This document shows positions 1 through 39,565 of a stretch of 39,565 bases of DNA, piece by piece (the first letter of the stretch is position 1; the number at the start of each line of letters is the position of its first letter). The stretch lies in the sequence record MW722083.1; one strand, written 5' to 3'. A program made the position numbers and the translations under genes. The notes under the pieces were generated by a model. It was not told the origin of the DNA, made no database searches, and saw nothing but the letters and a program-made list of their open reading frames with translations. This DNA comes from Escherichia phage vB_EcoP_ZX5.

Positions 1-61
1 AGGCCTGAGTTGAAGCTACCAGAGACAACAAAACGAACAGTGCAGCAAATGCTTTTTTCAT
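1..61 (-). CDS. 5' end of a small secreted-protein ORF (signal peptide MKKAFAALFVLLSLVASTQA); runs off the left edge and is in frame with 39465..39565 if the window is circular
   Basis: ATG at 61..59 on the minus strand; KK n-region, hydrophobic core and A-x-A type cleavage motif; weak Shine-Dalgarno. Confidence 0.3.
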   Translation of the reverse strand, partial: MKKAFAALFVLLSLVASTQA

Positions 62-130
62 TGTGAAATTTCCATCTATAAGCCACCTCAATGTGGCGTC
101 AATGAGTGTAGCACTGACTTTTGTTTCGTC

Positions 131-165
131 CATAAAAAAGCCCTCAGTGCGGGCTTACTTTTCTT
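131..165 (-). terminator. intrinsic terminator closing the leftward ant/accessory operon
   Basis: 6-bp stem 138-143/151-156 with 7-nt loop; A-run 134-139 gives a U-run on the minus strand; overlaps the stop codon of 155..703. Confidence 0.5.
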
Positions 166-703
166 CAGGTTTGTTGTCTTCAGATTTCTTCTTGATGCTT
201 GGTTTTTGTCTAAGAACGAAAATACCAGCCACTGCAACAACTGTACCGATCACTGTGCCAGCTAGAACTTCATGACCTGTTAAACCTAATAATGTTGCAC
301 AAGCTACTGTAAAAATAGTTGCACTCAGGCCAAACCGCTGCCCACGTTTATCTCTATTAATAGCCCCGTCAAGTGCCTTTTCCTCCATTTTCTGGCGGTG
401 AGCAAACTCCTTCTCCGTCAGCTGGAAGATGCGTTCGGGGGCATCAGGTAAAATATCCTGATACCCGCGAAGCAGATAGGGGGGAGGAAGCGGACCCTGA
501 AACGCATGGTGAGCGACAACTATCTCCTGAATTTCAGGGCGATCAAGAACTCTTGTGAAGGCATCTGGGTGTTGAATGATCTCGTTACTTAGCCCTTCCT
601 CAACTTCCTCGAACTCAGTTTCTTCGTTATCACTTGGTTGCCCAATAGATTTTTGCATATTTGTCGAAGGACATTCCTTTAGCTTCTGGTTTTCCTCTTG
701 CAT
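155..703 (-). CDS. membrane protein, DUF2335-like (acidic N-terminus, GPLPPPYLLRGYQDILPDAPERI motif, two C-terminal TM helices)
   Basis: 182-aa ORF; SD-like AGGGAA upstream of ATG 703; motif recalled from DUF2335, not searched; start at internal Met 658 is possible. Confidence 0.55.
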   Translation of the reverse strand: MQEENQKLKECPSTNMQKSIGQPSDNEETEFEEVEEGLSNEIIQHPDAFTRVLDRPEIQEIVVAHHAFQGPLPPPYLLRGYQDILPDAPERIFQLTEKEFAHRQKMEEKALDGAINRDKRGQRFGLSATIFTVACATLLGLTGHEVLAGTVIGTVVAVAGIFVLRQKPSIKKKSEDNKPEEK

Positions 704-956
704 TTGAGTTTTTCCCTGTCACTATTGCCCATTTTCCGCCAGCAGGCGCTGCAATTTTTTTTCCGTTCTTTACTATATATTCAGCATAAACACGATTTTC
801 TGACCGTCTGAGATCGTCTCCGACCATATTCATGTCTCTTGATATAACTTTGACGACAGAGTCTCGGTTTAAAGCCTTGGCATAGTTGGAGCCAGGAACG
901 ATACCCAAAGGGGTGCCAGACTCTATAGCCAGCTCCTTGACATATCTTCTGCTCAT
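630..956 (-). CDS. small basic hypothetical protein, first gene of a two-gene cassette
   Basis: 108-aa ORF from ATG 956 with GAGG SD 5 nt upstream; the track's longer start at 971 is TTG; overlaps the downstream gene by 74 nt. Confidence 0.5.
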   Translation of the reverse strand: MSRRYVKELAIESGTPLGIVPGSNYAKALNRDSVVKVISRDMNMVGDDLRRSENRVYAEYIVKNGKKIAAPAGGKWAIVTGKNSNARGKPEAKGMSFDKYAKIYWATK

Positions 957-977
957 ATGAACCTCAACCAATCGACT

Positions 978-992
978 TTACCAATCGGGTAA
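978..992. promoter_or_regulatory. palindromic operator-like site TTACCAATCGGGTAA upstream of the 630..956 cassette
   Basis: perfect TTACC-N5-GGTAA match between ant stop and cassette start. Confidence 0.45.
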
Positions 993-1077
993 TTTTAAAC
1001 ATGAGTATAATGCTTTTAACTGCAACGAGTGTAAACAATTATTGATAATTGTAGGCACATCCATGTGCCGCCGCTCG

Positions 1078-1773
1078 TCAGAAGAACCCTGCTTTGTCGT
1101 TGATGTACTCCGCGTGCGTCTGGATATCACGCAGGCATTTGCTCACACCGACGATGTAGCAGAACATGGTGGTCAGCTCCGCCGCCGCGCCCGATACGTC
1201 GTGCCCGTCTTCCTGTAACTGGTTCAGCAGATTCATCAGCAGTGAGTTCTCCGTCAGGCCGAGAACACCAGACGGCGAATGAATCAGGCTGCGGTAGCCG
1301 GGCTTCAGCGGGGCGCTGTAGGTTTTGTTCTCTATCTTCATCGCCTGCATTACTGCTGACGCCGTGGCGTTGGCTACCTGGTCGGCAACCATCTTTATGC
1401 GTTCTTCCTGCGGGAGCGAGTTTTTAATGTAACTTCCGGTGCGGCGGATCTGAGGAAGAACCTCACCTGTAACCCATTTACGAAAGCGGTAGGGGATAGT
1501 GCCTGGTGTCACTGCGTCGCGGCAGCGGAGGATCAGTGTGTAGAGGCCTGACTCGGAGATGATGATCGATTCTTGCTCACCGCCAGGGGTGTCGGTTGAA
1601 GCGACGCCCTTCTCATCATCATCAAGTTTTCGAACAGCATCTCGATGGTTTGCTATGCCTATAGCCCGACAAACATCTGAAGCGATAAACCATGGCTCAC
1701 CATTAATGACGATTACCCGTATATCGGCTTGGGATTCGAAAGAAAAAATGGACGTGCTTTTTGTAGCTGTCAT
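1078..1773 (-). CDS. ant: antirepressor (Bro-N type N-terminal domain plus Ant-type C-terminal domain)
   Basis: 231-aa ORF; N-terminus FSFESQADIRVIVINGEPWFIASDVCRAIG resembles Bro-N; AAGGTAA SD before ATG 1773. Confidence 0.8.
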   Translation of the reverse strand: MTATKSTSIFSFESQADIRVIVINGEPWFIASDVCRAIGIANHRDAVRKLDDDEKGVASTDTPGGEQESIIISESGLYTLILRCRDAVTPGTIPYRFRKWVTGEVLPQIRRTGSYIKNSLPQEERIKMVADQVANATASAVMQAMKIENKTYSAPLKPGYRSLIHSPSGVLGLTENSLLMNLLNQLQEDGHDVSGAAAELTTMFCYIVGVSKCLRDIQTHAEYINDKAGFF

Positions 1774-1929
1774 AGTGGTTACCTTTTAGTCTGGTTAATC
1801 ACCACTACCGACGCCAATCGGTTGGTGGTGAACTGTGCAGGGTTGGCGTAACCGGCTAAAAGGACCCGGCGCACCTTTCGGTGCCCCCACACAGCCCACC
1901 ATAATACGAATGTGGCCGTGCTATACGCA

Positions 1930-1950
1930 TAAAAAAACCGCTTGCGCGGT
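1930..1950 (-). terminator. weak intrinsic terminator or attenuator between the Ant-C paralog and ant
   Basis: 5-bp stem ACCGC/GCGGT 1937-1941/1946-1950; A7 run 1930-1936 gives U-run on minus strand. Confidence 0.3.
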
Positions 1951-2042
1951 GAATGCGCCTTTTAGTAATCCGGGACGCCAATCCCGGCACTGGATTTTGC
2001 CAGTGCTCGATTACTATGGCACAAGAGGAGTGCGTTGTAAAT

Positions 2043-2057
2043 TTACCGCAAAGGTAA
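2043..2057. promoter_or_regulatory. palindromic operator-like site TTACCGCAAAGGTAA upstream of ant
   Basis: perfect TTACC-N5-GGTAA match; extended near-palindrome AAATTTACC...GGTAAATAT. Confidence 0.45.
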
Positions 2058-2088
2058 ATATAAGCACTCCATTTGGTGATTGCAAACC

Positions 2089-2346
2089 TTATCTGGTTTG
2101 TTTTCGTAATTGTTCGGCACAATAGTCGAGATGTGTTTGCAGATCCTGCATAGACATCTGTGAGCTGGTGACGTAGTTAATCAGTGCAGTCAGTTCGGCA
2201 AGTGGGCCATCGACATTAAATCCATCCTTATCGAGATCCCGGAGTAATTTCATCAAGTGCGATCCCTCCACCAGTGACCTGACGCCTCCCGGCGTGTGAA
2301 TCCTTTCGGTAAATCCGTCTTCCAGTGGATAGTGATACTGCTGCAT
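2089..2346 (-). CDS. small protein paralogous to the C-terminal ~70 aa of the antirepressor
   Basis: 85 aa from internal ATG 2346 with GGAG SD; aligns by eye with Ant C-terminus (LMKLLRDLDKDGFNVDGPLAELT vs LMNLLNQLQEDGHDVSGAAAELT; DLQTHLDY vs DIQTHAEY); the track's longer start at 2469 would put an operator site inside the coding region. Confidence 0.5.
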   Translation of the reverse strand: MQQYHYPLEDGFTERIHTPGGVRSLVEGSHLMKLLRDLDKDGFNVDGPLAELTALINYVTSSQMSMQDLQTHLDYCAEQLRKQTR

Positions 2347-2422
2347 CTTATCTTCTCCATGCAATAACTGTATATTTATACAGTAGCAAATAATTTGTTT
2401 GCTATCCAGCACGTTTTGCAAA

Positions 2423-2437
2423 TTACCTGAAAGGTAA
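2423..2437. promoter_or_regulatory. palindromic operator-like site TTACCTGAAAGGTAA in the divergent region before the tailspike gene
   Basis: perfect match; 17-mer TTACCTGAAAGGTAATA identical to the copy at 22756. Confidence 0.45.
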
Positions 2438-2466
2438 TATCTATTCGTATTTACAGCCTTTCTATC

Positions 2467-2490
2467 CATATGTGGTTTTTCAGGTAATAG
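2467..2490 (+). promoter_or_regulatory. conserved promoter-proximal element CATATGTGGTTTTTCAGGTAATAG upstream of the tailspike gene
   Basis: 19 of 24 positions identical to 22812..22835 upstream of the head operon. Confidence 0.4.
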
Positions 2491-2541
2491 AATAACCAGA
2501 TATGCGGCGCAACGGGTGCTGCGACTATCTGGAGATTTAAC

Positions 2542-5500
2542 ATGACGGTCTCAACCGAAGTTGACCACAACGAATACACCGGTAACGGCGTTACGACATC
2601 GTTTCCGTATACTTTTCGAATTTTCAGAAAATCAGACCTGGTTGTTCAGGTGTCTGACCTGAACGGGAACGTAACAGAATTGGTTCTGGATACCGGTTAT
2701 ACGGTAACTGGGGCGGGCACTTATAGTGGCGGTTCTGTGGTTCTTCCGTCTCCGCTTGCTACTGGATGGCGAATTACGATAGATCGTGTGCTTGATGTAG
2801 TGCAGGAGACAGACCTTCGCAATCAGGGAAAATTTTTCCCCGAAGTGCATGAAGATGCCTTTGACTACCTGACGATGCTGATCCAGCAATGTTTTGGGTG
2901 GTTCAGACGTGCATTGATGAAACCATCTTTGCTTGCAAAATATTACGATGCAAAGCAAAACAAAATTTCTAACCTTGCAGATCCATCATTTGAGCAGGAC
3001 GCTGTAAATAATCGCTCAATGCGTAATTATGTCGATGCTGCAATCGCCGGGGTTGTTGGTGGTTTTGGTTGGTTTATTCAGTATGGTTCTGGGGCTGTGT
3101 ACCGAACGTTCCAGGATAAAATGCGTGATGCTATTAGCCCCAAAGATTTTGGAGCTGTTGGTGATGGTATAAATGACGATTCCACTGCAATAAGCGCGTG
3201 CCTTGAAGCCTCATCTCCAGGTTATAAAATTGACGGATTAGGGCTTACTTTTAAAGTATCAACTCTTCCGGATGTCAGTCGATTTAAAAATGCTCGTTTT
3301 TTATTTGAGAGAATACCGGGCCAGCCTCTTTTTTATGCTTCTGAAGATTTTATCCAGGGAGAGTTATTTAAAATTACAGATACACCGTGGTACAACGCCT
3401 GGACGCAGGATAAAACGTTTGTATATGACAATGTCATCTATGCGCCTTTTATGGCTGGAGACCGCCATGGTGTAAATAACCTCCATGTTGCATGGGTTCG
3501 CTCAGGAGATGACGGGAAGACCTGGACAACGCCGGAATGGCTTACAGATTTACATGAAAACTATCCCACAGTTAACTATCACTGTATGAGTATGGGGGTT
3601 GTCAGAAATCGCCTTTTTGCTGTAATTGAGACGCGGACCGTGAGAGGAAATAAACTGCAGGTTGCAGAGTTGTGGGATCGCCCAATGAGTCGCAGCCTTC
3701 GCGTTTATGGTGGTATAACGAAAGCAGCAAATCAGCAAGTCGCTTATATTCGCATTACTGATCACGGATTATTTGCTGGTGATTTTGTCAACTTCTCAAA
3801 CTCTGGTGTTACAGGTGTTACCGGGAATATGACGGTGACTACTGTTATTGATAAAAATACTTTTACAGTTACGACGCAAAATACCCAGGATGTGGATCAG
3901 AATAACGAGGGTAGATACTGGAGTTTTGGTACATCATTTCACTCGTCACCATGGAGAAAAACCAGTCTTGGAACTATTCCTTCTTTTGTTGACGGAAGCA
4001 CTCCTGTTACTGAGATTCACAGTTTTGCGACGATTAGCGATAACAGTTTTGCTGTTGGCTACCATAATGGTGATATTGGTCCACGCGAGCTTGGGATACT
4101 CTATTTCTCTGATGCTTTCGGTTCTCCTGGTAGCTTTGTTCGCAGACGCATACCTGCAGAATATGAGGCGAATGCATCTGAGCCATGTGTAAAATATTAT
4201 GATGGCATTCTGTATCTGACGACCAGGGGGACATTAAGTACTCAACCCGGTAGTTCATTGCACAGAAGCTCTGATTTAGGTACATCATGGAATTCTCTTC
4301 GCTTCCCAAATAATGTTCATCACTCAAACCTTCCTTTTGCCAAAGTTGGCGATGAGCTGATTATTTTTGGCAGTGAGCGCGCATTTGGTGAGTGGGAAGG
4401 AGGAGAACCTGATAACCGTTATGCAGGAAATTATCCAAGAACATTTATGACCAGAGTTAACGTCAATGAGTGGAGTCTGGATAATGTAGAGTGGGTTAAT
4501 GTTACTGATCAGATTTATCAGGGCGGAATAGTTAACTCTGCGGTTGGTGTTGGTTCAGTTTGTATCAAAGACAACTGGCTGTACTACATTTTCGGTGGGG
4601 AAGACTTTCTAAACCCATGGAGCATAGGGGATAACAACAGAAAATATCCTTATGTTCACGATGGTCACCCGGCTGATTTGTATTGTTTCAGGGTGAAAAT
4701 TAAACAGGAAGAATTTGTTTCAAGGGATTTTGTCTACGGAGCCACTCCTAACAGAACGCTTCCTACTTTTATGTCGACGTCAGGCGTGAGGACGGTTCCT
4801 GTACCCGTTGATTTCACAGATGATGTTGCCGTCCAGTCACTGACTGTCCATGCAGGTACATCAGGACAAGTTCGCGCGGAAGTCAAACTTGAGGGTAATT
4901 ACGCCATTATTGCGAAGAAAGTACCGTCTGATGATGTTACCGCTCAGAGATTAATCGTTAGCGGCGGTGAAACAACGTCTTCAGCAGATGGTGCAATGAT
5001 AACGTTGCATGGTTCCGGAAGCAGTACTCCACGTCGCGCGGTATATAACGCACTCGAACATCTTTTTGAGAACGGAGATGTTAAACCTTATCTTGATAAT
5101 GTAAATGCTCTTGGTGGTCCGGGAAACAGGTTCTCGACAGTTTATCTTGGCTCCAATCCTGTGGTTACCAGTGACGGAACATTAAAGACAGAGCCGGTCT
5201 CTCCTGACGAAGCATTGCTGGATGCCTGGGGTGACGTCAGGTATATCGCTTATAAATGGCTGAACGCTGTCGCTATAAAGGGGGAAGAAGGGGCGAGGAT
5301 ACATCATGGTGTAATCGCGCAGCAACTTCGTGATGTTCTTATTTCTCACGGACTCATGGAAGAAGAAAGCACAACATGCCGCTATGCCTTTCTTTGCTAT
5401 GACGATTATCCCGCAGTATATGATGACGTCATTACTGGCCAAAGGGAAATGCCGCTGACTGATAATGACGGGAGCATCATTGTTGATGAGGATGATAATC

Positions 5501-5661
5501 CAGTGATGGTAATGGAAGACATCATTGAGCGCGTTGAAATAACGCCAGCAGGATCTAGATGGGGGGTCAGACCTGATCTCTTATTCTATATCGAGGCAGC
5601 ATGGCAGCGCAGAGAAATGGATAAGATAAAAGAGCGGATTCAGTCTCTGGAAGAACGTTAA
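2542..5661 (+). CDS. tailspike: T7 gp17-like N-terminal anchor, pectate-lyase-like beta-helix signature, C-terminal S74-type intramolecular chaperone domain
   Basis: 1039-aa ORF with GGAGA SD; N-terminus GNGVTTSFPYTFRIFRKSDLVVQV; central DFGAVGDGINDDSTAI motif; C-terminal chaperone-like block. Confidence 0.85.
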   Translation: MTVSTEVDHNEYTGNGVTTSFPYTFRIFRKSDLVVQVSDLNGNVTELVLDTGYTVTGAGTYSGGSVVLPSPLATGWRITIDRVLDVVQETDLRNQGKFFPEVHEDAFDYLTMLIQQCFGWFRRALMKPSLLAKYYDAKQNKISNLADPSFEQDAVNNRSMRNYVDAAIAGVVGGFGWFIQYGSGAVYRTFQDKMRDAISPKDFGAVGDGINDDSTAISACLEASSPGYKIDGLGLTFKVSTLPDVSRFKNARFLFERIPGQPLFYASEDFIQGELFKITDTPWYNAWTQDKTFVYDNVIYAPFMAGDRHGVNNLHVAWVRSGDDGKTWTTPEWLTDLHENYPTVNYHCMSMGVVRNRLFAVIETRTVRGNKLQVAELWDRPMSRSLRVYGGITKAANQQVAYIRITDHGLFAGDFVNFSNSGVTGVTGNMTVTTVIDKNTFTVTTQNTQDVDQNNEGRYWSFGTSFHSSPWRKTSLGTIPSFVDGSTPVTEIHSFATISDNSFAVGYHNGDIGPRELGILYFSDAFGSPGSFVRRRIPAEYEANASEPCVKYYDGILYLTTRGTLSTQPGSSLHRSSDLGTSWNSLRFPNNVHHSNLPFAKVGDELIIFGSERAFGEWEGGEPDNRYAGNYPRTFMTRVNVNEWSLDNVEWVNVTDQIYQGGIVNSAVGVGSVCIKDNWLYYIFGGEDFLNPWSIGDNNRKYPYVHDGHPADLYCFRVKIKQEEFVSRDFVYGATPNRTLPTFMSTSGVRTVPVPVDFTDDVAVQSLTVHAGTSGQVRAEVKLEGNYAIIAKKVPSDDVTAQRLIVSGGETTSSADGAMITLHGSGSSTPRRAVYNALEHLFENGDVKPYLDNVNALGGPGNRFSTVYLGSNPVVTSDGTLKTEPVSPDEALLDAWGDVRYIAYKWLNAVAIKGEEGARIHHGVIAQQLRDVLISHGLMEEESTTCRYAFLCYDDYPAVYDDVITGQREMPLTDNDGSIIVDEDDNPVMVMEDIIERVEITPAGSRWGVRPDLLFYIEAAWQRREMDKIKERIQSLEER

Positions 5662-5687
5662 AAAAAAGCCCGCAATATTTTGCGGGT
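5661..5687. terminator. hairpin just after the tailspike stop (terminator-like; U-tract better on minus strand)
   Basis: 7-bp stem 5669-5675/5680-5686, loop TATT, preceded by A7. Confidence 0.4.
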
Positions 5688-5967
5688 ATCAAAAACGGAG
5701 TTGGTGAAAAGTTATCTTTGAATTCTATCATGAATCAGTACGTATTTTAAATACATGTTCAGGTTTATTACACCATAGCATTATTAAATACAAAATTAAG
5801 TCTATGGTTCCTGTACAACTGCCCCCACTCTGCTGGCTCGTTCTGTAAAATCATTAGTACTTTTATTGAGATATATGATATGGAACAATAATGATTCATA
5901 TATGGTTTACTATGCGGGTTTAGTCATCAATAATTGACTGGCTTATAGATAGTAAACAGGAGAAAGT

Positions 5968-6372
5968 ATGTCTGCTCAAGTAACAAGTGAGCAATTAAAT
6001 CAGTTGCTTAGTTTTGGTTCTCTTGCTGCGGTTATTGCAGGTGTCCCTCCGGAGGTTGCTTTAGGGGCTTTGGCTGGGGCGGTAATTTTTGTTACCTCTG
6101 CAGTAGAGTACCCCATCCGTCGCCGGGTGCTCCTGTCGATGCTCAGCTTTCTTTGCGGCCTTCTCTTTTACAAACCAGCAGCATCAATTCTTATCGGCAT
6201 AGCCAGCCTGATCCCTACCATCACGCAGGACTCTTTTGAAAAAGGGATTGTTTTCTCTGCAGGCGCATTCGTGTCAGCAATTGTCGCTGTGCGTATTGGT
6301 ATATGGCTCTATCACCGTTCCGATAATCCACGCGAGTTAATTCCGGGGAGAAAAGACGATGGTAACGCATGA
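5968..6372 (+). CDS. holin-like membrane protein (about 4 TM segments)
   Basis: 134-aa hydrophobic ORF with GGAGAAAG SD, immediately before the endolysin. Confidence 0.6.
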   Translation: MSAQVTSEQLNQLLSFGSLAAVIAGVPPEVALGALAGAVIFVTSAVEYPIRRRVLLSMLSFLCGLLFYKPAASILIGIASLIPTITQDSFEKGIVFSAGAFVSAIVAVRIGIWLYHRSDNPRELIPGRKDDGNA

Positions 6373-6667
6373 GTTTTTTTTGCTTATCACCAATGCAGTT
6401 ATTTGCACTGGCATAGCAATTCGCGTTGTCACATTCCGGCGTAACGGCTCTCAACATCGAAGGTGGGGAGGATGGCTTGCTTATTTCCTGATTGTTGCTG
6501 CGGCCAGTATTCCTGTTCGAGTCGCCTATGCAATCTGGTTACGTACGCCAATGGCTGTGGATTTATCTGAGGTCATTATCAACGCTGTCATGCTGGCTGC
6601 GGTTATTAAAACGCGCGGTAACGTCGTTCAAATTTTTAAAGTATCGAGGTCTAAACATGGAGATTAA
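6359..6667 (+). CDS. second holin/antiholin-like membrane protein (about 3 TM segments)
   Basis: 102-aa ORF with GGGGAGAAAA SD; overlaps upstream gene by 14 nt and endolysin by 11 nt. Confidence 0.5.
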
Positions 6668-7286
6668 ACAATTCCAGCGAGCTGCTGGTATCAGCGAGGC
6701 ACTGGCCGCACGCTGGTTCTCGCATATAACTTCTGCGATGAAAGAGTTTGGTATCAGCAAAGCAGAAGATCAGGCAATGTTTATTGCTCAAGTCGGGCAT
6801 GAGTCTGGGGGCTTCACCAGGTTGCAGGAGAATTTCAACTACAGTGTCAGCGGACTGGCTAACTTCGTTCGGGCTGGGCGTCTCACTCAGGGGCAGGCTA
6901 ATGCACTGGGGCGCCGTGCTGGTGAACCACCATTGCCACTTGAGCGCCAGCGCGCGATCGCAAATCTGGTATACAGCAAACGCATGGGGAACAATGCCCC
7001 TGGTGATGGCTGGAATTACCGAGGGCGCGGACTTATCCAGATTACCGGTTTGAATAACTATCGTGATTGCGGAAACGGTCTGAAGGTTGACCTGCTGGAG
7101 AGCCCTGAACTGCTGGCGCAGGACGGATATGCGGCTCGTAGCGCGGCGTGGTTCTTCGCCAGCAAAGGATGCATGAAGTATACCGGCGATATTGCACGTG
7201 TAACTCTGATTATCAATGGTGGCCGGAACGGCATCGACGACCGGCGAGCGCGGTACATCACTGCCAGTAAGGTGCTGGCGGTATGA
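6657..7286 (+). CDS. endolysin, glycoside hydrolase family 19 (chitinase-like) type
   Basis: 209 aa from ATG 6657 with GAGGT SD; motifs [12 protein letters not shown] and [12 protein letters not shown]; the track start 6492 is an unsupported 5' extension. Confidence 0.85.
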
Positions 7287-7765
7287 TCTGGGCATTCGTA
7301 AAAGCATACTGGAAACAGTTTCTTATCGTGGCAGTGCTTGCTGTTCTGGTCATATCAGGAGTGGTTGCCTGGAATATACACGGCAGTCGCCAGTACGATG
7401 CCGGGTATGCTCAGGCGGAAGAAGACCGCAAAGCCGAAGAAGACAAAGTTCGTCAGTACTACGAACAGGAGAAAGTGACCAATGAACGTGAAGCTCAGCA
7501 GAGGATCGACCAGGCGAGCAATGATGCTCTTGATGCTGCCGCTAGCGCTGGCCGGTTGCAGCAACAACTCTTTGCCATCCGTGAGCAGCTCAGGCAGTAT
7601 AACGCCATTGTCGGCGCTGGGTCGTCAGCCGCAGACACCGGAGTTTTGCTTGCCGACGTGCTCAGCAAATCTCTCGAGAGAAACAGACAACTGGCAGAGT
7701 ATGCTGACCGGGCAGCCGAAGCAGGAAGAGTCTGCGAAAAACAGTACGACACTTTGACCAGATAG
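7283..7765 (+). CDS. i-spanin (Rz-like), N-terminal TM plus coiled coil
   Basis: ATGA overlap with endolysin stop; N-terminal [20 protein letters not shown], charged periplasmic coiled coil. Confidence 0.75.
7521..7757 (+). CDS. o-spanin (Rz1-like lipoprotein) nested in the +1 frame of the i-spanin gene
   Basis: [13 protein letters not shown] lipobox, Pro-rich, wholly embedded in 7283..7765. Confidence 0.7.
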   Translation: MMLLMLPLALAGCSNNSLPSVSSSGSITPLSALGRQPQTPEFCLPTCSANLSRETDNWQSMLTGQPKQEESAKNSTTL

Positions 7766-7936
7766 CATGGCATTTTTCATGGTACTGATTTCCGGTGACG
7801 GTATATAAAACGGTACGGAAAAAATTGAGATTTGGAAAAATGTTATCACTCAATTGGTTATGGTTATCGTAAATAATTGAGTGGGAATGATTAACAGCTA
7901 ACTCATAGCAACTCATTCCTATTCAGATACTAATTT

Positions 7937-7969
7937 AACCCTCTGTTTTTACAGAGGGTTTTTGTTTTT
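7937..7969 (+). terminator. strong intrinsic terminator after the lysis cassette
   Basis: 10-bp stem AACCCTCTGT/ACAGAGGGTT, loop TTTT, followed by TTTGTTTTT. Confidence 0.75.
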
Positions 7970-8025
7970 ATGTATTCATTTCTATTCACTCTACACCATA
8001 TTTTTCGTCGGTACAGGTGACGGTA

Positions 8026-8040
8026 TTACCTTAAAGGTAT
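8026..8040. promoter_or_regulatory. palindromic operator-like site TTACCTTAAAGGTAT upstream of int
   Basis: one mismatch to TTACC-N5-GGTAA; abuts the second GGTGACGGTAT repeat. Confidence 0.35.
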
Positions 8041-8082
8041 ACTCTCATACCGTCATGAAAATGGTTTCTATACGGGTGAATT

Positions 8083-9333
8083 GTGCTTACCGATACAAAA
8101 TTAAAAAACCTCAAGCCGCAGGACAAACTGTACAAGGTCTCCGATCGTGACGGGCTGTATGTAGCTGTGCTTACGTCAGGTACGGTCTCGTTTCGCTATG
8201 ACTACCGTATCAACGGTCGCCGCGAAACACTGGTAATCGGGCAGTATGGGCGTGACGGTATCAGTCTGGCAGAAGCGCGAGAAGAACTGATTGCTGCAAA
8301 GAAGCTGCTTAAAGCAGGCCAGTCACCGGCTGCGGCTAAACGTGACGGTATCAAAAAGATTCGTGGTGCTGAGACGTTTGCGGTACATACCGACAGTTAT
8401 ATGAAACACGTCATCCTGGCTGACAGTACCCGCGCAATGAAGCAGGCGGTGATCGACCGTGACATACTTCCTGTTCTTGGCAACAAAATGATGGCTGAAA
8501 TTACCACATCGATGGTTCGTGATTTGTGTGACCGGATTGTCGAACGCGGTGGTCGGGCAACAGCAGTGCAGGCCAGGGAGATCATCAGCAGCGTATACCG
8601 TCACGCCAATGACCGTGGTCATGGTTTGTTTAATCCTGCGGCTGACATTAAACCTTCGTCTATCGCCATATTTAAACCACGAGAGCGAACACTGACACCA
8701 GAAGAAATTGGCCTGTTCTTCCGCACGCTGGATGCCATTGGTGCTATGGGCACTATGAAAATGGCTTTAAAGCTGGTGCTTATCACTATGGTTCGTAAAG
8801 GCGAATTCACCAATGCAACGTGGGACGAAATAGATTTTAAAAAATGGACATGGACAATTCCTTCAGACCGCATGAAGGGAAGCCGGGCGCACGTTATTTA
8901 CCTGCCTAAACAGGCACAGGATATATTGGTCGGGTTGCAGATGTGCGCTGGTGGAAGTGAATATCTGGTTCCTGGTCGTTACAACTTCCGGAAGCCATTA
9001 TCTAATGCCGCGCTGAACTCTCTGATCGACAGAACGGTGAAAATAATAAATGAAGATGGTGAGCATATTCAGGACTTCACTGTACATGATATGCGCCGTA
9101 CAGCCAGTACGTTGTTGCATGAGGCTGGTTATCCTTCAGACTGGATTGAAAAGGCTCTGGCACATGAGCAGAAAGGTGTGCGCGCCGTATATAACAAAGC
9201 GGAATACGCCAGACAGCGCGCCTACATGTTGCAGCAGTGGGCCGATATGATTGATTCCTGGATTAACGGGGAGCATACGGATCTGATTCCGTTCTCCCCG
9301 TCGAAGTTTGAGAAGTGGATGGCGGGGGAATAA
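8083..9333 (+). CDS. int: tyrosine integrase, P4-type
   Basis: 416-aa ORF with GTG start; N-terminus LTDTKLKNLKPQDKLYKVSDRDGLYVAV typical of P4-like integrases; C-terminal HxxR...Y catalytic region. Confidence 0.85.
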   Translation: MLTDTKLKNLKPQDKLYKVSDRDGLYVAVLTSGTVSFRYDYRINGRRETLVIGQYGRDGISLAEAREELIAAKKLLKAGQSPAAAKRDGIKKIRGAETFAVHTDSYMKHVILADSTRAMKQAVIDRDILPVLGNKMMAEITTSMVRDLCDRIVERGGRATAVQAREIISSVYRHANDRGHGLFNPAADIKPSSIAIFKPRERTLTPEEIGLFFRTLDAIGAMGTMKMALKLVLITMVRKGEFTNATWDEIDFKKWTWTIPSDRMKGSRAHVIYLPKQAQDILVGLQMCAGGSEYLVPGRYNFRKPLSNAALNSLIDRTVKIINEDGEHIQDFTVHDMRRTASTLLHEAGYPSDWIEKALAHEQKGVRAVYNKAEYARQRAYMLQQWADMIDSWINGEHTDLIPFSPSKFEKWMAGE

Positions 9334-9336
9334 CGT

Positions 9337-9531
9337 TTAATTATTCTGCTGATTTTCTTCCATCTCGGCTTCTGCTGCCAGTGATTCAATTTTATCTGCG
9401 AATATTGCTGACAGTGTTGCAAATTCAGCATCAGTGACAGCGGGAATTGGAACAAACCTGATCCCGCTGTGTGCAAGCATGTTTGCAGTTTCAAGGCATT
9501 TCCTTAAATCTGCTGGTGATGCCCGGTTCAT
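9337..9531 (-). CDS. small acidic hypothetical protein, translationally coupled to the methyltransferase
   Basis: 64 aa; its ATG 9531 overlaps the MTase stop as ATGA; acidic C-terminus. Confidence 0.4.
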   Translation of the reverse strand: MNRASPADLRKCLETANMLAHSGIRFVPIPAVTDAEFATLSAIFADKIESLAAEAEMEENQQNN

Positions 9532-10178
9532 GCTGCACGCTCCCGCCCCTGGTTGTCTGTTGGTGACAGCGGAGCATTGCTGAATGCATTTGTTAATCTG
9601 GCAATATCCAACGCGTATCCAGGGTGTAGTTGCACTGCCGGGTCTTCGCACTGATTACCCCAAACATCGAAGCCATGAGACGACTGGCGGGCGAACAGTT
9701 CAATGCGAGAAACATCGCCTAACAATTGCACAAGTTTTTCACGAACGACATCTGGTTTTCTTGAATGCTCAAGCCGCGGTGCGGTAAATGACTGAACGAT
9801 CCCTGCATTAATGCGCGGAGGTAGTTTTCCCTTTACTGCAAACAGGCAATCTTCACTATTGGCGCGAGTCATGTGACCCATACCCATAACCAGTTTATCT
9901 GGTTGTCGACTACCACATTTTATCCACGTGAATCCCTTCATGGTCATCAGACGGAATCCCCAGGCTTCAACAACTTTTAGTGCTTCGAGTGGTTGTGTTG
10001 GCACCCACCACATGGCCAACAGACAGTTTTCATCGGCCAAATCCCACACAGGAAGTCGGCAGATATCCAGCACACTCATAACCGGATATTTAAAACCGGC
10101 ACCGCGATTACCATCTGCGGCTTTGTCCCGGTATACCCAGGGTGGATCTGCATAGATTAGTGTGTATTTCTTAGTCAT
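9528..10178 (-). CDS. N6-adenine DNA methyltransferase, MT-A70 family
   Basis: YADPPW motif near the N-terminus (LIYADPPWVY); ATG 10178 after GGGGTGG SD. Confidence 0.8.
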   Translation of the reverse strand: MTKKYTLIYADPPWVYRDKAADGNRGAGFKYPVMSVLDICRLPVWDLADENCLLAMWWVPTQPLEALKVVEAWGFRLMTMKGFTWIKCGSRQPDKLVMGMGHMTRANSEDCLFAVKGKLPPRINAGIVQSFTAPRLEHSRKPDVVREKLVQLLGDVSRIELFARQSSHGFDVWGNQCEDPAVQLHPGYALDIARLTNAFSNAPLSPTDNQGRERAA

Positions 10179-10470
10179 AAACCACCCCACAACATCCTAT
10201 GCCGCTATAGTCGCCACGGCGAAGGCCGTTACCTTTTGTGATACATTGGTCCCTGCGAACCGCAATCCTTGCTCGCTCAACATCACCAGAAGCAACATCC
10301 ATACACTGAAGCCAAAGGTGAGCGGCAATGCGGAACTGCCCTTTTTTTTCTCTTTCAATCGCGCGTTTTTCGATCTCTATCGCCGCAGGAGTAACGGCGA
10401 CAATCTTTGACGGACTACGCATTGAAACCTTATTCATGTGATATTTTTCAAGTCGGCTTAACTTTCTCAC
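10171..10470 (-). CDS. hypothetical protein
   Basis: 99-aa ORF between the AlpA-like gene and the MTase; start uncertain (internal Met at 10437). Confidence 0.4.
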   Translation of the reverse strand: MRKLSRLEKYHMNKVSMRSPSKIVAVTPAAIEIEKRAIEREKKGQFRIAAHLWLQCMDVASGDVERARIAVRRDQCITKGNGLRRGDYSGIGCCGVVYD

Positions 10471-10579
10471 TTAATCCAACCCTCTCTGAAAATTAATGCC
10501 AGCAGATAAAGCCATGCTGAAACAGAGGCCAGGAATAAGTACCATCCTGACCATTTGCTCCAGTGCCTTAGCAGCGCAC

Positions 10580-10828
10580 TCATGCAGCGTTGCTCACGGG
10601 ACGATATACACGTTGCTGAACAGGAGGTTTTTTACCCTGGAACTCTGCCGGACTTGCTGCCTGACGTTCATCAAGCCAACGCTCAACTTCGTCACGGTTC
10701 CATGCGCAGCGTTTGTCAGTGATATACCAGCGTTTAGGAAATTCCCCTGCGCGCTCCATACGGTCGATAGTGCTCCATGACAGTGGCACCACCGCCAGGA
10801 GTTCCTTCTTACCTAATGCACCTTTCAT
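10580..10828 (-). CDS. AlpA-family HTH regulator / candidate excisionase
   Basis: 82 aa; LSWSTIDRMERAGEFPKRWYITDKRCAWNRDEVERWL matches the AlpA-type pattern; AGAGAGG SD. Confidence 0.7.
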   Translation of the reverse strand: MKGALGKKELLAVVPLSWSTIDRMERAGEFPKRWYITDKRCAWNRDEVERWLDERQAASPAEFQGKKPPVQQRVYRPVSNAA

Positions 10829-10850
10829 AAATACCTCTCTTGGTTGCAGT

Positions 10851-10870
10851 GCGGCGCGTGTGGCGCCGCG
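10851..10870 (-). other. GC-rich hairpin between recT-like and alpA-like genes (possible RNA processing or stability element)
   Basis: 7-bp all-GC stem GCGGCGC/GCGCCGC with 6-nt loop; no U-tract. Confidence 0.3.
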
Positions 10871-10877
10871 GTGGTGG

Positions 10878-11759
10878 TTACATAGATGTTTCGTTTAATT
10901 CTTCCCGACGAACGCTGTAAACGTCGGTTGCTTTTGCCAGCAGTTCGTCATCATCTGAAAGTTTTTGTGCAATGTATTTGTAAGCCTTATCCAGTTCGGA
11001 GACAGTGCTGTAATTCATCGCTGCGCTGGTAAAGGCCATCAGCATTTCTTCTGGATCACGGCTATCCGCTTTACGCGTTTGCTCATCAGGCTTTTTCACT
11101 GGTTTAGCGTTGATCAGACTGTTCATTCCCGCAGCAGTAGTTGTTTGCGGAGTAATGTCTCGTTCAACGCGCGGTGCCGTTTCCTGTAATTCGTCAGGGG
11201 TGTAAACACCGAGAAGTACATCAGGAGCGTGCAGGCGAGCCCATCGTTTCGTGCAAAGATAGGCAAGCTGCTGGCGAGGATCCTGTTCCCACAATGGAGA
11301 GTTACGCACTCCGGCTTGCGCCATACTGATGGTAAGCTCACGTGGTTCTGCTTCTCCTTTAAGAACTGCTGACACAGTTACCGTCAGATTCGGTGATTTA
11401 TCTGTTTTGCCGTTAACATTCGACCAGTCACCGCTCCAGCGATAATTCAGGCGTGTCGCCAGCAGGCTTGACGAGGATACGACCGCGTTTACCAACTGTG
11501 CTTCGTAGCCTAACGTTCCGTTTACCACATGCGTTTTCTGCGCCACGGCGAAAGGGTTCATTCCCCACTGTGCCGCCTGCATGGTCACCGCCAGGCAATC
11601 GGCAGGTTTGCCTTCAAGATGTTTCGGTACAGTCGCTTTGCTTTGTGACATCAACTCAGCGAAACGCACCAGTTGATTCATTCCCTCGGGGCTGAAGATT
11701 GCCGCAGCAGTGCCTACAGTTGCGCCTGGTTGTGATGTGATTGCGATATCATTGCTCAT
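10878..11759 (-). CDS. recT: single-strand annealing protein, RecT-like
   Basis: 293-aa ORF translationally coupled (ATGA) to the upstream exonuclease gene; family assigned by position and size. Confidence 0.6.
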   Translation of the reverse strand: MSNDIAITSQPGATVGTAAAIFSPEGMNQLVRFAELMSQSKATVPKHLEGKPADCLAVTMQAAQWGMNPFAVAQKTHVVNGTLGYEAQLVNAVVSSSSLLATRLNYRWSGDWSNVNGKTDKSPNLTVTVSAVLKGEAEPRELTISMAQAGVRNSPLWEQDPRQQLAYLCTKRWARLHAPDVLLGVYTPDELQETAPRVERDITPQTTTAAGMNSLINAKPVKKPDEQTRKADSRDPEEMLMAFTSAAMNYSTVSELDKAYKYIAQKLSDDDELLAKATDVYSVRREELNETSM

Positions 11760-12577
11760 ACGTACATATCCTGTTTACGTGCCCAGTCAGGGCGTTTAAT
11801 AATTTCCACTCCGCCCCACTCATCGTTGATGCGGCATTCGTGATAGGTATTCAGATCCCGGCGGAACAGAGCGTGCCCGGCATCGACATCCGGCGCATCC
11901 AGCTCGAACACGCGTACCGGATACCGACCACAATCAATGCTTTCGCTCACGGCAAGAAAGAAAAAACCATGCGGCTGACCAGTAACCCTCATTGCGCCTT
12001 CGCGGTACATTGCGTCCTGCACGTGGTAGCGGAATTCCTCGATGTGACGTGCAAAACGGTCCATATCTGCAACCTTTTTCACGTCGATGATCACGTTGTG
12101 CTCGTTCAGCCATTTGTCTGGACGAATTCGGCACAACTCACCCGTTTCTTCATCGTTCCAGTACATTGACGCTTCGCAGTAACCAGGTGCTTCCAACATC
12201 CAGCGTGCCGCCGGGTGAGCCATTGCGCTATCACGCATCAGCTCCAGTTTCCGCCACTGCTCGGCATCAAGTACCGTAATCCCCATATCCGCCACATCAC
12301 GAAGAAATGCCTCTTCGTCAGCTTTACCTTGTTTCGTCCGACGATCGAATTTCGGTGAAACAATGAAGCGTTTGTCGAACTCTCCAGGCTCCAGAAGCAG
12401 ACAGTGCAATGCGGTTCCCATATCCAGTGCAGACTTTTTCTCTTCGTCTTCTGGTGCTGCCTGAACCCATTTAAGAAGCGCCGGATTCTTGGCAACCATG
12501 TCCAGTTGCGACTTACTCACGCCGTCACCGGCGTGGTAGTCTTCGTTGCTGATGTCGAAATAAATTCCCGGTTTCAT
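11756..12577 (-). CDS. RecE-like 5'-3' exonuclease
   Basis: 273 aa; N-terminus GIYFDISNEDYHAGDGVSKSQL resembles the RecE nuclease domain; immediately upstream of the RecT-like gene. Confidence 0.6.
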   Translation of the reverse strand: MKPGIYFDISNEDYHAGDGVSKSQLDMVAKNPALLKWVQAAPEDEEKKSALDMGTALHCLLLEPGEFDKRFIVSPKFDRRTKQGKADEEAFLRDVADMGITVLDAEQWRKLELMRDSAMAHPAARWMLEAPGYCEASMYWNDEETGELCRIRPDKWLNEHNVIIDVKKVADMDRFARHIEEFRYHVQDAMYREGAMRVTGQPHGFFFLAVSESIDCGRYPVRVFELDAPDVDAGHALFRRDLNTYHECRINDEWGGVEIIKRPDWARKQDMYV

Positions 12578-12873
12578 GCCGCGTCCCTCTGTCCATCAAG
12601 CTGATCCGCCAGATCCCAGCGGGCGATAATTGCCATTGCCTCTCGCCGATAGGCATCCATCAGTTCTTCGAACTCAGGGCTGTCTTTAGCAGCCTCCAGT
12701 ACTTCCTGACGAACGCCTTTGCCTGTTACAACGTCGAAAGTTGAGGACAGTTGATGAAGTCGGATGCTCTCAATCAGTTCAACTTGTCGGTCATATAGCT
12801 GTTCTGACAGGCGGTAGTCCTTGTCGAATGCCAGCATGATTTTTTGAAGATTTTTCTGCTGATTAACGTTCAT
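12574..12873 (-). CDS. hypothetical early protein
   Basis: 99 aa from ATG 12873 with GGGAGGG SD; ATGA overlap with the RecE-like start. Confidence 0.5.
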   Translation of the reverse strand: MNVNQQKNLQKIMLAFDKDYRLSEQLYDRQVELIESIRLHQLSSTFDVVTGKGVRQEVLEAAKDSPEFEELMDAYRREAMAIIARWDLADQLDGQRDAA

Positions 12874-12878
12874 TATCA

Positions 12879-13028
12879 GCCCTCCCATATCTCGTTATCG
12901 TTGGCTACATCGCGAGCTTCTTTGCTGACGAAAGCCCACTTAATGCCTTCCTGTAAGGTGCGGAACTTCCAGCTCATGAATCCGCATGCAGTAACGCAGT
13001 ACCAACCGTTGATGATTTTCCACTGCAT
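12879..13028 (-). CDS. small Cys-containing hypothetical protein, first gene of the leftward early operon
   Basis: 49-aa ORF not in the track; ATG 13028 with GAGGT SD 8 nt upstream. Confidence 0.35.
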
Positions 13029-13047
13029 AACTTGCTACCTCGGTCTG

Positions 13048-13062
13048 TTACCGTTGAGGTAA
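13048..13062. promoter_or_regulatory. palindromic operator-like site TTACCGTTGAGGTAA (OL-like, proximal)
   Basis: perfect match 20 bp upstream of the first leftward early gene. Confidence 0.45.
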
Positions 13063-13109
13063 TAATTATGCGTATTTGGTTTGATGTCAATAGATATGAG
13101 TTAAAAAAA

Positions 13110-13124
13110 TTACCCATTAGGTAA
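13110..13124. promoter_or_regulatory. palindromic operator-like site TTACCCATTAGGTAA (OL-like, distal)
   Basis: perfect match between the repressor terminator and the leftward early operon. Confidence 0.45.
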
Positions 13125-13136
13125 TAGTATAGGCAA

Positions 13137-13160
13137 TAAAAAAGCCGCCAGAAGGCGGCT
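13137..13160 (-). terminator. intrinsic terminator downstream of the repressor gene
   Basis: 7-bp stem AGCCGCC/GGCGGCT, loop AGAA; A6 run on plus strand gives U-run on minus. Confidence 0.6.
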
Positions 13161-13181
13161 TACTTACTGAAAAGTATGATT

Positions 13182-13766
13182 TTATTGTTTGTTTTTTTCG
13201 TTCTGGTTGATGACAAATTCAATGTAACTTTCGATCTTTGCTTTCTCGGTTTCGGGTAACAATGCGTAGCGCGAGCGGTCATAGTTGATGGTCGCAGGGT
13301 CGTGCGGGTGAATCAGTAATTCATAGCCGTGACGCCCGAATGCGGATGCAACATTCTCCAGGGTGGAAATGGAAACGCTGACCTCATTGTTTAACAGGCG
13401 ACTGATTGTCACCTGGGCGACGCCGGATGCGCGGTGAAGTTTTCCCTGCGTTGAAAGGTCGCGGCTTTCGCTCATCCAGCGTTCCAGGTTGTGAGCCGCC
13501 AGCTGACCTATATCGCTCGGGCCGACAGGCTGAAAACCTTCCTGAGAAAGCGAGCGATCGATATCAAGCCAGTTACGTGGTTTATTGGCGGCAGCTTCAA
13601 TTTTTCGCGCAACCTGGTCGCCGATAACCTTCTTGCCAAGAGCCCAGCGGTTTACCAGATTTGCCTGAGTTCCAAGTTTTTCTGCCATCCGCGTCTGAAC
13701 ACCATTGAATTCACGGTCGATCAAGTCGTTGAGATTTTGCCTGCGGACGTCCTGGATACTTTTCAT
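13182..13766 (-). CDS. repressor with two helix-turn-helix motifs (tandem HTH)
   Basis: 194 aa; HTH-like QTRMAEKLGTQANLVNRWALGKK and SGVAQVTISRLLNNEVSVSISTLENVASAF; divergent from the cro-like gene across an operator-rich spacer. Confidence 0.65.
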   Translation of the reverse strand: MKSIQDVRRQNLNDLIDREFNGVQTRMAEKLGTQANLVNRWALGKKVIGDQVARKIEAAANKPRNWLDIDRSLSQEGFQPVGPSDIGQLAAHNLERWMSESRDLSTQGKLHRASGVAQVTISRLLNNEVSVSISTLENVASAFGRHGYELLIHPHDPATINYDRSRYALLPETEKAKIESYIEFVINQNEKNKQ

Positions 13767-13821
13767 TTTCTGGAAAATCGCCTCATATATGAATCAGTAG
13801 ATGATTCAATTTAAAGCAATA

Positions 13822-13884
13822 TTACCCAACAGGTAAATGCACCTCATAGGTAACTATCCTTGATTTTTGTTACCTTATGGGTGA
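13822..13884. promoter_or_regulatory. OR-like operator cluster of three sites between repressor and cro-like genes
   Basis: TTACCCAACAGGTAA 13822-13836; GCACCTCATAGGTAA 13839-13853; TTACCTTATGGGTGA 13870-13884. Confidence 0.5.
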
Positions 13885-13920
13885 ATATTTATTATCTGAA
13901 ATAAATATCAGGCAATAGCT

Positions 13921-14151
13921 ATGAGCGATAACGGACATTTCGATTTCAAAAAGCACTGGCTTGCACTTACTCCGGATGAGCGTGAAGCCTTCGCACAGGA
14001 AGCCGGAACGACGAGTCACTATATCCAGACTCACTTAACAGGTAAGCGCAAAATGCCAGGTAAAGTATTGATGAATGGGCTTTTTAAAGCCTGTAAAACA
14101 AGACAATGGCTGCGCTCAAAAGCAGAACTGGCATACTTCTTCTACTCATGA
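13921..14151 (+). CDS. Cro-like small DNA-binding protein
   Basis: 76-aa ORF divergent from the repressor; followed by a terminator. Confidence 0.55.
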   Translation: MSDNGHFDFKKHWLALTPDEREAFAQEAGTTSHYIQTHLTGKRKMPGKVLMNGLFKACKTRQWLRSKAELAYFFYS

Positions 14152-14173
14152 TATCCAGCTACAACCCTCTGTA

Positions 14174-14196
14174 GACCGCCATCCGGCGGTCTTTTC
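14174..14196 (+). terminator. intrinsic terminator after the cro-like gene (tR1-like)
   Basis: 7-bp stem GACCGCC/GGCGGTC, loop ATCC, then TTTT. Confidence 0.6.
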
Positions 14197-14206
14197 ATAT
14201 CTATTC

Positions 14207-14221
14207 GTACCTCAAAGGTAA
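14207..14221. promoter_or_regulatory. palindromic operator-like site GTACCTCAAAGGTAA
   Basis: one mismatch; between the cro terminator and the replication genes. Confidence 0.35.
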
Positions 14222-14299
14222 TAAAAAACCAAATCTGGTTGATCAAATTTTCCAATTGTGCAAAATAGCCAATATCAATAACAAAAAGGGGCGGAAAAA

Positions 14300-14512
14300 T
14301 TGAAGATAGTAACCAGAATGGAGGCCGCAAAAGCCGGGTTAAATCGCTATTTCACAGGAAAGCGGTGCCGTCACGGCCATCTCTCTGAAAGGTATGTTCT
14401 GAACGGAACATGTGTTGAATGTGCAATGAATAGCGCCAACCGCCATCGTAATGAATTTGCTTGTGCACTAAAGAGTGCAAGAGGGGAAACCTATGGCAAG
14501 CAGCTGGATTAA
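14300..14512 (+). CDS. small Cys/His-rich (zinc-ribbon-like) protein
   Basis: CRHGH...CVEC motif; start uncertain (TTG 14300 with AAGGGG SD, or ATG 14318). Confidence 0.4.
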   Translation: MKIVTRMEAAKAGLNRYFTGKRCRHGHLSERYVLNGTCVECAMNSANRHRNEFACALKSARGETYGKQLD

Positions 14513-15323
14513 GGTTGAAGTTATCACTCCTGATAAACCTGAAATTTTTCAGATAGCAGAAATTCTGGGTATTGATCCAGATGCTGTTCTTGGAAAGCTG
14601 GTTCGTATATGGGCATGGGCTGACCAGCAAACAATAGACGGTAACGCTGGCAGCGTTACAAAAGGAGTACTTGATAGACTCGCTTTTATTACAGGATTTG
14701 CTGACGCCCTCATTAGCGTCGGATGGCTTGCTTATCATGACGGCAAACTAATTCTTCCAAACTTTGAGCGACATAATGGAGAATCATCGAAAAAACGTGC
14801 ACTTACGAATAGAAGAGTGGCAGAGCATCGAAAACGAGTAACGCAAAAAGTAACGCCAACAGCGTTACAAAAGGAGTTACCAGAGGAAGAGGAAGAGGAA
14901 GATATATATAAAACCCCACACATAGCGCACGTGCGCGAGGGTGCTCCGACTAGTGAAGCGAACAGTACGCCGTTGCAGGTGGCAGAACCTGAATTTCTGG
15001 ATGGCCTGAGTGAACCCATCGGGAAATTTCCGATGACAGATGGCTGGCTACCGTCGCCAGATTTTCGGCGGCGTGCTGCGCTGTGGGGAACGGCCCTGCC
15101 GGAACCGGAATTTACACCTGCTGAACTTGCTGCATTCCGGGATTACTGGATGGCTGAGGGCAAAGTGTTCACGCAGGTTCAGTGGGAACAAAAATTCGCC
15201 AGGCACGTAAATCATATCAGGGGAAAATCAAAAAATGCCGGGAAAAGCGATGAGCTTGACTGGAATAACACTGACTGGATAGAAGGGGTGTGGGATGAAA
15301 TCAACTCCAGAACTTCTCAATGA
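14493..15323 (+). CDS. replication initiator (lambda O-like by position)
   Basis: 276 aa from ATG 14493 with GAGGGG SD; acidic linker (EEEEEE) overlying a repeat block; directly upstream of the P-like gene. Confidence 0.55.
   Translation: MASSWIKVEVITPDKPEIFQIAEILGIDPDAVLGKLVRIWAWADQQTIDGNAGSVTKGVLDRLAFITGFADALISVGWLAYHDGKLILPNFERHNGESSKKRALTNRRVAEHRKRVTQKVTPTALQKELPEEEEEEDIYKTPHIAHVREGAPTSEANSTPLQVAEPEFLDGLSEPIGKFPMTDGWLPSPDFRRRAALWGTALPEPEFTPAELAAFRDYWMAEGKVFTQVQWEQKFARHVNHIRGKSKNAGKSDELDWNNTDWIEGVWDEINSRTSQ
14838..14936. other. candidate origin of replication inside the O-like gene
   Basis: GTAACGC x2 at 14838 and 14850 plus inverted GCGTTAC 14862; (GAGGAA)3 14883-14900; AT-rich GATATATATAAAA 14901-14913; palindrome GCGCACGTGCGC 14925-14936. 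Confidence 0.35.
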
Positions 15324-16071
15324 GTACGATCGCTTACGTGAGCATGGTGTTGCTGTGCATGAAGAGCGGCGTGACAGCAATGGCAAAAAGGAGCAGGTTG
15401 CTAGAATTTTCAATGAACTATTTGTCCAGTTACAGGCTGCATTTCCTGCAAGCGTTTCGACCATAAGGGAGCAGAACAAACTTAATGAATTCCGTAAGCA
15501 ATGGATGCTTGCGTTTCTGGAGAATGGGATCACTACAATGGAACAGGTTAACGCTGGTATGCGCCACGCCCGCGCCAGTGAATCTCCGTTCTGGCCGTCG
15601 CCAGGGCAATTCATCAAGTGGTGCAAAGACAGCAAGATGGTTCTTGGCGTCACCATTGACGATGTGATGGCGGAGTTTCACCGGTACAGCAAGGAAAAAA
15701 GTTTATATCCTGGTGGTCCCGAAAGATTCCCGTGGCGGCATCCGGTTATGTACTGGGTCGTATGTGATACCCGTCGTGCAATGTATCAGCGCCAGCTTAG
15801 CGAGAGTGAGGTTGAGAAACACGCGCGCAGGCTGCTCGATGATTGGGCGAAAAAGGTGGCTTCCGGACAGCAGATACCCGATCCGGTGATCAGCATACAG
15901 GCAAAGCCAGAGCCCATGAGTACACCTCCGGACACAGGGAGAGACGTTTACCATCCACCAGGGCGAAGTTTCGGGTGCATGCCTAACGCCGCCACCCTTG
16001 GGGGAATAACACCGGCGCAGTGGCTGATGGAGGAATACAGGCGGGGAAAGGCGGCAGGATTTATCAAGTAA
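15295..16071 (+). CDS. replication protein P-like helicase loader
   Basis: block FPASVSTIREQNKLNEFRKQWMLAFLENGITTMEQVNAGMR...PSPGQFIKWC closely parallels lambda P as recalled. Confidence 0.8.
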   Translation: MKSTPELLNEYDRLREHGVAVHEERRDSNGKKEQVARIFNELFVQLQAAFPASVSTIREQNKLNEFRKQWMLAFLENGITTMEQVNAGMRHARASESPFWPSPGQFIKWCKDSKMVLGVTIDDVMAEFHRYSKEKSLYPGGPERFPWRHPVMYWVVCDTRRAMYQRQLSESEVEKHARRLLDDWAKKVASGQQIPDPVISIQAKPEPMSTPPDTGRDVYHPPGRSFGCMPNAATLGGITPAQWLMEEYRRGKAAGFIK

Positions 16072-16108
16072 TACCAGCGCGATAGCGCATTTTTTTACGC
16101 CTCGATAA

Positions 16109-16123
16109 TTACCTGTTAGGTAA
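16109..16123. promoter_or_regulatory. palindromic operator-like site TTACCTGTTAGGTAA
   Basis: perfect match downstream of the P-like gene. Confidence 0.45.
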
Positions 16124-16170
16124 CAAAATATTATAAACTCTATTGATTTCATGTCTTATGTGGTTTTTAA

Positions 16171-16185
16171 TTACCTCAGAGGTAA
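16171..16185. promoter_or_regulatory. palindromic operator-like site TTACCTCAGAGGTAA overlapping the RBS of 16189..16533
   Basis: perfect match; its GAGGT half doubles as the Shine-Dalgarno 3 nt before ATG 16189. Confidence 0.4.
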
Positions 16186-16188
16186 ATC

Positions 16189-16533
16189 ATGAGAAAACAG
16201 ATACAGGCTCTTGGTCGACTCAAAACAGGCCAGATGAACAAAACTGAATCTGCGTATTGCCAGCACCTTGAGCTGCGTAAACGTGCAGGGGAAATCGCCT
16301 GGTATCGATTCGAGGGTATCAAGCTGCGGTTAGCTGACAACACGTTCTATACGCCAGATTTCGCTGTGATGCTCGCCACCGGAGAGATGGAACTGCACGA
16401 AGTGAAAGGTTTCTGGACCGACGACGCCAGGGTGAAAACCAAAGTCGCCGCAGATCAGTATCCGTTCCGAATCATCGGGGTAACGGTTAAACCAAAGAAA
16501 GCAGGTGGTGGCAGGAACATCGAAGAGTTCTGA
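16189..16533 (+). CDS. DUF1064-like phage protein
   Basis: 114 aa; ELRKRAGEIAWYRFEGIKLRL...FYTPDFAV pattern recalled from DUF1064. Confidence 0.5.
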   Translation: MRKQIQALGRLKTGQMNKTESAYCQHLELRKRAGEIAWYRFEGIKLRLADNTFYTPDFAVMLATGEMELHEVKGFWTDDARVKTKVAADQYPFRIIGVTVKPKKAGGGRNIEEF

Positions 16534-16594
16534 ATCGACGATCTTTTTAGTTATCAATGTAATCAATAAGTTATGTGGATAAGCGAGGGTAAAG

Positions 16595-17158
16595 ATGGAA
16601 AGTAATATCAAAGGGTTAGTTGCCGCCGGGCATGAGATGGCTTCGGAACTGAAAGCAGAATGTGGTGCCGTTGATATGCGCAGTGTGGCAAAGCTGATCA
16701 GCGATTTGGCAACGCAACTGGAAGTGCAACTGGTGCGTGCTAATGCGCTGGCGGCGGAGAATGCACTTGCTCGTAAAGCTGTTCAGGCATTCTGTGAGGT
16801 TGTTGGCGACAACACTGAGATTATCTCCGAGTTGGTTGGGCAAGATGGCGTTCTGGTTATTTTGAAGGCCATGAAGGCAACAGGAAATATGTCAGCCACC
16901 GACGCTTTCCTGGCTGAAATACGTGCGGAGGCACGCAACGAGGGGATTAACTACACCGCAAGCCGTCTTGCTGCTGCGTTCAATCACGGATTTATCAATA
17001 AGTCTTTGCGTGAAGTTTTCGACGTTACACGCATGATTTTGTCAGCGAAAGAAGAGTTGGCTAATGAACCGCATCCGATTGATGGCCTGTCCGGTGAATA
17101 TGCGGAGAAATCCCTTGAAGAATGGGCGGAACAGATTCGCAAAGGAGTTCAGTCATGA
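16595..17158 (+). CDS. hypothetical early protein
   Basis: 187-aa ORF with GAGGGTAAAG SD. Confidence 0.55.
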   Translation: MESNIKGLVAAGHEMASELKAECGAVDMRSVAKLISDLATQLEVQLVRANALAAENALARKAVQAFCEVVGDNTEIISELVGQDGVLVILKAMKATGNMSATDAFLAEIRAEARNEGINYTASRLAAAFNHGFINKSLREVFDVTRMILSAKEELANEPHPIDGLSGEYAEKSLEEWAEQIRKGVQS

Positions 17159-17388
17159 GCATCCGAACTGAACATGGATTTGGTCCTTCAACGGTCGAAG
17201 TCGAATGGCTTGATGATTGCCCTAGGTGCCAGCACGGCAAAGCCAGGGTAACAGGATGGTCGGTAACCAAAGATTCTTTGTGGGCGGGTGATGAGGCCGT
17301 TTGTTCCAAATGCGGTCACAAAGGTGAAATCGATGCTGATGGAGAGAATGCCTGGGTGGAATGGGACGAAATCGAGGAGGCACAATGA
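17155..17388 (+). CDS. small zinc-ribbon protein
   Basis: CPRCQHG...CSKCGH motif; ATGA overlap at both ends. Confidence 0.55.
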   Translation: MSIRTEHGFGPSTVEVEWLDDCPRCQHGKARVTGWSVTKDSLWAGDEAVCSKCGHKGEIDADGENAWVEWDEIEEAQ

Positions 17389-18047
17389 GCAACATCGACA
17401 TCGACATCGACATCGACATCGACACACTGGCACTGCGTGAGGCGGCACAGAACGCGAAAGATTTAGGTGGGATTAAGAATTACAAGCGAGGTGAGCAAGC
17501 TGTTGCCGAATTTGAGTCCTTGATAACGCCACACATTGTGCTGGCACTGCTGGATGAGAACGAAAGCATGTGCCGCGACCTCATTGCTCGCAATGGTGAG
17601 ATTGAAGGGCTTCGAAAACTGGTTGCTGAACTTGAGGAGACAAAATCACAACTCAACGAGCAGCGTGAGTATTACGAAGGCGTTATCTCTGATGGGAGCA
17701 AGCGTATTGCTGAACTGGAGAAAAGCGAAGAGCAACTCATTAACGAGCGTGACCATGCTGAGTCTGCTTTAGCTGATATGTATTTTGCAGCAACCGGGGA
17801 TAGGCCTGAGTGGAGTAACTGGTTCGGTTTTTCAGATGCAGTAGATGCCGTAGTTGACAGAATTGCTGATTTAGAAGCTAAACAGCCATCGCCAGTAGTA
17901 CCTGAAGGACTGATTAAAGCGGTGCGTTTTTATGAGCAGGTAAAACGTGAGAACCCGCCAGTCGAAACCGGAGCATGGAAAGACGCTGTTGACTGGGTGC
18001 TCAAAGAGGCTTGCCAGGCTGTAAACATTGGCATCAAAGGAGAGTGA
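17385..18047 (+). CDS. coiled-coil protein with N-terminal (Ile-Asp)5 repeat
   Basis: 220 aa from ATG 17385; MSNIDIDIDIDIDTL. Confidence 0.55.
   Translation: MSNIDIDIDIDIDTLALREAAQNAKDLGGIKNYKRGEQAVAEFESLITPHIVLALLDENESMCRDLIARNGEIEGLRKLVAELEETKSQLNEQREYYEGVISDGSKRIAELEKSEEQLINERDHAESALADMYFAATGDRPEWSNWFGFSDAVDAVVDRIADLEAKQPSPVVPEGLIKAVRFYEQVKRENPPVETGAWKDAVDWVLKEACQAVNIGIKGE
17394..17423. repeat. hexanucleotide tandem repeat (ATCGAC)x5 within coding sequence
   Basis: five perfect tandem units read directly. Confidence 0.9.
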
Positions 18048-18048
18048 G

Positions 18049-18240
18049 ATGAACGGACAAATATCAATTGTTCGACCGGTAGCATGTGACGATAGCGAGA
18101 TACGAATGATTATTCGTCTGGCAATGGGGAAAACAATAACTGCTCTCATTACTCCTGAAAATCTCGCATTAGCGTTAACAGGAAAGTCAGACCTGCCAGT
18201 AGAGCTAAAGCTGCGAAATGTTGAGATTAAGGTGAAATAG
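18049..18240 (+). CDS. small hypothetical protein
   Basis: 63 aa from ATG 18049 with GGAGAG SD. Confidence 0.45.
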   Translation: MNGQISIVRPVACDDSEIRMIIRLAMGKTITALITPENLALALTGKSDLPVELKLRNVEIKVK

Positions 18241-18242
18241 CT

Positions 18243-18857
18243 ATGACCACTATTACCAAAGAACGTATCGAATTATTCATTAAAAATCCGCTTGATAACG
18301 GACTTACCCGTGGCGAACAAATGGAACTGGCACGAATTGCTCTGGCATCGCTGGAAGCAGAGCCGATAGGTTTCCGTTGCAGGCGCAATGATAACCTTGG
18401 TGATTGGAGTTACGTATATCATCGAGAGCCAGATGATTTTGAGCGCAAACATTTAGTGATAGAGGGCATTTACGCCGCCCCTCCAGCACCGGTAGTGCCG
18501 GATGAACGTGCAGCTTTCAATGCCTGGAACAACGACGAGAACCTACCCATAGCTGGTGTCGGCGCAAAAAACGCTGCCTGGTTAGCTTGGCAAGCCCGCG
18601 CAGAGTTGGGCCGCTCGTTAGCTGTAAACTCTCCGGGAACTCCGGATAGTTGGATAAGCTGTAGTGATCGAATGCCGGAAGACACCAAAATGTTACTGGC
18701 ATTTAGTCAAGGTGAAATCGTGGCAGCATATTGGAACTGGGTAATGAGTCCAATTGATTACAAAAAATATAGAGCTTTCACATATTTATCAGGAAATATC
18801 TTGGATGACGTAACCCACTGGATGCCACTACCGGAACCGCCGCAGGAGGCGAAATGA
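18243..18857 (+). CDS. DUF551-like phage protein
   Basis: C-terminal THWMPLPEPP motif typical of DUF551 as recalled. Confidence 0.55.
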   Translation: MTTITKERIELFIKNPLDNGLTRGEQMELARIALASLEAEPIGFRCRRNDNLGDWSYVYHREPDDFERKHLVIEGIYAAPPAPVVPDERAAFNAWNNDENLPIAGVGAKNAAWLAWQARAELGRSLAVNSPGTPDSWISCSDRMPEDTKMLLAFSQGEIVAAYWNWVMSPIDYKKYRAFTYLSGNILDDVTHWMPLPEPPQEAK

Positions 18858-19207
18858 TGGACTATTCACAGTTAAGTGATTTTGAAATTAACAGAATGGT
18901 AGGAGACATAATTTTTAAAGGCCTTTGGGCGTGTAAACCGGAAACATCAGGGAATAACACCAACAAATGGTATTACGGAAATACTGATACAACTTTTGAG
19001 CCATTAAACCCTTTACCTGACTACTGCAATAATCCATCGGATGCATGGCCTATTATTGTTGATAATAAAATCAGTCTAACCTGCCACCATTCTCGCGGTG
19101 AGTGGTCAGCTGTTTTTAATACCGAGAACATTTGCTTTCATGCGAATAATCCACTCAGAGCCGCCATGATTGTATTTCTCATGATGCAGGAAAATCAGAA
19201 TGGCTAA
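18854..19207 (+). CDS. hypothetical protein
   Basis: 117-aa ORF, ATGA overlap with upstream gene. Confidence 0.5.
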   Translation: MMDYSQLSDFEINRMVGDIIFKGLWACKPETSGNNTNKWYYGNTDTTFEPLNPLPDYCNNPSDAWPIIVDNKISLTCHHSRGEWSAVFNTENICFHANNPLRAAMIVFLMMQENQNG

Positions 19208-19538
19208 ATCAGCAGCAGAGCGCAAAGCCGCTCAGAGAGCCAGACAAGTTGCATCTGGTGTGCGTAAGCTGGAAATTGTGCTTGATGCTCAGGAAATTGA
19301 AATGCTTGAGCGTAACTGTGCCGCGCGTCGCCCCGGGCGTGCGCCTTACGAATTTGGTGAGTATATAGCGTTACTGATCCGCCAGGATGATGCACGCGTG
19401 CACGGGCGTATAAAATCGATCAGCAGAAAACGTTGCGGTAAGTGCGGCGAGAGAGTTCCAGTTAATTCATGTCCGTGTAATGGTGACTCACAATGCTGGG
19501 TGACTAAAGGCTGGCATGAAACGAAATTAATAGTGTGA
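19200..19538 (+). CDS. small zinc-finger protein, candidate late-gene regulator
   Basis: 112 aa; C-terminal CGKCGERVPVNSCPCNGDSQC; last gene before the terminator preceding terS. Confidence 0.5.
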   Translation: MAKSAAERKAAQRARQVASGVRKLEIVLDAQEIEMLERNCAARRPGRAPYEFGEYIALLIRQDDARVHGRIKSISRKRCGKCGERVPVNSCPCNGDSQCWVTKGWHETKLIV

Positions 19539-19546
19539 CATGTCAC
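19535..19546. repeat. 12-bp perfect palindrome GTGACATGTCAC (copy 1) overlapping the stop codon of 19200..19538
   Basis: exact match, one of three copies. Confidence 0.9.
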
Positions 19547-19587
19547 GAGTAGATTATGCATGATGAATTTGATGGGTTTTGAATACT

Positions 19588-19613
19588 GCCGCCAACTATG
19601 GCGGCTTTATTTT
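19588..19613 (+). terminator. intrinsic terminator between the early-right operon and terS
   Basis: 7-bp stem GCCGCCA/TGGCGGC, loop ACTA, then TTTATTTT. Confidence 0.7.
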
Positions 19614-19624
19614 GCATGGTACTA

Positions 19625-19639
19625 TTACCACAACGGTAA
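19625..19639. promoter_or_regulatory. palindromic operator-like site TTACCACAACGGTAA just upstream of terS
   Basis: perfect match inside a longer near-palindrome CATGGTACTATTACC...GGTAACTATTACCATG. Confidence 0.45.
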
Positions 19640-19647
19640 CTATTACC

Positions 19648-20253
19648 ATGGTGGTTATGATGCCTGCTGAACCTAAAACCTATAAACGCAAATCAACGCA
19701 ATTTAAGCCACTAACAGCAATGCAGGAGGCTTATTGCCAGTCATACATCAAAACGCCTGAAAACCAGACTCAGGCAGCGATTAACGCAGGATTCTCTCCA
19801 AATACAGCGGCAGTTAAAGCCAGTGTCATGATGCGCGATGAACGCATTCAAAAACGGATTGCCGAGTTGATGGAGGAGCGCAACAAACGAATGCGCGTCA
19901 GTGCCGATTACGTTCTCATGCGCCTGGTGGAGATCGACCAGATGGACGTGATTGATATCCTCAACGACGATGGGAGCCTTAAGCCAATCCGCGAGTGGCC
20001 GAAAATCTGGCGCACTACGCTTAGCGGCTTTGATCTGTCATCGACCATCATGAACATGAACGAGGATTCGATAGAGACAATCCTCAAAAAAATTAAATGG
20101 CCTGACAAGGTGAAGAACCTCGAACTGATTGGTAAGCACGTCGACGTCAACGCATTCAAAGAACGCCTGGATGTTAATGTGAATGTGACAATTGCTGATC
20201 GCATAGCGGCAGCCAGGAAGCGACTCAAAGAACGTCAGGATGGTAATCAGTGA
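19648..20253 (+). CDS. terS: terminase small subunit
   Basis: 201 aa from ATG 19648; the track start 19579 would span a terminator and operator; position immediately before the large subunit. Confidence 0.7.
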   Translation: MVVMMPAEPKTYKRKSTQFKPLTAMQEAYCQSYIKTPENQTQAAINAGFSPNTAAVKASVMMRDERIQKRIAELMEERNKRMRVSADYVLMRLVEIDQMDVIDILNDDGSLKPIREWPKIWRTTLSGFDLSSTIMNMNEDSIETILKKIKWPDKVKNLELIGKHVDVNAFKERLDVNVNVTIADRIAAARKRLKERQDGNQ

Positions 20254-21725
20254 CAGATACAGCGTTATCTCCTGAAGAGCAGTTGATCGAGGATATTGCA
20301 GGGTTCACTCACGATCCGCTTGGTTATGCCCTCTATGCGTTCCCGTGGGGGGAAGAGGGGACTGAACTGGCACATGCTACCGGCCCACGTCAGTGGCAGG
20401 CTGATGCGTTCCGAGAGATACGTGATCACCTGCAGAATCCAGAGACGCGCTATCAGCCGCTTATGCTGGCACGCGCTTCTGGTCACGGTATTGGTAAATC
20501 CGCATTCATCTCAATGCTGATCAACTGGGGCATGTCCACTTGCGAGGATTGTAAGGTCGTGGTGACCGCCAACACCGACAACCAGCTACGAACGAAGACC
20601 TGGCCGGAAATTATCAAGTGGTCGAACCTTGCTATCACGAAAGACTGGTTTACCTGTACCGCTACCGCGATGTACAGCAATGATCCTGGACACGACAAGC
20701 GGTGGCGAGCTGACGCAATCCCCTGGTCTGAGCACAACACTGAGGCATTCGCCGGACTACACAACGAGCGCAAACGCATCATCGTGGTGTTTGATGAAGC
20801 GTCGAACATTGCGGATCTGGTGTGGGAAGTTGCCGAGGGTGCGCTTACGGACGAAGACACTGAGATTATTTGGGTGGCGTTCGGAAACCCTACACGTAAC
20901 ACCGGGCGTTTTCGCGAATGTTTCCGCAAATATAAACACCGCTGGAAAACTGCGCAGATTGACAGCCGGACGGTGGAAGGCACTAACAAACAGCAGTTGC
21001 AGAAATGGGTTGATGACTACGGGGAAGACAGCGACTTCGTTAAAATCCGTGTGCGTGGCATATTCCCTGATGCATCTGAATTGCAGTTTATCCCTACCGG
21101 TCTTACTGACGAGGCAATGAAACGGGTGGTAACCGCTGCGCAGGTTGCACATGCTCCGGTGATAATCGGCGTTGACCCGGCATACTCCGGCGTTGATGAC
21201 GCTGTGATATACCTGCGGCAGGGGCTACACAGTAAGGTGCTGTGGACTGGCAACAAGACTACCGACGATCTGATTATGGCGAAGCGTATCGCTGACTTTG
21301 AAGACCAGTATCAGGCTGACGCGGTGTTCATCGACTTCGGTTACGGAACCGGTTTGAAGTCAATCGGTGACGGCTGGGGTCGTACATGGCAACTTGTTCC
21401 GTTCGGTGGCGCGTCTACTGACCCGCAGATGCTCAACAAGCGTGGGGAGATGTTCAACTCATGCAAGACATGGCTGAGGCTCGGCGGCATGCTGGATGAC
21501 CAGGAAACAGCGGACGACCTGTCGGCAGCAGAGTACAAAGTTCGAGTGGACGGTAAAATCGTTATCGAACCGAAGGAAGATATCAAAGAGCGACTTGGGC
21601 GTTCTCCTGGTAAAGGCGATGCGCTACTGCTGACGTTTGCGTTCCCTGTGTCGAAGCGTCTGCGAATTCCCGGTCAGCAGAACCAGCAAGGCAAGGCCAT
21701 TACAGATTACGATCCCTATGCTTAA
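20250..21725 (+). CDS. terL: terminase large subunit
   Basis: 491 aa; Walker A-like GHGIGKS and nuclease region; GTG start overlapping the terS stop. Confidence 0.85.
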   Translation: MTDTALSPEEQLIEDIAGFTHDPLGYALYAFPWGEEGTELAHATGPRQWQADAFREIRDHLQNPETRYQPLMLARASGHGIGKSAFISMLINWGMSTCEDCKVVVTANTDNQLRTKTWPEIIKWSNLAITKDWFTCTATAMYSNDPGHDKRWRADAIPWSEHNTEAFAGLHNERKRIIVVFDEASNIADLVWEVAEGALTDEDTEIIWVAFGNPTRNTGRFRECFRKYKHRWKTAQIDSRTVEGTNKQQLQKWVDDYGEDSDFVKIRVRGIFPDASELQFIPTGLTDEAMKRVVTAAQVAHAPVIIGVDPAYSGVDDAVIYLRQGLHSKVLWTGNKTTDDLIMAKRIADFEDQYQADAVFIDFGYGTGLKSIGDGWGRTWQLVPFGGASTDPQMLNKRGEMFNSCKTWLRLGGMLDDQETADDLSAAEYKVRVDGKIVIEPKEDIKERLGRSPGKGDALLLTFAFPVSKRLRIPGQQNQQGKAITDYDPYA

Positions 21726-21775
21726 TCCGTTAGCGGGGATAATGACGGAGATATCCTCTGGTGAGGATAAAACAA

Positions 21776-21800
21776 AGCCAGCTCATCGGCTGGCTGTTTG
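21776..21800. terminator. hairpin between convergent terL and the minus-strand moron
   Basis: 7-bp stem AGCCAGC/GCTGGCT 21776-21782/21789-21795; U-tract better on minus strand. Confidence 0.45.
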
Positions 21801-21811
21801 TGACATGTCAC
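21800..21811. repeat. 12-bp perfect palindrome GTGACATGTCAC (copy 2)
   Basis: exact match 5 bp past the stop of 21816..22154 and abutting the hairpin. Confidence 0.9.
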
Positions 21812-21815
21812 GGTG

Positions 21816-22154
21816 TTATTGCTCGCTTAACTTCTGCTTCAGCAAGTAACCTTCAAGCATCCAGATTTTGTTTACAGCATTCTGCCGGGCAATCTTCCGA
21901 CCAATTTCCGCATCAAAGTTTTCTGGGCTTGCACAGGCGCTCTCTCCGGTGACGGTGAAGCCATTTTGTAGAGTTAATACACAAAATGTCAGCAGAGCCA
22001 AACTGTCGTGATAGTCATCGCCAGTTGCAATAGCTCCATCAGCAGCAGTGAAGTACGTTTCCGCAAGAATAATGCTTTCGATATGGTCTGGCGTAACGCG
22101 CGGGGCGGCTAAACCTTTAGCCTGAATTTCAGATTCAATGTCTTTGTCACTCAT
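21816..22154 (-). CDS. hypothetical protein (possibly N4 gp49 / Sf6 gene 66 family), minus-strand moron in the late region
   Basis: 112 aa with AAGGTGA SD; family guess from recollection only. Confidence 0.5.
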   Translation of the reverse strand: MSDKDIESEIQAKGLAAPRVTPDHIESIILAETYFTAADGAIATGDDYHDSLALLTFCVLTLQNGFTVTGESACASPENFDAEIGRKIARQNAVNKIWMLEGYLLKQKLSEQ

Positions 22155-22170
22155 AGTCTATTCTCACCTT

Positions 22171-22193
22171 AAAAAATGCCCGGCGAACCGGGC
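22171..22193 (-). terminator. terminator-like hairpin immediately upstream of the moron RBS
   Basis: 6-bp stem GCCCGG/CCGGGC 22178-22183/22188-22193, loop CGAA; A6 on plus gives U6 on minus. Confidence 0.45.
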
Positions 22194-22270
22194 GAACTGG
22201 AGGCAATGAGTTATGCCTCCCGTGGCTGTACTGGTTTACAGCATGAAGTCATCGCAATGGCGTCCTGCTG

Positions 22271-22313
22271 TAAAAATGGCGGTGATAGTCCTTCAAGGGA
22301 AACCATCACCGCC
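22271..22313 (-). terminator. tRNA-trailer terminator-like hairpin
   Basis: 8-bp stem GGCGGTGA/TCACCGCC 22278-22285/22306-22313 with 20-nt loop; A-run 22272-22276 on plus gives U-run on minus. Confidence 0.4.
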
Positions 22314-22356
22314 AAGCCCCTGGAACTTCTGGCATCACGGTCCTTAGGCGTGATTC

Positions 22357-22433
22357 TGGCGTGGCATGCAGGATTCGAACCTGCGACCAACCGCTTAGAA
22401 GGCGGTTGCTCTGTCCAGCTGAGCTAATGCCAC
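22357..22433 (-). tRNA. tRNA-Arg (anticodon UCU), CCA encoded
   Basis: 77 nt; acceptor GTGGCAT/ATGCCAC, D-arm GCTC...GAGC, anticodon arm ACCGC-CTTCTAA-GCGGT, T-arm GCAGG-TTCGAAT-CCTGC, discriminator G, CCA. Confidence 0.85.
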
Positions 22434-22755
22434 AACGCTGAGAGCACTTAGCCTGTTAAGGCGCCACACTTTGTCGCGGCTCCATAAATGCTCTCATCGT
22501 TGTACCCTCGTCTCTTCCGAGGCGTCACACCGAATCGCCGGGATGGTGAATCCCCGTGCGCGGAATAAAACCGCTCGACTTGCACATTCCGGCTACCTGG
22601 TTCGTTTGCCCGAGCAAGGGAGGGTGCCCCTTAAACGTATCCAGACCGCTATCGGCGCATGTGCCATACGCCGTACTGCTCAAAATAAAAGCTCACTCCA
22701 CCTGTTCAATTTAACGACAAGCCAGTCAGGTTAGTAACCGGAATGAACTCTTTGG

Positions 22756-22770
22756 TTACCTGAAAGGTAA
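22756..22770. promoter_or_regulatory. palindromic operator-like site TTACCTGAAAGGTAA upstream of the head operon
   Basis: perfect match, identical 17-mer to 2423..2439. Confidence 0.45.
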
Positions 22771-22811
22771 TAATTTGTGCGTTAAATGTCAACTACCTAC
22801 GATAAATAAAT

Positions 22812-22835
22812 CATATGTGGTTAAATTGGTAATAA
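22812..22835 (+). promoter_or_regulatory. conserved promoter-proximal element CATATGTGGTTAAATTGGTAATAA upstream of the head operon
   Basis: 19 of 24 identical to 2467..2490. Confidence 0.4.
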
Positions 22836-22860
22836 TTTAATTGCGTACGGAGTCATTGAT

Positions 22861-23067
22861 ATGTGCATGGGTAGCTCACCATCAGTGCCTGCAACACCAG
22901 AAGTTCAGGCAGCACCACAGGAGCAGGATGCCGCCGTTGTTGATGCCCGCGACGAAGAAACTCGTCGCCGTCGCGCTGCTGCTGGTCGTAGTTCTACGCT
23001 GCTTACCGGTTCTCAGGGCGACACATCAACCGCTAATACCAGCGGTAAAACGCTGCTTGGTCAGTAA
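22861..23067 (+). CDS. small hypothetical virion-module protein
   Basis: 68 aa; ACGGAG SD; its RBS context GGAGTCATTGA is repeated before the portal gene. Confidence 0.45.
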   Translation: MCMGSSPSVPATPEVQAAPQEQDAAVVDARDEETRRRRAAAGRSSTLLTGSQGDTSTANTSGKTLLGQ

Positions 23068-23081
23068 CCGGAGTCATTGAA

Positions 23082-24761
23082 ATGGCGGAAACAACTAAAG
23101 AGCGATTGAACAAACAGTTCGCACAACTTGAAAGCGAGCGTCAGTCGTTCGAGCCGCACTGGCGCGAGTTGAGTGATTACATCAACCCGCGTGGTTCCCG
23201 CTTTCTGACTTCTGAGGTTAACCGTAACGATCGACGCAATACACGCATTATTGATTCGACCGGGACTATGGCGGCGCGCACTCTCGCCAGCGGCATGATG
23301 TCAGGCATCACAAGCCCCGCGCGTCCGTGGTTTCGCCTGGCTACGCCAGATCCTGAAATGATGGATTATGGCCCTGTTAAGTTGTGGCTTGAGGCGGTGC
23401 AGAACCGCATGAACGATATGTTCAATAAGTCGAATCTCTATCAGTCGCTGCCGCAGTTATACGGAAGCCTCGGCACATACAGCACTGGTGCAATGGCAGT
23501 GCTGGAGGATGACGAGGACATCATTCGCACAATGCCATTCCCGATAGGCAGTTACTACCTGGCTAACTCACCTCGTGGCAGTGTGGACACCTGTTTTCGC
23601 AAGTTCTCTATGACTGTTCGTCAGCTTGTTCAGGAGTTCGGGCTAAATAACGTCAGCGAATCCGTAAAAAGCATGTGGGAAAGCGGAACCTACGAGAAGT
23701 GGATTGAAGTGATGCATTCGGTTTACCCGAACATTGACCGCGATACATCGAAGCTGGATAGCAAGAACAAGCCATTCAAATCGGTTTATTACGAGGTTGG
23801 TGGCGATAACGACAAGTTGTTGCGTGAGTCCGGATTCGATGAGTTTCCAATTATGGCTCCGCGCTGGGAAGTTAACGGCGAAGATGTTTATGGATCATCA
23901 TGCCCGGGTATGCTGGCGCTTGGACCTGTTAAGGCATTGCAGCTTCTCCAGAAGCGCAAGTCGCAGTTGATTGATAAAGCCACCAATCCGCCGATGGTTG
24001 CTCCGACTTCCCTCAAGAATCAGCGTGCCTCCCTTCTTCCTGGCGACATCACGTATATCGATCAGATTACTGGTCAGGATGGTTTCAGGCCTGCTTATCT
24101 GGTTAACCCCAGTACAGCAGATTTGGTGGCAGACATTCAGGACACCCGTCAAATCATTAACAGCGCCTACTTTGTCGATCTGTTCATGATGTTGCAGAAC
24201 ATCAATACCCGCTCGATGCCTGTTGAAGCGGTGATCGAAATGAAAGAAGAAAAACTTCTGATGTTGGGGCCGGTTCTGGAGCGTCTGAACGACGAATGTC
24301 TTAATCCTCTCATTGACCGCGCTTTCTCGATGATGGTGCGTAAAAACATGCTGCCGCCACCGCCTGACGCGATGGAAGGTATGCCCCTGAAGGTCGAATA
24401 CATTTCCGTCATGGCTCAGGCGCAGAAGTCTATCGGCCTGTCCAGTCTGGCGTCTACGGTCAACTTCATTGGTCAACTTGCGCAAGCGAAACCAGAAGCT
24501 CTCGACAAACTCAACGTTGATCAGGCGATCGATGCATTCGCTGATATGTCCGGAGTGTCTCCAACCGTCATTGTTCCGCAGGAACAGGTTGAGCAGGCTC
24601 GCCAGCAACGGGCACAGCAACAACAGCAGCAACAAATGATGGCGATGGGGATGGCGGCGGCACAGGGTGCCAAGACGCTAAGCGAAGCTAAAACTTCGGA
24701 TCCGAGTGTTTTGTCAGCTATGGCGAATGCAGTTAGTGGTCAGGGTGGGCAATCACAATGA
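23082..24761 (+). CDS. portal (head-to-tail connector), T7 gp8-like
   Basis: 559 aa; Gln/Ala/Met-rich C-terminus as in T7 gp8 as recalled. Confidence 0.85.
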   Translation: MAETTKERLNKQFAQLESERQSFEPHWRELSDYINPRGSRFLTSEVNRNDRRNTRIIDSTGTMAARTLASGMMSGITSPARPWFRLATPDPEMMDYGPVKLWLEAVQNRMNDMFNKSNLYQSLPQLYGSLGTYSTGAMAVLEDDEDIIRTMPFPIGSYYLANSPRGSVDTCFRKFSMTVRQLVQEFGLNNVSESVKSMWESGTYEKWIEVMHSVYPNIDRDTSKLDSKNKPFKSVYYEVGGDNDKLLRESGFDEFPIMAPRWEVNGEDVYGSSCPGMLALGPVKALQLLQKRKSQLIDKATNPPMVAPTSLKNQRASLLPGDITYIDQITGQDGFRPAYLVNPSTADLVADIQDTRQIINSAYFVDLFMMLQNINTRSMPVEAVIEMKEEKLLMLGPVLERLNDECLNPLIDRAFSMMVRKNMLPPPPDAMEGMPLKVEYISVMAQAQKSIGLSSLASTVNFIGQLAQAKPEALDKLNVDQAIDAFADMSGVSPTVIVPQEQVEQARQQRAQQQQQQQMMAMGMAAAQGAKTLSEAKTSDPSVLSAMANAVSGQGGQSQ

Positions 24762-25054
24762 CAGATTACGAAGACGATCAACTGAAAGAAGAAAACGCCC
24801 GTAAGCAACGTGACATGGCACAGCGTGAAATTGATGACATTTGCTTTGTCATGAGCAGTGAACAGGGGCGTCGCGTTGTCTGGTCGGTGCTGGAGAAAGG
24901 CCGTGTGTTTTCCGCTATCTCACCGATGGACGCTATGGCAATGGCATTTAATGAGGGGCAACGCAATCTGGCGCTGGAACTGTTTCAGCGCGTTATGGCG
25001 CATTGCCCTGAACAGTATTTGAAGATGGCCAAAGAGGCCAGTGAACAGGAGTGA
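24758..25054 (+). CDS. hypothetical protein between portal and scaffold
   Basis: 98-aa ORF with ATGA overlap to the portal stop. Confidence 0.5.
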   Translation: MTDYEDDQLKEENARKQRDMAQREIDDICFVMSSEQGRRVVWSVLEKGRVFSAISPMDAMAMAFNEGQRNLALELFQRVMAHCPEQYLKMAKEASEQE

Positions 25055-25056
25055 TC

Positions 25057-25752
25057 ATGAATTTATTTGAGCGTTTGCTGTATCGCCGTCTTTGCAATGA
25101 GCAACCAGTCGATGGTGGAGCAGCTCCGGCTGCGTCAGAACCGTCAGCGCCTGCAGGTGATAACCCTGCTCCAGTTGGTGATCCATCACAACAGGAAGGT
25201 GATAAGCCACAACCTGTTGCTGATGGCGATAAACCTGCTGATGACAAAAAGCCTGAAAACGATAAGCATGATGAAAAAAAGGACGGCGATAAACCAGAGG
25301 GTGCGCCTGAAAAGTACGAGTTTCAGGCTGCCGAAGGCGTAGAGCTGGATACAGAAGCGTTGAAGGAATTCGAGCCGGTGGCGCGAGAACTAAACCTGAC
25401 CAACGAGCAAGCGCAAAAGCTGGTTGATGCTTATCCGAAGATTCTGGCAGGTGTTCAGCAGCGCCAGGCAGAAGCCTGGCAGAAAACAACCGAGCAGTGG
25501 GCTGCGGATGTAAAAGCCGACAAAGAAATCGGTGGCGACAAGTTGATTTCTAACCTTAGCGCCGCACAGCGTGCGCTTGACCAGTTCGGGACACCTGAAC
25601 TCAAAGAATATCTGAACACCACCGGGCTGGGTAATCACCCTGATCTGGTCAAAACGTTCGTGAAAATCGGAAAGGCGATGTCTGAAGATGGCATGGTCAC
25701 CGGTGGTAATGAAGGCCAGCGTAGTGCGGCCGAAGTGCTCTATGGCAAATAA
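25057..25752 (+). CDS. scaffolding protein
   Basis: acidic Pro/Ala/Asp/Lys-rich N-terminus, helical C-terminus; AGGAG SD before ATG 25057; between portal and capsid. Confidence 0.65.
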   Translation: MNLFERLLYRRLCNEQPVDGGAAPAASEPSAPAGDNPAPVGDPSQQEGDKPQPVADGDKPADDKKPENDKHDEKKDGDKPEGAPEKYEFQAAEGVELDTEALKEFEPVARELNLTNEQAQKLVDAYPKILAGVQQRQAEAWQKTTEQWAADVKADKEIGGDKLISNLSAAQRALDQFGTPELKEYLNTTGLGNHPDLVKTFVKIGKAMSEDGMVTGGNEGQRSAAEVLYGK

Positions 25753-25766
25753 GAGAGGAAATGACA

Positions 25767-26753
25767 ATGGCTGTTAAAGGCTTAACTGCGCTAACGCTGG
25801 CTGACTGGGGTAAGCGCGTCGATCCAAACGGGAAAGTCGATAAGATTATCGAGCTTCTCGGTCAAACTAACCCGATCCTTCAGGATATGCCTTTTGTCGA
25901 AGGGAACCTTCCTACCGGACACCGAACCACCATTCGTTCTGGTTTACCTTCAGCTACCTGGCGTTTGCTGAACTATGGCGTACAGCCAAGCAAATCAACC
26001 ACAGTGCAGGTAACCGATTACGTTGGCATGCTGGAAACCTATGCGGAAGTCGATAAGTCACTGGCTGATCTGAACGGCAATACCGCCGAATTCCGCCTTT
26101 CTGAAGACCGCGCATTTATTGAAGCGATGAATCAGCAGATGGCGCAGACGCTGTTTTATGGTGATTCCAGCGTTAACCCTCAGCAGTTTATGGGACTGTC
26201 CTCCCGCTATTCCAGCCTGTCTGCGGGTAATGCTCAGAACATCATTGATGCTGGTGGCACGGGTACAGATAACACCTCAATCTGGTTAGTGGTGTGGGGC
26301 GAAAACACCGTGCATGGCATCTTCCCGAAAGGGCAGAAGGCTGGCATCCAGATGGAAGATAAAGGCCAGGTGACACTGGAAGATGCTAATGGTGGCAAGT
26401 ACGAAGGCTATCGCACCCATTATAAATGGGATAACGGACTTGCTCTGCGTGACTGGCGTTATGTTGTTCGCATTGCAAACATCGATGTCAGCAATCTTTC
26501 AGAACCTTCCTCTGCCGCAAATATTGCGAAGTTGATGGTTAAAGCACTGCATCGCATTCCAAACCGTGGCATGGGCCGCCCGGTGTTCTACATGAACCGC
26601 ACTGTAGGCCAGGCTCTTGATCTGCAATCTCTGGAGAAAACATCTCTGGCTATCAGCGTAAAAGAGACAGAAGGCGAGTGGTGGACTTCATTCCGTGGTG
26701 TACCAATCCGTGAAACTGATGCGCTTCTGGAAACAGAAGCCCGCGTGGTCTAA
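25767..26753 (+). CDS. major capsid protein
   Basis: about 328 aa after the scaffold gene; AGAGAGG SD; size and position typical. Confidence 0.8.
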   Translation: MAVKGLTALTLADWGKRVDPNGKVDKIIELLGQTNPILQDMPFVEGNLPTGHRTTIRSGLPSATWRLLNYGVQPSKSTTVQVTDYVGMLETYAEVDKSLADLNGNTAEFRLSEDRAFIEAMNQQMAQTLFYGDSSVNPQQFMGLSSRYSSLSAGNAQNIIDAGGTGTDNTSIWLVVWGENTVHGIFPKGQKAGIQMEDKGQVTLEDANGGKYEGYRTHYKWDNGLALRDWRYVVRIANIDVSNLSEPSSAANIAKLMVKALHRIPNRGMGRPVFYMNRTVGQALDLQSLEKTSLAISVKETEGEWWTSFRGVPIRETDALLETEARVV

Positions 26754-26804
26754 CGCCTGTTATTAACCTGTGGGTCGTAACAGACCCACTAATGGAGAAA
26801 GAAG

Positions 26805-27242
26805 ATGATCACCGACAAACTGTTGATGTTCTCAGAAGCTCAGGCGGTTACGAATACCGCGGCTTCTACTGACGTAATCGATCTCGGTCCAATTGACGGA
26901 AAACGTCGTGATATCGGCGTGGGTTACCCGCTTGAGTTTTGGGCGCTGGTTAACACAGCCGCCGCAGCAAGCGGTGATGCAACTGTAAACATCCAGTTGC
27001 AGACGAGTGAGGATAACAGCTCATGGACCACTATTTATGATAGTGGTGCACTGGCAAAGACCGCCCTGACAGCAGGTAAACGAGTTGTTTCTGCAAAGGT
27101 GCCTGCCGGTGTTCAGCGATATCTGCGTGTTAACTACTCCGTCGCAACTGGCCCACTAACGGCTGGCGAATTCACTGCGGGTATCAGTCTTGATGTTGAT
27201 GCCAATACGCCGTATCCGATCCGCTCAAAAGTAACTGGTTAA
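26805..27242 (+). CDS. capsid decoration / accessory head protein
   Basis: 145-aa ORF after capsid with GGAGAAAG SD. Confidence 0.45.
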   Translation: MITDKLLMFSEAQAVTNTAASTDVIDLGPIDGKRRDIGVGYPLEFWALVNTAAAASGDATVNIQLQTSEDNSSWTTIYDSGALAKTALTAGKRVVSAKVPAGVQRYLRVNYSVATGPLTAGEFTAGISLDVDANTPYPIRSKVTG

Positions 27243-27252
27243 GGTGATATCG

Positions 27253-27582
27253 ATGTCAGGTGAGAAACCAAGATACCGCGTTCTGCGCCTCTCTCATATC
27301 CATAACACTCTGTGGCCGGAGGGGGCAGAAATCGAATACGAAGGTGAGCCTGGTAGCGCACTGGAACCTGTTAACGATGCAGCCAGACAGGCAAAAGTTG
27401 CAGGAAAGGTGTCAATGGCAGCAACCAGCACCAAAATCATCAACGATGTGTCAGATGATGGTGAACTGGATAAGCTCCGTGAAGAGTACGAATTGCTCTT
27501 TAACGAGAAGCCACACCATAACGCCAAAGCAGAAACGCTCCGCGAGAAGATCGCAGATAAGCGTAAAGAACTGGGCGTGTAA
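27253..27582 (+). CDS. small hypothetical structural-module protein
   Basis: ATG 27253 with AAGGTGA SD. Confidence 0.45.
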   Translation: MSGEKPRYRVLRLSHIHNTLWPEGAEIEYEGEPGSALEPVNDAARQAKVAGKVSMAATSTKIINDVSDDGELDKLREEYELLFNEKPHHNAKAETLREKIADKRKELGV

Positions 27583-27598
27583 GCCTCGCGAATCAGAC

Positions 27599-27620
27599 AA
27601 GGGGCTTCGGCCCCTTTATT
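27599..27620 (+). terminator. terminator/attenuator-like hairpin after the head gene block
   Basis: 7-bp stem AAGGGGC/GCCCCTT with loop TTCG followed by TTATT. Confidence 0.4.
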
Positions 27621-27632
27621 GCAGGAGTGTAT

Positions 27633-27956
27633 ATGGAACTCGTAAACCTCAAAACCGGCACTGACAGCTACCAGGATGAGAGCGGAGAAACCAGAACTCG
27701 CGATGAATACCCGTGGGGGCTGTGCATCACTCTTAATAACGACACATTGAATAAGCTGAAGGCGCAACCTCAGGGCGTCGGAACAGAAGTGATGATAACT
27801 GCAAAAGCTGTTATTCGAGGCCTGTCTGCCAGAGAAACTGACGATGGTGTTAATCGCAGCGCCGATCTGCAGATCACTGATATGGCGATCGCTCCTGTTT
27901 CCGGGGATGTAGAAAAATCAGCGGCTGAAACCCTGTACGGCAATGGGGGTGAGTAA
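27633..27956 (+). CDS. hypothetical structural protein
   Basis: 107 aa; AGGAG SD; TAATG overlap with the next gene. Confidence 0.45.
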   Translation: MELVNLKTGTDSYQDESGETRTRDEYPWGLCITLNNDTLNKLKAQPQGVGTEVMITAKAVIRGLSARETDDGVNRSADLQITDMAIAPVSGDVEKSAAETLYGNGGE

Positions 27957-28561
27957 TGGCCTCTGTAGTAGAGATCTGCAATCGTGCGCTGTCCAATATT
28001 GGCAACAGCCGCAGTATTAACAGCCTGACGGAAGCCAGCAAGGAAGCGGGGGAATGTTCGCTGCACTTTGAGGCCTGCCGTGATGCTGTGCTTTCTGATT
28101 TTGACTGGAACTTTGCTACCAAACGCGTGGCGCTTGCAGATACGAGCAATCCACCGCCTGACTGGGAATATGCGTATCAGTACCCGTCCGATTGTCTGCG
28201 CATTACTGAAATTATGCTTCCTGGTGTACGCAATCCAACAGCAGCAATGCGCGTTCAGTACGAAGTTGGTGCAGACACCAACGGAACAGGAAAGTTGATC
28301 TACACAGACCAGCCGCAGGCATGGCTCAAGTATGTCTCTCGCGTTTCAGATGTGAACATGTTTGATGCCATTTTTATGGAGGCGTTGGCCTGGCGTCTTG
28401 CGGCAGCTATTAACATGGCGCTGACTGGGAATGCAGACCTCGGTACGTTTGCCCTCAATATGTACAATCGCGTGATTCTTAGTGCTGGCTCGCATAGCCA
28501 GAATGAATCACAGGAACCACTGCCACCGGTTGACGAGTTTACCATTGCGAGGTTGTCCTGA
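27956..28561 (+). CDS. tail tubular protein A (T7 gp11-like)
   Basis: 201 aa; N-terminal pattern parallels T7 gp11 as recalled; precedes the gp12-like gene. Confidence 0.65.
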   Translation: MASVVEICNRALSNIGNSRSINSLTEASKEAGECSLHFEACRDAVLSDFDWNFATKRVALADTSNPPPDWEYAYQYPSDCLRITEIMLPGVRNPTAAMRVQYEVGADTNGTGKLIYTDQPQAWLKYVSRVSDVNMFDAIFMEALAWRLAAAINMALTGNADLGTFALNMYNRVILSAGSHSQNESQEPLPPVDEFTIARLS

Positions 28562-31032
28562 TGGCTATCAGTTGGATCCAGCCCAGCTTTGCAGGTGGTG
28601 AGATTGGACCGTCGTTGTACGGTCGTATTGACATGGCGAAGTACCAGGTGGCATTGCGCAAGTGCGATAACTTTATCGTGCGGCAGTATGGCGGAGTTGA
28701 GAATCGACCTGGTACGCGTTTTGTCGGTGCCGCCAAATACCCAAATCGGAAATGCCGCCTGATCCCGTTCCAGTTCTCGACGGTTCAGACTTATGCTCTG
28801 GAGTTCGGACACCAGTACATGCGCGTTATCAAAGATGGTGCGTTGGTGCTGAACAGCAGCAATGTTATTTATGAAATTTCCACGCCATATACTGAAACCG
28901 ATCTGTTCCGAATTAAATTCACGCAAAGCGCAGACGTGCTTACGCTGGTTCATCCGGCATACCCGCCGAAAGAGTTGCGCCGCTATGCGCATGACAACTG
29001 GCAACTGGTTGATGTGGTAACGAAGAACGGGCCATTTGAAGATATCAATATTGACGAGTCAGTGACGGTTTATGCCAGCGCCAGCACCGGGACAATTACG
29101 CTAACGGCAAGCGCCTCTATTTTTGGCGCGGAGCAGGTAGGCAAATTGTTCTATCTGGAACAGCCTGCAGTGGATTCTGTGCCGGTATGGGAAACCAGTA
29201 AGAGTACGTCGATTGGCGATATTCGCCGAGCAGACAGTAACTACTATCGCGCCGTTAAAGCAGGCAAAACAGGTACTTTGCGCCCTTCGCATACAGAAGG
29301 CACATCATGGGATGGCTGGGGCGGATCCGGTGATGATGATACTGGCATTGAGTGGGAATATCTGCACAGTGGTTTTGGCATTGCCCGTATCACTGCTGCA
29401 AATGGAACTACTGCAACTGCCGAGGTGATTTCCTATATCCCTTCGCAGGTAGTTGGCGAGGATAATGCCAGCTATAAATGGGCTAAATATGCCTGGAACA
29501 GTGTTAATGGTTATCCTGGCACTGTTGTTTATTATCAACAACGTCTTTACTTCGCCGCATCGACTGCGTTTCCTCAGACTATCTGGGCCAGCCGTACCGG
29601 GGATTATAAGGATTTTGGCAAAAGCAATCCTACGCAGGATGACGACAGAATTATCTACACCTATGCCGGGCGTCAGGTTAATGAGATCCGCCACCTGATT
29701 GATGTTGGTTCGCTGGTGGCGCTGACTTCCGGAGGTGAGTACGTCATCACTGGCGACCAGAACAAAGTGCTTACCCCATCATCATTTGCATTCAGCTCTC
29801 AGGGATCAAATGGCTCGAGCAATGTCCCACCAATTGCCGTGGCGAATATTGCTCTGTTCGTCCAGGAGAAAGGCAGTGTTGTCCGTGATCTGGCCTACTC
29901 ATTCGATGTTGACGGCTATCAGGGGAACGACCTGACCATCCTTGCCAATCATCTTTTTCAGAAGCACAGTATTGTTGACTGGTGCTTCTCTATTGTCCCT
30001 TACTCCAGCGCCTTCTGCATTCGTGATGACGGTAAATTACTGGTGATGACCTATTTGCGTGATCAGCAGGTTTTTGCATGGGCACCACAGTCCAGTACCG
30101 GAAAATATGAAAGCACATGCAGTATCAGCGAAGGAAATGAAGATGCGGTGTATTTCGTCGTTAACCGAACCGTTAACGGGCAAACAGTGAGATACATCGA
30201 GCGACTGTCCAGCCGTTTATTTACCAGCGATGAAGATGCTTTCTTTGTTGATTCTGGCCTTAGCTATGATGGAAGAAATACGTCTGACAGAACGATGACC
30301 ATCACTGGTGGTTCTGGTGAATGGGATTACCGCGCGGAATATACAATCAGTGTTTCTGGTGGTGCGTACTTCACCAGTAGTGATGTCGGCGCGCAACTAC
30401 AGTTCCCTTATACCGGAACTGATCCTGATACTGGTGATGAGGTGTCAAAAGAATTACGTTGCGACATTATTTCTGTAACCAGCAATACCGCTGTAGTGGT
30501 TCGTGCTAACAGGAACGTCCCGCCATCCCTCAGGAATGTGGCCACCACGAACTGGCAGATGGCGCGCCGGACATTTGGAGGCCTGTCTCATCTTGAAGGC
30601 CAGACCGTAAACATTCTCTCTGATGCGAACGTGGAACCACAGAAAGTGGTTTCCGGAGGTGCCGTCACGCTGGAATCTCCGGGGGCTGTAGTTCACATCG
30701 GCCTGCCAATAACTGCTGAATTCGAAACACTGGATATCAACATTAACGGACAGGAAACGCTGCTGGACAAAAAACAGGTGATCCCGTCCGTTACTCTGGT
30801 TGTGAATGCCAGCCGCGGCATCTGGGCGACTACGCCCGGCGGTAAATGGTACGAATATCCACAGCGTGAATTCGAGTTCTACGATGATCCTGTTGATGAT
30901 GCTACCGGAAAAGTAGAAGTGAAACTGGACAGTAACTGGGGCAAAAACGGACGTGTAAAAATCCGTCAGCTTGACCCGTTGCCGCTGTCTGTTCTTGCCG
31001 TTATTCCTCGCCTTACTGTTGGGGGATTCTGA
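28561..31032 (+). CDS. tail tubular protein B (T7 gp12-like)
   Basis: 823 aa; size, position and N-terminal pattern resemble T7 gp12 as recalled. Confidence 0.7.
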   Translation: MAISWIQPSFAGGEIGPSLYGRIDMAKYQVALRKCDNFIVRQYGGVENRPGTRFVGAAKYPNRKCRLIPFQFSTVQTYALEFGHQYMRVIKDGALVLNSSNVIYEISTPYTETDLFRIKFTQSADVLTLVHPAYPPKELRRYAHDNWQLVDVVTKNGPFEDINIDESVTVYASASTGTITLTASASIFGAEQVGKLFYLEQPAVDSVPVWETSKSTSIGDIRRADSNYYRAVKAGKTGTLRPSHTEGTSWDGWGGSGDDDTGIEWEYLHSGFGIARITAANGTTATAEVISYIPSQVVGEDNASYKWAKYAWNSVNGYPGTVVYYQQRLYFAASTAFPQTIWASRTGDYKDFGKSNPTQDDDRIIYTYAGRQVNEIRHLIDVGSLVALTSGGEYVITGDQNKVLTPSSFAFSSQGSNGSSNVPPIAVANIALFVQEKGSVVRDLAYSFDVDGYQGNDLTILANHLFQKHSIVDWCFSIVPYSSAFCIRDDGKLLVMTYLRDQQVFAWAPQSSTGKYESTCSISEGNEDAVYFVVNRTVNGQTVRYIERLSSRLFTSDEDAFFVDSGLSYDGRNTSDRTMTITGGSGEWDYRAEYTISVSGGAYFTSSDVGAQLQFPYTGTDPDTGDEVSKELRCDIISVTSNTAVVVRANRNVPPSLRNVATTNWQMARRTFGGLSHLEGQTVNILSDANVEPQKVVSGGAVTLESPGAVVHIGLPITAEFETLDININGQETLLDKKQVIPSVTLVVNASRGIWATTPGGKWYEYPQREFEFYDDPVDDATGKVEVKLDSNWGKNGRVKIRQLDPLPLSVLAVIPRLTVGGF

Positions 31033-31496
31033 TGATCGATGTTCGAATTATTCCCGCTACCGAAGAGCATCTTCAGATGATTTTGCCGGATGTTCGTCAG
31101 GCTGATATTGACGAACTGTATGCGGTATCGCTGATGACTACCGAAGATGCGCTGCGTGTTGGTCTGCGCACTGCGACTATGGCCTGGTCAGGGTTCGCGA
31201 ACGGAGAGCTGGTAACCATGTTTGGTGTATCTCCGGCGTCAATGATCGGTGGCAATGGTACGCCATGGCTGGTCGGGACCAGCCGTATTGAAAAATATCA
31301 GAAGACATTTCTGCGCCACTGCCGCCCTGTATTGCAGCAGATGCTGGCAGTTTATCCGCGCCTGGAAAACTATGTCGACGAGCGAAACCATGTTGCCAAA
31401 GCATGGCTGCACTGGCTTGGATTCAGGCTTGAAGAAGCCGCGCCTTATGGTGCTCTTGGTCTTAATTTCCACAGATTTCACATGGAGAGAAAATAA
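31032..31496 (+). CDS. hypothetical virion protein (internal virion protein A position)
   Basis: 154-aa ORF coupled by ATGA to the upstream gene. Confidence 0.45.
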   Translation: MIDVRIIPATEEHLQMILPDVRQADIDELYAVSLMTTEDALRVGLRTATMAWSGFANGELVTMFGVSPASMIGGNGTPWLVGTSRIEKYQKTFLRHCRPVLQQMLAVYPRLENYVDERNHVAKAWLHWLGFRLEEAAPYGALGLNFHRFHMERK

Positions 31497-32041
31497 TGTG
31501 CGATCCGGTTATTGCTGGTGGCGCAATGCTCGCCATGAGTGGCATTCAGGCATACACCCAGTACCAACAGGGAAAGTATGCCTCGAAGGTTGCAGAAGCG
31601 AACGCAGATATAGCCACAGCTCAGGCAAATGATGCAATAAACAGAGGTAACGCTGAAGCTGAGCAACGGCGCAGAGAGACCCGACAGCGGCTTGGTACAC
31701 AGGCGGCGACAATGGGGGCTACCGGCGCTGATTTATCTACAGGTAACGCGCTGGATATATTTGGCGACACTGCCCAGTTTGGCGCTCTTGATTCTCTGAC
31801 GACGGTGAATAACGCGCAACGCGAGGCTTACGGTTATCAGGTTCAGGCTGCCAACTATAAAGCAGAAGCCAGTTCAGCCCGTAAACAGGGGAATGTGGGA
31901 GCAGCAACAACATTGCTCACTGCGCCTCTGAAGGCATACGGTGCGTACCAGATGTTTGGTGGGACGTGGAGTCCGTTTACTCAAAGCACCCCTGCGCCAA
32001 TCGGGGCAGCAGCAGGAACCAGATTACCCGGAGGATTATAA
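31496..32041 (+). CDS. internal virion protein B-like (T7 gp14-like)
   Basis: 181 aa; begins MC, Ala/Gln-rich, similar size to T7 gp14. Confidence 0.55.
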   Translation: MCDPVIAGGAMLAMSGIQAYTQYQQGKYASKVAEANADIATAQANDAINRGNAEAEQRRRETRQRLGTQAATMGATGADLSTGNALDIFGDTAQFGALDSLTTVNNAQREAYGYQVQAANYKAEASSARKQGNVGAATTLLTAPLKAYGAYQMFGGTWSPFTQSTPAPIGAAAGTRLPGGL

Positions 32042-34554
32042 TGCCAGTCGTACCAACAGTATCCGGCCGTCAGGTTCAGAGCCGTGGAGTTCAGTCAGCA
32101 GGCTTGCAGACGTTTTCTCAGCCAGGTATTGGTGATGCTTTTGTTCGGGCAGGGACAGAGGCAATTGATGTTTTTGGTCAGGCAAAACAGCGTGCCAATA
32201 TCGCTCTGGCTCAGGAGGCATCTCTTAACCTCAGTCAGATAAGCAGTGATCTGCTGAATAATCCTGAAACAGGATTGCTTAACCTGAAAGGGAAAAATGC
32301 TATTGGAAAAGGTCAGGAGTATACGCAGCAGTTTGATGCTCAGGTCGAACAACTGGCTATGTCGCTGCCGGATGAACAGGCTCGTAATGCTTTCATGCAG
32401 CAGGCGCAGCAGCAGCGCATTCAGTTCACTACGCAGGCCGGGCGGCACGAGATAGGGCAAATAAATGCCTACGAAGAAGGCCAGTTTCAGGCTACGCTGC
32501 TGAACAATGGTAAAAATGCCGCAGCATTGTATGGCGACAACGCCGCATACGTATTGGCTAATAAGCAAACTTTCCAGCAAATTGAGGATTACGGCATTGC
32601 ACATGGCTGGAGTGACGAGCAAATCCAGGCCAAGAAAATCGAGTTTAAAGAGAAGGTTGCTGATGCTGCATTGTCCCAGTGGTCGGCAAACAATGCGACC
32701 GCATTCATCCAAAGTAATGGCGAGTTAAGTGATACTGCTGCTGGAGCTCGCCGTGCTGTAGCAGATAGTGACTCTTCCGAGCGTGCCCGTGGCATACGCA
32801 ACAATAACCCAGGAAATCTCGAATACAGCAAAACTAATCCGTGGGTAGGCCAGACCGGTGATGATGGTCGATTTGCTAAATTCGAAACACCTGAACACGG
32901 GATTCGTGCATTAGGGCGGAACCTGATGTCGTATCAGAGGCAGGGTATTGATACCGTCAGCGAGATAATTAATCGCTGGGCACCGCCTACTGATAAAAAT
33001 GACACTATGTCGTATATCAAAGCAGTGTGCGAACAACTTGGCGTTTCTGCTGATGAGCCTCTCGATGCATCTAATCCTGATACCCTGAAGGCGCTTTGTG
33101 CAGCCATTATCCATCATGAGAACGGTAGCCAGCCATACAGTGATCAGCAGTTAACTGCTGGTGTCAGTGCAGCACTTGGTTTATCAACAATTCCAACCAA
33201 CACCAAACGCTATACCGGTAATGCAGCATTCGATGCGGCATCTCCTGAGGCGCAGGCAAGTTTTATGCGACAGGCGGATCAACTGCGTCGGCAGCAGCAG
33301 GCTGAATATAAAACGATGATTGACAGCCAGGTTCGCGATGCGACAGCTGCGTATATGCGTGGCGTTGAATTTCCTAACCCACCTGGTGAGGCTGATTTTA
33401 TTGCAGCTTATGGAGTAAGAGAAGGAAACCTGCGATATACCGAGTTCAGAAATACGCAAATCGCCGGACAGTATATAGGCTCTTTCCGCAACATGCCGAC
33501 AAGCAGCATTACAGCATATGTTGAGCAATTACGCCCGGATACTGGTGAGACAGGGGAGGGTTATGCGGCACGAGCCGCTCTTTATGACAACGTTGTGTCG
33601 GCTGCAAGTCAGGTGATAAAGCAGCGACAGGCTGATCCTGTACAGTTCTCTCTTGCCGCCGGACAGGCAAAGCCTATCGACATGAGCAATAAGGATAACT
33701 TTGGACAGAGCGTTGCCTTGCGTGCTGCTCAGGTCAGTGACCTTGCTAAGTCATATGGCACTCCACTGACGTTCTTTTCCAAAGACGAGGCCAATCAGAT
33801 CGGTGTTTTCTTTCGTGATGCGCCCGTTTCCCAACAGGCAGCATATCTCGATACCATCAGGCAGAGCACTGGTGGTGGGCAGGTGTATATGTCAGCACTA
33901 CAGCAGATCAGTGCCAACGCTCCATCTGCTGCCGTTGCCGGGATACTGATGGATAAGCCAGGTGGTATTTTGGCAGAAAAAAACTGGTTTAATCCGGATG
34001 TTTCCGTGTCTCCAGAAACCGCTGCGCAGACAATTCTTGCTGGCGCGGCGGCTCGTAAAGGTACTGATGACGCGAAAGGTATTCCGATGCCTAAAGATGC
34101 TGATCTTCGCCTTGAGTTTTCTGACATGGTGAAGAATGCATTTGCTGGTGATGCTCAGGGGGCATCAATGGCATACGAGATCGCAAAGGACTATTACGCT
34201 GGTGTGATGGCGAAAAAAGGCGTGGTATCAGGCGAAATTGACAATGATATCTGGAAACAGGCTGTTAACGTAGCTACAGGTGGCGTGCATGACTATAACG
34301 GAATGGGGAATGTTCTTTTGCCGTGGGGAATGTCTGCAGAGCAATTCGATAAGCAGGTTAATCAGGCTTGGAATGAACAAGTTGTTGGCACAGGGATAAA
34401 AACACCGCCTGGTCAGTATGGTTTGCAAAGTTACGGCGATAGTCAGTACCTGGTGAAACTTGGTACTGGTTATCTGCTAAAAGATGATGGTTCTCCCGTT
34501 GTTCTTGATCTGACACAGAAGCGTCAGAGATTCTCCGGAGATATTCCGCAATGA
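32041..34554 (+). CDS. internal virion / ejection protein with a possible enzymatic domain
   Basis: 837 aa from ATG 32041 (TAATG overlap); RGIRNNNPGNLEY motif near nt 32790. Confidence 0.6.
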   Translation: MPVVPTVSGRQVQSRGVQSAGLQTFSQPGIGDAFVRAGTEAIDVFGQAKQRANIALAQEASLNLSQISSDLLNNPETGLLNLKGKNAIGKGQEYTQQFDAQVEQLAMSLPDEQARNAFMQQAQQQRIQFTTQAGRHEIGQINAYEEGQFQATLLNNGKNAAALYGDNAAYVLANKQTFQQIEDYGIAHGWSDEQIQAKKIEFKEKVADAALSQWSANNATAFIQSNGELSDTAAGARRAVADSDSSERARGIRNNNPGNLEYSKTNPWVGQTGDDGRFAKFETPEHGIRALGRNLMSYQRQGIDTVSEIINRWAPPTDKNDTMSYIKAVCEQLGVSADEPLDASNPDTLKALCAAIIHHENGSQPYSDQQLTAGVSAALGLSTIPTNTKRYTGNAAFDAASPEAQASFMRQADQLRRQQQAEYKTMIDSQVRDATAAYMRGVEFPNPPGEADFIAAYGVREGNLRYTEFRNTQIAGQYIGSFRNMPTSSITAYVEQLRPDTGETGEGYAARAALYDNVVSAASQVIKQRQADPVQFSLAAGQAKPIDMSNKDNFGQSVALRAAQVSDLAKSYGTPLTFFSKDEANQIGVFFRDAPVSQQAAYLDTIRQSTGGGQVYMSALQQISANAPSAAVAGILMDKPGGILAEKNWFNPDVSVSPETAAQTILAGAAARKGTDDAKGIPMPKDADLRLEFSDMVKNAFAGDAQGASMAYEIAKDYYAGVMAKKGVVSGEIDNDIWKQAVNVATGGVHDYNGMGNVLLPWGMSAEQFDKQVNQAWNEQVVGTGIKTPPGQYGLQSYGDSQYLVKLGTGYLLKDDGSPVVLDLTQKRQRFSGDIPQ

Positions 34555-36353
34555 GTTACTTTGGCCTTAATCCAGTAAACCAGAATCAGCAGCTTGACGA
34601 AGCAGCATCAAATCCAGTTGGCTTTAACAGCGATGTTGGTTTTTTCGACAATGCTGTAGGAGCGGCATTGTCTGGTTTGTACTCCGGGCTGGTGGCAAAG
34701 CCAGATCAGTTGCTATGGGCAGGGATGGATAAAATCGTATCCCCGATTGCTCAGCTTGTTAACGAAAACACCTCGCTCAATGACACTTCAGTTTCATACA
34801 TTGCTGAGCAGAGAAAACTAGCAGAGCAGCAGGTTAAGCGGCTGACGCCTGATGCCGCGACAACCGGAACCGCCGGGCAGGTCCTTTATGGGTTGTTCGA
34901 TATGGGCGGGCAGGCTGTTGTCGGTACAACGCTCGGTGGTCCGGTCGGAGGTGCTGCGGCGGTAACTTCTCTACAGGGTTTTTCTGAGTTTGAACGGTTG
35001 ACAGCACAGGGTGTTGATTTCAGGACGGCGCAGGAAGCGGGATTAGTGCAGGGTATTACTGCTGGTGCCGGAACACTGATCCCTATGAGCCTCGGGTTAC
35101 GTGCTGGTGGTGCGCTGGCGGAAGGTGTGGCGGCTCAGCTTGCGCGGACGGGTGAAAGTTCAGTGCGACGCGCCGCAGCAACAGCAATACGTGCAACGCC
35201 AGATATTGCCTATGCCGCAGGTACAAATATTGCGTTCGGTATGGCACAGCGTGGGCTTACTGCAAAAACGCTTCGTGATGGTGGCTATAGCGAAATGGCT
35301 AACCAGTATGATGTGTTGGATCGACAGGCAATTGCTATTGATGCTGTTCTTGGGGTGGCGTTTGGTGGTGTCGGCAGATTTATTAACTCTCGCGGCGAGT
35401 CTACAAGCGCACCAAATTTTTCACCAGTTGATATTGATGCTGCACTGGCGGCGAATGCCGCTCATCATGCTGAAATTGATATTGCTCCCGGCGTTCCGAT
35501 CAACGTGCTTTCGCGTAATTCGCACATTCAGGCTCTGCGAAAAGCCATGTCTGATGTTAGCCAGGGGAGACCTGTAGACGTTGCCAGCATTGTTGAGTCT
35601 GCATCTTTCAGTGAAATTCCTGGGCGCAAGAGTCTGCTGTCTCAGGCAGTTAATGAGGCTCTGTCATCTGTAGATGATGGAGTAACGGCGCGCGCTATAG
35701 AAAATCGGTTGCTTGAAGAACAGGCCGCGCAGCTTTTGTCGCGTGGCGATAGAAAGGTTTACCAGTCTGAAATCGCTAATAGCCAACGAATTATTGAAAA
35801 TCTCACTGAACAGCGCGCACAAATTCTTGCAGAAGAGCCAACCGGTAGCGGTAAGGCTTTATCTCGTGCTCGATCAGATAAACAGGCCAGACTTCGCGAT
35901 ATTGACCAACGAATCCGGCAGGCACAAGAACGCCTGGAATTTTCTCGTAACGCGTTGGCGCCGCACGAGCCTGGAGGTCAGTTTTTTGAAGCTCGAGCAG
36001 AACTGGCACGACGACAGCAGGCAGAAAGTGAACTTAATGCTCAGGCTGTTTCATTCTATAAAACAGCAGAGGTCAGGACGCCAGAAGAAGTAGCTCCTTT
36101 TGAGCCCGGTAAGATATTGCAACAGACAGAACAAAAAATGATGGCAGATCCGGCAGGAGATATTGATCTGCGCATAGCTGAAGACTCGCTGCTTGAATCA
36201 CCTGACATGATAATCACCGTGCTGGATGATGATGGTAATCCACAATCGCGCAGTGCGCGTGAAGCACTGGATGAAGCGAACAGGGAAAGTGAGCAGGCAA
36301 TACAGGATTCCAGCCTGTTTGATGTCGCTGTGGCGTGTTTCTTGAGAGGTTAA
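34551..36353 (+). CDS. internal virion / ejection protein
   Basis: 600-aa Ala/Gly-rich ORF coupled by ATGA. Confidence 0.6.
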   Translation: MSYFGLNPVNQNQQLDEAASNPVGFNSDVGFFDNAVGAALSGLYSGLVAKPDQLLWAGMDKIVSPIAQLVNENTSLNDTSVSYIAEQRKLAEQQVKRLTPDAATTGTAGQVLYGLFDMGGQAVVGTTLGGPVGGAAAVTSLQGFSEFERLTAQGVDFRTAQEAGLVQGITAGAGTLIPMSLGLRAGGALAEGVAAQLARTGESSVRRAAATAIRATPDIAYAAGTNIAFGMAQRGLTAKTLRDGGYSEMANQYDVLDRQAIAIDAVLGVAFGGVGRFINSRGESTSAPNFSPVDIDAALAANAAHHAEIDIAPGVPINVLSRNSHIQALRKAMSDVSQGRPVDVASIVESASFSEIPGRKSLLSQAVNEALSSVDDGVTARAIENRLLEEQAAQLLSRGDRKVYQSEIANSQRIIENLTEQRAQILAEEPTGSGKALSRARSDKQARLRDIDQRIRQAQERLEFSRNALAPHEPGGQFFEARAELARRQQAESELNAQAVSFYKTAEVRTPEEVAPFEPGKILQQTEQKMMADPAGDIDLRIAEDSLLESPDMIITVLDDDGNPQSRSAREALDEANRESEQAIQDSSLFDVAVACFLRG

Positions 36354-36358
36354 ATTAA

Positions 36359-38833
36359 ATGAGACAGGAATGTATACAAGCGGTTCAGCAGGCGGCGCAG
36401 CGCATGTTAACGGCGCGAGAAATACAGAACATTGAAGACCGCATTTATCGAAATATGCGCTCCATTGCTCGTGATGACCCTATGTCGTGGCGACAACTTT
36501 CCGAATCAGAGCGGCTATATCGAGCAGCACAATTGGCATCTGAAGAATTACAGCGAGAAGCGGCATTAAAGAAACGTCGTGTGGCCCTCACTATAGCCGC
36601 ACGTCAGAGATTGGATAAATTTATCAATAGCTATCAAGGGGCTGATGGGAAACTTGGCGCTCTTAACCGTACTATTGCTTTTAATGCAGACGGTAAATCG
36701 AATTTCCTCTCTGTTGAATCCAGAACAAAAGCCACTCGTGATTATGCATTGAGTCAATTGCAGGAGGCATTTGAAGCAGTTGATCCTCGCTTTTTTGGCC
36801 TGTTTGAAGATGAAGCTGGCGTGCGTGACCTGGTATATGAAATGCGAGGGCAAAATACTGGCAATGCTAAAGCAAGAAAAGGTGCTAAGGCGTGGAGAGA
36901 AGTGACAGAGCTACTGCGCCGCCGGTTTAATGATGCTGGTGGGGACATTGGCTATCTCGAAAACTGGGGGCTCCCTCAACATCATTCTATGGAAAAGGTT
37001 GGGGCGGTATCAAAGGATAAGTGGGTTAGCGATGTTATAGGTAAGCTGGATCGCAAATATTATACCCGAGTCGATGGACAACTGATGAACGATGCCGAGT
37101 TGTCTGCATTTCTTGGAGAGGCTTATAACACGATCGCTACTGGTGGGCTGAATAAGCTTACTGATACCGGAATGCGAATTTCCGGCGCACGTGCTAACCG
37201 GGGTAATGCATCACGACAGATACATTTCAAAGATGCAGATTCCTATCTGCAATATCAGCAACTTTATGGCGATCGCTCTCTATGGGAAATCATGGTCGGT
37301 CACCTGGAAGGTATCAGTAAAGATATTGCACTGGTGGAAACATATGGCCCAAACCCCGATCATGTTTTCCGCTCTCTTCTTGATCAGGTGAAGGCAGAAA
37401 CGGCAACAGCTAACCCGAGTAAAACCGGTAAAGTCGAGCGGCTGGCGAACAACACAGAGAATCTGTACAACTTTATTTCCGGAAAGACACAGCCTGTAGC
37501 GAATCCGCACATCGCGCGATGGTCTGACAATATCCGCAACTGGCTGGTTGCCAGCAGACTCGGATCCGCGTTGCTGTCATCGTTCTCTGATCTTGGAACC
37601 ATGTATCTGTCTGCGAAGGTTACCAACCTTCCAATGAACCAGTTATTCCGCAACCAGCTTGAAGCTATGGACCCAACGAACCGTACAGAACTTGCGCGGG
37701 CGCGCCGCGCTGGTCTGGCGATGGAATCTCTACTTGGCAGCGTTAACCGCTGGGCGATGGATAATATGGGGCCGTCTGTGTCTCGTTGGGCTGCAACGGC
37801 GGTAATGCGTGCCAGTGGGCTTACAGCATGGTCAGATGCGCACAAGCGCGCCTATGGCGTAACCATGATGGGAAGCCTGGGAGAAGTAGTGTCACGGACA
37901 CCAGACCTTCGTAGCCTCGATGATTCTGATTTTCGTATCCTGAAAAGCAAAGGGATTACTGACACAGACTGGAGCGTATGGAAGCTGGCGCAACAGGAGG
38001 ACTGGGGGAACGGTAATAATACGATGCTGACACCGGAAAGCATTATGCGTATCCCTGATTCAGCAGTTAAACATCTTGGTGAGCCTGAACGCGTGAAATT
38101 TGAGGCAATGCGTAAACTGCTCGGTGCCGTAACTGAAGAAGTTGATATGGCTGTTATTACACCGGGTGCACGTGAGCAACTGATAACCGGTTCTGGTATT
38201 CAGCGTGGAACATGGAAAGGTGAATTAACGAGAAGTGTTTTCCTGTTTAAATCGTTCCCTATCTCGGTGGTTATGCGTCACTGGTCACGCGCTATGGGTA
38301 TGCCGTCGGCTGGTGGGCGTGCGGCATATATTGCGACGTTTATTGCCAGTACGACCATTCTTGGCGCTTTGTCGCAGCAACTTAACGACCTTGCGTCTGG
38401 TCGTAATCCTCGCGAGATGACAGGAGAAGATGCTGCTAAATTTTGGCTTGGTGCTCTACTGAAAGGTGGTGGTCTTGGCCTTTACGGTGACTTTTTATTG
38501 TCAGATCACACTAGGTACGGAAGCGGCGCGCTGGCGTCGATGCTTGGCCCGGTAGCTGGTCTGGTTGATGACGTAGTGAAGATTGCTCAGGGCATACCGT
38601 TAAATGCTGTGGAAGGGAAGAATGAGCAGACTGGTGGTGATCTGGTTAAGCTGGGGAAAGGTCTGATGCCAGGTGCGAATCTCTGGTACTTAAAGGCGGC
38701 TCTCGATCACATGATCTTTAACCAGATGCAGGAGTATTTTTCACCAGGCTATTTGCGTAAAATGGAGCAACGTTCGAAGAAAGAGTTTAACCAGACATAC
38801 TGGTGGCGACCACAGGATGTCACTCCGCAATAA
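36359..38833 (+). CDS. large internal virion / ejection protein
   Basis: 824-aa ORF, last large gene of the late operon. Confidence 0.6.
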   Translation: MRQECIQAVQQAAQRMLTAREIQNIEDRIYRNMRSIARDDPMSWRQLSESERLYRAAQLASEELQREAALKKRRVALTIAARQRLDKFINSYQGADGKLGALNRTIAFNADGKSNFLSVESRTKATRDYALSQLQEAFEAVDPRFFGLFEDEAGVRDLVYEMRGQNTGNAKARKGAKAWREVTELLRRRFNDAGGDIGYLENWGLPQHHSMEKVGAVSKDKWVSDVIGKLDRKYYTRVDGQLMNDAELSAFLGEAYNTIATGGLNKLTDTGMRISGARANRGNASRQIHFKDADSYLQYQQLYGDRSLWEIMVGHLEGISKDIALVETYGPNPDHVFRSLLDQVKAETATANPSKTGKVERLANNTENLYNFISGKTQPVANPHIARWSDNIRNWLVASRLGSALLSSFSDLGTMYLSAKVTNLPMNQLFRNQLEAMDPTNRTELARARRAGLAMESLLGSVNRWAMDNMGPSVSRWAATAVMRASGLTAWSDAHKRAYGVTMMGSLGEVVSRTPDLRSLDDSDFRILKSKGITDTDWSVWKLAQQEDWGNGNNTMLTPESIMRIPDSAVKHLGEPERVKFEAMRKLLGAVTEEVDMAVITPGAREQLITGSGIQRGTWKGELTRSVFLFKSFPISVVMRHWSRAMGMPSAGGRAAYIATFIASTTILGALSQQLNDLASGRNPREMTGEDAAKFWLGALLKGGGLGLYGDFLLSDHTRYGSGALASMLGPVAGLVDDVVKIAQGIPLNAVEGKNEQTGGDLVKLGKGLMPGANLWYLKAALDHMIFNQMQEYFSPGYLRKMEQRSKKEFNQTYWWRPQDVTPQ

Positions 38834-38844
38834 AAGGAGATATG

Positions 38845-38967
38845 ATGGTTCAAATAACTTTTATTGTACTAATATGTGCAGCGTTTTTATGCTATTCATA
38901 CATTTTGATAAAAATGGGTTTCAATTGGAATCTCTGTTGCGTGCAGCGGCATGGTTCGGCTTTGTAG
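38845..38967 (+). CDS. small hydrophobic peptide (AT-rich moron)
   Basis: 40 aa not in the track; AAGGAG 38834-38839, ATG 38845 after 5-nt spacer; alternative overlapping 62-aa frame 38817..39005. Confidence 0.3.
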   Translation: MVQITFIVLICAAFLCYSYILIKMGFNWNLCCVQRHGSAL

Positions 38968-39052
38968 TATTCGGAATTGTATTGTTCGGAAGAATAATAA
39001 AATAACTAGTTAATTTGTGGATTGGTGCTGTTTTTCCATGATAGGGGTAATT

Positions 39053-39433
39053 ATGAGAAAAGTATTTTTGATTTTTGGATTTATGCTTCTCGTTGGATGC
39101 CAGTCAGCTGCACAGTTTGAAAGAAATATGCTTACGTGGCGCGGGCAGAGTATAGACGCAATGGTTCAGCAGTGGGGGTATCCTCAGGGAGAGCTTACAT
39201 CTCCAGATGGAAACAGAGTGTATGTTTACTCAAGCTCTGGTAGTTATAACGTACCACAAACCACAACGTATAATACTACGTCTAATCTAATTGGTAATAC
39301 TATATATTCAAACACATACGCAACAACTGATGGCGGTTATACACTCCATTTCAGTTGCTCTGTTTACGTTGAGTTTGGTGCTGATAAGATTATTAAAAAT
39401 GTTACATGGCGCGGTAATAATTGCGTTGCGTGA
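39053..39433 (+). CDS. lipoprotein, candidate superinfection-exclusion or surface-modifying moron
   Basis: MRKVFLIFGFMLLVGC signal peptide with lipobox; AT-rich relative to neighbours; followed by a terminator. Confidence 0.65.
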   Translation: MRKVFLIFGFMLLVGCQSAAQFERNMLTWRGQSIDAMVQQWGYPQGELTSPDGNRVYVYSSSGSYNVPQTTTYNTTSNLIGNTIYSNTYATTDGGYTLHFSCSVYVEFGADKIIKNVTWRGNNCVA

Positions 39434-39441
39434 CATGTCAC
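39430..39441. repeat. 12-bp perfect palindrome GTGACATGTCAC (copy 3) overlapping the lipoprotein stop codon
   Basis: exact match; abuts the terminator hairpin. Confidence 0.9.
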
Positions 39442-39467
39442 AGGCCGCTTTCGCGGCCTTGTTTTTA
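39442..39467 (+). terminator. intrinsic terminator after the lipoprotein gene
   Basis: 7-bp stem AGGCCGC/GCGGCCT with loop TTTC, then TGTTTTTA. Confidence 0.7.
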
Positions 39468-39565
39468 ACGAATGCCACCGCCACCCGGGCGGGAATCCGC
39501 AGAACGCCCACCGCAGCGGGAGCCGTCAGCGGCAGTATCGCTGTCGTGCTGACAACGACCGGCAA
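39465..39565 (-). CDS. possible 3' part of the junction-spanning secreted-peptide ORF (valid only if window end joins window start)
   Basis: frame continuous with 1..61 across the ends; stop TAA at 39467..39465 next to the convergent terminator. Confidence 0.25.
   Translation of the reverse strand, partial: AGRCQHDSDTAADGSRCGGRSADSRPGGGGIR

Follow-up and report, generated by a model that had tools for sequence, protein, structure and literature searches.

A mobile two-gene accessory module beside ant in the temperate phage vB_EcoP_ZX5 pairs a DUF2335 membrane protein with a small basic partner

Introduction

What are the two overlapping genes that lie beside ant in Escherichia phage vB_EcoP_ZX5, and what might they do for the phage that carries them? 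The window analysed here, the whole 39,565-nucleotide stretch of sequence record MW722083.1, is that of a published temperate podovirus. The original prediction for this locus was made from the letters of the sequence alone. It described an operator-controlled cassette of two minus-strand genes, recognised no characterised phage function in either product and saw a resemblance to superinfection-exclusion, abortive-infection or toxin-antitoxin modules. In the analysis below, the cassette is found to be real and self-contained and to match no described system; its kind is familiar, but the module itself has not been described.

The two genes and their products

Both overlapping genes are present as predicted, according to the open reading frame calls and their translations. 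The partner gene, ORF3 (630..956, minus strand), has been published as encoding a hypothetical protein; it starts with the ATG at 956, preceded by the Shine-Dalgarno sequence GAGG at 962..965. The DUF2335 membrane protein gene is the published ORF2 (155..658, minus strand; 167 aa). With the ATG at 658 as its start, which is the choice of the published annotation and of EC.W1-9, the two genes overlap by 29 nt, and ORF2 is read in the +1 frame relative to ORF3. An alternative start further upstream, the ATG at 703, would extend ORF2 to 155..703 and 182 aa. Both reading frames are certainly coding, to judge from their PHROG matches and from the conservation of the pair in many lineages, and the two are predicted to be translationally coupled. 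The layout is that of a type II toxin-antitoxin locus, with the 108-aa gene first and the larger, 167-aa gene second across the overlap.

The first product was expected to be a basic soluble protein of 108 aa, and ORF3 fits this description, with a pI of 10.0 and no hydrophobic segment. Its N-terminal core is conserved (RRY..ESGxPLGIxPxSxY...DMxxVGxDxRR), the middle is basic and of low complexity, and the C-terminal motif FxKYAxLYWATK overlaps the start of ORF2. ORF3 matches PHROG 10654 (E=9.5e-66) but nothing in Pfam, and its conserved core, which finds no match in Pfam or PDB, is free of helix-turn-helix (HTH) and ribbon-helix-helix (RHH) signatures. An AF2 prediction from the single sequence is unusable (pLDDT 34). 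A phmmer search against 1.84 billion representatives returned about seven true relatives and otherwise spurious matches to long repeat proteins, and word-index searches added little to this yield. The family became apparent only through position-guided iteration of an HMM on fetched loci. Partners of the ORF3 type belong to no Pfam family and are often not even called as genes in genomes.

For the second product, the features listed in the original prediction (an acidic N-terminus, a GPLPPP...PERI motif and two C-terminal transmembrane helices) were all found in ORF2. Residues 73-122 match the Pfam family DUF2335 (PF10097) over the full model, positions 1-50, with 57.2 bits against a cut-off of 25, and the matched region includes GPLPPP...PERI. 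ORF2 also matches PHROG 3996 (E=1.4e-58), which carries the label ‘membrane protein’ in the moron category; neither PF10097 nor the two PHROG clusters to which ORF2 and ORF3 belong have an assigned function. Hydrophobic helices follow the DUF2335 domain, at about 124-141 and 145-165 (Kyte-Doolittle peaks at 133 and 153-157), and are conserved across 14 homologues. As read from the sequence, the helices of this hairpin are rich in small residues and both are flanked by basic ones. The predicted topology places both termini in the cytoplasm, with the DUF2335 domain helical and cytosolic. The AF2 model built with the 14 homologues has helices at 88-141 and 145-165; it is a weak model (pLDDT 60), and a Foldseek search with it gave nothing at E<1 in PDB or BFVD. 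A literature search for ‘DUF2335’ and ‘PF10097’ found no functional study. The only papers that mention ‘DUF2335’ are T6SS papers in which it is called a phospholipase, almost certainly, we take it, a slip for DUF2235/Tle1.

Boundaries of the cassette and the cargo slot beside ant

The cassette had been proposed to be a discrete unit, and it is indeed bracketed by a promoter and a terminator of its own. A proximal sigma-70-like promoter (TTAAAA-16-TAAAAT, 992..1019, minus strand) is recognised by sequence match, and its -10 element overlaps the left arm of the operator described below by one base; orthologous cassettes keep this design in the forms TTGACG-16-TAAGAT and TTGCAA-16-TATTAT. A distal match (TTTACA-17-CATTAT, 1007..1035, minus strand), for which the operator would lie at about +8 to +22, is kept in the Cronobacter orthologue and in orthologues of 88-91% identity. 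The terminator that had been placed at 131..165 was located at 138..156 (minus strand), where the 6-bp GC-rich stem AAGCCC-loop-GGGCTT is followed by TTTTTAT and overlaps the ORF2 stop codon; its fold z-score is modest (-1.8). At the other end, the hairpin GGCACAT-GG-ATGTGCC (1054..1069, minus strand) lies just past the ant stop codon and has no T-run, and it is possible that transcription from the ant operon reads through into the cassette.

These elements also mark the edges of a slot for cargo exchange between ant and a 53-aa signal-peptide gene, which the cassette fills. The terminator is the conserved left edge of the slot in all related prophages, where it lies downstream of different cargos. 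The hairpin marks the conserved right boundary: in blastn comparisons with five alternative-cargo loci, and in the comparison with TL-2011b, prophage similarity resumes at 1053. Since the window is circularly permuted, the 53-aa gene is split between 1..62 (its 5' part, minus strand) and 39466..39565. This gene was considered as a third member of the cassette and rejected, being a backbone gene that lies beside every alternative cargo. About 490 E. coli genomes share the slot flanks; 68 of them hold the ORF3/ORF2-type pair and the others hold a different cargo, such as a YafO toxin-antitoxin pair, DUF4760 or other unknown genes. With a promoter and terminator of its own and a presence that varies among close relatives, the cassette qualifies as a ‘moron’ of vB_EcoP_ZX5, a mobile accessory module made up of two genes.

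Conservation and spread of the pair

Whether the two genes also travel together elsewhere was a check attached to the original prediction, and here the outcome was positive: the pair is a unit in many other prophages, at variable loci. The iterated partner HMM has 105 matches among 15,804 ORFs, every one of them directly upstream of a DUF2335 ORF. The matches, which represent 19 non-redundant partner lineages, come from phages of Enterobacterales and Leptospira and from uncultured metagenomic lineages, and divergent partner-like ORFs can be seen by eye in Streptococcus. Partner and DUF2335 protein occur together in every lineage examined, and the ORF3-type protein is an obligate, unannotated partner of DUF2335. 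The genes overlap by 17-32 nt in Klebsiella, Cronobacter, Rahnella, Leptospira and Streptococcus phages. The positions of the pair are diverse and include sites beside ant, after Q, within baseplate or tail clusters, after lysin and among early genes. Only 12 of 50,697 deposited phage records contain it; it is rare, and so not a core function.

A hint of interaction between the two products may be seen in their opposite charges. The partner has a basic character and the DUF2335 N-terminus an acidic one, with a Spearman correlation of -0.41 that ignores kinship and relies on guessed start codons. In the Leptospira pair, the charges are swapped between the two proteins.

Operator and repressor

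A palindrome, TTACC-N5-GGTAA, lies at 978..992 and overlaps the -10/+1 region of the cassette promoter. In orthologous cassettes, its arms are conserved and the 5-nt spacer is variable. The palindrome occurs 14 times in the window, compared with 0.59 expected. Copies flank the repressor gene ORF21 at PL and PR, and others stand in front of int, the terminase (late) genes and the ant operon, which, like PL, shares the operator and promoter design of the cassette. ORF21 has been verified experimentally as the repressor of ZX5. The number of palindromes and their placement around the repressor gene thus suggest that the palindrome is the operator of the phage repressor, and ORF21 is presumed to be the protein that binds at 978..992. 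The cassette had been credited with an operator-like site of its own. The site is real and non-random, but it is one of 14 copies of a phage-wide element rather than a possession of the cassette.

With a repressor operator at its promoter, the cassette would most likely be repressed, and so probably silent, in stable lysogens. Such repression counts against a role in superinfection exclusion or prophage defence that depends on expression in the lysogen. The surrounding regulation bears a likeness to the immunity circuitry of P1, where C1 operators are scattered through the genome and the c4 antisense RNA controls ant: in ZX5, too, many transcription units share one repressor operator, and upstream of ant lies an antisense RNA of the C4/IsrK type. 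This likeness concerns the regulation around the cassette and not the cassette proteins, and as far as examined the operator and repressor of ZX5 are unrelated to P1 C1.

The palindrome was also followed beyond close relatives. Two heterologous lambdoid prophages keep it at the cassette promoter although their own repressors use other operators; exact palindromes number one in 13.8 kb in one of them and one in 65 kb in the other, against 0.01-0.2 expected. The prophages' own repressors were rejected as binders of the palindrome, their OR regions carrying other operators, and no homologue of ORF21 was found in the heterologous prophage loci examined. Regulation in these two prophages counts against the explanation we favour below. 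MqsA recognises a motif of the type ACCT-N3-AGGT, which was the basis for reading the palindrome as the site of a host factor. That reading was rejected, since it is TTACC/GGTAA that is conserved and the inner T/A is missing from many sites. In distant lineages, the inverted repeats upstream of the cassette are all different and uninformative.

What the cassette might do

Neither protein matched a characterised phage function in Pfam, NCBIfam, PADLOC, PDB sequences or the fold search, in agreement with what had been stated for the pair. Searching PDB sequences with profiles of the two families gave nothing meaningful, PADLOC-DB v2.0.0 contains no defence family at E<=1 for either protein, and none of the toxin or antitoxin families of Pfam, NCBIfam or PADLOC is matched by either. 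A sequence or fold relation to a known toxin, holin, exclusion or defence protein was thus looked for and not found. Candidate functions are weighed here from location, regulation and predicted protein properties.

The best explanation is, as a whole, tentative, and we would put its chance of being right clearly below even: a mobile moron encodes a repressor-controlled membrane effector and a partner that restrains it, to the benefit of the carrier in conflict. The repressor would keep the module off in the stable lysogen, and the module would turn on where active repressor is lacking, early in infection or upon Ant-mediated induction. The DUF2335 protein would then insert in the inner membrane, leaving its two termini on the cytoplasmic side, oligomerise through its Gly/Ala/Thr-rich helices and perturb the membrane, through an effect on its permeability, on the membrane potential or on some process bound to it. 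The partner, basic and probably disordered, would bind the acidic cytosolic N-terminal region and set or restrain this activity in a toxin/antidote-like manner. The likely benefit would be to exclude or abort competing phages, or to take over the host, in the lytic phase. It is with low confidence that we propose a module of this toxin/antidote-like sort, in which a partner regulates a membrane effector and derepression turns the pair on. A ZX5 lysogen has no growth or stress phenotype, which fits a silent cassette and fits equally well a cassette that has no activity.

The closest neighbour in layout is the YafO pair of TL-2011b (gp45/gp44, a 59-aa protein and a YafO-family toxin), which shares the slot, the orientation, the overlap with the small gene first and the repressor operator. 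There is no homology, however; YafO is an mRNA interferase while ORF2 is a predicted integral membrane protein, and ORF3, unlike that type II system, is without a recognisable DNA-binding fold. The proposed likeness to exclusion, abortive-infection or toxin-antitoxin modules therefore holds by position, in that the slot elsewhere contains the YafO toxin-antitoxin pair, whereas the operator argues against exclusion or defence of the classical, lysogen-expressed type. The RexA/RexB pair of lambda is similar in consisting of a soluble and a membrane protein on a temperate phage and in its partner-controlled membrane lesion, as proposed for ORF3/ORF2. RexAB is expressed with cI in the lysogen, and RexB has four transmembrane helices; the two systems are set apart by description, in sizes, topologies and expression, and no homology was found through PADLOC.

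Superinfection exclusion is an unlikely alternative. The DUF2335 protein and its partner would stop incoming ejection proteins from forming their conduit, as P22 SieA or T4 Imm do, with expression leaking from the lysogen or occurring early in lytic growth. Exclusion of the T4 Imm type is expressed in lytic growth and would fit repressor control of the cassette. The location is also suggestive: ORF2 encodes an inner-membrane protein and lies in the accessory arm of a temperate podovirus, with the genes for ejection (internal virion) proteins on one side and the ant region on the other, which is the position of sieA in P22, and SieA is likewise a small inner-membrane protein. The proteins themselves are not alike, however. 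An hhalign comparison of ORF2 with P22 SieA gives a probability of 1.4% (and with P22 SieB 0.07%), the motif FxRYPxEAxxFNK of SieA types A-C is absent from ORF2, and two transmembrane helices with a large cytosolic domain contrast with three transmembrane helices in SieA. SieA acts alone and requires expression from the prophage, against which the repressor operator on the ORF3/ORF2 promoter speaks, and neither SieA nor Imm offers a precedent for an obligate soluble partner. Podo-, sipho- and myoviruses all include carriers of the pair, which extends to Gram-positive hosts; such a spread over very different injection machineries argues against a specific ejection-protein target.

A role in the timing of lysis, with ORF2 as a holin- or antiholin-like protein and the partner as its regulator, tuning the firing of the phage holins, is improbable. 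The hairpin of two small-residue-rich helices with cytoplasmic termini would suit it, as would the probable expression of the cassette in the lytic phase; the Rahnella pair lies between Q and the lysis genes, and the Streptococcus pair directly after lytA. However, ORF2 matches no holin family in Pfam and does not sit in a lysis cassette. ZX5 is already equipped for lysis at 5968..7765, apart from the cassette, where two holin-like genes lie together with those for an endolysin and a spanin; a long distance separates the pair from the lysis genes in most phages, and most relatives with the same lysis cassette are without the pair.

We give equally little credence to a purely regulatory module, in which the partner itself binds TTACC-N5-GGTAA, as an autoregulator or as a Cro-like rival to the repressor, and the DUF2335 protein is a membrane tether that sequesters and releases it. 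The strongly basic character of the partner is in favour of this, as is the palindrome retained in the two lambdoid prophages, and an acidic domain at the membrane could conceivably sequester such a protein. The absence of an HTH or RHH signature from the partner core speaks against it, and so does the distribution of the palindrome. The same palindrome precedes unrelated cargos that have no partner (the operator is present in four of the five alternative cargos, within non-homologous promoter regions), and there are 14 copies of it in TL-2011b, a phage that does not carry the cassette. Conversely, the cassettes of Klebsiella RAH1, Leptospira and L013 are without it, and that of L015 has only a degenerate variant. 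For the Rahnella lambdoid prophage, acquisition of the whole block, operator included, from a Uetakevirus-like donor is suggested by the 53-aa backbone gene, which flanks the cassette on its downstream side there too.

A selfish or neutral passenger, kept by horizontal transfer alone with no benefit to phage or host, would suit the patchy distribution and the phenotype-free lysogen but is very improbable, given that both ORFs are intact, with motifs, overlap and order conserved down to 33% identity and across phyla, and that the regulatory elements are conserved as well.

Implications

Two ‘hypothetical proteins’ of a published phage are now a defined and testable unit, and an obligate, mostly unannotated partner for DUF2335 should improve the annotation of many phage and prophage genomes. 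If the pair proves to have no phenotype, it is an ordinary moron of unknown function. A bolder form of the preferred explanation, which we regard as rather doubtful, is that the pair is an unrecognised, cross-phylum phage conflict system, a membrane effector and its obligate small regulator placed by temperate phages under their own repressor. It would fire only when immunity collapses or in lytic growth, and would exclude competitors or, if induction is hijacked by another element, sacrifice the cell; the ant-proximal Uetakevirus slot would then be a hotspot of derepression-triggered cargos. If a membrane-acting conflict or takeover system is indeed encoded here, a new family would be added to those described, and the finding would point to accessory genes that are silent in the prophage and deployed only on derepression, a timing that would escape the standard screens for lysogen-expressed defence.

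The cassette and its genome

The sequence in the window has been published as the genome of vB_EcoP_ZX5, a temperate E. coli podovirus of the genus Uetakevirus (39,565 bp). Table S2 of the ZX5 paper places ORF2 at 658..155, ORF3 at 956..630 and ORF4, the anti-repressor (ant), at 1773..1078, the same coordinates as found here; ORF2 and ORF3 are described there as hypothetical proteins and noted as unlike other Uetakeviruses. By over-expression, the same paper identifies ORF21 (13182..13766) as the repressor and ORF4 as the anti-repressor, and it reports a lysogen without growth, stress or virulence phenotype. The sequence is circularly permuted, and its last and first bases meet inside a 53-aa signal-peptide gene (MKKAFAALFVLLSLVASTQAFAGRCQHD...GGGIR; 39466..39565 joined to 1..62, minus strand). 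This gene crosses the linearised ends and is cut by the published annotation into artefactual ORF53 (39563..39465) and ORF1 (133..2). A backbone gene, it adjoins every cargo variant; it is also found after the cassette of a Rahnella lambdoid prophage, and its product has no Pfam match. The tailspike (2542..5661) has an endosialidase beta-propeller and an intramolecular chaperone domain, and close prophage relatives come from K1-type and extraintestinal isolates (blood, CSF); ZX5 is therefore taken to be a K1-capsule-specific Uetakevirus.

All elements of the cassette as first described are present in the window. The small partner gene, ORF3 (630..956, minus strand; ATG at 956, preceded by a GAGG Shine-Dalgarno sequence), encodes a 108-aa protein of pI 10.0 without a hydrophobic segment. 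The ORF2 product matches Pfam DUF2335 (57.2 bits, cut-off 25) and has two hydrophobic helices at its C-terminal end (about 124-141 and 145-165); because basic residues flank the helices, both termini should be cytoplasmic. ORF2 could start at ATG 703 or at ATG 658. With the latter, which both the published annotation and EC.W1-9 adopt, ORF2 and ORF3 overlap by 29 nt, in line with the 17-32 nt of all other lineages. A canonical intrinsic terminator (138..156, minus strand) overlaps the ORF2 stop codon. Two sigma-70-like promoters lie upstream of the cassette, and the -10 of the proximal one (TTAAAA-16-TAAAAT; 1019..992, minus strand) abuts the palindrome TTACCAATCGGGTAA (978..992).

An inseparable and mobile pair

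Used directly as a query, the ORF3 protein retrieves only a few relatives, and Pfam has no matching family. In Klebsiella, Cronobacter and Rahnella prophages, an overlapping small ORF with the same motifs, frequently missed by gene finders, always lies 5' of the DUF2335 gene. Sampling covered 80 IMG/VR loci, whose DUF2335 relatives reach as low as 33% identity, and annotated Klebsiella, Leptospira and Streptococcus phages. When a small-protein HMM was iterated across 15,804 six-frame ORFs from 119 loci (E<=1e-3), all 105 matches fell directly 5' of a same-strand DUF2335 ORF and none elsewhere. Nine DUF2335 loci have no partner match; five are truncated at the DUF2335 gene start, and the remaining four have divergent partners, seen by eye. 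Judged by sequence, partner and DUF2335 form an obligate, widespread unit.

Partners fall into 19 lineages at <70% identity and have a common core, roughly RRY..[AG]xGSxLxI.P..dY...(10-20)...D[WM]xxVGxDiRxa. Short forms of 60-90 aa stop shortly after this core, and the enterobacterial form has an extra basic low-complexity middle and a C-terminal FxKYAxLYWATK. Most lineages combine a basic partner with an acidic DUF2335 N-terminal region (Spearman -0.41, phylogeny not corrected for); the Leptospira pair has the opposite arrangement, and the pattern is suggestive of direct contact. In an uncultured-phage lineage (locus L060, 3575..3817), the regular partner gene is immediately preceded, in tandem, by another ORF whose product has a partner-like C-terminal motif (DMENLRKDRDNVARDVRTAF), possibly a duplicated partner.

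The pair is present in 12 of 50,697 deposited phage records. It adjoins ant in ZX5, Cronobacter and Klebsiella; in a Klebsiella siphovirus it lies beside an antirepressor gene, directly 5' of the tape-measure gene. Elsewhere it follows Q (Rahnella lambdoid prophage), lies within the baseplate cluster (E. coli lambdoid/myovirus prophage), sits at the prophage end after the lysin (Streptococcus prophages) or is found amid early genes (uncultured metagenomic phages). Across the loci compared there is no constant neighbour gene, and by its genomic distribution the pair is mobile and accessory. The original prediction had proposed co-occurrence at variable loci elsewhere as a check, and these varied positions, with 105 of 105 HMM matches 5' of DUF2335, bear it out.

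A cargo slot beside ant

The flanks of the cassette (1..~160 and 1053 onward) are common to about 490 E. coli genomes, of which 68 have the pair. The slot is bounded by a hairpin (1054..1069) after the ant stop and by the terminator. Its alternative cargos are a 59-aa gene with a YafO-family toxin, so that a toxin-antitoxin pair occupies the same slot in other prophages, a DUF4760 protein, a 55+146-aa pair, a 69+251-aa pair and a single 210-aa protein; none matched PADLOC. Four of these five have the exact operator TTACC-N5-GGTAA in promoter regions with no other resemblance, which suggests that repressor control is a selected property of slot cargo. The slot next to ant is a hotspot for cargo, and its alternative occupants are candidates for sharing the pair's kind of function.

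The genome has a second variable cargo region (38846..39433, compared with 4287..4769 of the E. coli SF-468 locus), flanked by the genes for the 824-aa internal virion protein and the 53-aa protein. Its contents in ZX5 are a small membrane protein and a lipoprotein-like ORF (MRKVFLIFGFMLLVGC...); SF-468 has different membrane proteins at this position.

A phage-wide operator

The cassette of the original prediction stands as a real, autonomous two-gene unit, conserved as such; its private operator does not, since the site recurs throughout the phage and is presumed to serve the repressor. The window has TTACC-N5-GGTAA at 14 places (10 exact; 0.59 expected): 978, 2043, 2423, 8026, 13048, 13110, 13822, 13870, 14207, 16109, 16171, 19625, 19643 and 22756. 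The repressor gene has two sites per side in a PL/PR-like layout, with a Cro-like gene opposite; others precede int, the ant operon, the terminase genes and further units, or lie in the intergenic region between a 126-aa ORF and the tailspike. As at the cassette, the -10 overlaps the left arm by one base at the ant operon (2043), 13110 and the terminase site 19625, and PL at 13048 has a comparable layout, judged by eye. TL-2011b, a relative without the cassette, has 14 sites in homologous places. Because of the copy number, the repressor-flanking pairs and the TL-2011b pattern, the palindrome is best read as the presumed operator of ORF21. The cassette would then probably belong to the ORF21 regulon, silent while lysogeny is stable and active early in infection or once Ant has lifted repression; with a phage-wide operator, its likely time of action moves away from the lysogen. 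The sites suggest that one repressor directly governs nearly all transcription units, as in P1.

Rfam searches 5' of ant identify IsrK (1931..2006, 77.9 bits), C4 antisense RNA (1821..1906, 77.7 bits) and a c4 a1/b1 target element (1967..2019), all on the minus strand; the anti-repressor is therefore placed under P1/P7-type immI antisense-RNA control. The promoter driving this region carries a repressor operator (2043..2057). Between ant and the tailspike, a small ORF (2089..2469, minus strand; annotated as 2089..2346 in SF-468) is a stand-alone Ant C-terminal domain, homologous only to the Bro-N/Ant C-terminal domain (PHROG 450, 15539), with an operator copy at 2423. ORF21 itself (194 aa, minus strand) appears by eye to have two HTH-like units and to lack an S24 peptidase domain, a make-up that fits anti-repressor-driven induction rather than RecA cleavage.

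The palindrome also lies on the DUF2335 cassette promoters of two heterologous prophages: a Rahnella lambdoid prophage (L101, 9637..9651), as the single copy in 13.8 kb, and an E. coli E308-type prophage (L119, 24914..24928), as the sole exact copy in 65 kb, beside a DUF2335 gene whose product is 41% identical. Their immunity regions use other operators, and no ORF21 homologue was found in the loci examined. Acquisition en bloc from a Uetakevirus-like donor is one possibility, supported by the co-transfer of the 53-aa backbone gene in Rahnella; passive retention would nevertheless be surprising given the sequence divergence. The site may instead be bound by a host or co-resident factor. Binding by the partner protein is a further possibility, but cargos without the partner have the site too, the Klebsiella RAH1, Leptospira and L013 cassettes lack it, and L015 has only a degenerate variant.

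Possible function

Neither protein matched NCBIfam or PADLOC models. Foldseek searches of PDB and BFVD with a moderate-confidence DUF2335 model (pLDDT 60) gave no match, and profile searches of PDB sequences found nothing. Together with the SieA/SieB comparison below, these results agree with the earlier statement that neither protein is recognisable as a characterised function. In the literature, 'DUF2335' is mentioned in T6SS papers only, labelled there as a phospholipase; we take this label to be, almost certainly, a mistake for DUF2235/Tle1. The module belongs to the DUF2335 family and is a classic moron, and sequence comparison places it outside every characterised exclusion, abortive-infection, toxin-antitoxin and holin family.

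What we have is a small basic protein paired with a two-helix membrane protein, translationally coupled and mobile; the unit has a promoter and a terminator of its own, a repressor operator and a slot shared with a toxin-antitoxin pair. Our proposal for its mechanism is tentative. The ORF2 membrane protein would be the effector, oligomerising via its Gly/Ala/Thr-rich helices and perturbing the inner membrane or a membrane-bound process. When alone, the partner is probably disordered; it would bind the acidic cytosolic region of DUF2335 and so set or restrain effector activity, and derepression would deploy the pair in phage-phage or phage-host conflict.

Exclusion of DNA entry is an unlikely alternative, and profile comparison finds DUF2335 unrelated to P22 SieA (hhalign probability 1.4%) and SieB (0.07%). 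We consider it improbable that the pair is an accessory to lysis timing, and equally so that the partner is a regulator acting at the palindrome. A neutral passenger is very hard to credit. The remaining probability belongs to functions beyond these readings. The cassette is thus an undescribed module of a familiar kind rather than a demonstrated new system, and it is worthwhile as an experimental lead.

Follow-up and report, generated by a model that had tools for sequence, protein, structure and literature searches.

The 39,565-nucleotide window analysed here, from Escherichia phage vB_EcoP_ZX5 (ZX5; MW722083.1), contains scattered copies of the palindrome TTACC-N5-GGTAA at a frequency far above chance. 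These palindromes are the already known Rep operator system of ε15-like phages, annotated in ε15 and studied in SPC32H. Judged from sequence, it is highly probable that they serve as operators of the Rep repressor encoded at 13182..13766 (minus strand, 194 aa) and that the system is a LexA-Ant-Rep lysogeny switch of the SPC32H/ε15 kind. A preliminary description of this DNA had already tied the operator-like motif to the same repressor, in agreement with the ε15 repressor-site annotation. To this we add conserved promoter-operator modules, operator pairs spaced by 62 bp and a putatively Rep-controlled second antirepressor. Current understanding is not overturned, as the motif, the repressor family and the antirepressor logic were already on record. 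The SPC32H Rep-Ant-LexA lysogeny switch was reportedly described by Kim and Ryu in 2013 and Kim et al. in 2016, and the ε15 genome by Kropinski et al. in 2007.

Palindromic sites lie in noncoding DNA ahead of about nine units

Exactly ten perfect copies occur in the window, starting at 978, 2043, 2423, 13048, 13110, 13822, 16109, 16171, 19625 and 22756, which verifies all ten named in the preliminary description. Dinucleotide shuffles contained a mean of 0.01 perfect copies, against the 0.04 estimated there, and ten was never attained in any shuffle. With up to one mismatch, 14 sites were observed and 0.59 expected. The four one-mismatch sites are 8026, 13870, 14207 and 19643; the first three had been recognised as near copies, 19643 had been overlooked, and a fourth reported near copy, 13839, has two mismatches. 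TTACC-N5 also ranked first in the window when all 5-Nx-5 palindromes were counted without bias.

Noncoding DNA makes up 7.9% of the window on a curated gene map, on which 14/14 sites with zero or one mismatch are noncoding. For the perfect sites (10/10 noncoding) the probability of this by chance is ~1e-11. Two-mismatch matches are coding in 27 of 28 cases, the sole noncoding one being 13839. In all, about 15 sites stand ahead of about nine units over 22 kb, with 10 of the 15 outside the immunity region. In ZX5 the sites form perfect inverted repeats around an A/T centre, and their sequence does not set the dispersed ones apart from those of the immunity region. The preliminary description had the sites spread over many transcription units beyond the immunity region, three falling in the rep-cro gap, two upstream of the leftward early operon and further ones ahead of the ant, tailspike, terS, head and replication genes. 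This placement holds, and the spread agrees with the ε15 annotation and the layout of the genus. The claim that nearly every operon is covered was overstated: the ZX5 lysis cassette contains no site, and the int-proximal site is ambiguous.

ZX5 is a Uetakevirus, and the motif heads the palindrome ranking in 7/7 genus members tested, at 8-11 perfect copies each (11 in ε15, 10 in SPC32H). Its sites occupy equivalent positions with kept spacing across the genus genomes compared, and it is common to phages of four host genera. In the ε15 record (AY150271.2), seven dispersed ATTACC-N5-GGTAAT sites are labelled protein_bind 'repressor'; four further perfect copies (24704, 33341, 33358 and 35969) carry no annotation. 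ε15 thus shares with ZX5 both sequence and dispersed distribution, with equivalent positions at terS, the head unit, the tailspike, the leftward early promoter (P_L) and after the replication genes. Sites 978, 2043 and 14207 are extra in ZX5, whilst a lysis-cassette site is present in ε15 only.

Several operators adjoin or overlap core promoter elements

P_L, which drives the leftward early operon (13062..13090, minus strand; TTGACA-17-AATTAT), scored 10/12 in the promoter scan. The first base of its proximal operator (13048..13062) is the end of the -10 element AATTAT (13067..13062, minus strand), and the distal operator (13110..13124) lies 62 bp away. The -35 and -10 elements directly adjoin the operator and are invariant in 6 genomes. 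The 62-bp spacing is kept at P_L in all genomes compared, and 62 is the commonest operator spacing among 141 Rep-type loci. The same arrangement was found at the post-replication promoter, where TTGATT (16143-16148) and TTTAAT (16166-16171) are separated by 17 bp. Here the end of the -10 is the first base of the proximal operator (16171..16185), which also lies over the ribosome-binding site of the gene at 16189, and the distal operator (16109..16123) is again 62 bp away.

Two leftward promoter-like sites have this geometry as well, the last base of the -10 being the first base of the operator. One (2086..2057) faces the Bro-N/Ant fusion gene and is abutted by the operator at 2043..2057; the other (1019..992) is abutted by the accessory-cassette operator at 978..992. 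At all four places the operator shares its first base with the end of the -10 and extends across the transcription start, and bound Rep should therefore block RNA polymerase.

The gap between rep and the divergent gene of a cro-like small regulator (13921..14151, plus strand; phrog_35 transcriptional repressor, 5.6e-13) holds three sites. Operator a (13822..13836) is perfect. Operator b (13839..13853) is degenerate, with two mismatches (GCACC...GGTAA), and lies 17 bp from operator a; its position is that of a perfect site in ε15, SPC32H and BUCT711. Operator c (13870..13884, one mismatch) fills the -35/-10 spacer of the rightward early promoter, just 3' of an invariant TTGATT (13860-13865); the promoter-scan call is 13867-13895. 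A similarly close pair precedes terS. Its perfect member (19625..19639), kept in relatives, lies downstream of a terminator (19588-19605), and the second (19643..19657, one mismatch) begins 18 bp further on and ends 2 nt before the terS ATG (19660). The remaining late units have single perfect sites with annotated ε15 repressor sites as counterparts: 22756..22770 upstream of the head-gene unit (ε15 2931-2947) and 2423..2437 in the ant-tailspike gap (ε15 19895-19911).

At the terS, head and tailspike sites no sigma-70-like promoter passed the standard promoter scan. Sites at these late units might instead act as stoperator-like roadblocks, or cover ribosome-binding sites, halting read-through rather than occluding a local promoter. 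The position of the terS pair, directly after a terminator and running almost to the start codon, would suit such a role, as would the cover of a ribosome-binding site by 16171. We nevertheless consider this explanation unlikely. Operators overlap core elements at P_L, the post-replication promoter and the rightward early promoter, the palindromes are orientation-free, unlike stoperators, and a conserved CAT-ATGTGGTT box lies 45-57 bp downstream, a hint of dedicated late promoters close by.

Rep resembles the SPC32H repressor over its full length

Rep matched SPC32H Rep (PDB 5D50_A) over aa 1-190, its full length, with an E-value of 4e-42 (phmmer against PDB), and 5D4Z matched its C-terminal half in the same search. 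Both PDB entries belong to the SPC32H Rep-Ant system, and among solved proteins SPC32H Rep is the nearest relative of ZX5 Rep. Pfam placed HTH_3 at aa 106-147 (1.2e-9) and an HTH-type match, weak and sub-threshold, at aa 21-61, in line with the two HTH motifs noted earlier. No S24 domain was found in Rep by Pfam, which gave HTH families only (E up to 0.01); the positive control, PseuP_224 cI, matched Peptidase_S24 at 2.6e-22. Identity of Rep between ZX5 and ε15/SPC32H is 42-43%, the best conserved part being the N-terminal domain (53% versus 34-43% for the other domains). In a six-genome alignment the NLVNRW segment of the N-terminus is invariant, whereas the putative recognition helix of the middle domain differs between phages with an identical half-site.

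According to secondary summaries, SPC32H Rep contacts DNA through its N-terminal domain, dimerizes through its middle HTH-fold domain and uses its C-terminal tail both to tetramerize and to bind Ant; the protein is a tetramer on palindromic DNA, and Ant disassembles this tetramer (PMC9638917, PMC9986798). By analogy, ZX5 Rep would consist of an N-terminal DNA-binding domain, a middle HTH-fold dimerization domain and a C-terminal tetramerization and Ant-binding tail. In ZX5 itself, ORF21 (Rep) and ORF4 are repressor and antirepressor in vivo, and overexpression of ORF21 blocked lytic growth, abolished free phage and lowered holin and endolysin transcripts ~10,000-fold (PMC9782041). As the ZX5 lysis cassette is without a site, this last effect is at least partly indirect.

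Relatives of the Rep N-terminal domain are encoded on 379 viral contigs. In nineteen viral loci and phage PseuP_224 this domain is fused to an S24 peptidase. These S24-type relatives share only the N-terminal domain with Rep and have no middle HTH, and their half-site is identical. All these S24-fusion loci have TTACC-N4-GGTAA on the flanks of the repressor gene, whereas Rep-type loci have N5 (389 N5 and 0 N4 sites in 80 loci). Where the N-terminal domain recurs in unrelated Pseudomonas siphophages, which have another host and other genes beside it, the half-site recurs too.

It is very unlikely that the motif is mainly the target of some other factor, for instance a host protein, the cro-like protein or a late regulator, with Rep acting only around its own gene. 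Retention of the motif across four host genera would be compatible with such a factor, and the cro-like protein is weakly similar to the HTH region of Rep (E 0.004), which makes a lambda-like sharing of operators by this protein plausible. Against a main role for another factor, the half-site tracks the Rep N-terminal domain even into the Pseudomonas siphophages, dispersed and immunity-region sites are alike, and the ε15 annotators gave the dispersed sites to the repressor. The further proposal that a single Rep chain reads the whole palindrome, one half-site with each of two tandem HTH motifs, draws on the two HTH-like regions of Rep and on the 'two helix-turn-helix motifs' also mentioned in the phiV10 record, but is almost certainly wrong, because a perfect inverted repeat needs identical heads in two-fold symmetry rather than two different domains, S24-type repressors without the middle HTH use the same half-sites, the middle-domain helix varies as NLVNRW does not, and in SPC32H Rep only the N-terminal domain is reported to bind DNA.

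An antirepressor gene with a predicted LexA box

The small ant gene (2089..2346, minus strand; phrog_450), adjoining the tailspike gene, encodes an 85-aa antirepressor 87% identical to SPC32H Ant. A predicted LexA box, CTGTATATTTATACAG (2368..2383), lies at its promoter, 22 bp upstream of the ATG, with counterparts at the matching place in ε15, SPC32H, phiV10, Tyrion and TL-2011b. SPC32H and ZX5 thus have in common a full-length S24-less Rep, Ant, an identical palindrome and a LexA box that precedes ant by 22 bp. Since a full-length Rep homologue, Ant and the box are all present, the known LexA-Ant-Rep switch is probably present in ZX5. A probably LexA-controlled antirepressor behind induction had not been part of the preliminary description.

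ZX5 differs from SPC32H in the low Rep identity (only 42%) and in an added antirepressor behind a putative Rep operator. This second protein (1078..1773, minus strand; ORF4 of the ZX5 paper) combines a Bro-N domain (Pfam, 2.3e-21) with an Ant-like C-terminus, aa 150-226 matching the SPC32H Ant chain 5D50_E (1e-13). Overexpression of ORF4 resulted in less lysogeny (PMC9782041).

Proposed mechanism of the switch

Our preferred reading is direct repression by Rep through symmetric domain pairs. Because the palindrome is perfect, two identical reading heads are implied, and each TTACC half-site would be contacted by one Rep subunit through its N-terminal HTH domain, with two such domains per palindrome. 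Rep would dimerize through its middle HTH-fold domain and tetramerize through its C-terminal tail. Such a tetramer contains two DNA-reading pairs and could therefore hold two operators at once, which would fit the paired sites at 62 bp and at 17-18 bp. Bridging of the 62-bp pairs by one tetramer is speculative, as the DNA between them would have to form a very tight loop. At the rightward early promoter Rep would act through the weaker operator in the -35/-10 spacer.

In the lysogen, Rep is predicted to silence about nine units together: early-left, early-right with replication, the post-replication block, terS, head, tailspike, both antirepressor genes and the accessory cassette. DNA damage would remove LexA from the box at 2368-2383, allowing small Ant to be made; Ant would dismantle the Rep tetramer and free all operators together. 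The Rep-controlled Bro-N/Ant gene might then reinforce the switch in a feed-forward loop. From this arrangement we infer that Rep occupies each of the ZX5 sites, that paired sites are bridged and that a feed-forward loop operates. The ZX5 paper called the action of its repressor and antirepressor a 'mystery' (PMC9782041), and the operator map and probable induction route (LexA to Ant to Rep) address what was left open there.

Comparison with other repressor systems

In P1, the C1 repressor acts at many genome-scattered operators on many operons, and an antirepressor is involved. ZX5 likewise has scattered operators ahead of several operons, but P1 operators are asymmetric 17-bp sites, whereas the ZX5 palindromes would be read by symmetric domain pairs. 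Stoperators of L5 gp71 are asymmetric 13-bp sites in one orientation within transcription units, numbering more than 20. Like them, ZX5 sites reach beyond the immunity region, including positions before late genes; unlike them, they number about 15, are palindromic and orientation-free, and lie on promoters wherever promoters could be mapped. The likeness to P1 C1 and stoperators drawn in the preliminary description stands as a functional analogy only.

Lambda-type CI/S24 repressors, PseuP_224 cI among them, share with ZX5 a divergent repressor/cro pair and multiple operators on both sides. They are built for RecA-dependent self-cleavage; ZX5 Rep differs in having no S24 domain, N5 spacing and dispersed sites, and its predicted inactivation is by Ant. 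The PseuP_224 group has the Rep N-terminal domain and the TTACC half-site in common with ZX5, with N4 spacing and sites beside the repressor gene only. A further parallel is pLS20 Rco, with an N-terminal DNA-binding domain, a C-terminal p53-like tetramerization domain tied to DNA looping and an antirepressor partner (PMC9986798). Rco differs in being a plasmid conjugation regulator without the middle dimerization domain.

Rep-type systems are common, and offer a natural comparison of one DNA-binding domain joined to different oligomerization modules. A tentative joint reading, somewhat less likely to hold than to fail, is that Rep is the genome-wide silencer of a lambda-sized podophage and that one DNA-reading domain works on different oligomer scaffolds. 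Under its first part, a tetramer would clamp each promoter by gripping one operator at the transcription start together with another exactly 62 bp upstream of it, and direct repression would extend to about nine units, structural operons included, giving P1-like immunity from symmetric sites. Under its second, the scaffold would fix how far apart the half-sites lie (N4 with S24 dimers, N5 with Rep tetramers) and also decide between local and genome-wide spread of sites.

Two weak sites are themselves conserved. The int-proximal site (8026..8040, GGTAT), 43 bp upstream of int, has the identical mismatch in 7/7 genomes. It sits within a hairpin and adjoins a repeated GGTGACGGTAT element, the ε15 counterpart of which carries an annotation as a site for integrase and RNase III, and it may be conserved for other reasons. 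The weak operator at 14207..14221 (one mismatch, GTACC), between a terminator (14173-14192) and the replication genes, has the identical mismatch at the identical place in phiV10 and Tyrion.

Probable repressor operators are dispersed across the ZX5 genome and lie in noncoding DNA

Across most of its length the window is 97-98% identical to phages phiV10, TL-2011b and HEMP4, and it is an epsilon15-like podophage of the genus Uetakevirus. We checked the ten perfect copies of the palindrome TTACC-N5-GGTAA listed in a preliminary description (978, 2043, 2423, 13048, 13110, 13822, 16109, 16171, 19625 and 22756). All were confirmed, with 0.01 expected from shuffles. Allowing up to one mismatch gave 14 sites in the window versus 0.59 expected, including a copy at 19643 that had been overlooked. 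The near copy listed at 13839 has two mismatches in ZX5, but the same position is a perfect site in epsilon15 (eps15), SPC32H and BUCT711. All 14 sites with zero or one mismatch are noncoding, in a window whose noncoding fraction is 7.9% by the curated gene map; 27 of 28 two-mismatch matches are coding. The palindrome ranks first among all 5-Nx-5 palindromes counted in the window. The operator pattern is real and highly non-random.

The same palindrome is the top one, with 8-11 perfect copies each, in ZX5, eps15, phiV10, SPC32H, Tyrion, BUCT711 and TL-2011b, amongst which identity of the repressor (Rep; in ZX5 13182..13766, minus strand) is only 42-100%. Pooling 61 unique sites from these seven genomes extended the consensus to A-TTACC-N2-W-N2-GGTAA-T, with A or T at the centre in 120 of 122 half-site observations.

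The eps15 GenBank entry carries seven features labelled 'protein_bind, repressor, lysogeny', which read exactly ATTACC-N5-GGTAAT. They lie before terS, the head unit and the tailspike gene, three at the leftward early promoter (P_L) and one past the replication genes. Assignment of the motif to the repressor and its genome-wide layout, both proposed in the preliminary description, are correct, match this annotation and are already known for the genus. Overexpressing ORF21 (13182..13766) blocks the lytic cycle and cuts transcript levels of holin and endolysin roughly 10,000-fold (PMC9782041). That paper describes no operator, and neither the palindrome nor a binding site appears in its text. 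No description of operator sites was found in the literature on epsilon15 or SPC32H, the primary papers lying outside this search. The additions made in this analysis are modest. They comprise the promoter-operator geometry, pairing at 62 bp and a rule relating spacer length (N4 or N5) to repressor type, together with a second antirepressor under putative Rep control and a conserved late-unit box.

The ZX5 lysis cassette has no operator site. The corresponding site is perfect in eps15 and has one mismatch in phiV10, SPC32H and Tyrion. Unlike in these four phages, the AT-rich region upstream of the cassette (5662-5967) has no Rep operator in ZX5. The O-antigen acetylase gene present in the equivalent region of relatives is also missing.

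At the weak int-proximal site, a GGTAT mismatch is shared by the seven genomes. The site lies inside a hairpin (-16.6 kcal/mol, z -2.0) and adjoins an Int arm-type repeat, GGTGACGGTAT; the segments concerned are 8005-8065 and 7785-7800. In eps15, the counterpart of this repeat is given in the annotation as integrase and RNase III sites. Other constraints may therefore account for this site. The attP core, placed about 190 bp upstream of int in the ZX5 paper (PMC9782041), was found at 7876-7892, 191 bp ahead of the int start (8083).

Putative operators overlap promoters, and several are paired

P_L consists of an invariant TTGACA (13090-13085), a 17-bp spacer and AATTAT. This -10 element ends at 13062, where the proximal operator begins, and the operator thus extends over the start of transcription. 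Directly past the rep terminator, 62 bp upstream of the proximal operator, is a second one. The post-replication promoter repeats this module, with a terminator, a distal operator (16109), TTGATT (16143-16148), 17 bp, TTTAAT (16166-16171) and a proximal operator (16171) overlying the ribosome-binding site of the gene at 16189. A strong minus-strand promoter-like site between the two operators (16130-16157; AAGACA-16-TATAAT, 10/12) aims back into the replication genes; it may be either a promoter for antisense transcription or a coincidental match. At two further promoter-like sites (2086..2057 and 1019..992), facing the Bro-N/Ant gene and the accessory cassette respectively, the -10 element again ends on the operator's first base. 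In the rep-cro gap, a pair of operators spaced by 17 bp is succeeded by an invariant TTGATT and next by a weaker operator within the promoter spacer.

In 141 Rep-type loci, neighbouring sites were most often separated by 62 bp, with a wide lead (191 cases) over 63 bp (59 cases) and 17 bp (57 cases). We infer that one Rep tetramer may hold both members of an operator pair.

Between a terminator and terS lie two operators spaced by 18 bp, the second of them stopping 2 nt short of the start codon. Standard promoter scans gave nothing convincing at the terS, head and tailspike sites, and hexamers fitted there by hand were too weak to count. As these sites are without a standard promoter, it is possible that they act as roadblocks.

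A second conserved box, CAT-AT(G/A)TGGTT, occurs at 2468-2477, 5898-5907, 16156-16165 and 22813-22822. Ahead of the tailspike, lysis and head units it follows Rep operators at a distance of 45-57 bp, and it also occurs within the post-replication promoter spacer. The head-unit box hardly varies among the seven genomes, and a lone GGTAAT half-site comes after it. The box might serve as a late promoter, as an activator site or as a leader element. Taken by itself, the count of the box ATATGTGGTT in the window lacks significance (6 copies vs 2.76 expected).

The half-site goes with the N-terminal domain of Rep

The ZX5 repressor aligns along its whole length to SPC32H Rep (PDB 5D50; E 4e-42). Rep is built of three domains, the N-terminal one for DNA binding, the middle one for dimerization and the C-terminal one for tetramerization and Ant binding; the tetramer binds palindromic DNA, and a tetramer of the antirepressor Ant splits it into dimers (PMC9986798, PMC9638917, citing Kim et al. 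2016). The Pfam HTH_3 match (aa 106-147) thus sits in the dimerization domain. Two HTH motifs are already recorded for the repressor in the phiV10 entry. Across the genus, conservation is highest in the N-terminal domain (53% identity between ZX5 and SPC32H, versus 34% and 43% for the others), and its N36-L-V-N-R-W41 segment is invariant.

One locus scan gave 80 loci with identical N-terminal domains, and a word-indexed protein search with the Rep N-terminal domain returned near-identical fragments only. In Pseudomonas phage PseuP_224 and 19 viral contigs, the repressors share only the N-terminal domain of Rep, fused to an S24 peptidase. TTACC-N4-GGTAA occurs in every one of them, twice upstream of the repressor gene; an additional copy lies just downstream of it in PseuP_224 and 17 of the 19 contigs, and N5 sites are absent from them all. 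These 19 S24-type contigs hold 55 N4 and no N5 sites, whilst 80 Rep-type loci hold 389 N5 and no N4 sites. This indicates that half-site identity tracks the N-terminal domain, and spacing the oligomerization scaffold, as found in every locus examined. In these S24-type repressors of Pseudomonas-type siphophages (L007, 19922-20836, and L088-L106), the N4 palindrome is confined to positions beside the repressor gene. In each of the Klebsiella-type Rep loci (L107-L152), the third P_L site is a single N4 variant, TTACCAAATGGTAA, besides N5 sites; one N4 site is thus tolerated or used by Rep-type phages.

PseuP_224 has its sites only beside the repressor gene within the 31.7 kb covered, which indicates that a dispersed distribution is a feature of Rep-type phages. 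Since the half-site tracks the Rep N-terminal domain into unrelated Pseudomonas phages, we rejected the motif as a host-factor site or promoter element. The proposal that one chain reads both half-sites through tandem HTH motifs is wrong, ruled out by symmetry and by the S24-type repressors that share only the N-terminal domain.

The cro-like protein (13921-14151, phrog_35) aligns weakly (27% over 41 aa, E 0.004) to the N-terminal domain of Rep, in its HTH region. Judging by this similarity, it may compete for the same operators.

Two antirepressors and a predicted LexA box point to a probable induction circuit

In 2013 Kim and Ryu reportedly found that LexA represses ant in SPC32H and that Rep, which is not cleavable, is inactivated by Ant. 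ZX5 has all the sequence elements of this circuit. The gene at 2089..2346 (minus strand) encodes an Ant of 85 aa that shares 87% identity with the characterised SPC32H protein, and a perfect LexA box (2368-2383) lies 22 bp upstream, with a box at the matching position in six genomes. The ZX5 paper names ORF4 as its sole antirepressor, reports that its overexpression counteracts lysogeny and leaves LexA unmentioned (PMC9782041).

ORF4 (1078-1773) is a second antirepressor, in which a Bro-N domain is joined to a C-terminus resembling Ant. It sits behind a promoter-like site (2043-2086) whose -10 element adjoins operator 2043. This arrangement suggests a putative positive feedback or feed-forward loop after Rep release. 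In the phiV10 equivalent of ORF4, the Ant-like part is truncated.

Two other CTGT-N8-ACAG matches, at 22226 and 26768, are not near ant and were judged to be chance rather than LexA boxes. The latter adjoins a gene end, the former lies within a doubtful ORF, and both recur in phiV10 and TL-2011b, the nearest relatives, merely as conserved sequence. The ORF (22176..22427; a hypothetical protein in phiV10) is doubtful because it overlaps a minus-strand tRNA-Arg (anticodon TCT, 22357-22433).

Operators 2043 and 2423 bracket the small ant gene 380 bp apart. The distance is again 380 bp in phiV10, with 383 bp in Tyrion, indicating that the bracket around ant is conserved.

Follow-up and report, generated by a model that had tools for sequence, protein, structure and literature searches.

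The Ant/Rep system of Salmonella phage SPC32H was reportedly described by Kim and Ryu in 2013 (J Virol) and by Kim et al. in 2016 (PNAS), with PDB entries 5D50 and 5D4Z said to belong to it; we take 5D50 to be a crystal structure of SPC32H Ant, the antirepressor, in complex with the repressor. A passage in PMC7380047 has self-cleavage of LexA leading to Ant synthesis, and the repressor being inhibited by protein-protein contact. In PMC9638917 and PMC9986798, Ant is a tetramer that inactivates Rep by direct binding, and the latter source places the Ant-binding domain of Rep in the C-terminal tetramerisation domain.

Antisense control of an antirepressor is found in the immI operon of phages P1 and P7, which has the order c4 - icd - ant1/2. 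This operon was reportedly characterised by Citron and Schuster in 1990, RNase P is said to free the mature C4 RNA from the longer transcript (Hartmann et al. in 1995), and to our knowledge the two antirepressors of P1 are not paralogs. Two repressors act on P1 ant, C1 at the promoter of the operon and the C4 antisense RNA (PMC8198154). In Gifsy-1, the isrK-STnc1160-anrP transcript is translationally silent and the short IsrK activates (Hershko-Shalev et al. 2016, PMC4825925); the key IsrK mutations are G28A/G31A, with partners C162U/C159U (PMC4825925). Both IsrK and STnc1160 are constitutively high in Gifsy-1 lysogens (PMC7067206).

Here we describe a 696-bp region (1774..2469) and its surroundings in Escherichia phage vB_EcoP_ZX5 (MW722083.1), for which the whole 39,565-nt stretch of DNA (the window) was analysed. 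We consider it probable that two antirepressor modules of this phage target one Rep, the small Ant being controlled by LexA and the long Ant by a Rep-type operator together with C4 and isrK RNAs. The parts are all known; their pairing is undescribed for vB_EcoP_ZX5.

The small antirepressor gene

The first module (Module A) and its upstream region contain the following features.

2089..2346, minus strand: small antirepressor gene (ORF6, 85 aa), by homology an ortholog of SPC32H Ant, with ribosome-binding site GGAG at 2358..2355
2366..2385, minus strand: predicted LexA (SOS) box TACTGTATAAATATACAGTT, with the -35-like hexamer TTGCTA (2389..2384) on one side and the small ant ribosome-binding site on the other
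2423..2437, no strand assigned: operator-type palindrome TTACC-N5-GGTAA upstream of small ant, in the divergent region common with the tailspike gene

Judged by its sequence, the 85-aa product of 2089..2346 (minus strand) is an ortholog of the SPC32H/epsilon15-type Ant. It was identified by a PDB sequence search, in which residues 2-84 matched chain 5D50_E ('Anti-repressor protein') at E=4.1e-47, and through PHROGs; the annotated 'ant' product of SPC32H is 88% identical. A Pfam search with the same protein returned nothing meaningful (DUF724 lay far under the cut-off), and an NCBIfam search gave zero matches. The gene is antisense, with the virion-gene block ending on one side of it and the tailspike gene on the other, a layout found also in SPC32H, phiV10, Tyrion and a Klebsiella phage. 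The LexA box and the palindrome upstream of small ant are common to vB_EcoP_ZX5 and SPC32H, and vB_EcoP_ZX5 has a homolog of Rep. Rep is much more diverged between them than Ant, and SPC32H carries neither a second, Bro-N-fused Ant nor isrK/C4 RNAs downstream of ant.

There are 136 homologs of the small Ant at E<=0.001, and comparison of the gene with those of SPC32H and Tyrion gave dN/dS values of 0.07-0.08, indicating strong purifying selection. A pseudogene or remnant is ruled out by the dN/dS of 0.07 and by the length of the full-length homologs, mostly 85-86 aa. We also rejected a 126-aa ORF running to 2469 as the true gene, since its extra 41 codons span the LexA box and the operator, and the crystallised ortholog has only 86 aa.

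The box TACTGTATAAATATACAGTT agrees at 18/20 positions with TACTGTATATATATACAGTA, which we took to be the LexA consensus for scoring. Its CTGT-N8-ACAG core is kept in 5/5 aligned phages, SPC32H among them, and 2366..2385 is the one AT-rich CTGT-N8-ACAG site within the window. From this near-consensus box, small ant is predicted to be under LexA/SOS control. A promoter scan called no promoter for small ant; read by eye, TTGCTA-17-TATTGC around the LexA box is a candidate, with a poor -10 (TATTGC). The palindrome further upstream (2423..2437) is kept in the alignment of five epsilon15-like phages.

The long antirepressor and its relation to the small one

The second antirepressor gene lies downstream of the first.

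1078..1773, minus strand: long antirepressor (ORF4, 231 aa), with a Bro-N domain, a helical linker (low-confidence) and an SPC32H-Ant-like C-terminal domain

The Bro-N domain covers residues 17-107 (1453..1725), with a PF02498 score of 76.7 bits (cut-off 25.6), and residues 150-226 (1096..1326) match 5D50_E at E=1e-13. As the original prediction had estimated by eye (40-45% identity over the last ~70 aa of Ant), the two antirepressors are related: BLASTP aligned residues 2-75 of the small Ant with 150-223 of the long Ant without gaps, at 31/74 identities (42%) and E=8e-16, and 18 columns are invariant over both paralog classes (12 sequences). In terms of sequence, then, the long Ant is a Bro-N domain fused to a copy of the Module A domain that has diverged to about 40% identity. 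Since its C-terminal domain is such a copy, the long Ant most likely binds the same Rep as the small Ant. Structure prediction was informative for part of the protein. An AF2 model built on a 31-sequence alignment was confident for the Bro-N domain (pLDDT 70-88 for the N-domain), but pLDDT was low (38-70) for the linker and C-terminal domain, with 50-70 in the latter, and a Foldseek search of the model against the PDB gave nothing at E<=0.001, with 5D50 absent. Because of the low pLDDT and the lack of a significant Foldseek match, 'same fold' for this C-terminal domain means sequence homology only.

Intact orthologs of the long Ant are found in Tyrion (75% identity) and the Klebsiella phage (65%), and the phiV10 copy is frameshifted, so Module B, the cassette that includes this gene, is dispensable. 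Both antirepressor genes evolve under purifying selection by dN/dS, the long Ant C-domain at 0.25-0.28. The authors' test in vB_EcoP_ZX5 concerned the long Ant only (PMC9782041): overexpressed long Ant took lysogens from 1e9 to 1e6 PFU/mL, an activity like that of an antirepressor (PMC9782041).

The original prediction had taken the small protein for a free copy of the Ant C-terminal domain that could compete with Ant or modulate it. Ways to do so would be, for example, to form mixed or dead-end oligomers, or to occupy Rep and leave it active. The homology of the domains, with the invariant positions common to both, would fit such a role, and since PMC9638917 describes the SPC32H protein as tetrameric, mixed tetramers are physically conceivable. 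However, the protein proved instead to be the SPC32H Ant ortholog with a conserved LexA box, and in SPC32H, which lacks a long Ant, that ortholog suffices by itself as a positive antirepressor. Nor is it a spare domain. Of the two proteins, the small Ant is the one that is conserved: both SPC32H and epsilon15 keep it and carry no long Ant. Small ant is also the better conserved gene (dN/dS 0.07 vs 0.25) and has its own predicted SOS control, and the paralogs, at ~40% identity, have diverged in 3/3 lineages, which fits separate homo-oligomers better. We therefore regard a competitor as very unlikely. Hetero-oligomers of small and long Ant are unnecessary for explaining the locus.

The repressor and its predicted operators

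The repressor gene and one operator-type palindrome are as follows.

13182..13766, minus strand: Rep, the cognate repressor, with four operator-type palindromes around the gene
2043..2057, no strand assigned: palindrome TTACCGCAAAGGTAA, immediately next to the -35 hexamer of the promoter for isrK, C4 and ant, inside a longer imperfect palindrome (2026..2070)

Residues 1-190 of Rep match 5D50_A ('Repressor') at E=4e-42, and the C-terminal fragment 5D4Z at E=4e-20, so a homolog of the tetramerisation/Ant-binding domain is encoded in the same genome. The vB_EcoP_ZX5 paper gives 42% identity between Rep and the epsilon15 repressor (PMC9782041). The palindromes flanking rep lie at 13048, 13110, 13822 and 13870. 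In the window as a whole, TTACC-N5-GGTAA occurs at 14 sites against 0.59 expected, a number reached in 0/100 shuffles, and SPC32H has 18 copies, clustered round rep and in equivalent places. From this distribution we infer that TTACC-N5-GGTAA is the Rep operator. The palindromes at 2423..2437 and 2043..2057 are both among the 14 sites. The latter had earlier been called operator-like, and its arrangement ATTACC-N5-GGTAAATTTACA is kept in Tyrion and in Klebsiella phage ST11-OXA245phi3.2.

RNAs in the spacer

Between the two antirepressor genes, a promoter and two structured RNAs precede the start of the long ant.

2013..2041, minus strand: Module B promoter, with -35 TTTACA (2041..2036), a 17-nt spacer with TG, and -10 CATAGT (2018..2013)
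1931..2006, minus strand: isrK-like leader/sRNA with two hairpins, decoys b1 and a1, and an intrinsic terminator (1950..1931)
1981..1975, minus strand: decoy b1 TTGGCGT in the isrK leader
1965..1958, minus strand: decoy a1 CTAAAAGG in the isrK leader
1821..1906, minus strand: C4-type antisense RNA (Rfam RF01695) with recognition elements a' and b'
1863..1856, minus strand: C4 element a' CCTTTTAG, pairing with a1 and a2 CTAAAAGG
1849..1843, minus strand: C4 element b' ACGCCAA, pairing with b1 and b2 TTGGCGT
1773..1817, minus strand: C4 target region at the ant translation start (b2 and a2), from the MFE fold
1817..1811, minus strand: target b2 TTGGCGT in a hairpin loop
1789..1782, minus strand: target a2 CTAAAAGG, containing the ant Shine-Dalgarno sequence (SD) AAGG, within hairpin 1807..1773

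The promoter (TTTACA-17-CATAGT) was called by the promoter scan, with a predicted transcription start at about 2006, and stops 6 nt short of position 1 of the isrK model; Gifsy-1 and Stx-phage copies have their TTGAC-N17/18-TATATT promoters at this same position relative to isrK nt 1. The isrK match (Rfam RF01394, 2006..1931) scored 77.9 bits, well over its gathering score of 50, and 7/17 of its pairs show compensatory changes across 13 loci. Gifsy-1 isrK is further characterised by binding of Hfq and by activation of downstream translation in trans. For C4, the full-length model match (positions 1-87; 1906..1821) scored 77.7 bits, also well over its gathering score of 45, and the long closing stem and two inner hairpins comprise 27 pairs, nine of them with compensatory changes among the 13 loci. 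The model c4-a1b1 (RF03163) scored 43.1 bits (E=1.4e-8), just under its gathering threshold of 46.7, and the overlapping isrK model on the same hairpins passes. At the 3' end of C4, CACCACCA is present.

The structures foreseen from the letters of the spacer are all there. The weak terminator at 1930..1950 is the isrK 3' terminator hairpin (stem ACCGCGCAAGCGGT and a T7 run), called independently by a terminator scan; the stem-loop at 1985-2008 corresponds to isrK hairpin 1 (1987..2006), that at 1868-1889 to the C4 inner hairpin (1871..1885), and that at 1797-1832 to the b2 hairpin together with a CACCACC/GGTGGTG pairing downstream of C4. Folding of both strands, as had been suggested, showed the spacer to be significantly more stable than shuffled sequences, with z=-4.5 for the minus strand (2006..1760) and z=-5.4 for the plus strand.

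Elements a' and b' of C4 are exactly complementary to both a1/b1 and a2/b2, and the sets a'/a1/a2 and b'/b1/b2 co-vary over 13 distinct loci. RNAduplex energies for whole C4 and target segments were -29.6 kcal/mol for own loci and -22.0 kcal/mol for other loci, values dominated by hairpin stems and of poor discrimination, and the longest Watson-Crick runs for the a' loop were used in their place. These averaged 7.2 and 8.0 nt for own loci vs 4.2 and 5.0 nt for other loci.

ORF5 (1892..1779), annotated in GenBank and in the vB_EcoP_ZX5 paper as an 'ash family protein', overlaps C4, and on that annotation the spacer would be protein-coding and its RNA structures incidental. However, two Rfam models score ~30 bits over their thresholds, both RNAs carry compensatory base-pair changes, the 37-aa product has no NCBIfam match, and reading frames through C4 are not conserved; we find a coding spacer extremely unlikely.

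Comparison with related loci and alternative roles for Module B

The original prediction had likened the spacer to RNA-level control of ant in P22 immI (mnt - arc - ant - sar). The two loci do resemble each other, in that P22 immI lies just upstream of the tailspike gene of a short-tailed temperate phage and its ant is under antisense-RNA control. The prediction of RNA-level control of ant is supported, but the orientation, the RNA family and the Ant family all differ, and the RNAs belong to the P1/P7 immI c4 and Gifsy-1 isrK families. A search for P22 sar in 1..6000 gave no match at E<=1 and the flanking proteins have no Arc/Mnt Pfam domains, which rules out the sar/arc/mnt analogy.

With P1/P7 immI, the locus shares a homologous C4 (RF01695) whose elements a' and b' pair with a1/b1 upstream of c4 and with a2/b2 at the downstream translation start, an operon promoter also under the primary repressor (here by prediction), and an ant that is a secondary antirepressor beside a small primary one (Coi in P1). 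Unlike P1/P7, vB_EcoP_ZX5 lacks icd, has a2 directly on the ant SD, has an isrK-type terminator in the leader, and encodes an Ant whose architecture (Bro-N and SPC32H-type domain) is unrelated to P1 Ant1/2. An icd-type upstream ORF coupled to ant was sought and not found, the sole upstream ORF being a 35-aa frame inside C4 (1902..1795). APSE phages have isrK, C4 and a Bro-N gene in the same order, with an upstream region of the Bro-N gene that matches a'/b' (PMC7313666); however, their Bro-N protein has another C-terminal part with no BLASTP match to the long or small Ant, and no LexA-controlled small paralog lies upstream.

The Gifsy-1 arrangement (isrK - orf45/STnc1160 - anrP) is similar in its tandem isrK and C4 (STnc1160), promoter position and downstream antirepressor-like gene, and the Gifsy-1 mutations G28A/G31A and C162U/C159U fall at the positions of b1 and b'. 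It differs in that AnrP has no detectable homology to the vB_EcoP_ZX5 Ant (BLASTP, E<=1e-3), a Rep-type operator is missing from the Gifsy-1 promoter, and orf45 shares 4 nt with the start of anrP. Module B might thus work mainly as in Gifsy-1, with cis pairing of a1/b1 and a'/b' silencing the transcript and a short isrK activating in trans via the upstream ORF coupled to ant, so that no diffusible P1-style C4 is involved. The common layout, an upstream AUG at the same position in 14/14 loci and the existence of experiments in Gifsy-1 (PMC4825925) speak for such a mechanism. However, neither length nor frame of the upstream ORF is conserved (8, 15, 33, 35 or 45 aa, or in frame into ant), by which we rejected an equivalent of orf45 as a conserved coding ORF. 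It ends 84 nt ahead of ant in Tyrion, the closest relative compared in which the long Ant is intact, and here 21 nt short of the ant AUG with no overlap. The conserved AUG itself belongs to the C4 closing stem, and with a2 directly over the ant SD, direct occlusion would be sufficient. We hold a Gifsy-1-like mechanism to be possible but doubtful. Because IsrK and STnc1160 are constitutively high in Gifsy-1 lysogens, regulation of Module B may differ from that of Gifsy-1.

Module B could also be an anti-immunity or cross-talk device that operates at infection, with the long Ant acting on the Rep of resident related prophages, or Bro-N on another target, and C4 providing P1-style secondary immunity. 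The phiV10 gene is annotated as a 'putative anti-immunity protein', a' is hypervariable among phages like an immunity specificity determinant, Module B is accessory (missing in SPC32H and epsilon15, frameshifted in phiV10), and trans-acting antirepressors are known, as the title of PMC3121763 shows. On the other hand, the Rep-type operator at the promoter links Module B to the phage's own switch, and overexpression of the long Ant altered the phage's own lysogeny (PMC9782041). As the main function of Module B this seems unlikely to us. Anti-immunity and self-induction roles of Module B are mutually compatible.

A proposed two-module switch

We return to the preferred reading, two modules acting on one Rep. 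Its homologies, motifs, RNA structures and covariation come from the present analysis, and Ant-Rep binding, LexA dependence and the C4/IsrK mechanisms are taken from the literature on relatives; how the events follow one another, and their feed-forward logic, we infer. In Module A (2346..2089), LexA at the near-consensus SOS box would keep small ant off until DNA damage turns it on. By the SPC32H model, Ant would then bind the C-terminal domain of Rep and break the DNA-bound Rep tetramer. Module B (2057 to 1078) appears to be a mobile cassette of the P1-immI / Gifsy-1-isrK type placed downstream of Module A, running from a promoter with a Rep-type operator at its -35 through the isrK leader and terminator and C4 to the start of the ant mRNA. 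Pairing of C4 at a2/b2 over the SD would block translation of the long Ant, and the decoys a1/b1 in the isrK leader would titrate C4 and relieve that block.

During an SOS response, cleavage of LexA would allow the small Ant to be made, and Rep would leave its operators. The Module B promoter would then fire, possibly with a contribution of read-through from Module A, and once isrK exceeds C4 the long Ant would be made and reinforce the inactivation of Rep, the resulting double-negative loop leading to commitment to lysis. If Rep shuts the Module B promoter, C4 would be scarce in lysogens, and its role would then lie mainly in infection and early induction.

It is also conceivable, though quite unlikely, that the small and long Ant form mixed tetramers on Rep whose paralog stoichiometry sets the induction threshold, or that Bro-N brings Rep-Ant complexes to another target. 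The spontaneous induction reported for vB_EcoP_ZX5 is high (1e7 PFU/mL) and, if such a mixed two-input device were true, could reflect its leakiness.

Significance

Current concepts are unchanged by these findings, which do correct the description of vB_EcoP_ZX5 in several respects. The published account names only the long Bro-N protein as antirepressor, lists the SPC32H Ant ortholog, which we predict to be SOS-controlled, as a 'hypothetical protein', and annotates the C4 RNA as an 'ash family protein'. Of 5,426 complete E. coli genomes, 281 contain at least 80% of the 696-bp region, and the 12 matches listed have at most a 'hypothetical protein' annotated beneath them. The isrK-C4 cassette emerges as a portable regulator: epsilon15-like, lambdoid/Stx, Gifsy-1 and APSE phages carry it attached to antirepressor genes that are unrelated to one another. 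Two antirepressors with one common Rep-binding domain and different controls (LexA for one; Rep and an antisense RNA with a decoy leader for the other) would make a tractable system, and they raise the question of why temperate phages stack induction inputs.

Two paralogous antirepressors

The window is the genome of an epsilon15-like (Uetakevirus) temperate podophage of 39,565 bp. Table S2 of the vB_EcoP_ZX5 (MW722083) description lists ORF4 (1773..1078) as 'anti-repressor', ORF5 (1892..1779) as 'ash family protein' and ORF6 (2346..2089) as 'hypothetical protein' (PMC9782041). The same paper places the tRNA at complement 14482..14558, versus 22357..22433(-) here, where ARAGORN and Rfam agree on the sole tRNA found, tRNA-Arg(tct).

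The original prediction that the 85-aa product of ORF6 (2089..2346, minus strand) is a paralog of the end of the 231-aa Ant encoded by ORF4 was borne out: it aligns without gaps with Ant residues 150-223 at 42% identity (E=8e-16). Both paralogs match one solved chain, 5D50_E, 'Anti-repressor protein' (E=4.1e-47 for the small protein, E=1e-13 for the long one), and 18 positions are invariant across both classes in the 12 sequences compared. However, the small gene is not a loose domain but an ortholog of Salmonella phage SPC32H Ant. It shares 88% identity with the annotated SPC32H 'ant' and occupies the same position in the same orientation, with the virion genes on one side and the tailspike gene on the other. 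In the window the latter is:

2542..5661, plus strand, K1 endosialidase tailspike

Two papers that cite the SPC32H work describe how in this phage LexA self-cleavage permits synthesis of Ant, which inhibits the repressor by direct contact (PMC7380047), and identify the C-terminal tetramerisation domain of the repressor, Rep, as its Ant-binding domain (PMC9986798). A matching Rep is encoded in the window at 13182..13766, minus strand (5D50_A, E=4e-42). That the small protein is instead a free C-terminal domain serving as a competitor or modulator of Ant, as had been proposed, is unlikely, because in phages that lack the long form the ortholog acts as a full antirepressor.

Upstream of small ant, the 20-mer TACTGTATAAATATACAGTT at 2385..2366 (minus strand) ends 19 nt before the ATG. 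It agrees at 18 of 20 positions with the LexA consensus and is a putative LexA box, whose CTGT/ACAG arms do not vary among the window, phiV10, SPC32H, Tyrion and a Klebsiella phage. Small ant is under strong purifying selection (dN/dS 0.07-0.08 against SPC32H and Tyrion). Its 136 homologs (E<=0.001) come from Enterobacteriaceae genomes and metagenomes; those of full length are mostly of 85-86 aa, and the majority are named 'hypothetical protein'. Database gene calls often start the gene at ATG 2469, giving 126-127 aa (e.g. cluster P0003, 833 members). The longer frame to 2469 (126 aa), which spans the LexA box and an operator, was rejected as a gene. A motif usually characteristic of the long paralog, DGHDVSGAAAEL, is present in some small Ants (Klebsiella phage ST11-OXA245phi3.2, 1795..2055; protein P0115), while DGFNVDGPLAEL replaces it in those of E. 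coli and Salmonella; gene conversion between the two paralogs could account for this.

Long Ant (ORF4, 1078..1773, minus strand) fuses a Bro-N domain (PF02498, residues 17-107), through a low-confidence helical linker, to an SPC32H-type domain (residues 150-226), for which dN/dS is 0.25-0.28. Enterobacteriaceae have many full-length orthologs, of 226-236 aa, and the gene is intact both in Tyrion (75%) and in the Klebsiella phage (65%). In phiV10 a frameshift after residue 181 splits it into p23 and p22 (phiV10 2512..3191), and Module B, the unit of promoter, isrK leader, C4 RNA and long ant, seems to be decaying there. At phiV10 3420..3480 the isrK-promoter -35 TTTACA is replaced and the 5-nt operator centre is inverted relative to the window. 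When ORF4 was overexpressed in ZX5, lysogens fell from 1e9 to 1e6 PFU/mL and the level of repressor mRNA dropped by 75% (PMC9782041), effects that fit antirepressor activity.

Tandem RNAs in the spacer

On its minus strand, the 315-bp spacer between the two genes (1774..2088) carries a tandem of two Rfam families, isrK followed by C4 antisense RNA, the latter with recognition elements a' and b':

2006..1931, minus strand, isrK (Rfam, 77.9 bits; gathering score 50)
1906..1821, minus strand, C4 antisense RNA (Rfam, 77.7 bits; gathering score 45)
2019..1967, minus strand, c4-a1b1 (Rfam match just under threshold)
1863..1856, minus strand, a', C4 element, CCUUUUAG
1849..1843, minus strand, b', C4 element, ACGCCAA

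All structural features predicted earlier for the spacer are present in the sequence, and both strands fold significantly better than shuffled controls (z=-4.5 and z=-5.4). The 'weak terminator' at 1930-1950 is the isrK terminator, and the stem-loops at 1985-2008, 1868-1889 and 1797-1832 correspond to isrK hairpin 1, the C4 inner hairpin and the b2 hairpin with flanking pairing, respectively. Among 13 distinct loci, compensatory changes affect 9 of the 27 pairs in C4 and 7 of the 17 in isrK.

Elements a' and b' are exactly complementary both to a1 (1965..1958) and b1 (1981..1975) in the isrK leader and to a2 (1789..1782) and b2 (1817..1811) just upstream of ant, where a2 contains the Shine-Dalgarno AAGG. 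The a' sequence differs in almost every phage compared, and the three element copies change together (AGACCAA with UUGGUCU twice in Tyrion, AUGCGAA with UUCGCAU twice in APSE). Watson-Crick runs for a' average 7.2 nt with a1 and 8.0 nt with a2 of the same locus, against 4.2 and 5.0 nt with other loci. The arrangement follows the logic of P1/P7 immI, where both C1, acting at the operon promoter, and C4 antisense RNA repress ant (PMC8198154), and also that of Gifsy-1 isrK, where the read-through transcript is silent in translation and is activated by short IsrK (PMC4825925). The IsrK residues that are critical in Gifsy-1, G28/G31, match b1 here by position, and their partners, C162/C159, match b' (PMC4825925).

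An isrK-C4 tandem also stands in front of antirepressor-type genes in phiV10, Tyrion, a Klebsiella phage, Stx phages, Gifsy-1, SfV, a Yersinia phage and APSE phages, and is already annotated in APSE-7 records (PMC7313666). The Ants that follow it in Stx phages, Gifsy-1 and APSE have no detectable relation to long Ant; the two RNAs make up a portable cassette, and the C-terminal domain fits the resident repressor system.

An upstream ORF at 1902..1795 (35 aa) is the equivalent of Gifsy-1 orf45, and the anatomy is compatible with isrK activating ant as in Gifsy-1, through uORF coupling. However, its length and frame are not conserved across loci (8 to 45 aa or an in-frame fusion to ant; 15 aa in Tyrion), which makes such coupling doubtful though possible, and we therefore regard both the uORF and ORF5 as by-products of the RNA gene. 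The published 'ash family protein', a 37-aa GTG ORF (1779..1892, minus strand), lies wholly within the C4 RNA and its target region and most likely represents an RNA gene wrongly annotated as coding; that it encodes a protein is contradicted by the RNA evidence and extremely unlikely. A GGTGGTG a few nucleotides downstream of b2 is found in 14 of 14 loci compared (window 1799..1832). It could pair with CACCACC in the 3' strand of the C4 closing stem or with ACCAC right before the ant AUG, and its conservation points to a putative, conserved alternative-structure switch.

Putative operators and the Module B promoter

The palindrome TTACC-N5-GGTAA, with one mismatch allowed, occurs 14 times in the window versus 0.59 expected:

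978, 2043, 2423, 8026, 13048, 13110, 13822, 13870, 14207, 16109, 16171, 19625, 19643, 22756: window positions of the 15-bp sites
2041..2013, minus strand, Module B promoter (TTTACA-17-CATAGT; a palindrome adjoins the -35)

Four sites flank rep; others precede int, the early operons, ORF3, small ant (2423..2437), Module B (2043..2057), the small terminase gene and the portal region. In SPC32H, 18 sites (0.48 expected) occupy equivalent places, with three lying between rep and the divergent gene. The palindrome is most simply read as the Rep operator. The dispersed, regulon-like set resembles the scattered C1 operators of P1 and suggests that many promoters, late-region ones among them, are under the control of Rep or of another conserved factor.

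The Module B promoter is kept in Tyrion and the Klebsiella phage, and its position is exactly that of the TTGAC-N17/18-TATATT promoters of lambdoid copies. The palindrome is absent from lambdoid isrK-C4 copies and present in epsilon15-like ones, and therefore the epsilon15-like lineage appears to have placed the cassette under its own repressor.

The palindrome at 2043..2057 is nested in a longer imperfect one (2026..2070, GGAGTGC...GCACTCC) that folds as RNA (z=-4.1) and has no U-run. It could stabilise the 3' end of the small-ant transcript or act there as a weak stop. Another palindrome (978..992) lies directly upstream of ORF3 (630..956, minus strand; 108 aa, phrog_10654, function not known, no Pfam match), which is followed by ORF2, a DUF2335 membrane protein (PHROG 'moron'). 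The two ORFs, specific to vB_EcoP_ZX5 according to its paper (PMC9782041), may form a Rep-controlled accessory operon. The block 2470..2541 upstream of the tailspike gene is conserved in 5 of 5 aligned phages, and ATTCTATTACC within it (especially 2484..2494) looks like an operator half-site. Since the tailspike gene is divergent from the ant genes, this block may be its promoter or control region.

A proposed two-antirepressor switch

No component of the locus falls outside the described families, and near-identical DNA is common: 281 of 5,426 complete E. coli genomes contain at least 80% of the 696-bp region. The assignment of ORF6 and of the RNAs in vB_EcoP_ZX5 and its relatives appears to be undescribed, as does the presence in an RNA-controlled long Ant of a diverged copy of the SOS-controlled Ant; literature searches covering phiV10, TL-2011b, Uetakevirus, SPC32H, C4 and isrK yielded no paper linking the two Ants and the RNAs.

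We consider the overall description, with two antirepressors, probable. The identities, motifs and RNA pairings come from this analysis and the protein activities and RNA mechanisms from relatives, whereas the sequence of events is our inference, and the specific feed-forward order stands at roughly even chances. In a lysogen, LexA would keep small ant off and Rep would occupy its operators, including that of the Module B promoter; stray Module B transcripts would mostly end at the isrK terminator or stay untranslated through C4 at a2/b2. DNA damage and LexA cleavage would then allow small Ant to be made and Rep tetramers to leave the DNA, derepressing the Module B promoter. As the scan called no terminator between 2089 and 2007, transcription may also read through from Module A (small ant with its LexA box) into Module B. 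Terminated isrK RNA would titrate C4 and so permit translation of long Ant. A part for Module B in anti-immunity or cross-talk, compatible with this model too, is rather unlikely, and the formation of mixed tetramers by which the two paralogs integrate both inputs distinctly less likely still. Since long Ant would be both repressed by Rep and able to inactivate it, the two would form a double-negative loop that would lock the lytic decision.

Follow-up and report, generated by a model that had tools for sequence, protein, structure and literature searches.

A conserved bipartite 24-base element before the tail-spike gene and the head operon of Escherichia phage vB_EcoP_ZX5: a candidate core of two repressor-silenced promoters

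In the genome of the E. coli phage vB_EcoP_ZX5, an epsilon15-like Uetakevirus, two similar stretches of 24 bases precede the tail-spike gene and the head operon, more than 20 kb apart within the 39,565-nucleotide window analyzed here. Are they promoters, and if so, what reads their conserved bases? A sequence-only reading had taken them for a common late-promoter architecture, possibly the target of a phage activator. The two stretches are real and conserved across a genus of temperate phages, and they can be regarded as an unannotated yet fairly ordinary kind of phage control element.

The two 24-mers and their conservation in related phages

The tail-side 24-mer, CATATGTGGTTTTTCAGGTAATAG, and the head-side 24-mer, CATATGTGGTTAAATTGGTAATAA, lie at 2467-2490 and 22812-22835, exactly where they had originally been placed. 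They agree at 18 of 24 positions, one fewer than the 19 first counted, and the identity falls into one block of 11 bases (CATATGTGGTT) and one of seven (GGTAATA). As had been noted, each is preceded by an identical copy of a palindrome, the 17-bp TTACCTGAAAGGTAATA at 2423-2439 and 22756-22772. The distance of 45-55 bp initially given for this arrangement is about right when counted from the start of the palindrome (44 nt for the tail and 56 nt for the head copy), while the gap between palindrome end and 24-mer amounts to 27 and 39 nt, respectively. Of 5000 dinucleotide shuffles, 0.36% yielded 24-mers from the two upstream stretches that agreed at 18 or more positions; the reality of the element is, however, decided chiefly by its conservation across relatives.

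The pattern GGTT-N5-GGTAAT occurs exactly twice per genome in all seven genomes of a set covering four host genera (E. coli, Salmonella, Enterobacter and Klebsiella), once before the head operon and once before the tail-fibre gene, and it is also present in 12 more genera of the Enterobacteriaceae. The common architecture suggested for ZX5, i.e., palindrome, fixed spacer and bipartite 24-mer before both structural operons, was recovered in every Uetakevirus examined. Measured from centre to centre, the operator TTACC-N5-GGTAA and GGTT-N5-GGTAAT are 62 bp apart in all 128 head copies and 50 bp apart in all but one of the 128 tail copies. Despite this constancy, the sequence in between is almost unalignable; the 28-nt tail spacer alone exists in 46 distinct versions with a median pairwise identity of 0.50 and a minimum of 0.18. 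Position by position, CATAT, GGTT and GGTAATA are highly conserved, and NN, N5 and the upstream spacer are not. The head copy, GGTTAAATTGGTAATAATTT, is near-invariant in 17 non-redundant relatives from about 10 genera, and in Klebsiella phages a stretch of ~100 bp around the head element is the only part of the query that can still be aligned at the DNA level. At a mosaic joint in one relative, L142, the upstream module has been replaced and homology resumes exactly at ATCCATAT. The 62 bp separating the head element from its full operator equal the spacing of the OL pair (13048/13110) and of the resolvase pair (16109/16171) in all genomes, and the 50 bp at the tail element compare with 48 bp for the OR pair. 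Note that spacings of 50 and 62 bp differ in helical phase, which counts against the reading favored below.

Repressor half-site, candidate promoters and further copies of the left block

The palindrome TTACC-N5-GGTAA is found 14 times in ZX5 and constitutes a genome-wide set of repressor operators, this palindrome being already annotated as a repressor site in epsilon15. The palindromes at 2423 and 22756 conform to this inverted repeat. The 24-mers contain its right half only and carry NNGGTT at the position of the left half. Because the conserved GGTT is unlike the left operator half TTACC, the 24-mer is not a true operator; judged by its bases, its GGTAAT is one half-site of the repressor operator, abutting the tail -10. 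Other operators abut the -10 or sit in the spacer of good promoters, namely PL, PR, the c4-ant promoter and the promoter of the 155-703 gene, and placement of an operator inside a promoter thus appears to be the normal mode of this repressor. The immunity repressor itself (Rep, Table 1) gives PHROG and Pfam HTH matches and is homologous to Rep of Salmonella phage SPC32H (PDB 5D50, E = 4e-42). In ZX5, repressor activity has been demonstrated for ORF21 (PMC9782041), and SPC32H Rep binds palindromic DNA as a tetramer in which the paired DNA-binding domains stem from different dimers (summarised in PMC9638917).

Table 1 Features discussed in the text, with positions in the window
Feature	Position	Strand	Basis or remark
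Small gene, candidate LexA-controlled antirepressor of SPC32H type	2089..2346	-	divergent from tail-spike gene; LexA box 2368-2383
Full repressor operator TTACC-N5-GGTAA before tail-spike promoter	2423..2439	.	homologous epsilon15 site 19895-19911 annotated 'protein_bind repressor'
Tail-spike promoter candidate P_tail	2465..2493	+	sigma-70 PWM, conservation; holds 24-mer 2467-2490
P_tail -35-like TCCATA	2465-2470	+	17-bp spacer to -10
P_tail spacer, conserved GGTT	2474-2477	+
P_tail spacer, putative repressor half-site GGTAAT	2483-2488	+
P_tail candidate -10 TAGAAT	2488-2493	+
Predicted leader hairpin	2496..2532	+	3' arm overlaps part of tail-spike Shine-Dalgarno (GGAG, 2531-2534)
Left half-box, third copy, CATATATGGTT	5897..5907	+	before holin/lysis cassette (ATG 5968); without GGTAAT part
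Immunity repressor (Rep), presumed binder of palindromes and GGTAAT half-site	13182..13766	-	homology
Left half-box, fourth copy, CTTATGTGGTT	16155..16165	+	in spacer of resolvase-operon promoter
Full repressor operator before head operon	22756..22772	.	homologous epsilon15 site 2931-2947 annotated as repressor site
Leftward promoter candidate, -35 TTGACA (consensus)	22787..22792	-	hexamer conserved
Head-operon promoter candidate P_head	22810..22838	+	conservation; holds 24-mer 22812-22835
P_head -35-like ATCATA	22810-22815	+
P_head GGTT	22819-22822	+
P_head GGTAAT	22828-22833	+
P_head -10-like TAATTT or AATAAT	22833-22838 or 22831-22836	+

Together with three further bases, the tail 24-mer reads as a sigma-70 promoter, TTCATA/TCCATA-17-TAGAAT, and this is the best sigma-70 PWM match in 17 of 20 non-redundant tail representatives. 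Scores range from 7.9 to 11.9; random 130-mers from the window score 5.7 in the median and 12.0 at the 99th percentile. The -35 is TTCATA (4/6) in most genera and TCCATA (3/6) in E. coli phages, with a spacer of 17 bp. The -10 occurs as TAGAAT, TAAAAT, TAAACT or TACAAT with T1, A2 and T6 fixed; variation confined to positions that a genuine -10 tolerates counts in favor of a promoter, and we consider the tail copy a credible promoter core on the strength of these patterns. Counting against the promoter reading, the head copy fits sigma-70 poorly (ATCATA-17-TAATTT, 6/12, with 3/6 in the -35), being weak by PWM and not top-scoring, and no canonical promoter was consistently predicted at this copy when the relatives were scanned with the sigma-70 PWM. 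The head operator overlaps the -10 (TACCTT, 22769-22764) of a leftward promoter candidate, which faces an unannotated stretch of ~310 nt and a tRNA-Arg gene (22433-22357) and whose -35 hexamer (TTGACA; TTGACC or TTGACT in some) is kept even in relatives from Pantoea, Proteus, Providencia and Morganella.

Between P_tail and the tail-spike start codon (ATG at 2542) a leader hairpin is predicted in 14 of 14 representatives. It begins 0-2 nt after the -10 (2 nt in ZX5), its arms differ in sequence (CCAGATA/TATCTGG, TCCAGA/TCTGGA, ATCTCC/GGAGAT, GCTTC/GGAGC, GGATGG/CTATCC), and it lacks a U-tract. The conservation of the hairpin and its start so close to the -10 count in favor of P_tail. A MAFFT-based RNAalifold run recovered its inner GC stem only. 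If the whole hairpin works as RNA, transcripts must start upstream of the start predicted for P_tail, which counts against this promoter.

The left block is not confined to the 24-mers. While TATGTGG alone is at chance level (4 copies versus 4.1 expected), TATRTGGTT occurs four times versus 0.56 expected, and none of 100 shuffles reached four; each of these copies is intergenic, lies on the + strand and precedes an operon start. The core ATGTGGTT is not specific to structural operons: it recurs at 16155-16165 in the region of the resolvase promoter and at 5897-5907 ahead of the lysis genes. The lysis copy had been overlooked in the sequence-only reading; in epsilon15, Tyrion, BUCT554 and TL-2011b, TATGAT follows the homologous half-box. 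Two shorter recurrences had been listed there: TTATGTGG is indeed located at 16571-16578, whereas the position 16156..16166 was off by 2 nt, ATGTGGTTTTT spanning 16158-16168. The resolvase-operon promoter (TTGATT 16143-16148, 17 bp, TTTAAT 16166-16171) lies between operators at 16109 and 16171, and its half-box is conserved, with variation, in the seven genomes. The copy at 16572 fits the description of a DnaA box, TGTGGATAA, better than that of a core of the element; the reverse complement of TGTGGATAA matches the DnaA box 9-mer TTATCCACA perfectly at 16574-16582. As chance alone would give ~0.3 matches of this kind in the window, a DnaA-box function is not implied. Across the four promoters, the left box is 10, 7 or 1 nt away from the candidate -10, a poor fit to a fixed -35-type element or to an activator site at a fixed position. 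The distance from operator to -10 is 49 nt both in the tail promoters (TAGAAT) and in the lysis promoters (TATGAT) of epsilon15, Tyrion and BUCT554.

A silenced promoter pair and its alternatives

In the explanation that we favor, and for which we see about an even chance, the 24-mer forms the core of a paralogous pair of repressor-silenced promoters, P_tail and P_head, which are possibly also activator-dependent. They would set rightward transcription going again, at the tail-spike gene and at the head operon, each time after leftward genes interrupt the late region. The left block, CATAT-NN-GGTT, would overlap a weak -35 (TTCATA, TCCATA or ATCATA) and belong to a genus-specific box that also marks the lysis and resolvase promoters, and the right block, GGTAAT, would serve as an immunity-repressor half-site abutting or overlapping the -10 (TAGAAT, TAATTT). 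We infer that a tetrameric repressor of the SPC32H type may place one pair of DNA-binding domains on the full operator and reach with the other pair to the half-operator in the promoter spacer, thereby shutting off the structural operons in the lysogen. Once released by an antirepressor, both promoters would be used by the sigma-70 RNA polymerase of the host, possibly assisted by a phage factor recognizing the left box. We take the antirepressor to be the product of the small gene at 2089..2346, an assumption drawn from family knowledge on SPC32H. A tail transcript starting, as predicted, ~7 nt past TAGAAT would begin in the 5' arm of the hairpin that sequesters the ribosome-binding site; such promoter-initiated RNA would be freely translatable and read-through RNA would not. 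No transcript-start or binding data for any Uetakevirus were found in the accessible literature.

The conserved blocks, especially CATATRTGGTT, might instead be the site of a dedicated phage activator, as in the activator-dependent late promoters of P2 (Ogr), Mu (C) and T4 (MotA), with the upstream palindrome merely adding lysogenic silencing. This proposal, which overlaps with the favored one in that both invoke a promoter and differs in what reads the conserved bases, is in our judgment rather unlikely. It would account for the poor or missing -35 of the head and lysis copies, for a left box common to three late operons (head, tail and lysis) and for the conservation of GGTT and GGTAA in a would-be spacer that RNA polymerase alone does not read, and two uncharacterized 'transcriptional regulator/activator' genes are available as candidates, 19200-19538 (phrog_536, just before terS) and 10171-10470 (PerC-like phrog_868). 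However, neither homologs of known late activators or antiterminators nor Q-, N-, Ogr- or C-like proteins emerged among the regulators scanned. More specifically, no antiterminator family match, which a lambda Q-type pR' feature would call for, was obtained among the proteins of 13921-19538 or the others scanned, a Cys-rich protein of 112 aa gave no match to the Ogr family, and the variable spacers of 28 or 40 nt contain no conserved P2 Ogr/Delta dyad (TGT-N12-ACA) near -55. Searches against Pfam, NCBIfam and PDB left the phrog_536 protein unmatched, its structural model is poor (pLDDT 57), and its homologs reside in N15, phiKO2 and Yersinia, Vibrio and Aeromonas phages, whose late regions are unrelated. 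Presence of the box in the resolvase promoter, which does not serve a structural operon, and its inconstant distance to the -10 speak against an activator as well.

In two further explanations, the 24-mer is not a promoter. The similarity could be a functionless remnant of a duplicated segment or a short homology 'linker' for the recombination of mosaic modules, and it is true that mosaic joints fall at the edges of the box (L142 diverges directly 5' of ATCCATATGTGG, and the ZX5 lysis region departs from TL-2011b and epsilon15 directly 3' of CATATATGGTTT) and that identical palindromes precede both copies, as a duplication would yield. A duplicated segment should, however, not be reduced to two short blocks with differing bases in between. 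Moreover, the blocks are invariant across genera whose flanking DNA is saturated with substitutions, which points to purifying selection, and the spacing is kept without conservation of sequence, so that we hold a relic to be very improbable. Hardly any credence is due to the idea that the 24-mer is transcribed from upstream and acts as an RNA hairpin with a GGUAAU loop, i.e., as a signal for processing, stability or antitermination. For the head copy, the fold GUGGUUAAAUU-GGUA-AUAAUUUAAUUGC is possible (-8 kcal/mol, z = -3.7), the ZX5 tail 24-mer pairs CATATGTGGTT with AACCAGATATG at 10 of 11 positions, the region 2460-2545 folds with z = -3.3, and neighboring leaders carry predicted RNase III sites in the epsilon15 record. 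The tail pairing is, however, unconserved and absent from epsilon15 and Tyrion (weak folds with z = -2.0 and -0.4 and no common stem). The head stem consists of A-U and G-U pairs only and hardly varies, which renders covariation uninformative, and a Kluyvera variant (AACTTAA) disrupts one of its pairs. An upstream promoter that could feed such an RNA is not consistently predicted.

Relation to known phage control systems

The closest precedent is epsilon15 (RefSeq NC_004775.2; Kropinski et al. 2007), in which the upstream palindromes correspond to annotated repressor sites: ATTACC-N5-GGTAAT is marked before gp3 (2931-2947), the tail fibre gene (19895-19911), terS, OL and the resolvase gene. 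In contrast, the 24-mers (2987-3010, 19939-19962) are unannotated in that record, which has no promoter features, and the fixed coupling over 50 and 62 bp is not mentioned. With the Rep/Ant system of SPC32H (Kim & Ryu 2013; Kim et al. 2016; PDB 5D50, 5D4Z), ZX5 shares the homologous repressor and a small gene that has a LexA box and is oriented divergently to the tail gene. The bridging from full operator to half-operator in a structural-gene promoter that we propose goes beyond this system and, as far as we checked, has not been reported.

As in OR/PR and OL/PL of lambda, operators overlap or flank promoter hexamers and one oligomer binds paired sites; PR of ZX5 is lambda-like with an operator in the spacer and a second one 48 bp upstream, an arrangement much like that of P_tail. 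Unlike lambda, where the late genes are driven by the Q cascade without direct repressor control, ZX5 has operators before nearly every operon, 14 sites in total. In this respect, it resembles the stoperators of mycobacteriophages L5/L1, repressor sites that are scattered also through the structural region and bring the repressor directly onto late operons. Stoperators, however, are asymmetric 13-bp sites within transcription units that block elongation, whereas the ZX5 sites are palindromic, lie at promoters and are partnered by a half-site. With the late promoters governed by P2 Ogr, Mu C and phi29 p4, the ZX5 candidates have in common a weak -35 and a phage-specific box near the promoter that is shared by several late operons, and the operator centres would lie near -70 (tail) and -80/-82 (head) of the predicted starts, positions typical of upstream activators such as p4. 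They differ from P2 Ogr and Mu C promoters in that ZX5 has neither TGT-N12-ACA at -55 nor a C-type dyad, and no homologous activator was found among the regulators scanned.

The late promoter of the T4 lysozyme gene (gene e) reportedly lies within a hairpin that sequesters the ribosome-binding site. The tail arrangement of ZX5 is similar in that the -10 is placed for initiation in the 5' arm of a hairpin hiding the Shine-Dalgarno sequence, such that read-through RNA would be untranslatable and promoter-initiated RNA translatable. In T4, transcription depends on gp55/gp33 and a TATAAATA -10, whereas the ZX5 candidate is sigma-70-like, with a predicted start and a predicted translational effect.

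The shared element and its surroundings in the window

Both 24-mers noticed in the sequence-only reading are present, at 2467-2490 upstream of the tail spike gene and at 22812-22835 upstream of the head genes, but direct comparison yields 18 instead of the claimed 19 shared positions out of 24. The match consists of CATATGTGGTT, five differing bases and GGTAATA. As had also been reported, each copy is preceded by an identical palindrome. This is the 17-bp TTACCTGAAAGGTAATA (2423-2439 and 22756-22772), with gaps of 27 and 39 nt to the 24-mers, respectively. Judged from the window alone, such a match is moderately unlikely to arise by chance (P ~0.004 for the two upstream stretches). While TATGTGG by itself occurs at the chance rate, TATRTGGTT is found four times versus 0.56 expected, in all cases on the + strand, between genes and ahead of an operon (Table). 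A further recurrence claimed for 16571-16578 does exist and reads TGTGGATAA; because this is the exact complement (16574-16582) of the DnaA box TTATCCACA, it is better kept apart from the other copies. About 0.3 such DnaA-box sites are expected by chance. The ATG of ORF 16595-17158 follows 13 nt after the site, which TL-2011b has in identical form. A DnaA-box identity was rejected for the 24-mers themselves, with 8/9 matching positions in the head copy and 6/9 in the tail copy; only the copy at 16572 fits.

Phage vB_EcoP_ZX5 is a temperate podovirus of E. coli (PMC9782041); phiV10, TL-2011b and other epsilon15-like phages (genus Uetakevirus) are the closest to it in the databases. The published attP core ATTGAGTGGGAATGATT was found at 7876-7892 and the integrase gene begins 191 bp further on, in agreement with PMC9782041. 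The rightward late region is broken twice by leftward genes, once between terL and the head genes and once ahead of the tail spike gene, and the 24-mers reside at exactly the two sites where rightward transcription would need to be restarted. The first of these intervals also harbors a tRNA-Arg(UCU) gene (22357-22433, -), followed by a strong terminator (22277-22314, -). The ORF at 22176-22427, antisense to the tRNA gene, may be spurious; its TL-2011b homolog carries a CDS annotation (phrog_4647). About 310 nt ahead of the tRNA gene (22434-22755) are conserved, GC-rich and unannotated; they have no match in Rfam, and in the epsilon15 record the corresponding segment contains a marked RNase III site.

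Features in the vB_EcoP_ZX5 window
Feature	Position	Strand	Remark
Tail spike gene	2542-5661		
Holin/lysis genes	from 5968		
Integrase gene	8083-9333		
Repressor gene (Rep)	13182-13766	-	homolog of SPC32H Rep, PDB 5D50, E = 4e-42
Cro-like gene	13921-14151		
Replication genes, then resolvase gene	resolvase at 16189		
phrog_536 'regulator' gene	19200-19538		directly before terS
Terminase genes	to 21725		
Head and tail genes	from 22861		
TATRTGGTT copy	2469	+	ahead of tail spike
TATRTGGTT copy	5899	+	ahead of lysis cassette; missed in the sequence-only reading
TATRTGGTT copy	16157	+	ahead of resolvase operon
TATRTGGTT copy	22814	+	ahead of head operon
Hairpin and operator(s)	14173-14221		after cro
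Hairpin and operator(s)	16077-16123		before resolvase promoter
Hairpin and operator(s)	19588-19657		before terS
Candidate promoter P_tail	2465-2493	+	tail copy
Candidate promoter P_head	22810-22838	+	head copy

The palindrome belongs to a family of operators, TTACC-N5-GGTAA, with 14 sites in the window at one mismatch or less versus 0.6 expected. These flank the repressor and cro genes in an OL- and OR-like layout and are also found ahead of nearly every operon. The good visible sigma-70 promoters, i.e., PL, PR and those of the c4-ant module and of gene 155-703, carry an operator inside the spacer or abutting the -10 hexamer. The operator part of the proposed architecture is already known, since the epsilon15 RefSeq record annotates the homologous sites as bound by repressor, among them the ones preceding gp3 and the tail fibre gene; that record contains no annotation of the 24-mer. 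At three points of the rightward early operon a terminator-like hairpin is followed by one or two operators within ~15-20 nt (Table). The start of terS has no obvious promoter of its own.

Conservation of the element and its spacing among Uetakeviruses

GGTT-N5-GGTAAT has exactly two copies in each of seven complete phage genomes (hosts E. coli, Salmonella, Enterobacter and Klebsiella), one before the small gene preceding the portal gene and one before the tail fibre or tail spike gene. The head copy was also found in prophages from 12 further enterobacterial genera, in altered form in Buttiauxella and Pantoea; element and operator are both absent in the more distant Proteus, Providencia and Morganella relatives. 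In a pattern scan of IMG/VR, the hits outside Uetakevirus were scattered and lay within coding sequence. In Klebsiella phages, DNA alignment with a 561-bp query survives only in a ~100-bp regulatory stretch. Conservation profiles of non-redundant sets (17 head and 16 tail sequences) show conserved columns at CATAT, GGTT, GGTAATA and then TAnnnT; the intervening NN and N5 are free to vary, as is the DNA between element and operator.

The distance between the centres of operator and element is 62 bp in 128/128 head copies and 50 bp in 127/128 tail copies. The 28-nt tail spacer nevertheless exists in 46 versions with a median pairwise identity of 0.50 and a minimum of 0.18. Retention of length without conservation of sequence shows that operator and element function jointly. 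In the sole exception, phage L142, the upstream gene is a different one and homology returns exactly at ATCCATATGTGG, so the element moves with the tail gene. The TTACC half-site is common to all Uetakeviruses found, even at 42% repressor identity, and owing to this invariance no covariation with GGTAAT of the 24-mer is obtainable. With the small corrections noted, the original observation holds: the element is a real, genus-wide and unannotated cis-element.

Candidate promoters, the tail leader and competing explanations

When extended by three bases, the tail copies read TTCATA (TCCATA in the E. coli phages), a 17-bp spacer and TAGAAT. The conserved GGTT and GGTAA positions fall into the promoter spacer, and GGTAAT is identical to the right half of the operator and abuts the -10 hexamer. 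Using a simple sigma-70 weight matrix and taking the best promoter within 130 nt, the tail-copy promoter ranked first in 17 of 20 representatives with scores of 7.9-11.9; random 130-mers of the window had a median score of 5.7, and their 99th percentile was 12.0. Across genera, the tail -10 hexamer reads TAGAAT, TAAAAT, TAAACT or TACAAT, with changes confined to positions that are tolerant in real -10 hexamers. The lysis promoters of epsilon15, Tyrion and BUCT554 combine the left box (CATATRTGGTT) with a TATGAT hexamer and an operator, and the distance of 49 nt from operator to -10 equals that of the tail promoter. In the same register, the head copy reads ATCATA-17-TAATTT (6/12), with AATAAT 2 nt upstream as another -10 option, and the weight matrix did not consistently predict a canonical promoter here among the representatives. 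The head spacing of 62 bp recurs in every genome in the canonical operator pairs of OL and of the resolvase promoter; at 50 bp, the tail spacing nearly matches the OR pair (48 bp). From the sequence, the tail copy is a likely and the head copy a plausible promoter candidate, which partly supports the 'late-promoter architecture' of the sequence-only reading; late timing and an activator would be putative parts of it. Promoters of this kind, i.e., repressor-gated phage promoters, are already known. No promoters are mapped in the papers on ZX5 and phiV10.

Other head promoters (xTGTCA-17-AATCAT and TTGATG-18-TACGAT) were discarded for lack of conservation across genera, and a promoter reading of the 24-mer on the minus strand for lack of a -35 hexamer. 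A leftward candidate at 22764-22792 (-; TTGACA, 17 bp, TACCTT) has its -10 inside the head operator, and its TTGACA is kept even in the Pantoea, Proteus and Providencia relatives (TTGACT in Morganella). Because of this conserved candidate, the head operator may control divergent promoters.

A dedicated phage activator reading the conserved box, which the sequence-only reading had considered possible, is a possible alternative because the -35 is weak and the left box is common to late operons. Against it, the box also occurs at the resolvase promoter, and at the lysis and resolvase promoters it lies at differing distances from the candidate -10 hexamers, so an activator acting from a fixed position fits poorly. 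Moreover, no known activator or antiterminator family was detected among the proteins scanned, and the Cys-rich 112-aa candidate encoded by 19200-19538 gave only a poor AlphaFold model (pLDDT 57). This N15 gp46-like phrog_536 'transcriptional regulator' combines a basic N-terminus with a CxxC...CxC...C pattern near its C-terminal end and had no match in Pfam, NCBIfam or PDB. By-eye comparison with the consensus sequences for IHF, CRP, sigma-54, sigma-32, sigma-E and Fur showed that the conserved blocks fit none of them. A mere duplication or recombination linker would agree with the mosaic joints that coincide with the edges of CATATRTGGTT, where the similarity of ZX5 to TL-2011b and epsilon15 ends directly 3' of the box at the lysis promoter (5897-5915) and L142 (2980-3000) diverges just 5' of the tail box; block-wise conservation despite heavily diverged flanks argues against this explanation. 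That the 24-mer itself forms an RNA hairpin was rejected, as folding revealed no conserved pairing in the tail copies; in the head copies the possible stem hardly varies.

Downstream of the candidate tail promoter, single-sequence folds placed a hairpin 0-2 nt past the -10 hexamer in 14/14 representative tail leaders (2496-2534 in the window), the 3' arm of which overlaps the GGAG ribosome-binding site partly or completely in each of them. Arm sequences vary by genus while complementarity is kept; the MAFFT alignment was too poor for RNAalifold to show the outer stem. A transcript starting ~7 nt past TAGAAT would lose most of the 5' arm, such that the ribosome-binding site would be accessible in promoter-initiated RNA but not in read-through RNA. 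This prediction suggests translational gating of the tail spike gene, a logic for which T4 gene e is known. If, on the other hand, the mature mRNA needs the full hairpin, its start must lie further upstream.

Proposed control by repressor and antirepressors

SPC32H Rep is described in PMC9638917 as a tetramer that binds palindromic DNA and whose DNA-binding domains pair across dimers. We infer that one domain pair of Rep, the immunity repressor, could occupy the full operator while the second holds the half-operator within the promoter spacer, and that this bridging would silence P_tail and P_head in the lysogen. An Ant-type small gene (2089-2346) and a second Ant gene (1078-1773) would relieve repression. 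The 85-aa product of 2089-2346 (-) is related to the Ant C-terminus and is probably an SPC32H-type small antirepressor, which would give this phage two antirepressor systems. A perfect LexA box, CTGTATATTTATACAG, lies ahead of this gene at 2368-2383. The ORF list holds a 126-aa version starting at 2469 and overlapping the 24-mer; this start is probably not real. Upstream of the large Ant gene, Rfam matches identify a C4 antisense RNA (1821-1906, -) and isrK sRNA (1931-2006, -), an arrangement like the c4-ant module of P1/P7 immI. In the c4-ant module, an operator (2043-2057) abuts the -10 hexamer TATATT.

If true, these assignments would provide promoters for the head, tail-fibre and lysis operons of Uetakevirus, for which we found no description of late transcription in the literature searched. 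Reporter phages (phiV10) and serotype-converting prophages (epsilon15) come from this genus, as does the SPC32H repressor/antirepressor switch, which has been studied structurally. The assignments would also place structural operons under direct control of the immunity repressor and offer a testable role for the second DNA-binding domain pair of the tetramer. The conserved ~30-bp cassettes would then be ready-made repressor-gated promoters for phage engineering, as well as markers of module boundaries in prophages.

A reading that combines a separate promoter for each late operon, a box-reading phage factor, a Rep clamp and hairpin gating at the tail, without a lambda-style cascade, appears rather unlikely to us as a whole. 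Here, the genus-specific CATATRTGGTT may mark the head, tail fibre and lysis promoters for the phage factor, and one Rep tetramer per promoter would bridge full and half-operator at a fixed distance. In a bolder variant, Cro or Rep bound to the palindrome would act from about -70 and -80, shutting a divergent leftward promoter while activating the structural one, by analogy with the switch exerted by phi29 p4.

Follow-up and report, generated by a model that had tools for sequence, protein, structure and literature searches.

A mosaic K1 endosialidase tailspike with an epsilon15-type virion anchor predicted in Escherichia phage vB_EcoP_ZX5

The product of ORF7 of Escherichia phage vB_EcoP_ZX5 is very probably, as judged from its sequence, the sole receptor-binding and receptor-destroying tailspike of a temperate epsilon15-like podovirus, built as a mosaic of virion anchor, endosialidase and intramolecular chaperone. 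ORF7 is a real and ordinary K1 endosialidase tailspike, and both its three-domain architecture and the K1 host of the phage have been published: ZX5 was described as a plaque-forming, spontaneously induced phage isolated on a K1 host (strain YO1, O87:H52:K1), and Li et al. 2022 assigned to ORF7 an N-terminus of the T7-like tail fibre kind, a central endosialidase and an intramolecular chaperone at the C-terminus (PMC9782041). That report gives a domain annotation only, without mosaic breakpoints, residue mapping or enzyme assay.

The window, i.e. the whole stretch of DNA that was analysed (39,565 nucleotides; record MW722083.1), has a GC content of 48.99% and an attP 191 bp before the integrase; in length, in these landmarks and in the order of its open reading frames it agrees with the published ZX5 genome. 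ORF7 is a single ATG-to-TAA open reading frame of 1039 amino acids in the list of open reading frames of the window, and it matches PHROG 1171 ('tail spike protein') across its whole length; it is flanked by the anti-repressor region on one side and the lysis cassette on the other, as in Uetakevirus phages. A consensus scan upstream of the gene returned 15 sigma-70 matches, compared to about 7 expected in shuffled sequence; all of these scored 9/12, and no convincing promoter was singled out. Downstream, a GC-rich hairpin starts 8 nt past the stop codon and is possibly a transcript end or stabiliser, its function on the + strand being uncertain; a canonical + strand intrinsic terminator was rejected, because the T-run of the hairpin is found on the minus strand only. 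The coordinates of all features are summarized in Table 1.

Table 1. Features of the ORF7 tailspike gene, its flanks and its putative tail partners (positions in the window)
Feature	Residues of ORF7	Position	Strand	Evidence or remark
Shine-Dalgarno GGAG		2531..2534	+	7 nt 5' of the ORF7 ATG; read from sequence
Tailspike gene, ORF7 of vB_EcoP_ZX5	1-1039	2542..5661	+	Precursor ~115.7 kDa
Virion-anchor module, epsilon15 gp20 / Uetakevirus type	1-199	2542..3138	+	nt/aa identity, PDB matches
Anchor beta-sandwich core	8-85	2563..2796	+	AlphaFold2 pLDDT 85-91; Foldseek
Recombination joint with DFGAVGDG	200-233	3139..3240	+	blastn breakpoints, protein alignment
Endosialidase N-terminal extension	205-271	3154..3354	+	Pfam PF12218 E 5.9e-32; aligns endoNF crystal chains from residue 2/6
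Catalytic six-bladed beta-propeller	272-721	3355..4704	+	Pfam PF12217 E 6.5e-233; 69.9% identity to K1F endoNF
Asp-box SGDDGKTW	321-328	3502-3525	+	Motif scan
Beta-barrel inserted in propeller	383-465	3688..3936	+	Pfam PF12195 E 3.2e-46
Glu547 (endoNF catalytic Glu581)	547	4180..4182	+	Global alignment to K1F gp17
Arg562 (endoNF Arg596)	562	4225..4227	+	Global alignment to K1F gp17
Asp-box SSDLGTSW	576-583	4267-4290	+	Motif scan
Arg613 (endoNF Arg647)	613	4378..4380	+	Global alignment to K1F gp17
Trimeric stalk domain, ends ...GSNPVVT876	722-876	4705..5169	+	Pfam PF12219 E 8.4e-78
Intramolecular chaperone / peptidase S74 domain, 18.7 kDa	877-1039	5170..5658	+	Pfam PF13884 41.4 bits, cutoff 22
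Ser877 (endoNF Ser911)	877	5170-5172	+	Alignment to K1F
Lys882 (endoNF Lys916)	882	5185-5187	+	Alignment to K1F
GC-rich hairpin CCCGCAA-TATT-TTGCGGG		5669..5686		Starts 8 nt past the ORF7 stop
Tail adaptor ('connector', gp11-like)		27956..28558	+	PDB 8ck1_E Carin-1 connector, E 1.5e-26; PHROG 394 and 9239 'tail tubular protein'
Tail nozzle, gp12-like		28561..31029	+	PDB 8ck1_A Carin-1 tail nozzle, E 1.2e-217; PHROG 376

The centre of ORF7 is assigned, by domain and structure alignments, to the GH58 endosialidases, with an N-terminal extension, a predicted six-bladed beta-propeller into which a beta-barrel is inserted, and a stalk. Residues 205-876 are spanned end to end by four endosialidase Pfam domains (E 6e-32 to 6.5e-233), of which PF12217 scores 772.6 bits over its full profile (1-367; cutoff 24). 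The same residues are spanned by the endoNF crystal structures 1v0e/3gvl at about 70% identity and without large gaps, and the stalk alignment extends to the very end of the mature endoNF chains in the crystal. Two Asp-boxes, which are typical of sialidase propellers, were found by motif scan. The endoNF counterpart of the inserted beta-barrel is a polysialic-acid binding domain; a further polySia-binding site, Arg837/Ser848/Gln853, lies in the endoNF stalk, and its Gln853 is replaced by Met819 in the ORF7 alignment, a point against the proposed mechanism.

The original prediction had placed a pectate-lyase-like beta-helix depolymerase in the centre, flagged by the signature DFGAxGDG. The motif itself was recovered, once in ORF7, as DFGAVGDG (aa 202-209; 3145-3168), which places it at the beginning of the N-terminal extension of the endosialidase and exactly at the recombination joint. 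A right-handed beta-helix of new specificity would fit this motif, a weak match to PF12708 (E 0.036) and the anchor-donor relative phiv142-3 Orf6, in which a beta-helix does follow the same motif (PF12708, E 1.3e-11). In ORF7, however, the PF12708 match is sub-threshold (14.3 bits; cutoff 27) and confined to 21 residues (aa 201-221, profile positions 5-25 of 213), whereas the endosialidase domains and the endoNF crystal alignment cover aa 205-876 and both Asp-boxes are present. The chance of a beta-helix centre is therefore close to nil, and this candidate was rejected on the Pfam search at permissive E-values and the endoNF structure matches in favour of the GH58 propeller. The case is a caution that DFGAxGDG on its own is not a sufficient sign of a beta-helix depolymerase.

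The active-site triad of endoNF consists of Glu581, Arg596 and Arg647 (PMC2955717); all three residues have their counterparts in ORF7 (Glu547, Arg562 and Arg613), and His309 is also conserved between ORF7 and K1F endoNF. We infer that ORF7 hydrolyses alpha-2,8-polysialic acid, because the cassette is 99.46% identical (over 2393 nt) to siaK1 of phage CUS-3, which is annotated in its record with direct-assay evidence for endo-alpha-sialidase activity, and because the host is a K1 strain. The expectation that the receptor-binding centre would be the most likely novel part was not borne out: 13 of 2393 nt differ from the characterised CUS-3 endosialidase, and the specificity for K1 polysialic acid is the best-known part of the protein.

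K1 lysogens harbour many copies of the gene as part of prophages, in which lytic function could be under weaker selection, and in some genomes the gene is truncated or interrupted by an IS element. ORF7 might on these grounds be a degenerate prophage copy, i.e. a polysialic-acid binder without hydrolysis or a protein whose chaperone is no longer cleaved; we regard this as highly improbable, since the window carries an intact open reading frame that keeps the Glu/Arg/Arg triad, His309 and the Ser/Lys dyad, since only 6 amino acids in aa 229-1025 set it apart from the active enzyme of CUS-3, and since ZX5, a spontaneously induced phage, was isolated on a K1 host and forms plaques.

The C-terminal S74 intramolecular chaperone was correctly foreseen, at a length of 163 rather than about 150 amino acids. 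In addition to the Pfam match, the region aligns with the solved endoNF chaperone domain (PDB 3gw6; E 1.3e-93 over aa 757-1038). The conserved Ser-Lys catalytic pair, proposed as a check of this assignment, is present: the stalk/chaperone boundary ...NPVVT|S877-DGTL-K882 aligns with ...NPIVT|S911-NGER-K916 of endoNF, with Ser and Lys five residues apart (for the role of this dyad in the chaperone see PMC3742443). Cleavage at this boundary is predicted to yield products of 97.1 and 18.7 kDa, as computed.

For the N-terminus, about 130 amino acids resembling the particle-binding domain of T7 gp17 had been proposed. The module is a genuine, conserved phage anchor with a true length of about 199 amino acids, and its nearest relatives by sequence are found in Uetakevirus phages: window positions 2342-3137 are 98.0% identical in nucleotides to phiv142-3 Orf6 (blastn), aa 1-165 are 71.5% identical to the epsilon15 tailspike, and amino-acid identities to epsilon15, phiV10 and SPN1S are 68-72%. 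The Uetakevirus anchor has been delimited as the first 205 amino acids of the phiV10 receptor-binding protein (PMC10408124). A match to the Carin-1 fibre (PDB 28lx/8ck1) was found with E 1e-35.

The claimed likeness to T7 gp17 holds for the fold and fails for the sequence. Direct homology was sub-threshold or inconclusive by BLASTP (E 0.043), by Pfam (Phage_T7_tail PF03906, 15.9 bits at a cutoff of 25.2; search with E up to 10) and by profile-profile comparison (hhalign probability 3% against a T7 + K1F profile, where the two sequences on the T7 side limit hhalign), and no T7-like phage was among the 140 tblastn matches to the anchor; what support there is comes from the structure route. The AlphaFold2 model of the anchor is confident for aa 8-85 only, and with this model Foldseek returned 8ck1_B (E 1e-11), 7ey7_a (TMt 0.59) and the T7 gp17 N-terminus 7boz_a (E 6.2e-5, TMt 0.50), the latter ranking below closer podovirus fibre anchors. 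A beta-sandwich of nearly the same extent, residues 8-87, forms domain D1 of the Carin-1 fibre Dpo31 (PMC13317679).

Given the weak sequence link and Foldseek alignments with large rmsd (TM about 0.35-0.6), the anchor might be unrelated to T7 gp17, with a generic beta-sandwich likeness and a docking more like that of the P22 head-binding domain. This reading is unlikely, since N-terminal anchors of fibres or spikes from podovirus tail complexes, T7 gp17 included, make up the best 23 Foldseek matches and 24 of the first 25, while generic Ig-like folds rank far lower; since the weak gp17 sequence matches are colinear, at equivalent positions (aa 134-155 with gp17 128-149; aa 18-156 with gp17 17-154); and since ZX5 encodes homologs of a tail adaptor and a tail nozzle as well as a T7 gp14-family core protein. 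The structural evidence thus supports a fold shared between the modelled anchor and the T7 gp17 N-terminus, at fold level only. The adaptor and nozzle are the putative docking partners of the ORF7 anchor; no direct sequence match of either to the T7 gp11/gp12 families was found, and the anchor model, the adaptor and the nozzle all match components of one Carin-1 tail assembly (8ck1).

The alignments define ORF7 as a mosaic gene, in which a predicted Uetakevirus anchor is joined at the DFGAxGDG joint to a CUS-3-like endosialidase-chaperone cassette. The DNA of the joint (34 aa/102 nt) matches neither phiv142-3 nor CUS-3 by blastn, and the last 14 amino acids of ORF7 also differ from CUS-3. No donor of the joint (3139-3240) or of the 3' end and flank (5633-5967) was found by a distant blastn search of the phage collection, which returned only short motif-level matches and two fragments of this gene that lack annotation (Phi05_2388 B and Phi05_1999 B). 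A 102-nt joint that matches neither parent and has no donor found speaks against a simple two-parent event.

An annotated gene identical to ORF7 is found in E. coli F11, and copies in APEC O1 and CE10 are 99.9% and 99.8% identical, respectively; full-length copies (identical or about 99.8% or more) are found in 72 complete E. coli genomes in total and lie in genomes of K1 pathotypes, e.g. APEC O1, CE10 (O7:K1) and O1:K1:H7 strains. We propose only tentatively, and consider it somewhat doubtful, that the DFGAxGDGxxDD segment may be a shared joint at which unrelated anchors (epsilon15-type, P22-type) are spliced onto beta-helix or endosialidase cassettes, and that the ZX5-type spike may have arisen by exchange between epsilon15-like and CUS-3-like prophages in one K1 cell. 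Consistent with this reading, the breakpoints in phiv142-3, CUS-3 and ZX5 coincide exactly with the motif, and the endosialidase module occurs at 263 places in 194 genomes, with two copies in many K1 genomes; APEC O18, EC69 and CE10 each carry the CUS-3 type alongside the ZX5 type.

By homology to the characterised systems, ORF7 would be made as a precursor of 115.7 kDa and would then trimerise, with the S74 chaperone (aa 877-1039) nucleating the folding of the trimeric stalk. The chaperone would remove itself through a cut of the Thr876-Ser877 bond catalysed by Ser877/Lys882, leaving a mature spike of 97 kDa and an 18.7-kDa fragment. With its beta-sandwich and helical parts, the anchor (aa 1 to about 199) would dock the trimer on the adaptor/nozzle of the short tail, and the GH58 propeller (Glu547/Arg562/Arg613), together with the polySia-binding regions of beta-barrel and stalk, would bind and cleave the alpha-2,8-polysialic acid of the K1 capsule; the virion could thereby tunnel to the outer membrane, and its host range would be restricted to K1 strains.

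The discovery value of the gene is small, with gene, architecture and K1 host published and an enzyme that is near-identical to that of CUS-3 and about 70% identical to that of K1F. The mapped boundaries of anchor and catalytic module could guide receptor-binding domain swaps, and the fact that K1 pathogens frequently harbour two endosialidase prophages may merit a look at the population level.

Among the known systems, CUS-3, a P22-like Lederbergvirus prophage of E. coli K1 RS218, is like ZX5 a temperate K1 podovirus. The N-terminus of its spike is of the P22 head-binding type (aa 1 to about 169), whereas that of ORF7 is an epsilon15-type anchor, and the 3' flanks differ as well, with neuO downstream in CUS-3 and holin genes downstream in ZX5. 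Among homologs of known structure, the Carin-1 fibre Dpo31 (8ck1, 28lx) comes closest to the anchor (48% identity across 125 aligned model positions), and the Carin-1 adaptor and nozzle likewise come closest to those of ZX5; Dpo31 also sheds a C-terminal domain of 18 kDa (PMC13317679), but its catalytic domain and host polysaccharide differ from those of ORF7. The Uetakevirus spikes (epsilon15 gp20, phiV10 and phiv142-3) share the anchor and the genome position with ORF7; their receptor-binding parts, in contrast, are O-antigen-specific beta-helix enzymes, with no endosialidase and without an S74 chaperone. K1F endoNF (gp17; 1v0e, 3gvl, 3gw6) has the same domain order and fold as ORF7, with triad and Ser/Lys dyad conserved and identities of 70% (propeller and barrel), 57% (stalk) and 54% (chaperone); ZX5 and CUS-3 differ from it by a 7-residue insertion at about aa 481-487. 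The N-terminus of K1F, a lytic T7-like phage, is a true Pfam T7 gp17 tail-fibre domain, with about 20% identity to the ORF7 anchor. The endosialidase-chaperone cassette is thus attached through a T7-type N-terminus in K1F, a P22-type N-terminus in CUS-3 and a separate adapter protein in K1E/K1-5, and the epsilon15-type anchor would represent a further type of virion attachment for the same cassette, a case of textbook tailspike modularity.

The tailspike gene of Escherichia phage vB_EcoP_ZX5, ORF7 (amino-acid numbers below are those of its product), is preceded by GGAG 7 nt 5' of the start codon; the gene and its single DFGAVGDG motif (aa 202-209) are both genuine and lie where the original prediction had placed them. 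The pectate-lyase-like beta-helix centre read from this motif was not recovered: PF12708 scored 14.3 bits against a cutoff of 27 and covered aa 201-221, i.e. the motif alone, and a beta-helix is ruled out by the endosialidase domains over aa 205-876. This region aligns end-to-end with structures 1v0e and 3gvl of endoNF, the endosialidase (gp17) of phage K1F (1047 bits), and because of the Pfam domains and this alignment the centre is assigned, by homology, to the GH58 endosialidase beta-propellers. The supposed novelty of the centre was likewise mistaken, as it is an endosialidase within an already published architecture.

Features of the ZX5 tailspike and of related loci (positions in the window; aa, ORF7 protein)
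Feature	Position	Strand	Gene nt or aa	Details
Tailspike ORF7	2542-5661	+	1039 aa	single ORF, ATG 2542 to TAA 5661
Anchor segment	2342-3137		nt -199 to 596	98.0% identity to Uetakevirus phiv142-3
Joint, DFGAVGDG inside	3139-3240		nt about 597-698, aa 200-233	matches neither phiv142-3 nor CUS-3 DNA
Endosialidase cassette	3240-5632		nt 699 to 3091	99.46% identity, 13 mismatches, to CUS-3 siaK1
3' end: last 29 gene nt and 3' flank	5633-5967		nt from 3092	no donor found among phage records
End_N_terminal			aa 205-271	Pfam E 5.9e-32
End_beta_propel			aa 272-721	Pfam E 6.5e-233, profile full-length
End_beta_barrel, inserted into propeller			aa 383-465	Pfam E 3.2e-46
End_tail_spike			aa 722-876	Pfam E 8.4e-78
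Peptidase_S74			aa 877-937	Pfam E 1.7e-10, 41.4 bits, cutoff 22
tRNA-Arg(TCT), 77 nt	22357-22433	-
Carin-1 connector homolog	27956-28558			8ck1_E, E 1.5e-26
Carin-1 tail nozzle homolog	28561-31029			8ck1_A, E 1.2e-217

When ORF7 is aligned globally with full-length K1F gp17, Glu581/Arg596/Arg647, which form the active-site triad of endoNF (PMC2955717), correspond to Glu547/Arg562/Arg613 of ORF7, and His350 to His309. Identity, taken region by region, was 57% in the N-terminal extension, 70% in propeller and barrel, 57% in the stalk and 54% in the chaperone, but about 20% in the N-terminal part. Two sialidase-type Asp-boxes are present (SGDDGKTW, 321-328; SSDLGTSW, 576-583). The C-terminal S74 intramolecular chaperone was confirmed by Pfam and by a match of aa 757-1038 to 3gw6, the endoNF stalk and chaperone construct (E 1.3e-93). 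The expected Ser-Lys pair, the catalytic dyad for self-cleavage in phage endosialidases (PMC3742443), is also present: endoNF Ser911/Lys916 correspond to Ser877/Lys882, in NPVVT|SDGTLK (SDGTLK, aa 877-882), and the predicted cleavage products are of 97.1 and 18.7 kDa. A GC-rich hairpin (5669-5686), preceded by an A-run, lies 8 nt 3' of the stop codon; the plus-strand T-run needed for an intrinsic terminator is absent there, a T-run being found on the minus strand only, and no minus-strand gene is located downstream.

The T7 gp17-type anchor held for the fold and failed for the sequence. The first ~165 aa share 71.5% identity with the epsilon15 tailspike and 64-70% with those of phiV10, SPN1S and TL-2011b (tblastn), with remoter relatives in podoviruses of Pseudomonas, Xanthomonas, Bordetella (BPP-1-like) and Pelagibacter; no T7-like phage was among the 140 tblastn matches. 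The Pfam profile Phage_T7_tail reached 15.9 bits (cutoff 25.2), and the BLASTP match to T7 gp17 was local and limited to 22 residues (E 0.043), though at equivalent positions (134-155 and 128-149). An anchor profile of 28 sequences, compared by hhalign with a T7 and K1F alignment, was colinear (18-156 and 17-154) at a probability of 3%. An AlphaFold2 model built from the 28-sequence alignment contains a confident beta-sandwich (aa 8-85, pLDDT 85-91) followed by low-confidence helices. Its top Foldseek PDB match is the fibre N-terminus of the marine podovirus Carin-1 (8ck1_B, E 1.3e-11, 48% identity), followed by fibre anchors in the LME-1, PhiM1, Kp7, Kp9 and T7 tail complexes (for T7, 7boz_a, E 6.2e-5; 7ey7_a, TMt 0.59); one unrelated fold (9ukm_A, rank 24) is among the top 25, and generic Ig-like folds rank lower. 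In the Carin-1 tail fibre Dpo31, domain D1 is a beta-sandwich (residues 8-87) that joins the spike to the virion base (PMC13317679). Among the other proteins of the phage are homologs of the Carin-1 connector and nozzle and a T7 gp14-family core protein. As modelled, the anchor thus shares the gp17-type fold and probably the mode of working, and its sequence places it in the epsilon15 gp20/Uetakevirus family, not in PF03906. A Kluyvera cryocrescens protein (P0010, 277 aa) with 80% identity to the ZX5 anchor over all 204 aa carries PF12218, the endosialidase N-terminal extension, which hints that the epsilon15-type anchor is paired with endosialidase outside Escherichia also.

At the nucleotide level ORF7 is a mosaic gene, its anchor segment best matching a Uetakevirus and its cassette siaK1, the endosialidase tailspike gene of the P22-like prophage CUS-3, whose record cites direct-assay evidence for endo-alpha-sialidase activity. 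No other donor of the 102-nt joint was found among the phage records searched, which suggests either that a third parent took part or that the site is a hotspot with local divergence. The anchor end coincides with the motif in the proteins of ORF7, phiv142-3 (DFGAKGDG) and CUS-3 (GWGAIGDG), and the breakpoint agrees with PMC10408124, where the Uetakevirus anchor is taken to be the first 205 aa. In phiv142-3 the same-site motif opens a genuine PF12708 beta-helix, and the original prediction was misled on the centre for this reason.

E. coli F11 has a gene with 100% identity to ORF7, annotated as 'endosialidase catalytic beta-propeller domain-containing protein'. Full-length copies with about 99.8% or higher identity occur in 72 complete genomes, among them CE10 (O7:K1) and APEC O1, where the gene lies in an epsilon15-like prophage adjoining yfgI, in the guaA region. 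Of 5426 complete E. coli genomes, 194 contain the endosialidase module, at 263 places in all; two copies are therefore present in many K1 strains. CUS-3-type (P22-like) and ZX5-type (epsilon15-like) genes occur together, at separate loci, in no fewer than three genomes (NZ_CP006830.1, APEC O18; NZ_CM128670.1, EC69; NC_017646.1, CE10). One cell with two unrelated prophages sharing a receptor-destroying enzyme would be an obvious setting for the module swap. Damaged copies of the endosialidase tailspike in some K1 genomes, FY26 (NZ_CP101741.1, 539161-542866) among them, point to gene decay in some prophages: one copy is split by an IS3-family transposase and others are cut to the C-terminal S74 part.

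The window agrees with the published account of ZX5 as a temperate Uetakevirus of 39,565 bp (Li et al. 2022, PMC9782041) in length, in GC content (48.99% vs 49.00%), in ORF order (ORF4, anti-repressor; ORF7, tail protein; ORF12, integrase) and in the attP core ATTGAGTGGGAATGATT (7876-7892), 191 bp 5' of the integrase start at 8083 (190 bp as published). The published tRNA position (14482-14558) is exactly 7875 below ours and is therefore counted from the attP core, unlike the published ORF numbering, which follows the window origin. Directly upstream of, and divergent from, ORF7 lies a small ORF (2089-2469, minus strand) that is paralogous to ORF4 (BRO-N anti-repressor, 1078-1773, minus strand) in the C-terminal half of the latter (E 3e-15, with 42% identity across 74 aa); in APEC O1 just a 258-nt version of this small ORF is annotated by RefSeq. 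The DUF2514 gene closing the lysis cassette (7283-7765, plus strand) wholly contains, in another frame, a lipoprotein-like ORF with a lipobox (7482-7757, plus strand; starting MNVKL); the two look like an i-spanin/o-spanin (Rz/Rz1-type) pair, annotated in APEC O1 for the outer gene only.

By analogy with endoNF, CUS-3 and Carin-1, and beside the observed architecture, conserved residues, mosaic origin, K1 host context and adaptor and nozzle partners, the ORF7 precursor would trimerise, the S74 domain would template stalk folding and then self-cleave at Thr876|Ser877, the anchor would dock at the adaptor/nozzle, and the propeller would degrade alpha-2,8-polysialic acid so that the virion reaches the outer membrane; we regard this mechanism as a whole as very probable. 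The tailspike is real, ordinary and already published: PMC9782041, which reports no enzymology of ORF7, gives the protein a T7-like tail fibre region at its N-terminus, an endosialidase in the middle and an endosialidase intramolecular chaperone at its C-terminus, and types the host, YO1, as O87:H52:K1. Only the exact breakpoints, the orphan joint and the frequent double module copies in K1 genomes are mildly new. Endosialidases are the standard illustration of how tailspikes exchange modules, with a P22-type N-terminus in CUS-3, a T7-type N-terminus in K1F, and attachment via an adapter protein in K1E/K1-5 (PMC5380687).

Follow-up and report, generated by a model that had tools for sequence, protein, structure and literature searches.

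Between the tailspike gene and the integrase gene of Escherichia phage vB_EcoP_ZX5 lies a cluster of five short genes, two of which encode small membrane proteins. The locus raises the question of whether this cluster is a lysis cassette, whether its position in the genome is out of the ordinary, and which of the two membrane proteins would open the inner membrane to the endolysin. The question was evaluated in the window, that is, the whole stretch of 39,565 nucleotides that was analyzed (sequence record MW722083.1).

Phage vB_EcoP_ZX5 (hereafter ZX5) is a temperate E. coli podophage of the genus Uetakevirus (ZX5 paper), and it is very probable that the five genes make up a canonical lysis module, working in three steps, as in epsilon15-like (Uetakevirus) temperate podophages. 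The position of the cassette and the presence of two holin-like genes are standard for this genus and were already known, and the cassette, with the exception of the embedded Rz1 gene, is already annotated in the published ZX5 genome. The finding rediscovers the documented epsilon15-like genome layout and a gene pair annotated since 2007-2010, and it matters little. What deserves more discussion is the division of labor between the two membrane proteins, which are called mp1 and mp2 here.

Gene content and expression of the cassette

The features of the region and of its flanks are as follows.

2542..5661, + strand: tailspike gene (context; ORF7), 1039 aa, epsilon15-type N-terminal adaptor, K1 endosialidase and intramolecular chaperone; matches Pfam End_beta_propel (E=6.5e-233), End_tail_spike and Peptidase_S74, and PHROG 1171 over its full length
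5662..5967, no strand: spacer of 306 bp, AT-rich, between the tailspike and lysis genes
5968..6372, + strand: mp1, 134 aa, PF16931 (Phage_holin_8), homologue of epsilon15 gp23, upstream partner of the pair
6359..6667, + strand: mp2, 102 aa, PF05449 (Phage_holin_3_7, formerly DUF754), homologue of epsilon15 gp24
6657..7286, + strand: endolysin, 209 aa, soluble, GH19-type
7283..7765, + strand: Rz, i-spanin, 160 aa, a single TM helix at the N-terminus and then a charged periplasmic domain
7482..7757, + strand: Rz1, o-spanin lipoprotein, 91 aa, entirely within Rz and read in the +1 frame; its signal peptide ends in the lipobox LAGC
7766..7892, no strand: interval containing attP, from prophage junctions; the sequence shared by the phage and its integrated copies runs up to 7892
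7937..7960, + strand: Rho-independent terminator of the tailspike-lysis unit, with a 10-bp stem and a T-run after it, situated beyond the attP crossover toward int
8083..9333, + strand: tyrosine integrase gene (context; ORF12); matches Pfam Arm-DNA-bind_3, Phage_int_M and Phage_integrase, and PHROG 1

The five open reading frames, all on the + strand, were recovered at these coordinates by ORF listing and translation, as the preliminary description had given them. Each is preceded by a Shine-Dalgarno sequence (AGGAG in the case of mp1), and strong profile matches and hundreds of homologues indicate that they are not chance ORFs. The genes are tightly packed, with overlaps of 14 nt between mp1 and mp2, 11 nt between mp2 and the endolysin gene, and an ATGA overlap between the endolysin gene and Rz. 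Within the spacer at 5662-5967, a sequence scan picked up a hairpin (5669-5686) and weak promoter-like sites (5866-5934), and neither Rfam nor PADLOC gave a match in the region or its spacer.

The 13-nt sequence AACAGGAGAAAGT is repeated at the ribosome-binding sites of mp1 and Rz1. Conservation of the mp1 copy does not extend to phiV10 and epsilon15, and the repeat was therefore treated as a coincidence of two strong Shine-Dalgarno regions.

[quoted passage not shown] Rz1 is missing from that table, in which ORF12 comes straight after ORF11, and a small use of the present analysis is that it draws attention to this embedded o-spanin gene.

The 'holin' qPCR primers of the ZX5 paper map once each in the window, at 6410-6429 and 6588-6607, which yields the 198-bp amplicon given there; the gene measured as 'holin' is mp2 (ORF9). 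Overexpression of the repressor was reported to decrease the transcription of ORF9 by 99.97% and that of ORF10, the endolysin gene, by 99.99% (ZX5 paper), and these decreases fit lytic-cycle expression of the cassette.

Protein families and membrane topology

The preliminary description had read the cluster as two holin-like membrane-protein genes, a GH19-type endolysin gene and nested spanin genes, and the profile matches bear this out. The endolysin could be aligned end to end with the SPN1S endolysin (PDB 4OK7; E=8e-115), both being 209-aa, two-module, GH19-type enzymes that differ by scattered substitutions only, and it matched Pfam Glyco_hydro_19 (PF00182) with 36.1 bits against a cut-off of 25.5, as well as PHROG 181. 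No SAR or signal segment was found, in that no 19-residue window of the whole protein had a Kyte-Doolittle mean of 1.5 or more. Because it has no hydrophobic N-terminus, the endolysin is expected to be cytoplasmic and to need a hole-forming holin.

Rz matched Pfam DUF2514 (148.5 bits) and PHROG 312, a family of Rz-like spanins (E=1.5e-59), and has its TM segment at about residues 12-32, whereas Rz1 matched PHROG 11621 (E=1.7e-40). An N-terminal TM segment in Rz, a lipobox in Rz1 and the location of the Rz1 gene within the Rz gene are together the marks of an embedded two-component spanin. Rz1 is annotated in epsilon15 and phiV10, and the spanins of these two phages have been catalogued in the Bcep176 embedded spanin family (Kongari et al. 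2018).

Both mp1 and mp2 are small proteins with several hydrophobic segments, the mp2 gene overlaps that of mp1 at one end and that of the endolysin at the other, and the NCBIfam matches of both proteins consisted of sub-threshold noise only. The match of mp2 to PF05449 is full-length and scores 94.2 bits (cut-off 25.4), and that to PHROG 217, a holin family, has E=1.5e-35; among non-lysis families in Pfam (E <= 0.1), there was only a sub-threshold, 19-residue match to SMR. Three hydrophobic segments are seen in the hydropathy profile of mp2, and in the family alignment the first of them is succeeded by a basic loop, F-R-x-G-x-x-H-R, that is conserved. The third segment is followed by a conserved RGNV motif and then by a basic tail (residues 84-102) with K84, R86, K94, R97 and K99 and a single acidic residue, D102. 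As judged from the sequence, these features likely fit the class-I holin pattern of three TM segments in an N-out/C-in arrangement. No dual-start motif was seen in mp2, and a partner would therefore be encoded by a separate upstream gene.

The match of mp1 to PF16931 covers residues 15-120 with 45.0 bits (gathering cut-off 26.4; E=1.4e-11) and is weaker than those of other family members, and mp1 also matched PHROG 198, a holin family, with E=5.6e-41. The tail of mp1 (residues 116-134) is charged, with a net charge of zero. An AlphaFold2 model of mp1 made with 18 family members (mean pLDDT 71) has helices at residues 7-24, 28-44, 50-66, 68-79 and 92-119, four of which are only 12-18 residues long, and at this moderate confidence the predicted fold is a pair of short helical hairpins and then a single long helix. 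In the PF16931 family as a whole, strong hydrophobic cores are seen at about residues 28-47, 54-73 and 88-108, and a further, weaker one near the N-terminus, and it is because of these three strong cores and one weak core that both three-TM and four-TM predictions are found in the literature (Lynch et al. 2010). The four TM segments that the preliminary description had assigned to mp1 are thus kept as one plausible reading, next to the five helices of AlphaFold2 and the published family predictions of three or four. A Hessa-type, position-independent free-energy scan for TM counts was set aside, as it gave inconsistent results across the family and failed on a lambda S control.

Position in the genome and relation to other Uetakevirus phages

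The location of the cassette between the tailspike gene and attP/int, as given in the preliminary description, was confirmed by the flanking genes at 2542-5661 and 8083-9333 and by the mapping of attP from prophage junctions. The further claim that this location is unusual holds in comparison with lambda and P22, but within its own genus (epsilon15, phiV10, SPN1S) the location is the normal one. In the RefSeq records of phiV10 and epsilon15, the tail fiber or spike gene is succeeded by those of the membrane protein, the holin and the endolysin, then by Rz with Rz1 embedded in it, the terminator and the integrase gene.

A megablast search with positions 5662-8082 matched 61 phage records. Over 87% of this 2.4-kb query, which takes in the cassette and the attP region, the identity was 90.4% for phiV10 and 82.1% for epsilon15; epsilon15, phiV10, SPN1S, TL-2011b and others have the same gene order with 82-94% nucleotide identity, and about 35 phage records besides epsilon15 and phiV10 carry the same cassette. 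The five genes, their order and their overlaps in epsilon15 (gp23-gp26 and Rz1) and phiV10 (p27-p30a) are the same as in ZX5, the cassette likewise has the tailspike region on one side and attP/int on the other, and the terminator is equally far downstream. The proteins of these two phages are 92% (mp1) and 81-84% (mp2) identical to those of ZX5. They differ from ZX5 in the interval between the tailspike and mp1, which holds serotype-conversion genes on the opposite strand (oac in phiV10, and the O-antigen polymerase gene together with that of its inhibitor in epsilon15), whereas in ZX5 this conversion slot is empty, the cassette directly follows the tailspike gene, and the tailspike is a K1 endosialidase.

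The attP site was mapped by comparing the ZX5 genome with 80 integrated prophage copies from IMG/VR. The search with the narrower mp2 alignment had yielded near-identical, epsilon15-like prophages only, which served to map attP but do not bear on whether PF05449 ever stands alone. In 58 of these 80 loci the homology to ZX5 stops at 7892, and in 6 more at 7886-7888; the DNA beyond 7892 is host yfgH/yfgI. Integration next to guaA was reported in the ZX5 paper. The phage-host junction was found in 544 of 5,426 complete E. coli genomes. At the other end, the homology to most prophage loci starts at 5943-5996, just before the mp1 start codon, and the lysis module is thus a conserved block beside a variable receptor-binding/conversion block.

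Distribution and possible roles of the two membrane proteins

In tblastn searches, mp2 matched 228 phage records from many hosts, whereas mp1 matched 36, nearly all of them epsilon15-like. Ten divergent annotated phages found through mp2 were inspected, namely Hafnia phage yong2 and E. coli phage HK639 (lambdoid), Proteus phage Brookers (P22-like), Burkholderia phage Mana, Ralstonia phage RSA1 and Shewanella phage M16-3 (P2-like), Pseudomonas phage YMC11/02/R656, Edwardsiella phage EPP-1, Klebsiella phage Seifer (Casjensviridae) and Salmonella phage FSL SP-058 (N4-like). In all ten, a PF16931 gene is directly upstream of the PF05449 gene and the endolysin gene comes next, and this is also the arrangement in phiCTX, the orf9/orf10 of which were taken by accession and not through the mp2 search. 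The converse search of IMG/VR with the PF16931 profile gave PF05449 directly downstream in 76 of 80 loci (20 of 22 clusters at 80% identity). PF16931 was without PF05449 in three P2-like prophage loci (2 of the 22 clusters), where it has gene X upstream, has an ATGA overlap with the gene of a signal-less muramidase, and is followed after the latter by Rz/Rz1, R and S, with no second multi-span protein in the cassette.

The endolysins encoded after the pair belong to five families (PF11860 muramidase with or without PG_binding_1, GH19, GH108 with PG_binding_3, GH24 and M15 peptidase), and such mosaicism is what a holin module would be expected to show. The lambdoid phages HK639 and yong2 have the same pair and a GH19 endolysin 61-63% identical to that of ZX5, but at the classical lambdoid site, after the Q antiterminator gene and before the packaging genes. 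The same overlapping pair precedes the endolysin gene and Rz/Rz1-type spanin genes in the P2-like phages KS5, KS14, KL3 and Mana of Burkholderia, RSA1 of Ralstonia and phiCTX of Pseudomonas. These phages differ from ZX5 in that they are myoviruses, their cassette lies between tail gene X and the tail-completion genes R and S, a PF11860 muramidase carrying a PG-binding domain takes the place of the GH19 endolysin, and the identity to mp1 and mp2 is about 25-40%. On these sequence comparisons, the distribution of the pair is as expected of a holin module and not of an envelope-modifying factor.

Published annotations of the two families are in line with such a module. Homologues of mp1 are called 'membrane protein' in ZX5, epsilon15 and phiV10 and 'putative antiholin' in P2-like Burkholderia phages, the usual annotation of such proteins being putative antiholin or second holin. 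In KS5, KS14 and KL3, the DUF754 gene was designated the holin gene, with three TM segments, and the upstream gene a 'putative antiholin' gene, with three or four (Lynch et al. 2010); annotations from Texas A&M have 'holin or antiholin class I' for both genes of Mana and 'hypothetical Holin-antiholin' for both genes of Seifer. The Pfam names of both families contain the word 'putative', and our literature search found no experiment on PF16931 or PF05449, so that for a pair which is very widespread the role labels in databases rest on gene position alone. A candidate link between PF16931 (phiCTX orf9) and the validated pyocin holin Hol of P. aeruginosa (PA0614) could not be established and was not used: in a homologue search from orf9 the matches were at prophage level only, on no more than 37 contigs, and the near-universal distribution expected of PA0614 was not seen.

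Our tentative preference is for mp2 as the holin and mp1 as an antiholin or co-holin. The points in favor of mp2 as the hole-former are its three hydrophobic segments, the basic loop, the RGNV motif with the basic tail, and the overlap of its gene with the endolysin gene. The identity, order, homology and lytic-cycle transcription of the genes are shown, whereas hole formation, the roles within the pair and the membrane topology are inferred. The cassette is transcribed with the tailspike gene during the lytic cycle, and mp1 and mp2, from overlapping and presumably translationally coupled genes, would build up in the inner membrane and determine when lysis occurs. Upon triggering, large holes would form, through which the cytoplasmic, signal-less GH19 endolysin could reach the peptidoglycan, and the embedded Rz/Rz1 spanin pair would then disrupt the outer membrane. 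The main hole-former would be mp2, whose three TM segments are probably arranged N-out/C-in and whose C-terminal tail is basic, and mp1 would be an antiholin or co-holin partner that tunes the timing. The same logic, in which a three-TM, class-I-like holin and its membrane antagonist act together with a soluble endolysin and two spanin components, is found with lambda S105/S107 and P2 Y/LysA, which have no detectable sequence relationship to the ZX5 pair. The absence of a net positive charge from the C-terminal tail of mp1 and the differing span counts predicted for mp1 count against this reading, and, since PF16931 must itself be the holin in the loci that have PF16931 only, these loci argue against a purely inhibitory mp1.

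The reverse assignment, with mp1 (PF16931) as the hole-forming holin and mp2 (PF05449) as a regulator or antiholin, is a possibility that we regard as rather unlikely. It draws on the fact that PF16931 alone is the only multi-span protein of an otherwise complete cassette in the three P2-like loci, whereas every PF05449 gene in the 11 divergent phages that were inspected, a small and non-exhaustive sample, had a PF16931 gene upstream of it. However, it is mp2 that is more holin-like in its three TM segments and strongly basic cytoplasmic tail, and it is the mp2 gene that abuts and overlaps the endolysin gene. Furthermore, an antiholin may also be a latent holin, as is the case with lambda S107. 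If the roles were in fact reversed, the labels in many phage genomes would be swapped, and the pair would represent an uncharacterized kind of holin-antiholin system.

Less probable still is an obligate two-component holin, in which the heteromer would be active and neither protein would make holes alone. Such holins have been proposed for some holin pairs of Bacillus phages, and the tight pairing of the two genes, widely conserved in many phage families, and their overlapping coding regions, which suggest translational coupling, are in keeping with this arrangement, but the cassettes that have PF16931 only speak against it.

The proposal in the preliminary description that mp1 might be an envelope-modifying factor was not supported, as mp1 matched no non-lysis family in Pfam (E <= 0.1). 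The check suggested there, for a match of either membrane protein to a non-lysis family such as a GtrA-like flippase, came out negative in Pfam, NCBIfam and PADLOC, with sub-threshold matches at most. A role of mp1 in envelope modification or superinfection exclusion beside the lysis genes is highly improbable: although epsilon15 and phiV10 carry serotype-conversion genes in the neighborhood of mp1, and the PF16931 match of mp1 is a comparatively weak one, there was no match to GtrA, acyltransferase, O-antigen or defense families, the conversion genes of the relatives are on the opposite strand and have been replaced independently of mp1, with the homology breakpoints just upstream of it, and homologues of mp1 are found at the place of the holin in phages devoid of a conversion module and lie directly before endolysin genes in unrelated phage types.

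Boundaries of the lysis module

The lysis block, which consists of the two membrane protein genes mp1 and mp2, the endolysin gene, and Rz/Rz1, is a conserved module, and the flanking tailspike/conversion module is swappable. In a comparison of 80 related prophages, homology breakpoints were found to be clustered at 5943-5996, just 5′ of the mp1 start codon, with a second cluster at 7892, which is the attP crossover. The endosialidase tailspike was also common to 18 loci among these prophages.

The terminator of the tailspike-lysis unit (7937-7960) is located beyond the attP crossover (7892), towards the integrase gene. Therefore, the lysis genes of the prophage are cut off from their own terminator and adjoin the host yfgH/yfgI genes, a junction that was found in 544 of 5,426 complete E. 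coli genomes (about 10%).

Spacer, embedded o-spanin gene, and a repeated 13-mer

5662-5967: AT-rich spacer of 306 bp between the tailspike and lysis genes
7482-7757, plus strand: embedded o-spanin (Rz1) gene, lipobox LAGC

The interval between the tailspike and lysis genes contains genes for serotype conversion in both relatives, namely O-antigen polymerase and inhibitor genes in epsilon15 and an O-acetyltransferase gene in phiV10, whereas in vB_EcoP_ZX5, which has a K1 endosialidase, it consists of the spacer only. A hairpin within this spacer (5669-5686), with a T-run on the minus strand, is possibly the relict terminator of a minus-strand gene that has since been lost.

The o-spanin gene is annotated in the epsilon15 and phiV10 records but is omitted from the published vB_EcoP_ZX5 ORF table, in which no entry separates ORF11 (Rz) from ORF12 (integrase). 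The 13-mer AACAGGAGAAAGT is present in exactly two copies in the genome (5955-5967 and 7464-7476), the first at the ribosome-binding site of mp1 and the second at that of Rz1. Because neither phiV10 nor epsilon15 shows conservation of the mp1 copy, this pair is probably a chance likeness of two strong Shine-Dalgarno regions.

PF16931 proteins in other contexts

Three P2-like prophages in IMG/VR (L045, L052, and L055, at about 3001-4500) were found to have a lysis cassette that encodes a PF16931 protein, the family of mp1, without a PF05449 partner, the family of mp2. The gene order in these loci is X, PF16931, a 199-aa muramidase, Rz/Rz1, R, and S. These PF16931-only cassettes suggest that a PF16931 protein is able to serve as the sole holin. 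In some assemblies, PF16931 and PF05449 are present in one ORF encoding a protein of 232 aa (P0013), the first part of which is 98% identical to mp1; this ORF most likely results from a frameshift or an assembly artefact joining the two overlapping genes.

A tRNA-Arg gene in the late operon

20250-21725: large terminase gene, the 5′ neighbour of the gap containing the tRNA-Arg gene
21816-22154, minus strand: 112-aa ORF, adjoining the tRNA-Arg gene
22357-22433, minus strand: tRNA-Arg gene, anticodon TCT, in the gap that separates the large terminase gene from the 559-aa ORF
23082-24761: 559-aa ORF following the large terminase gene and gap, which we take, by position, to be a putative portal gene

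The tRNA-Arg gene together with the 112-aa ORF looks like a small island inserted within the late operon.
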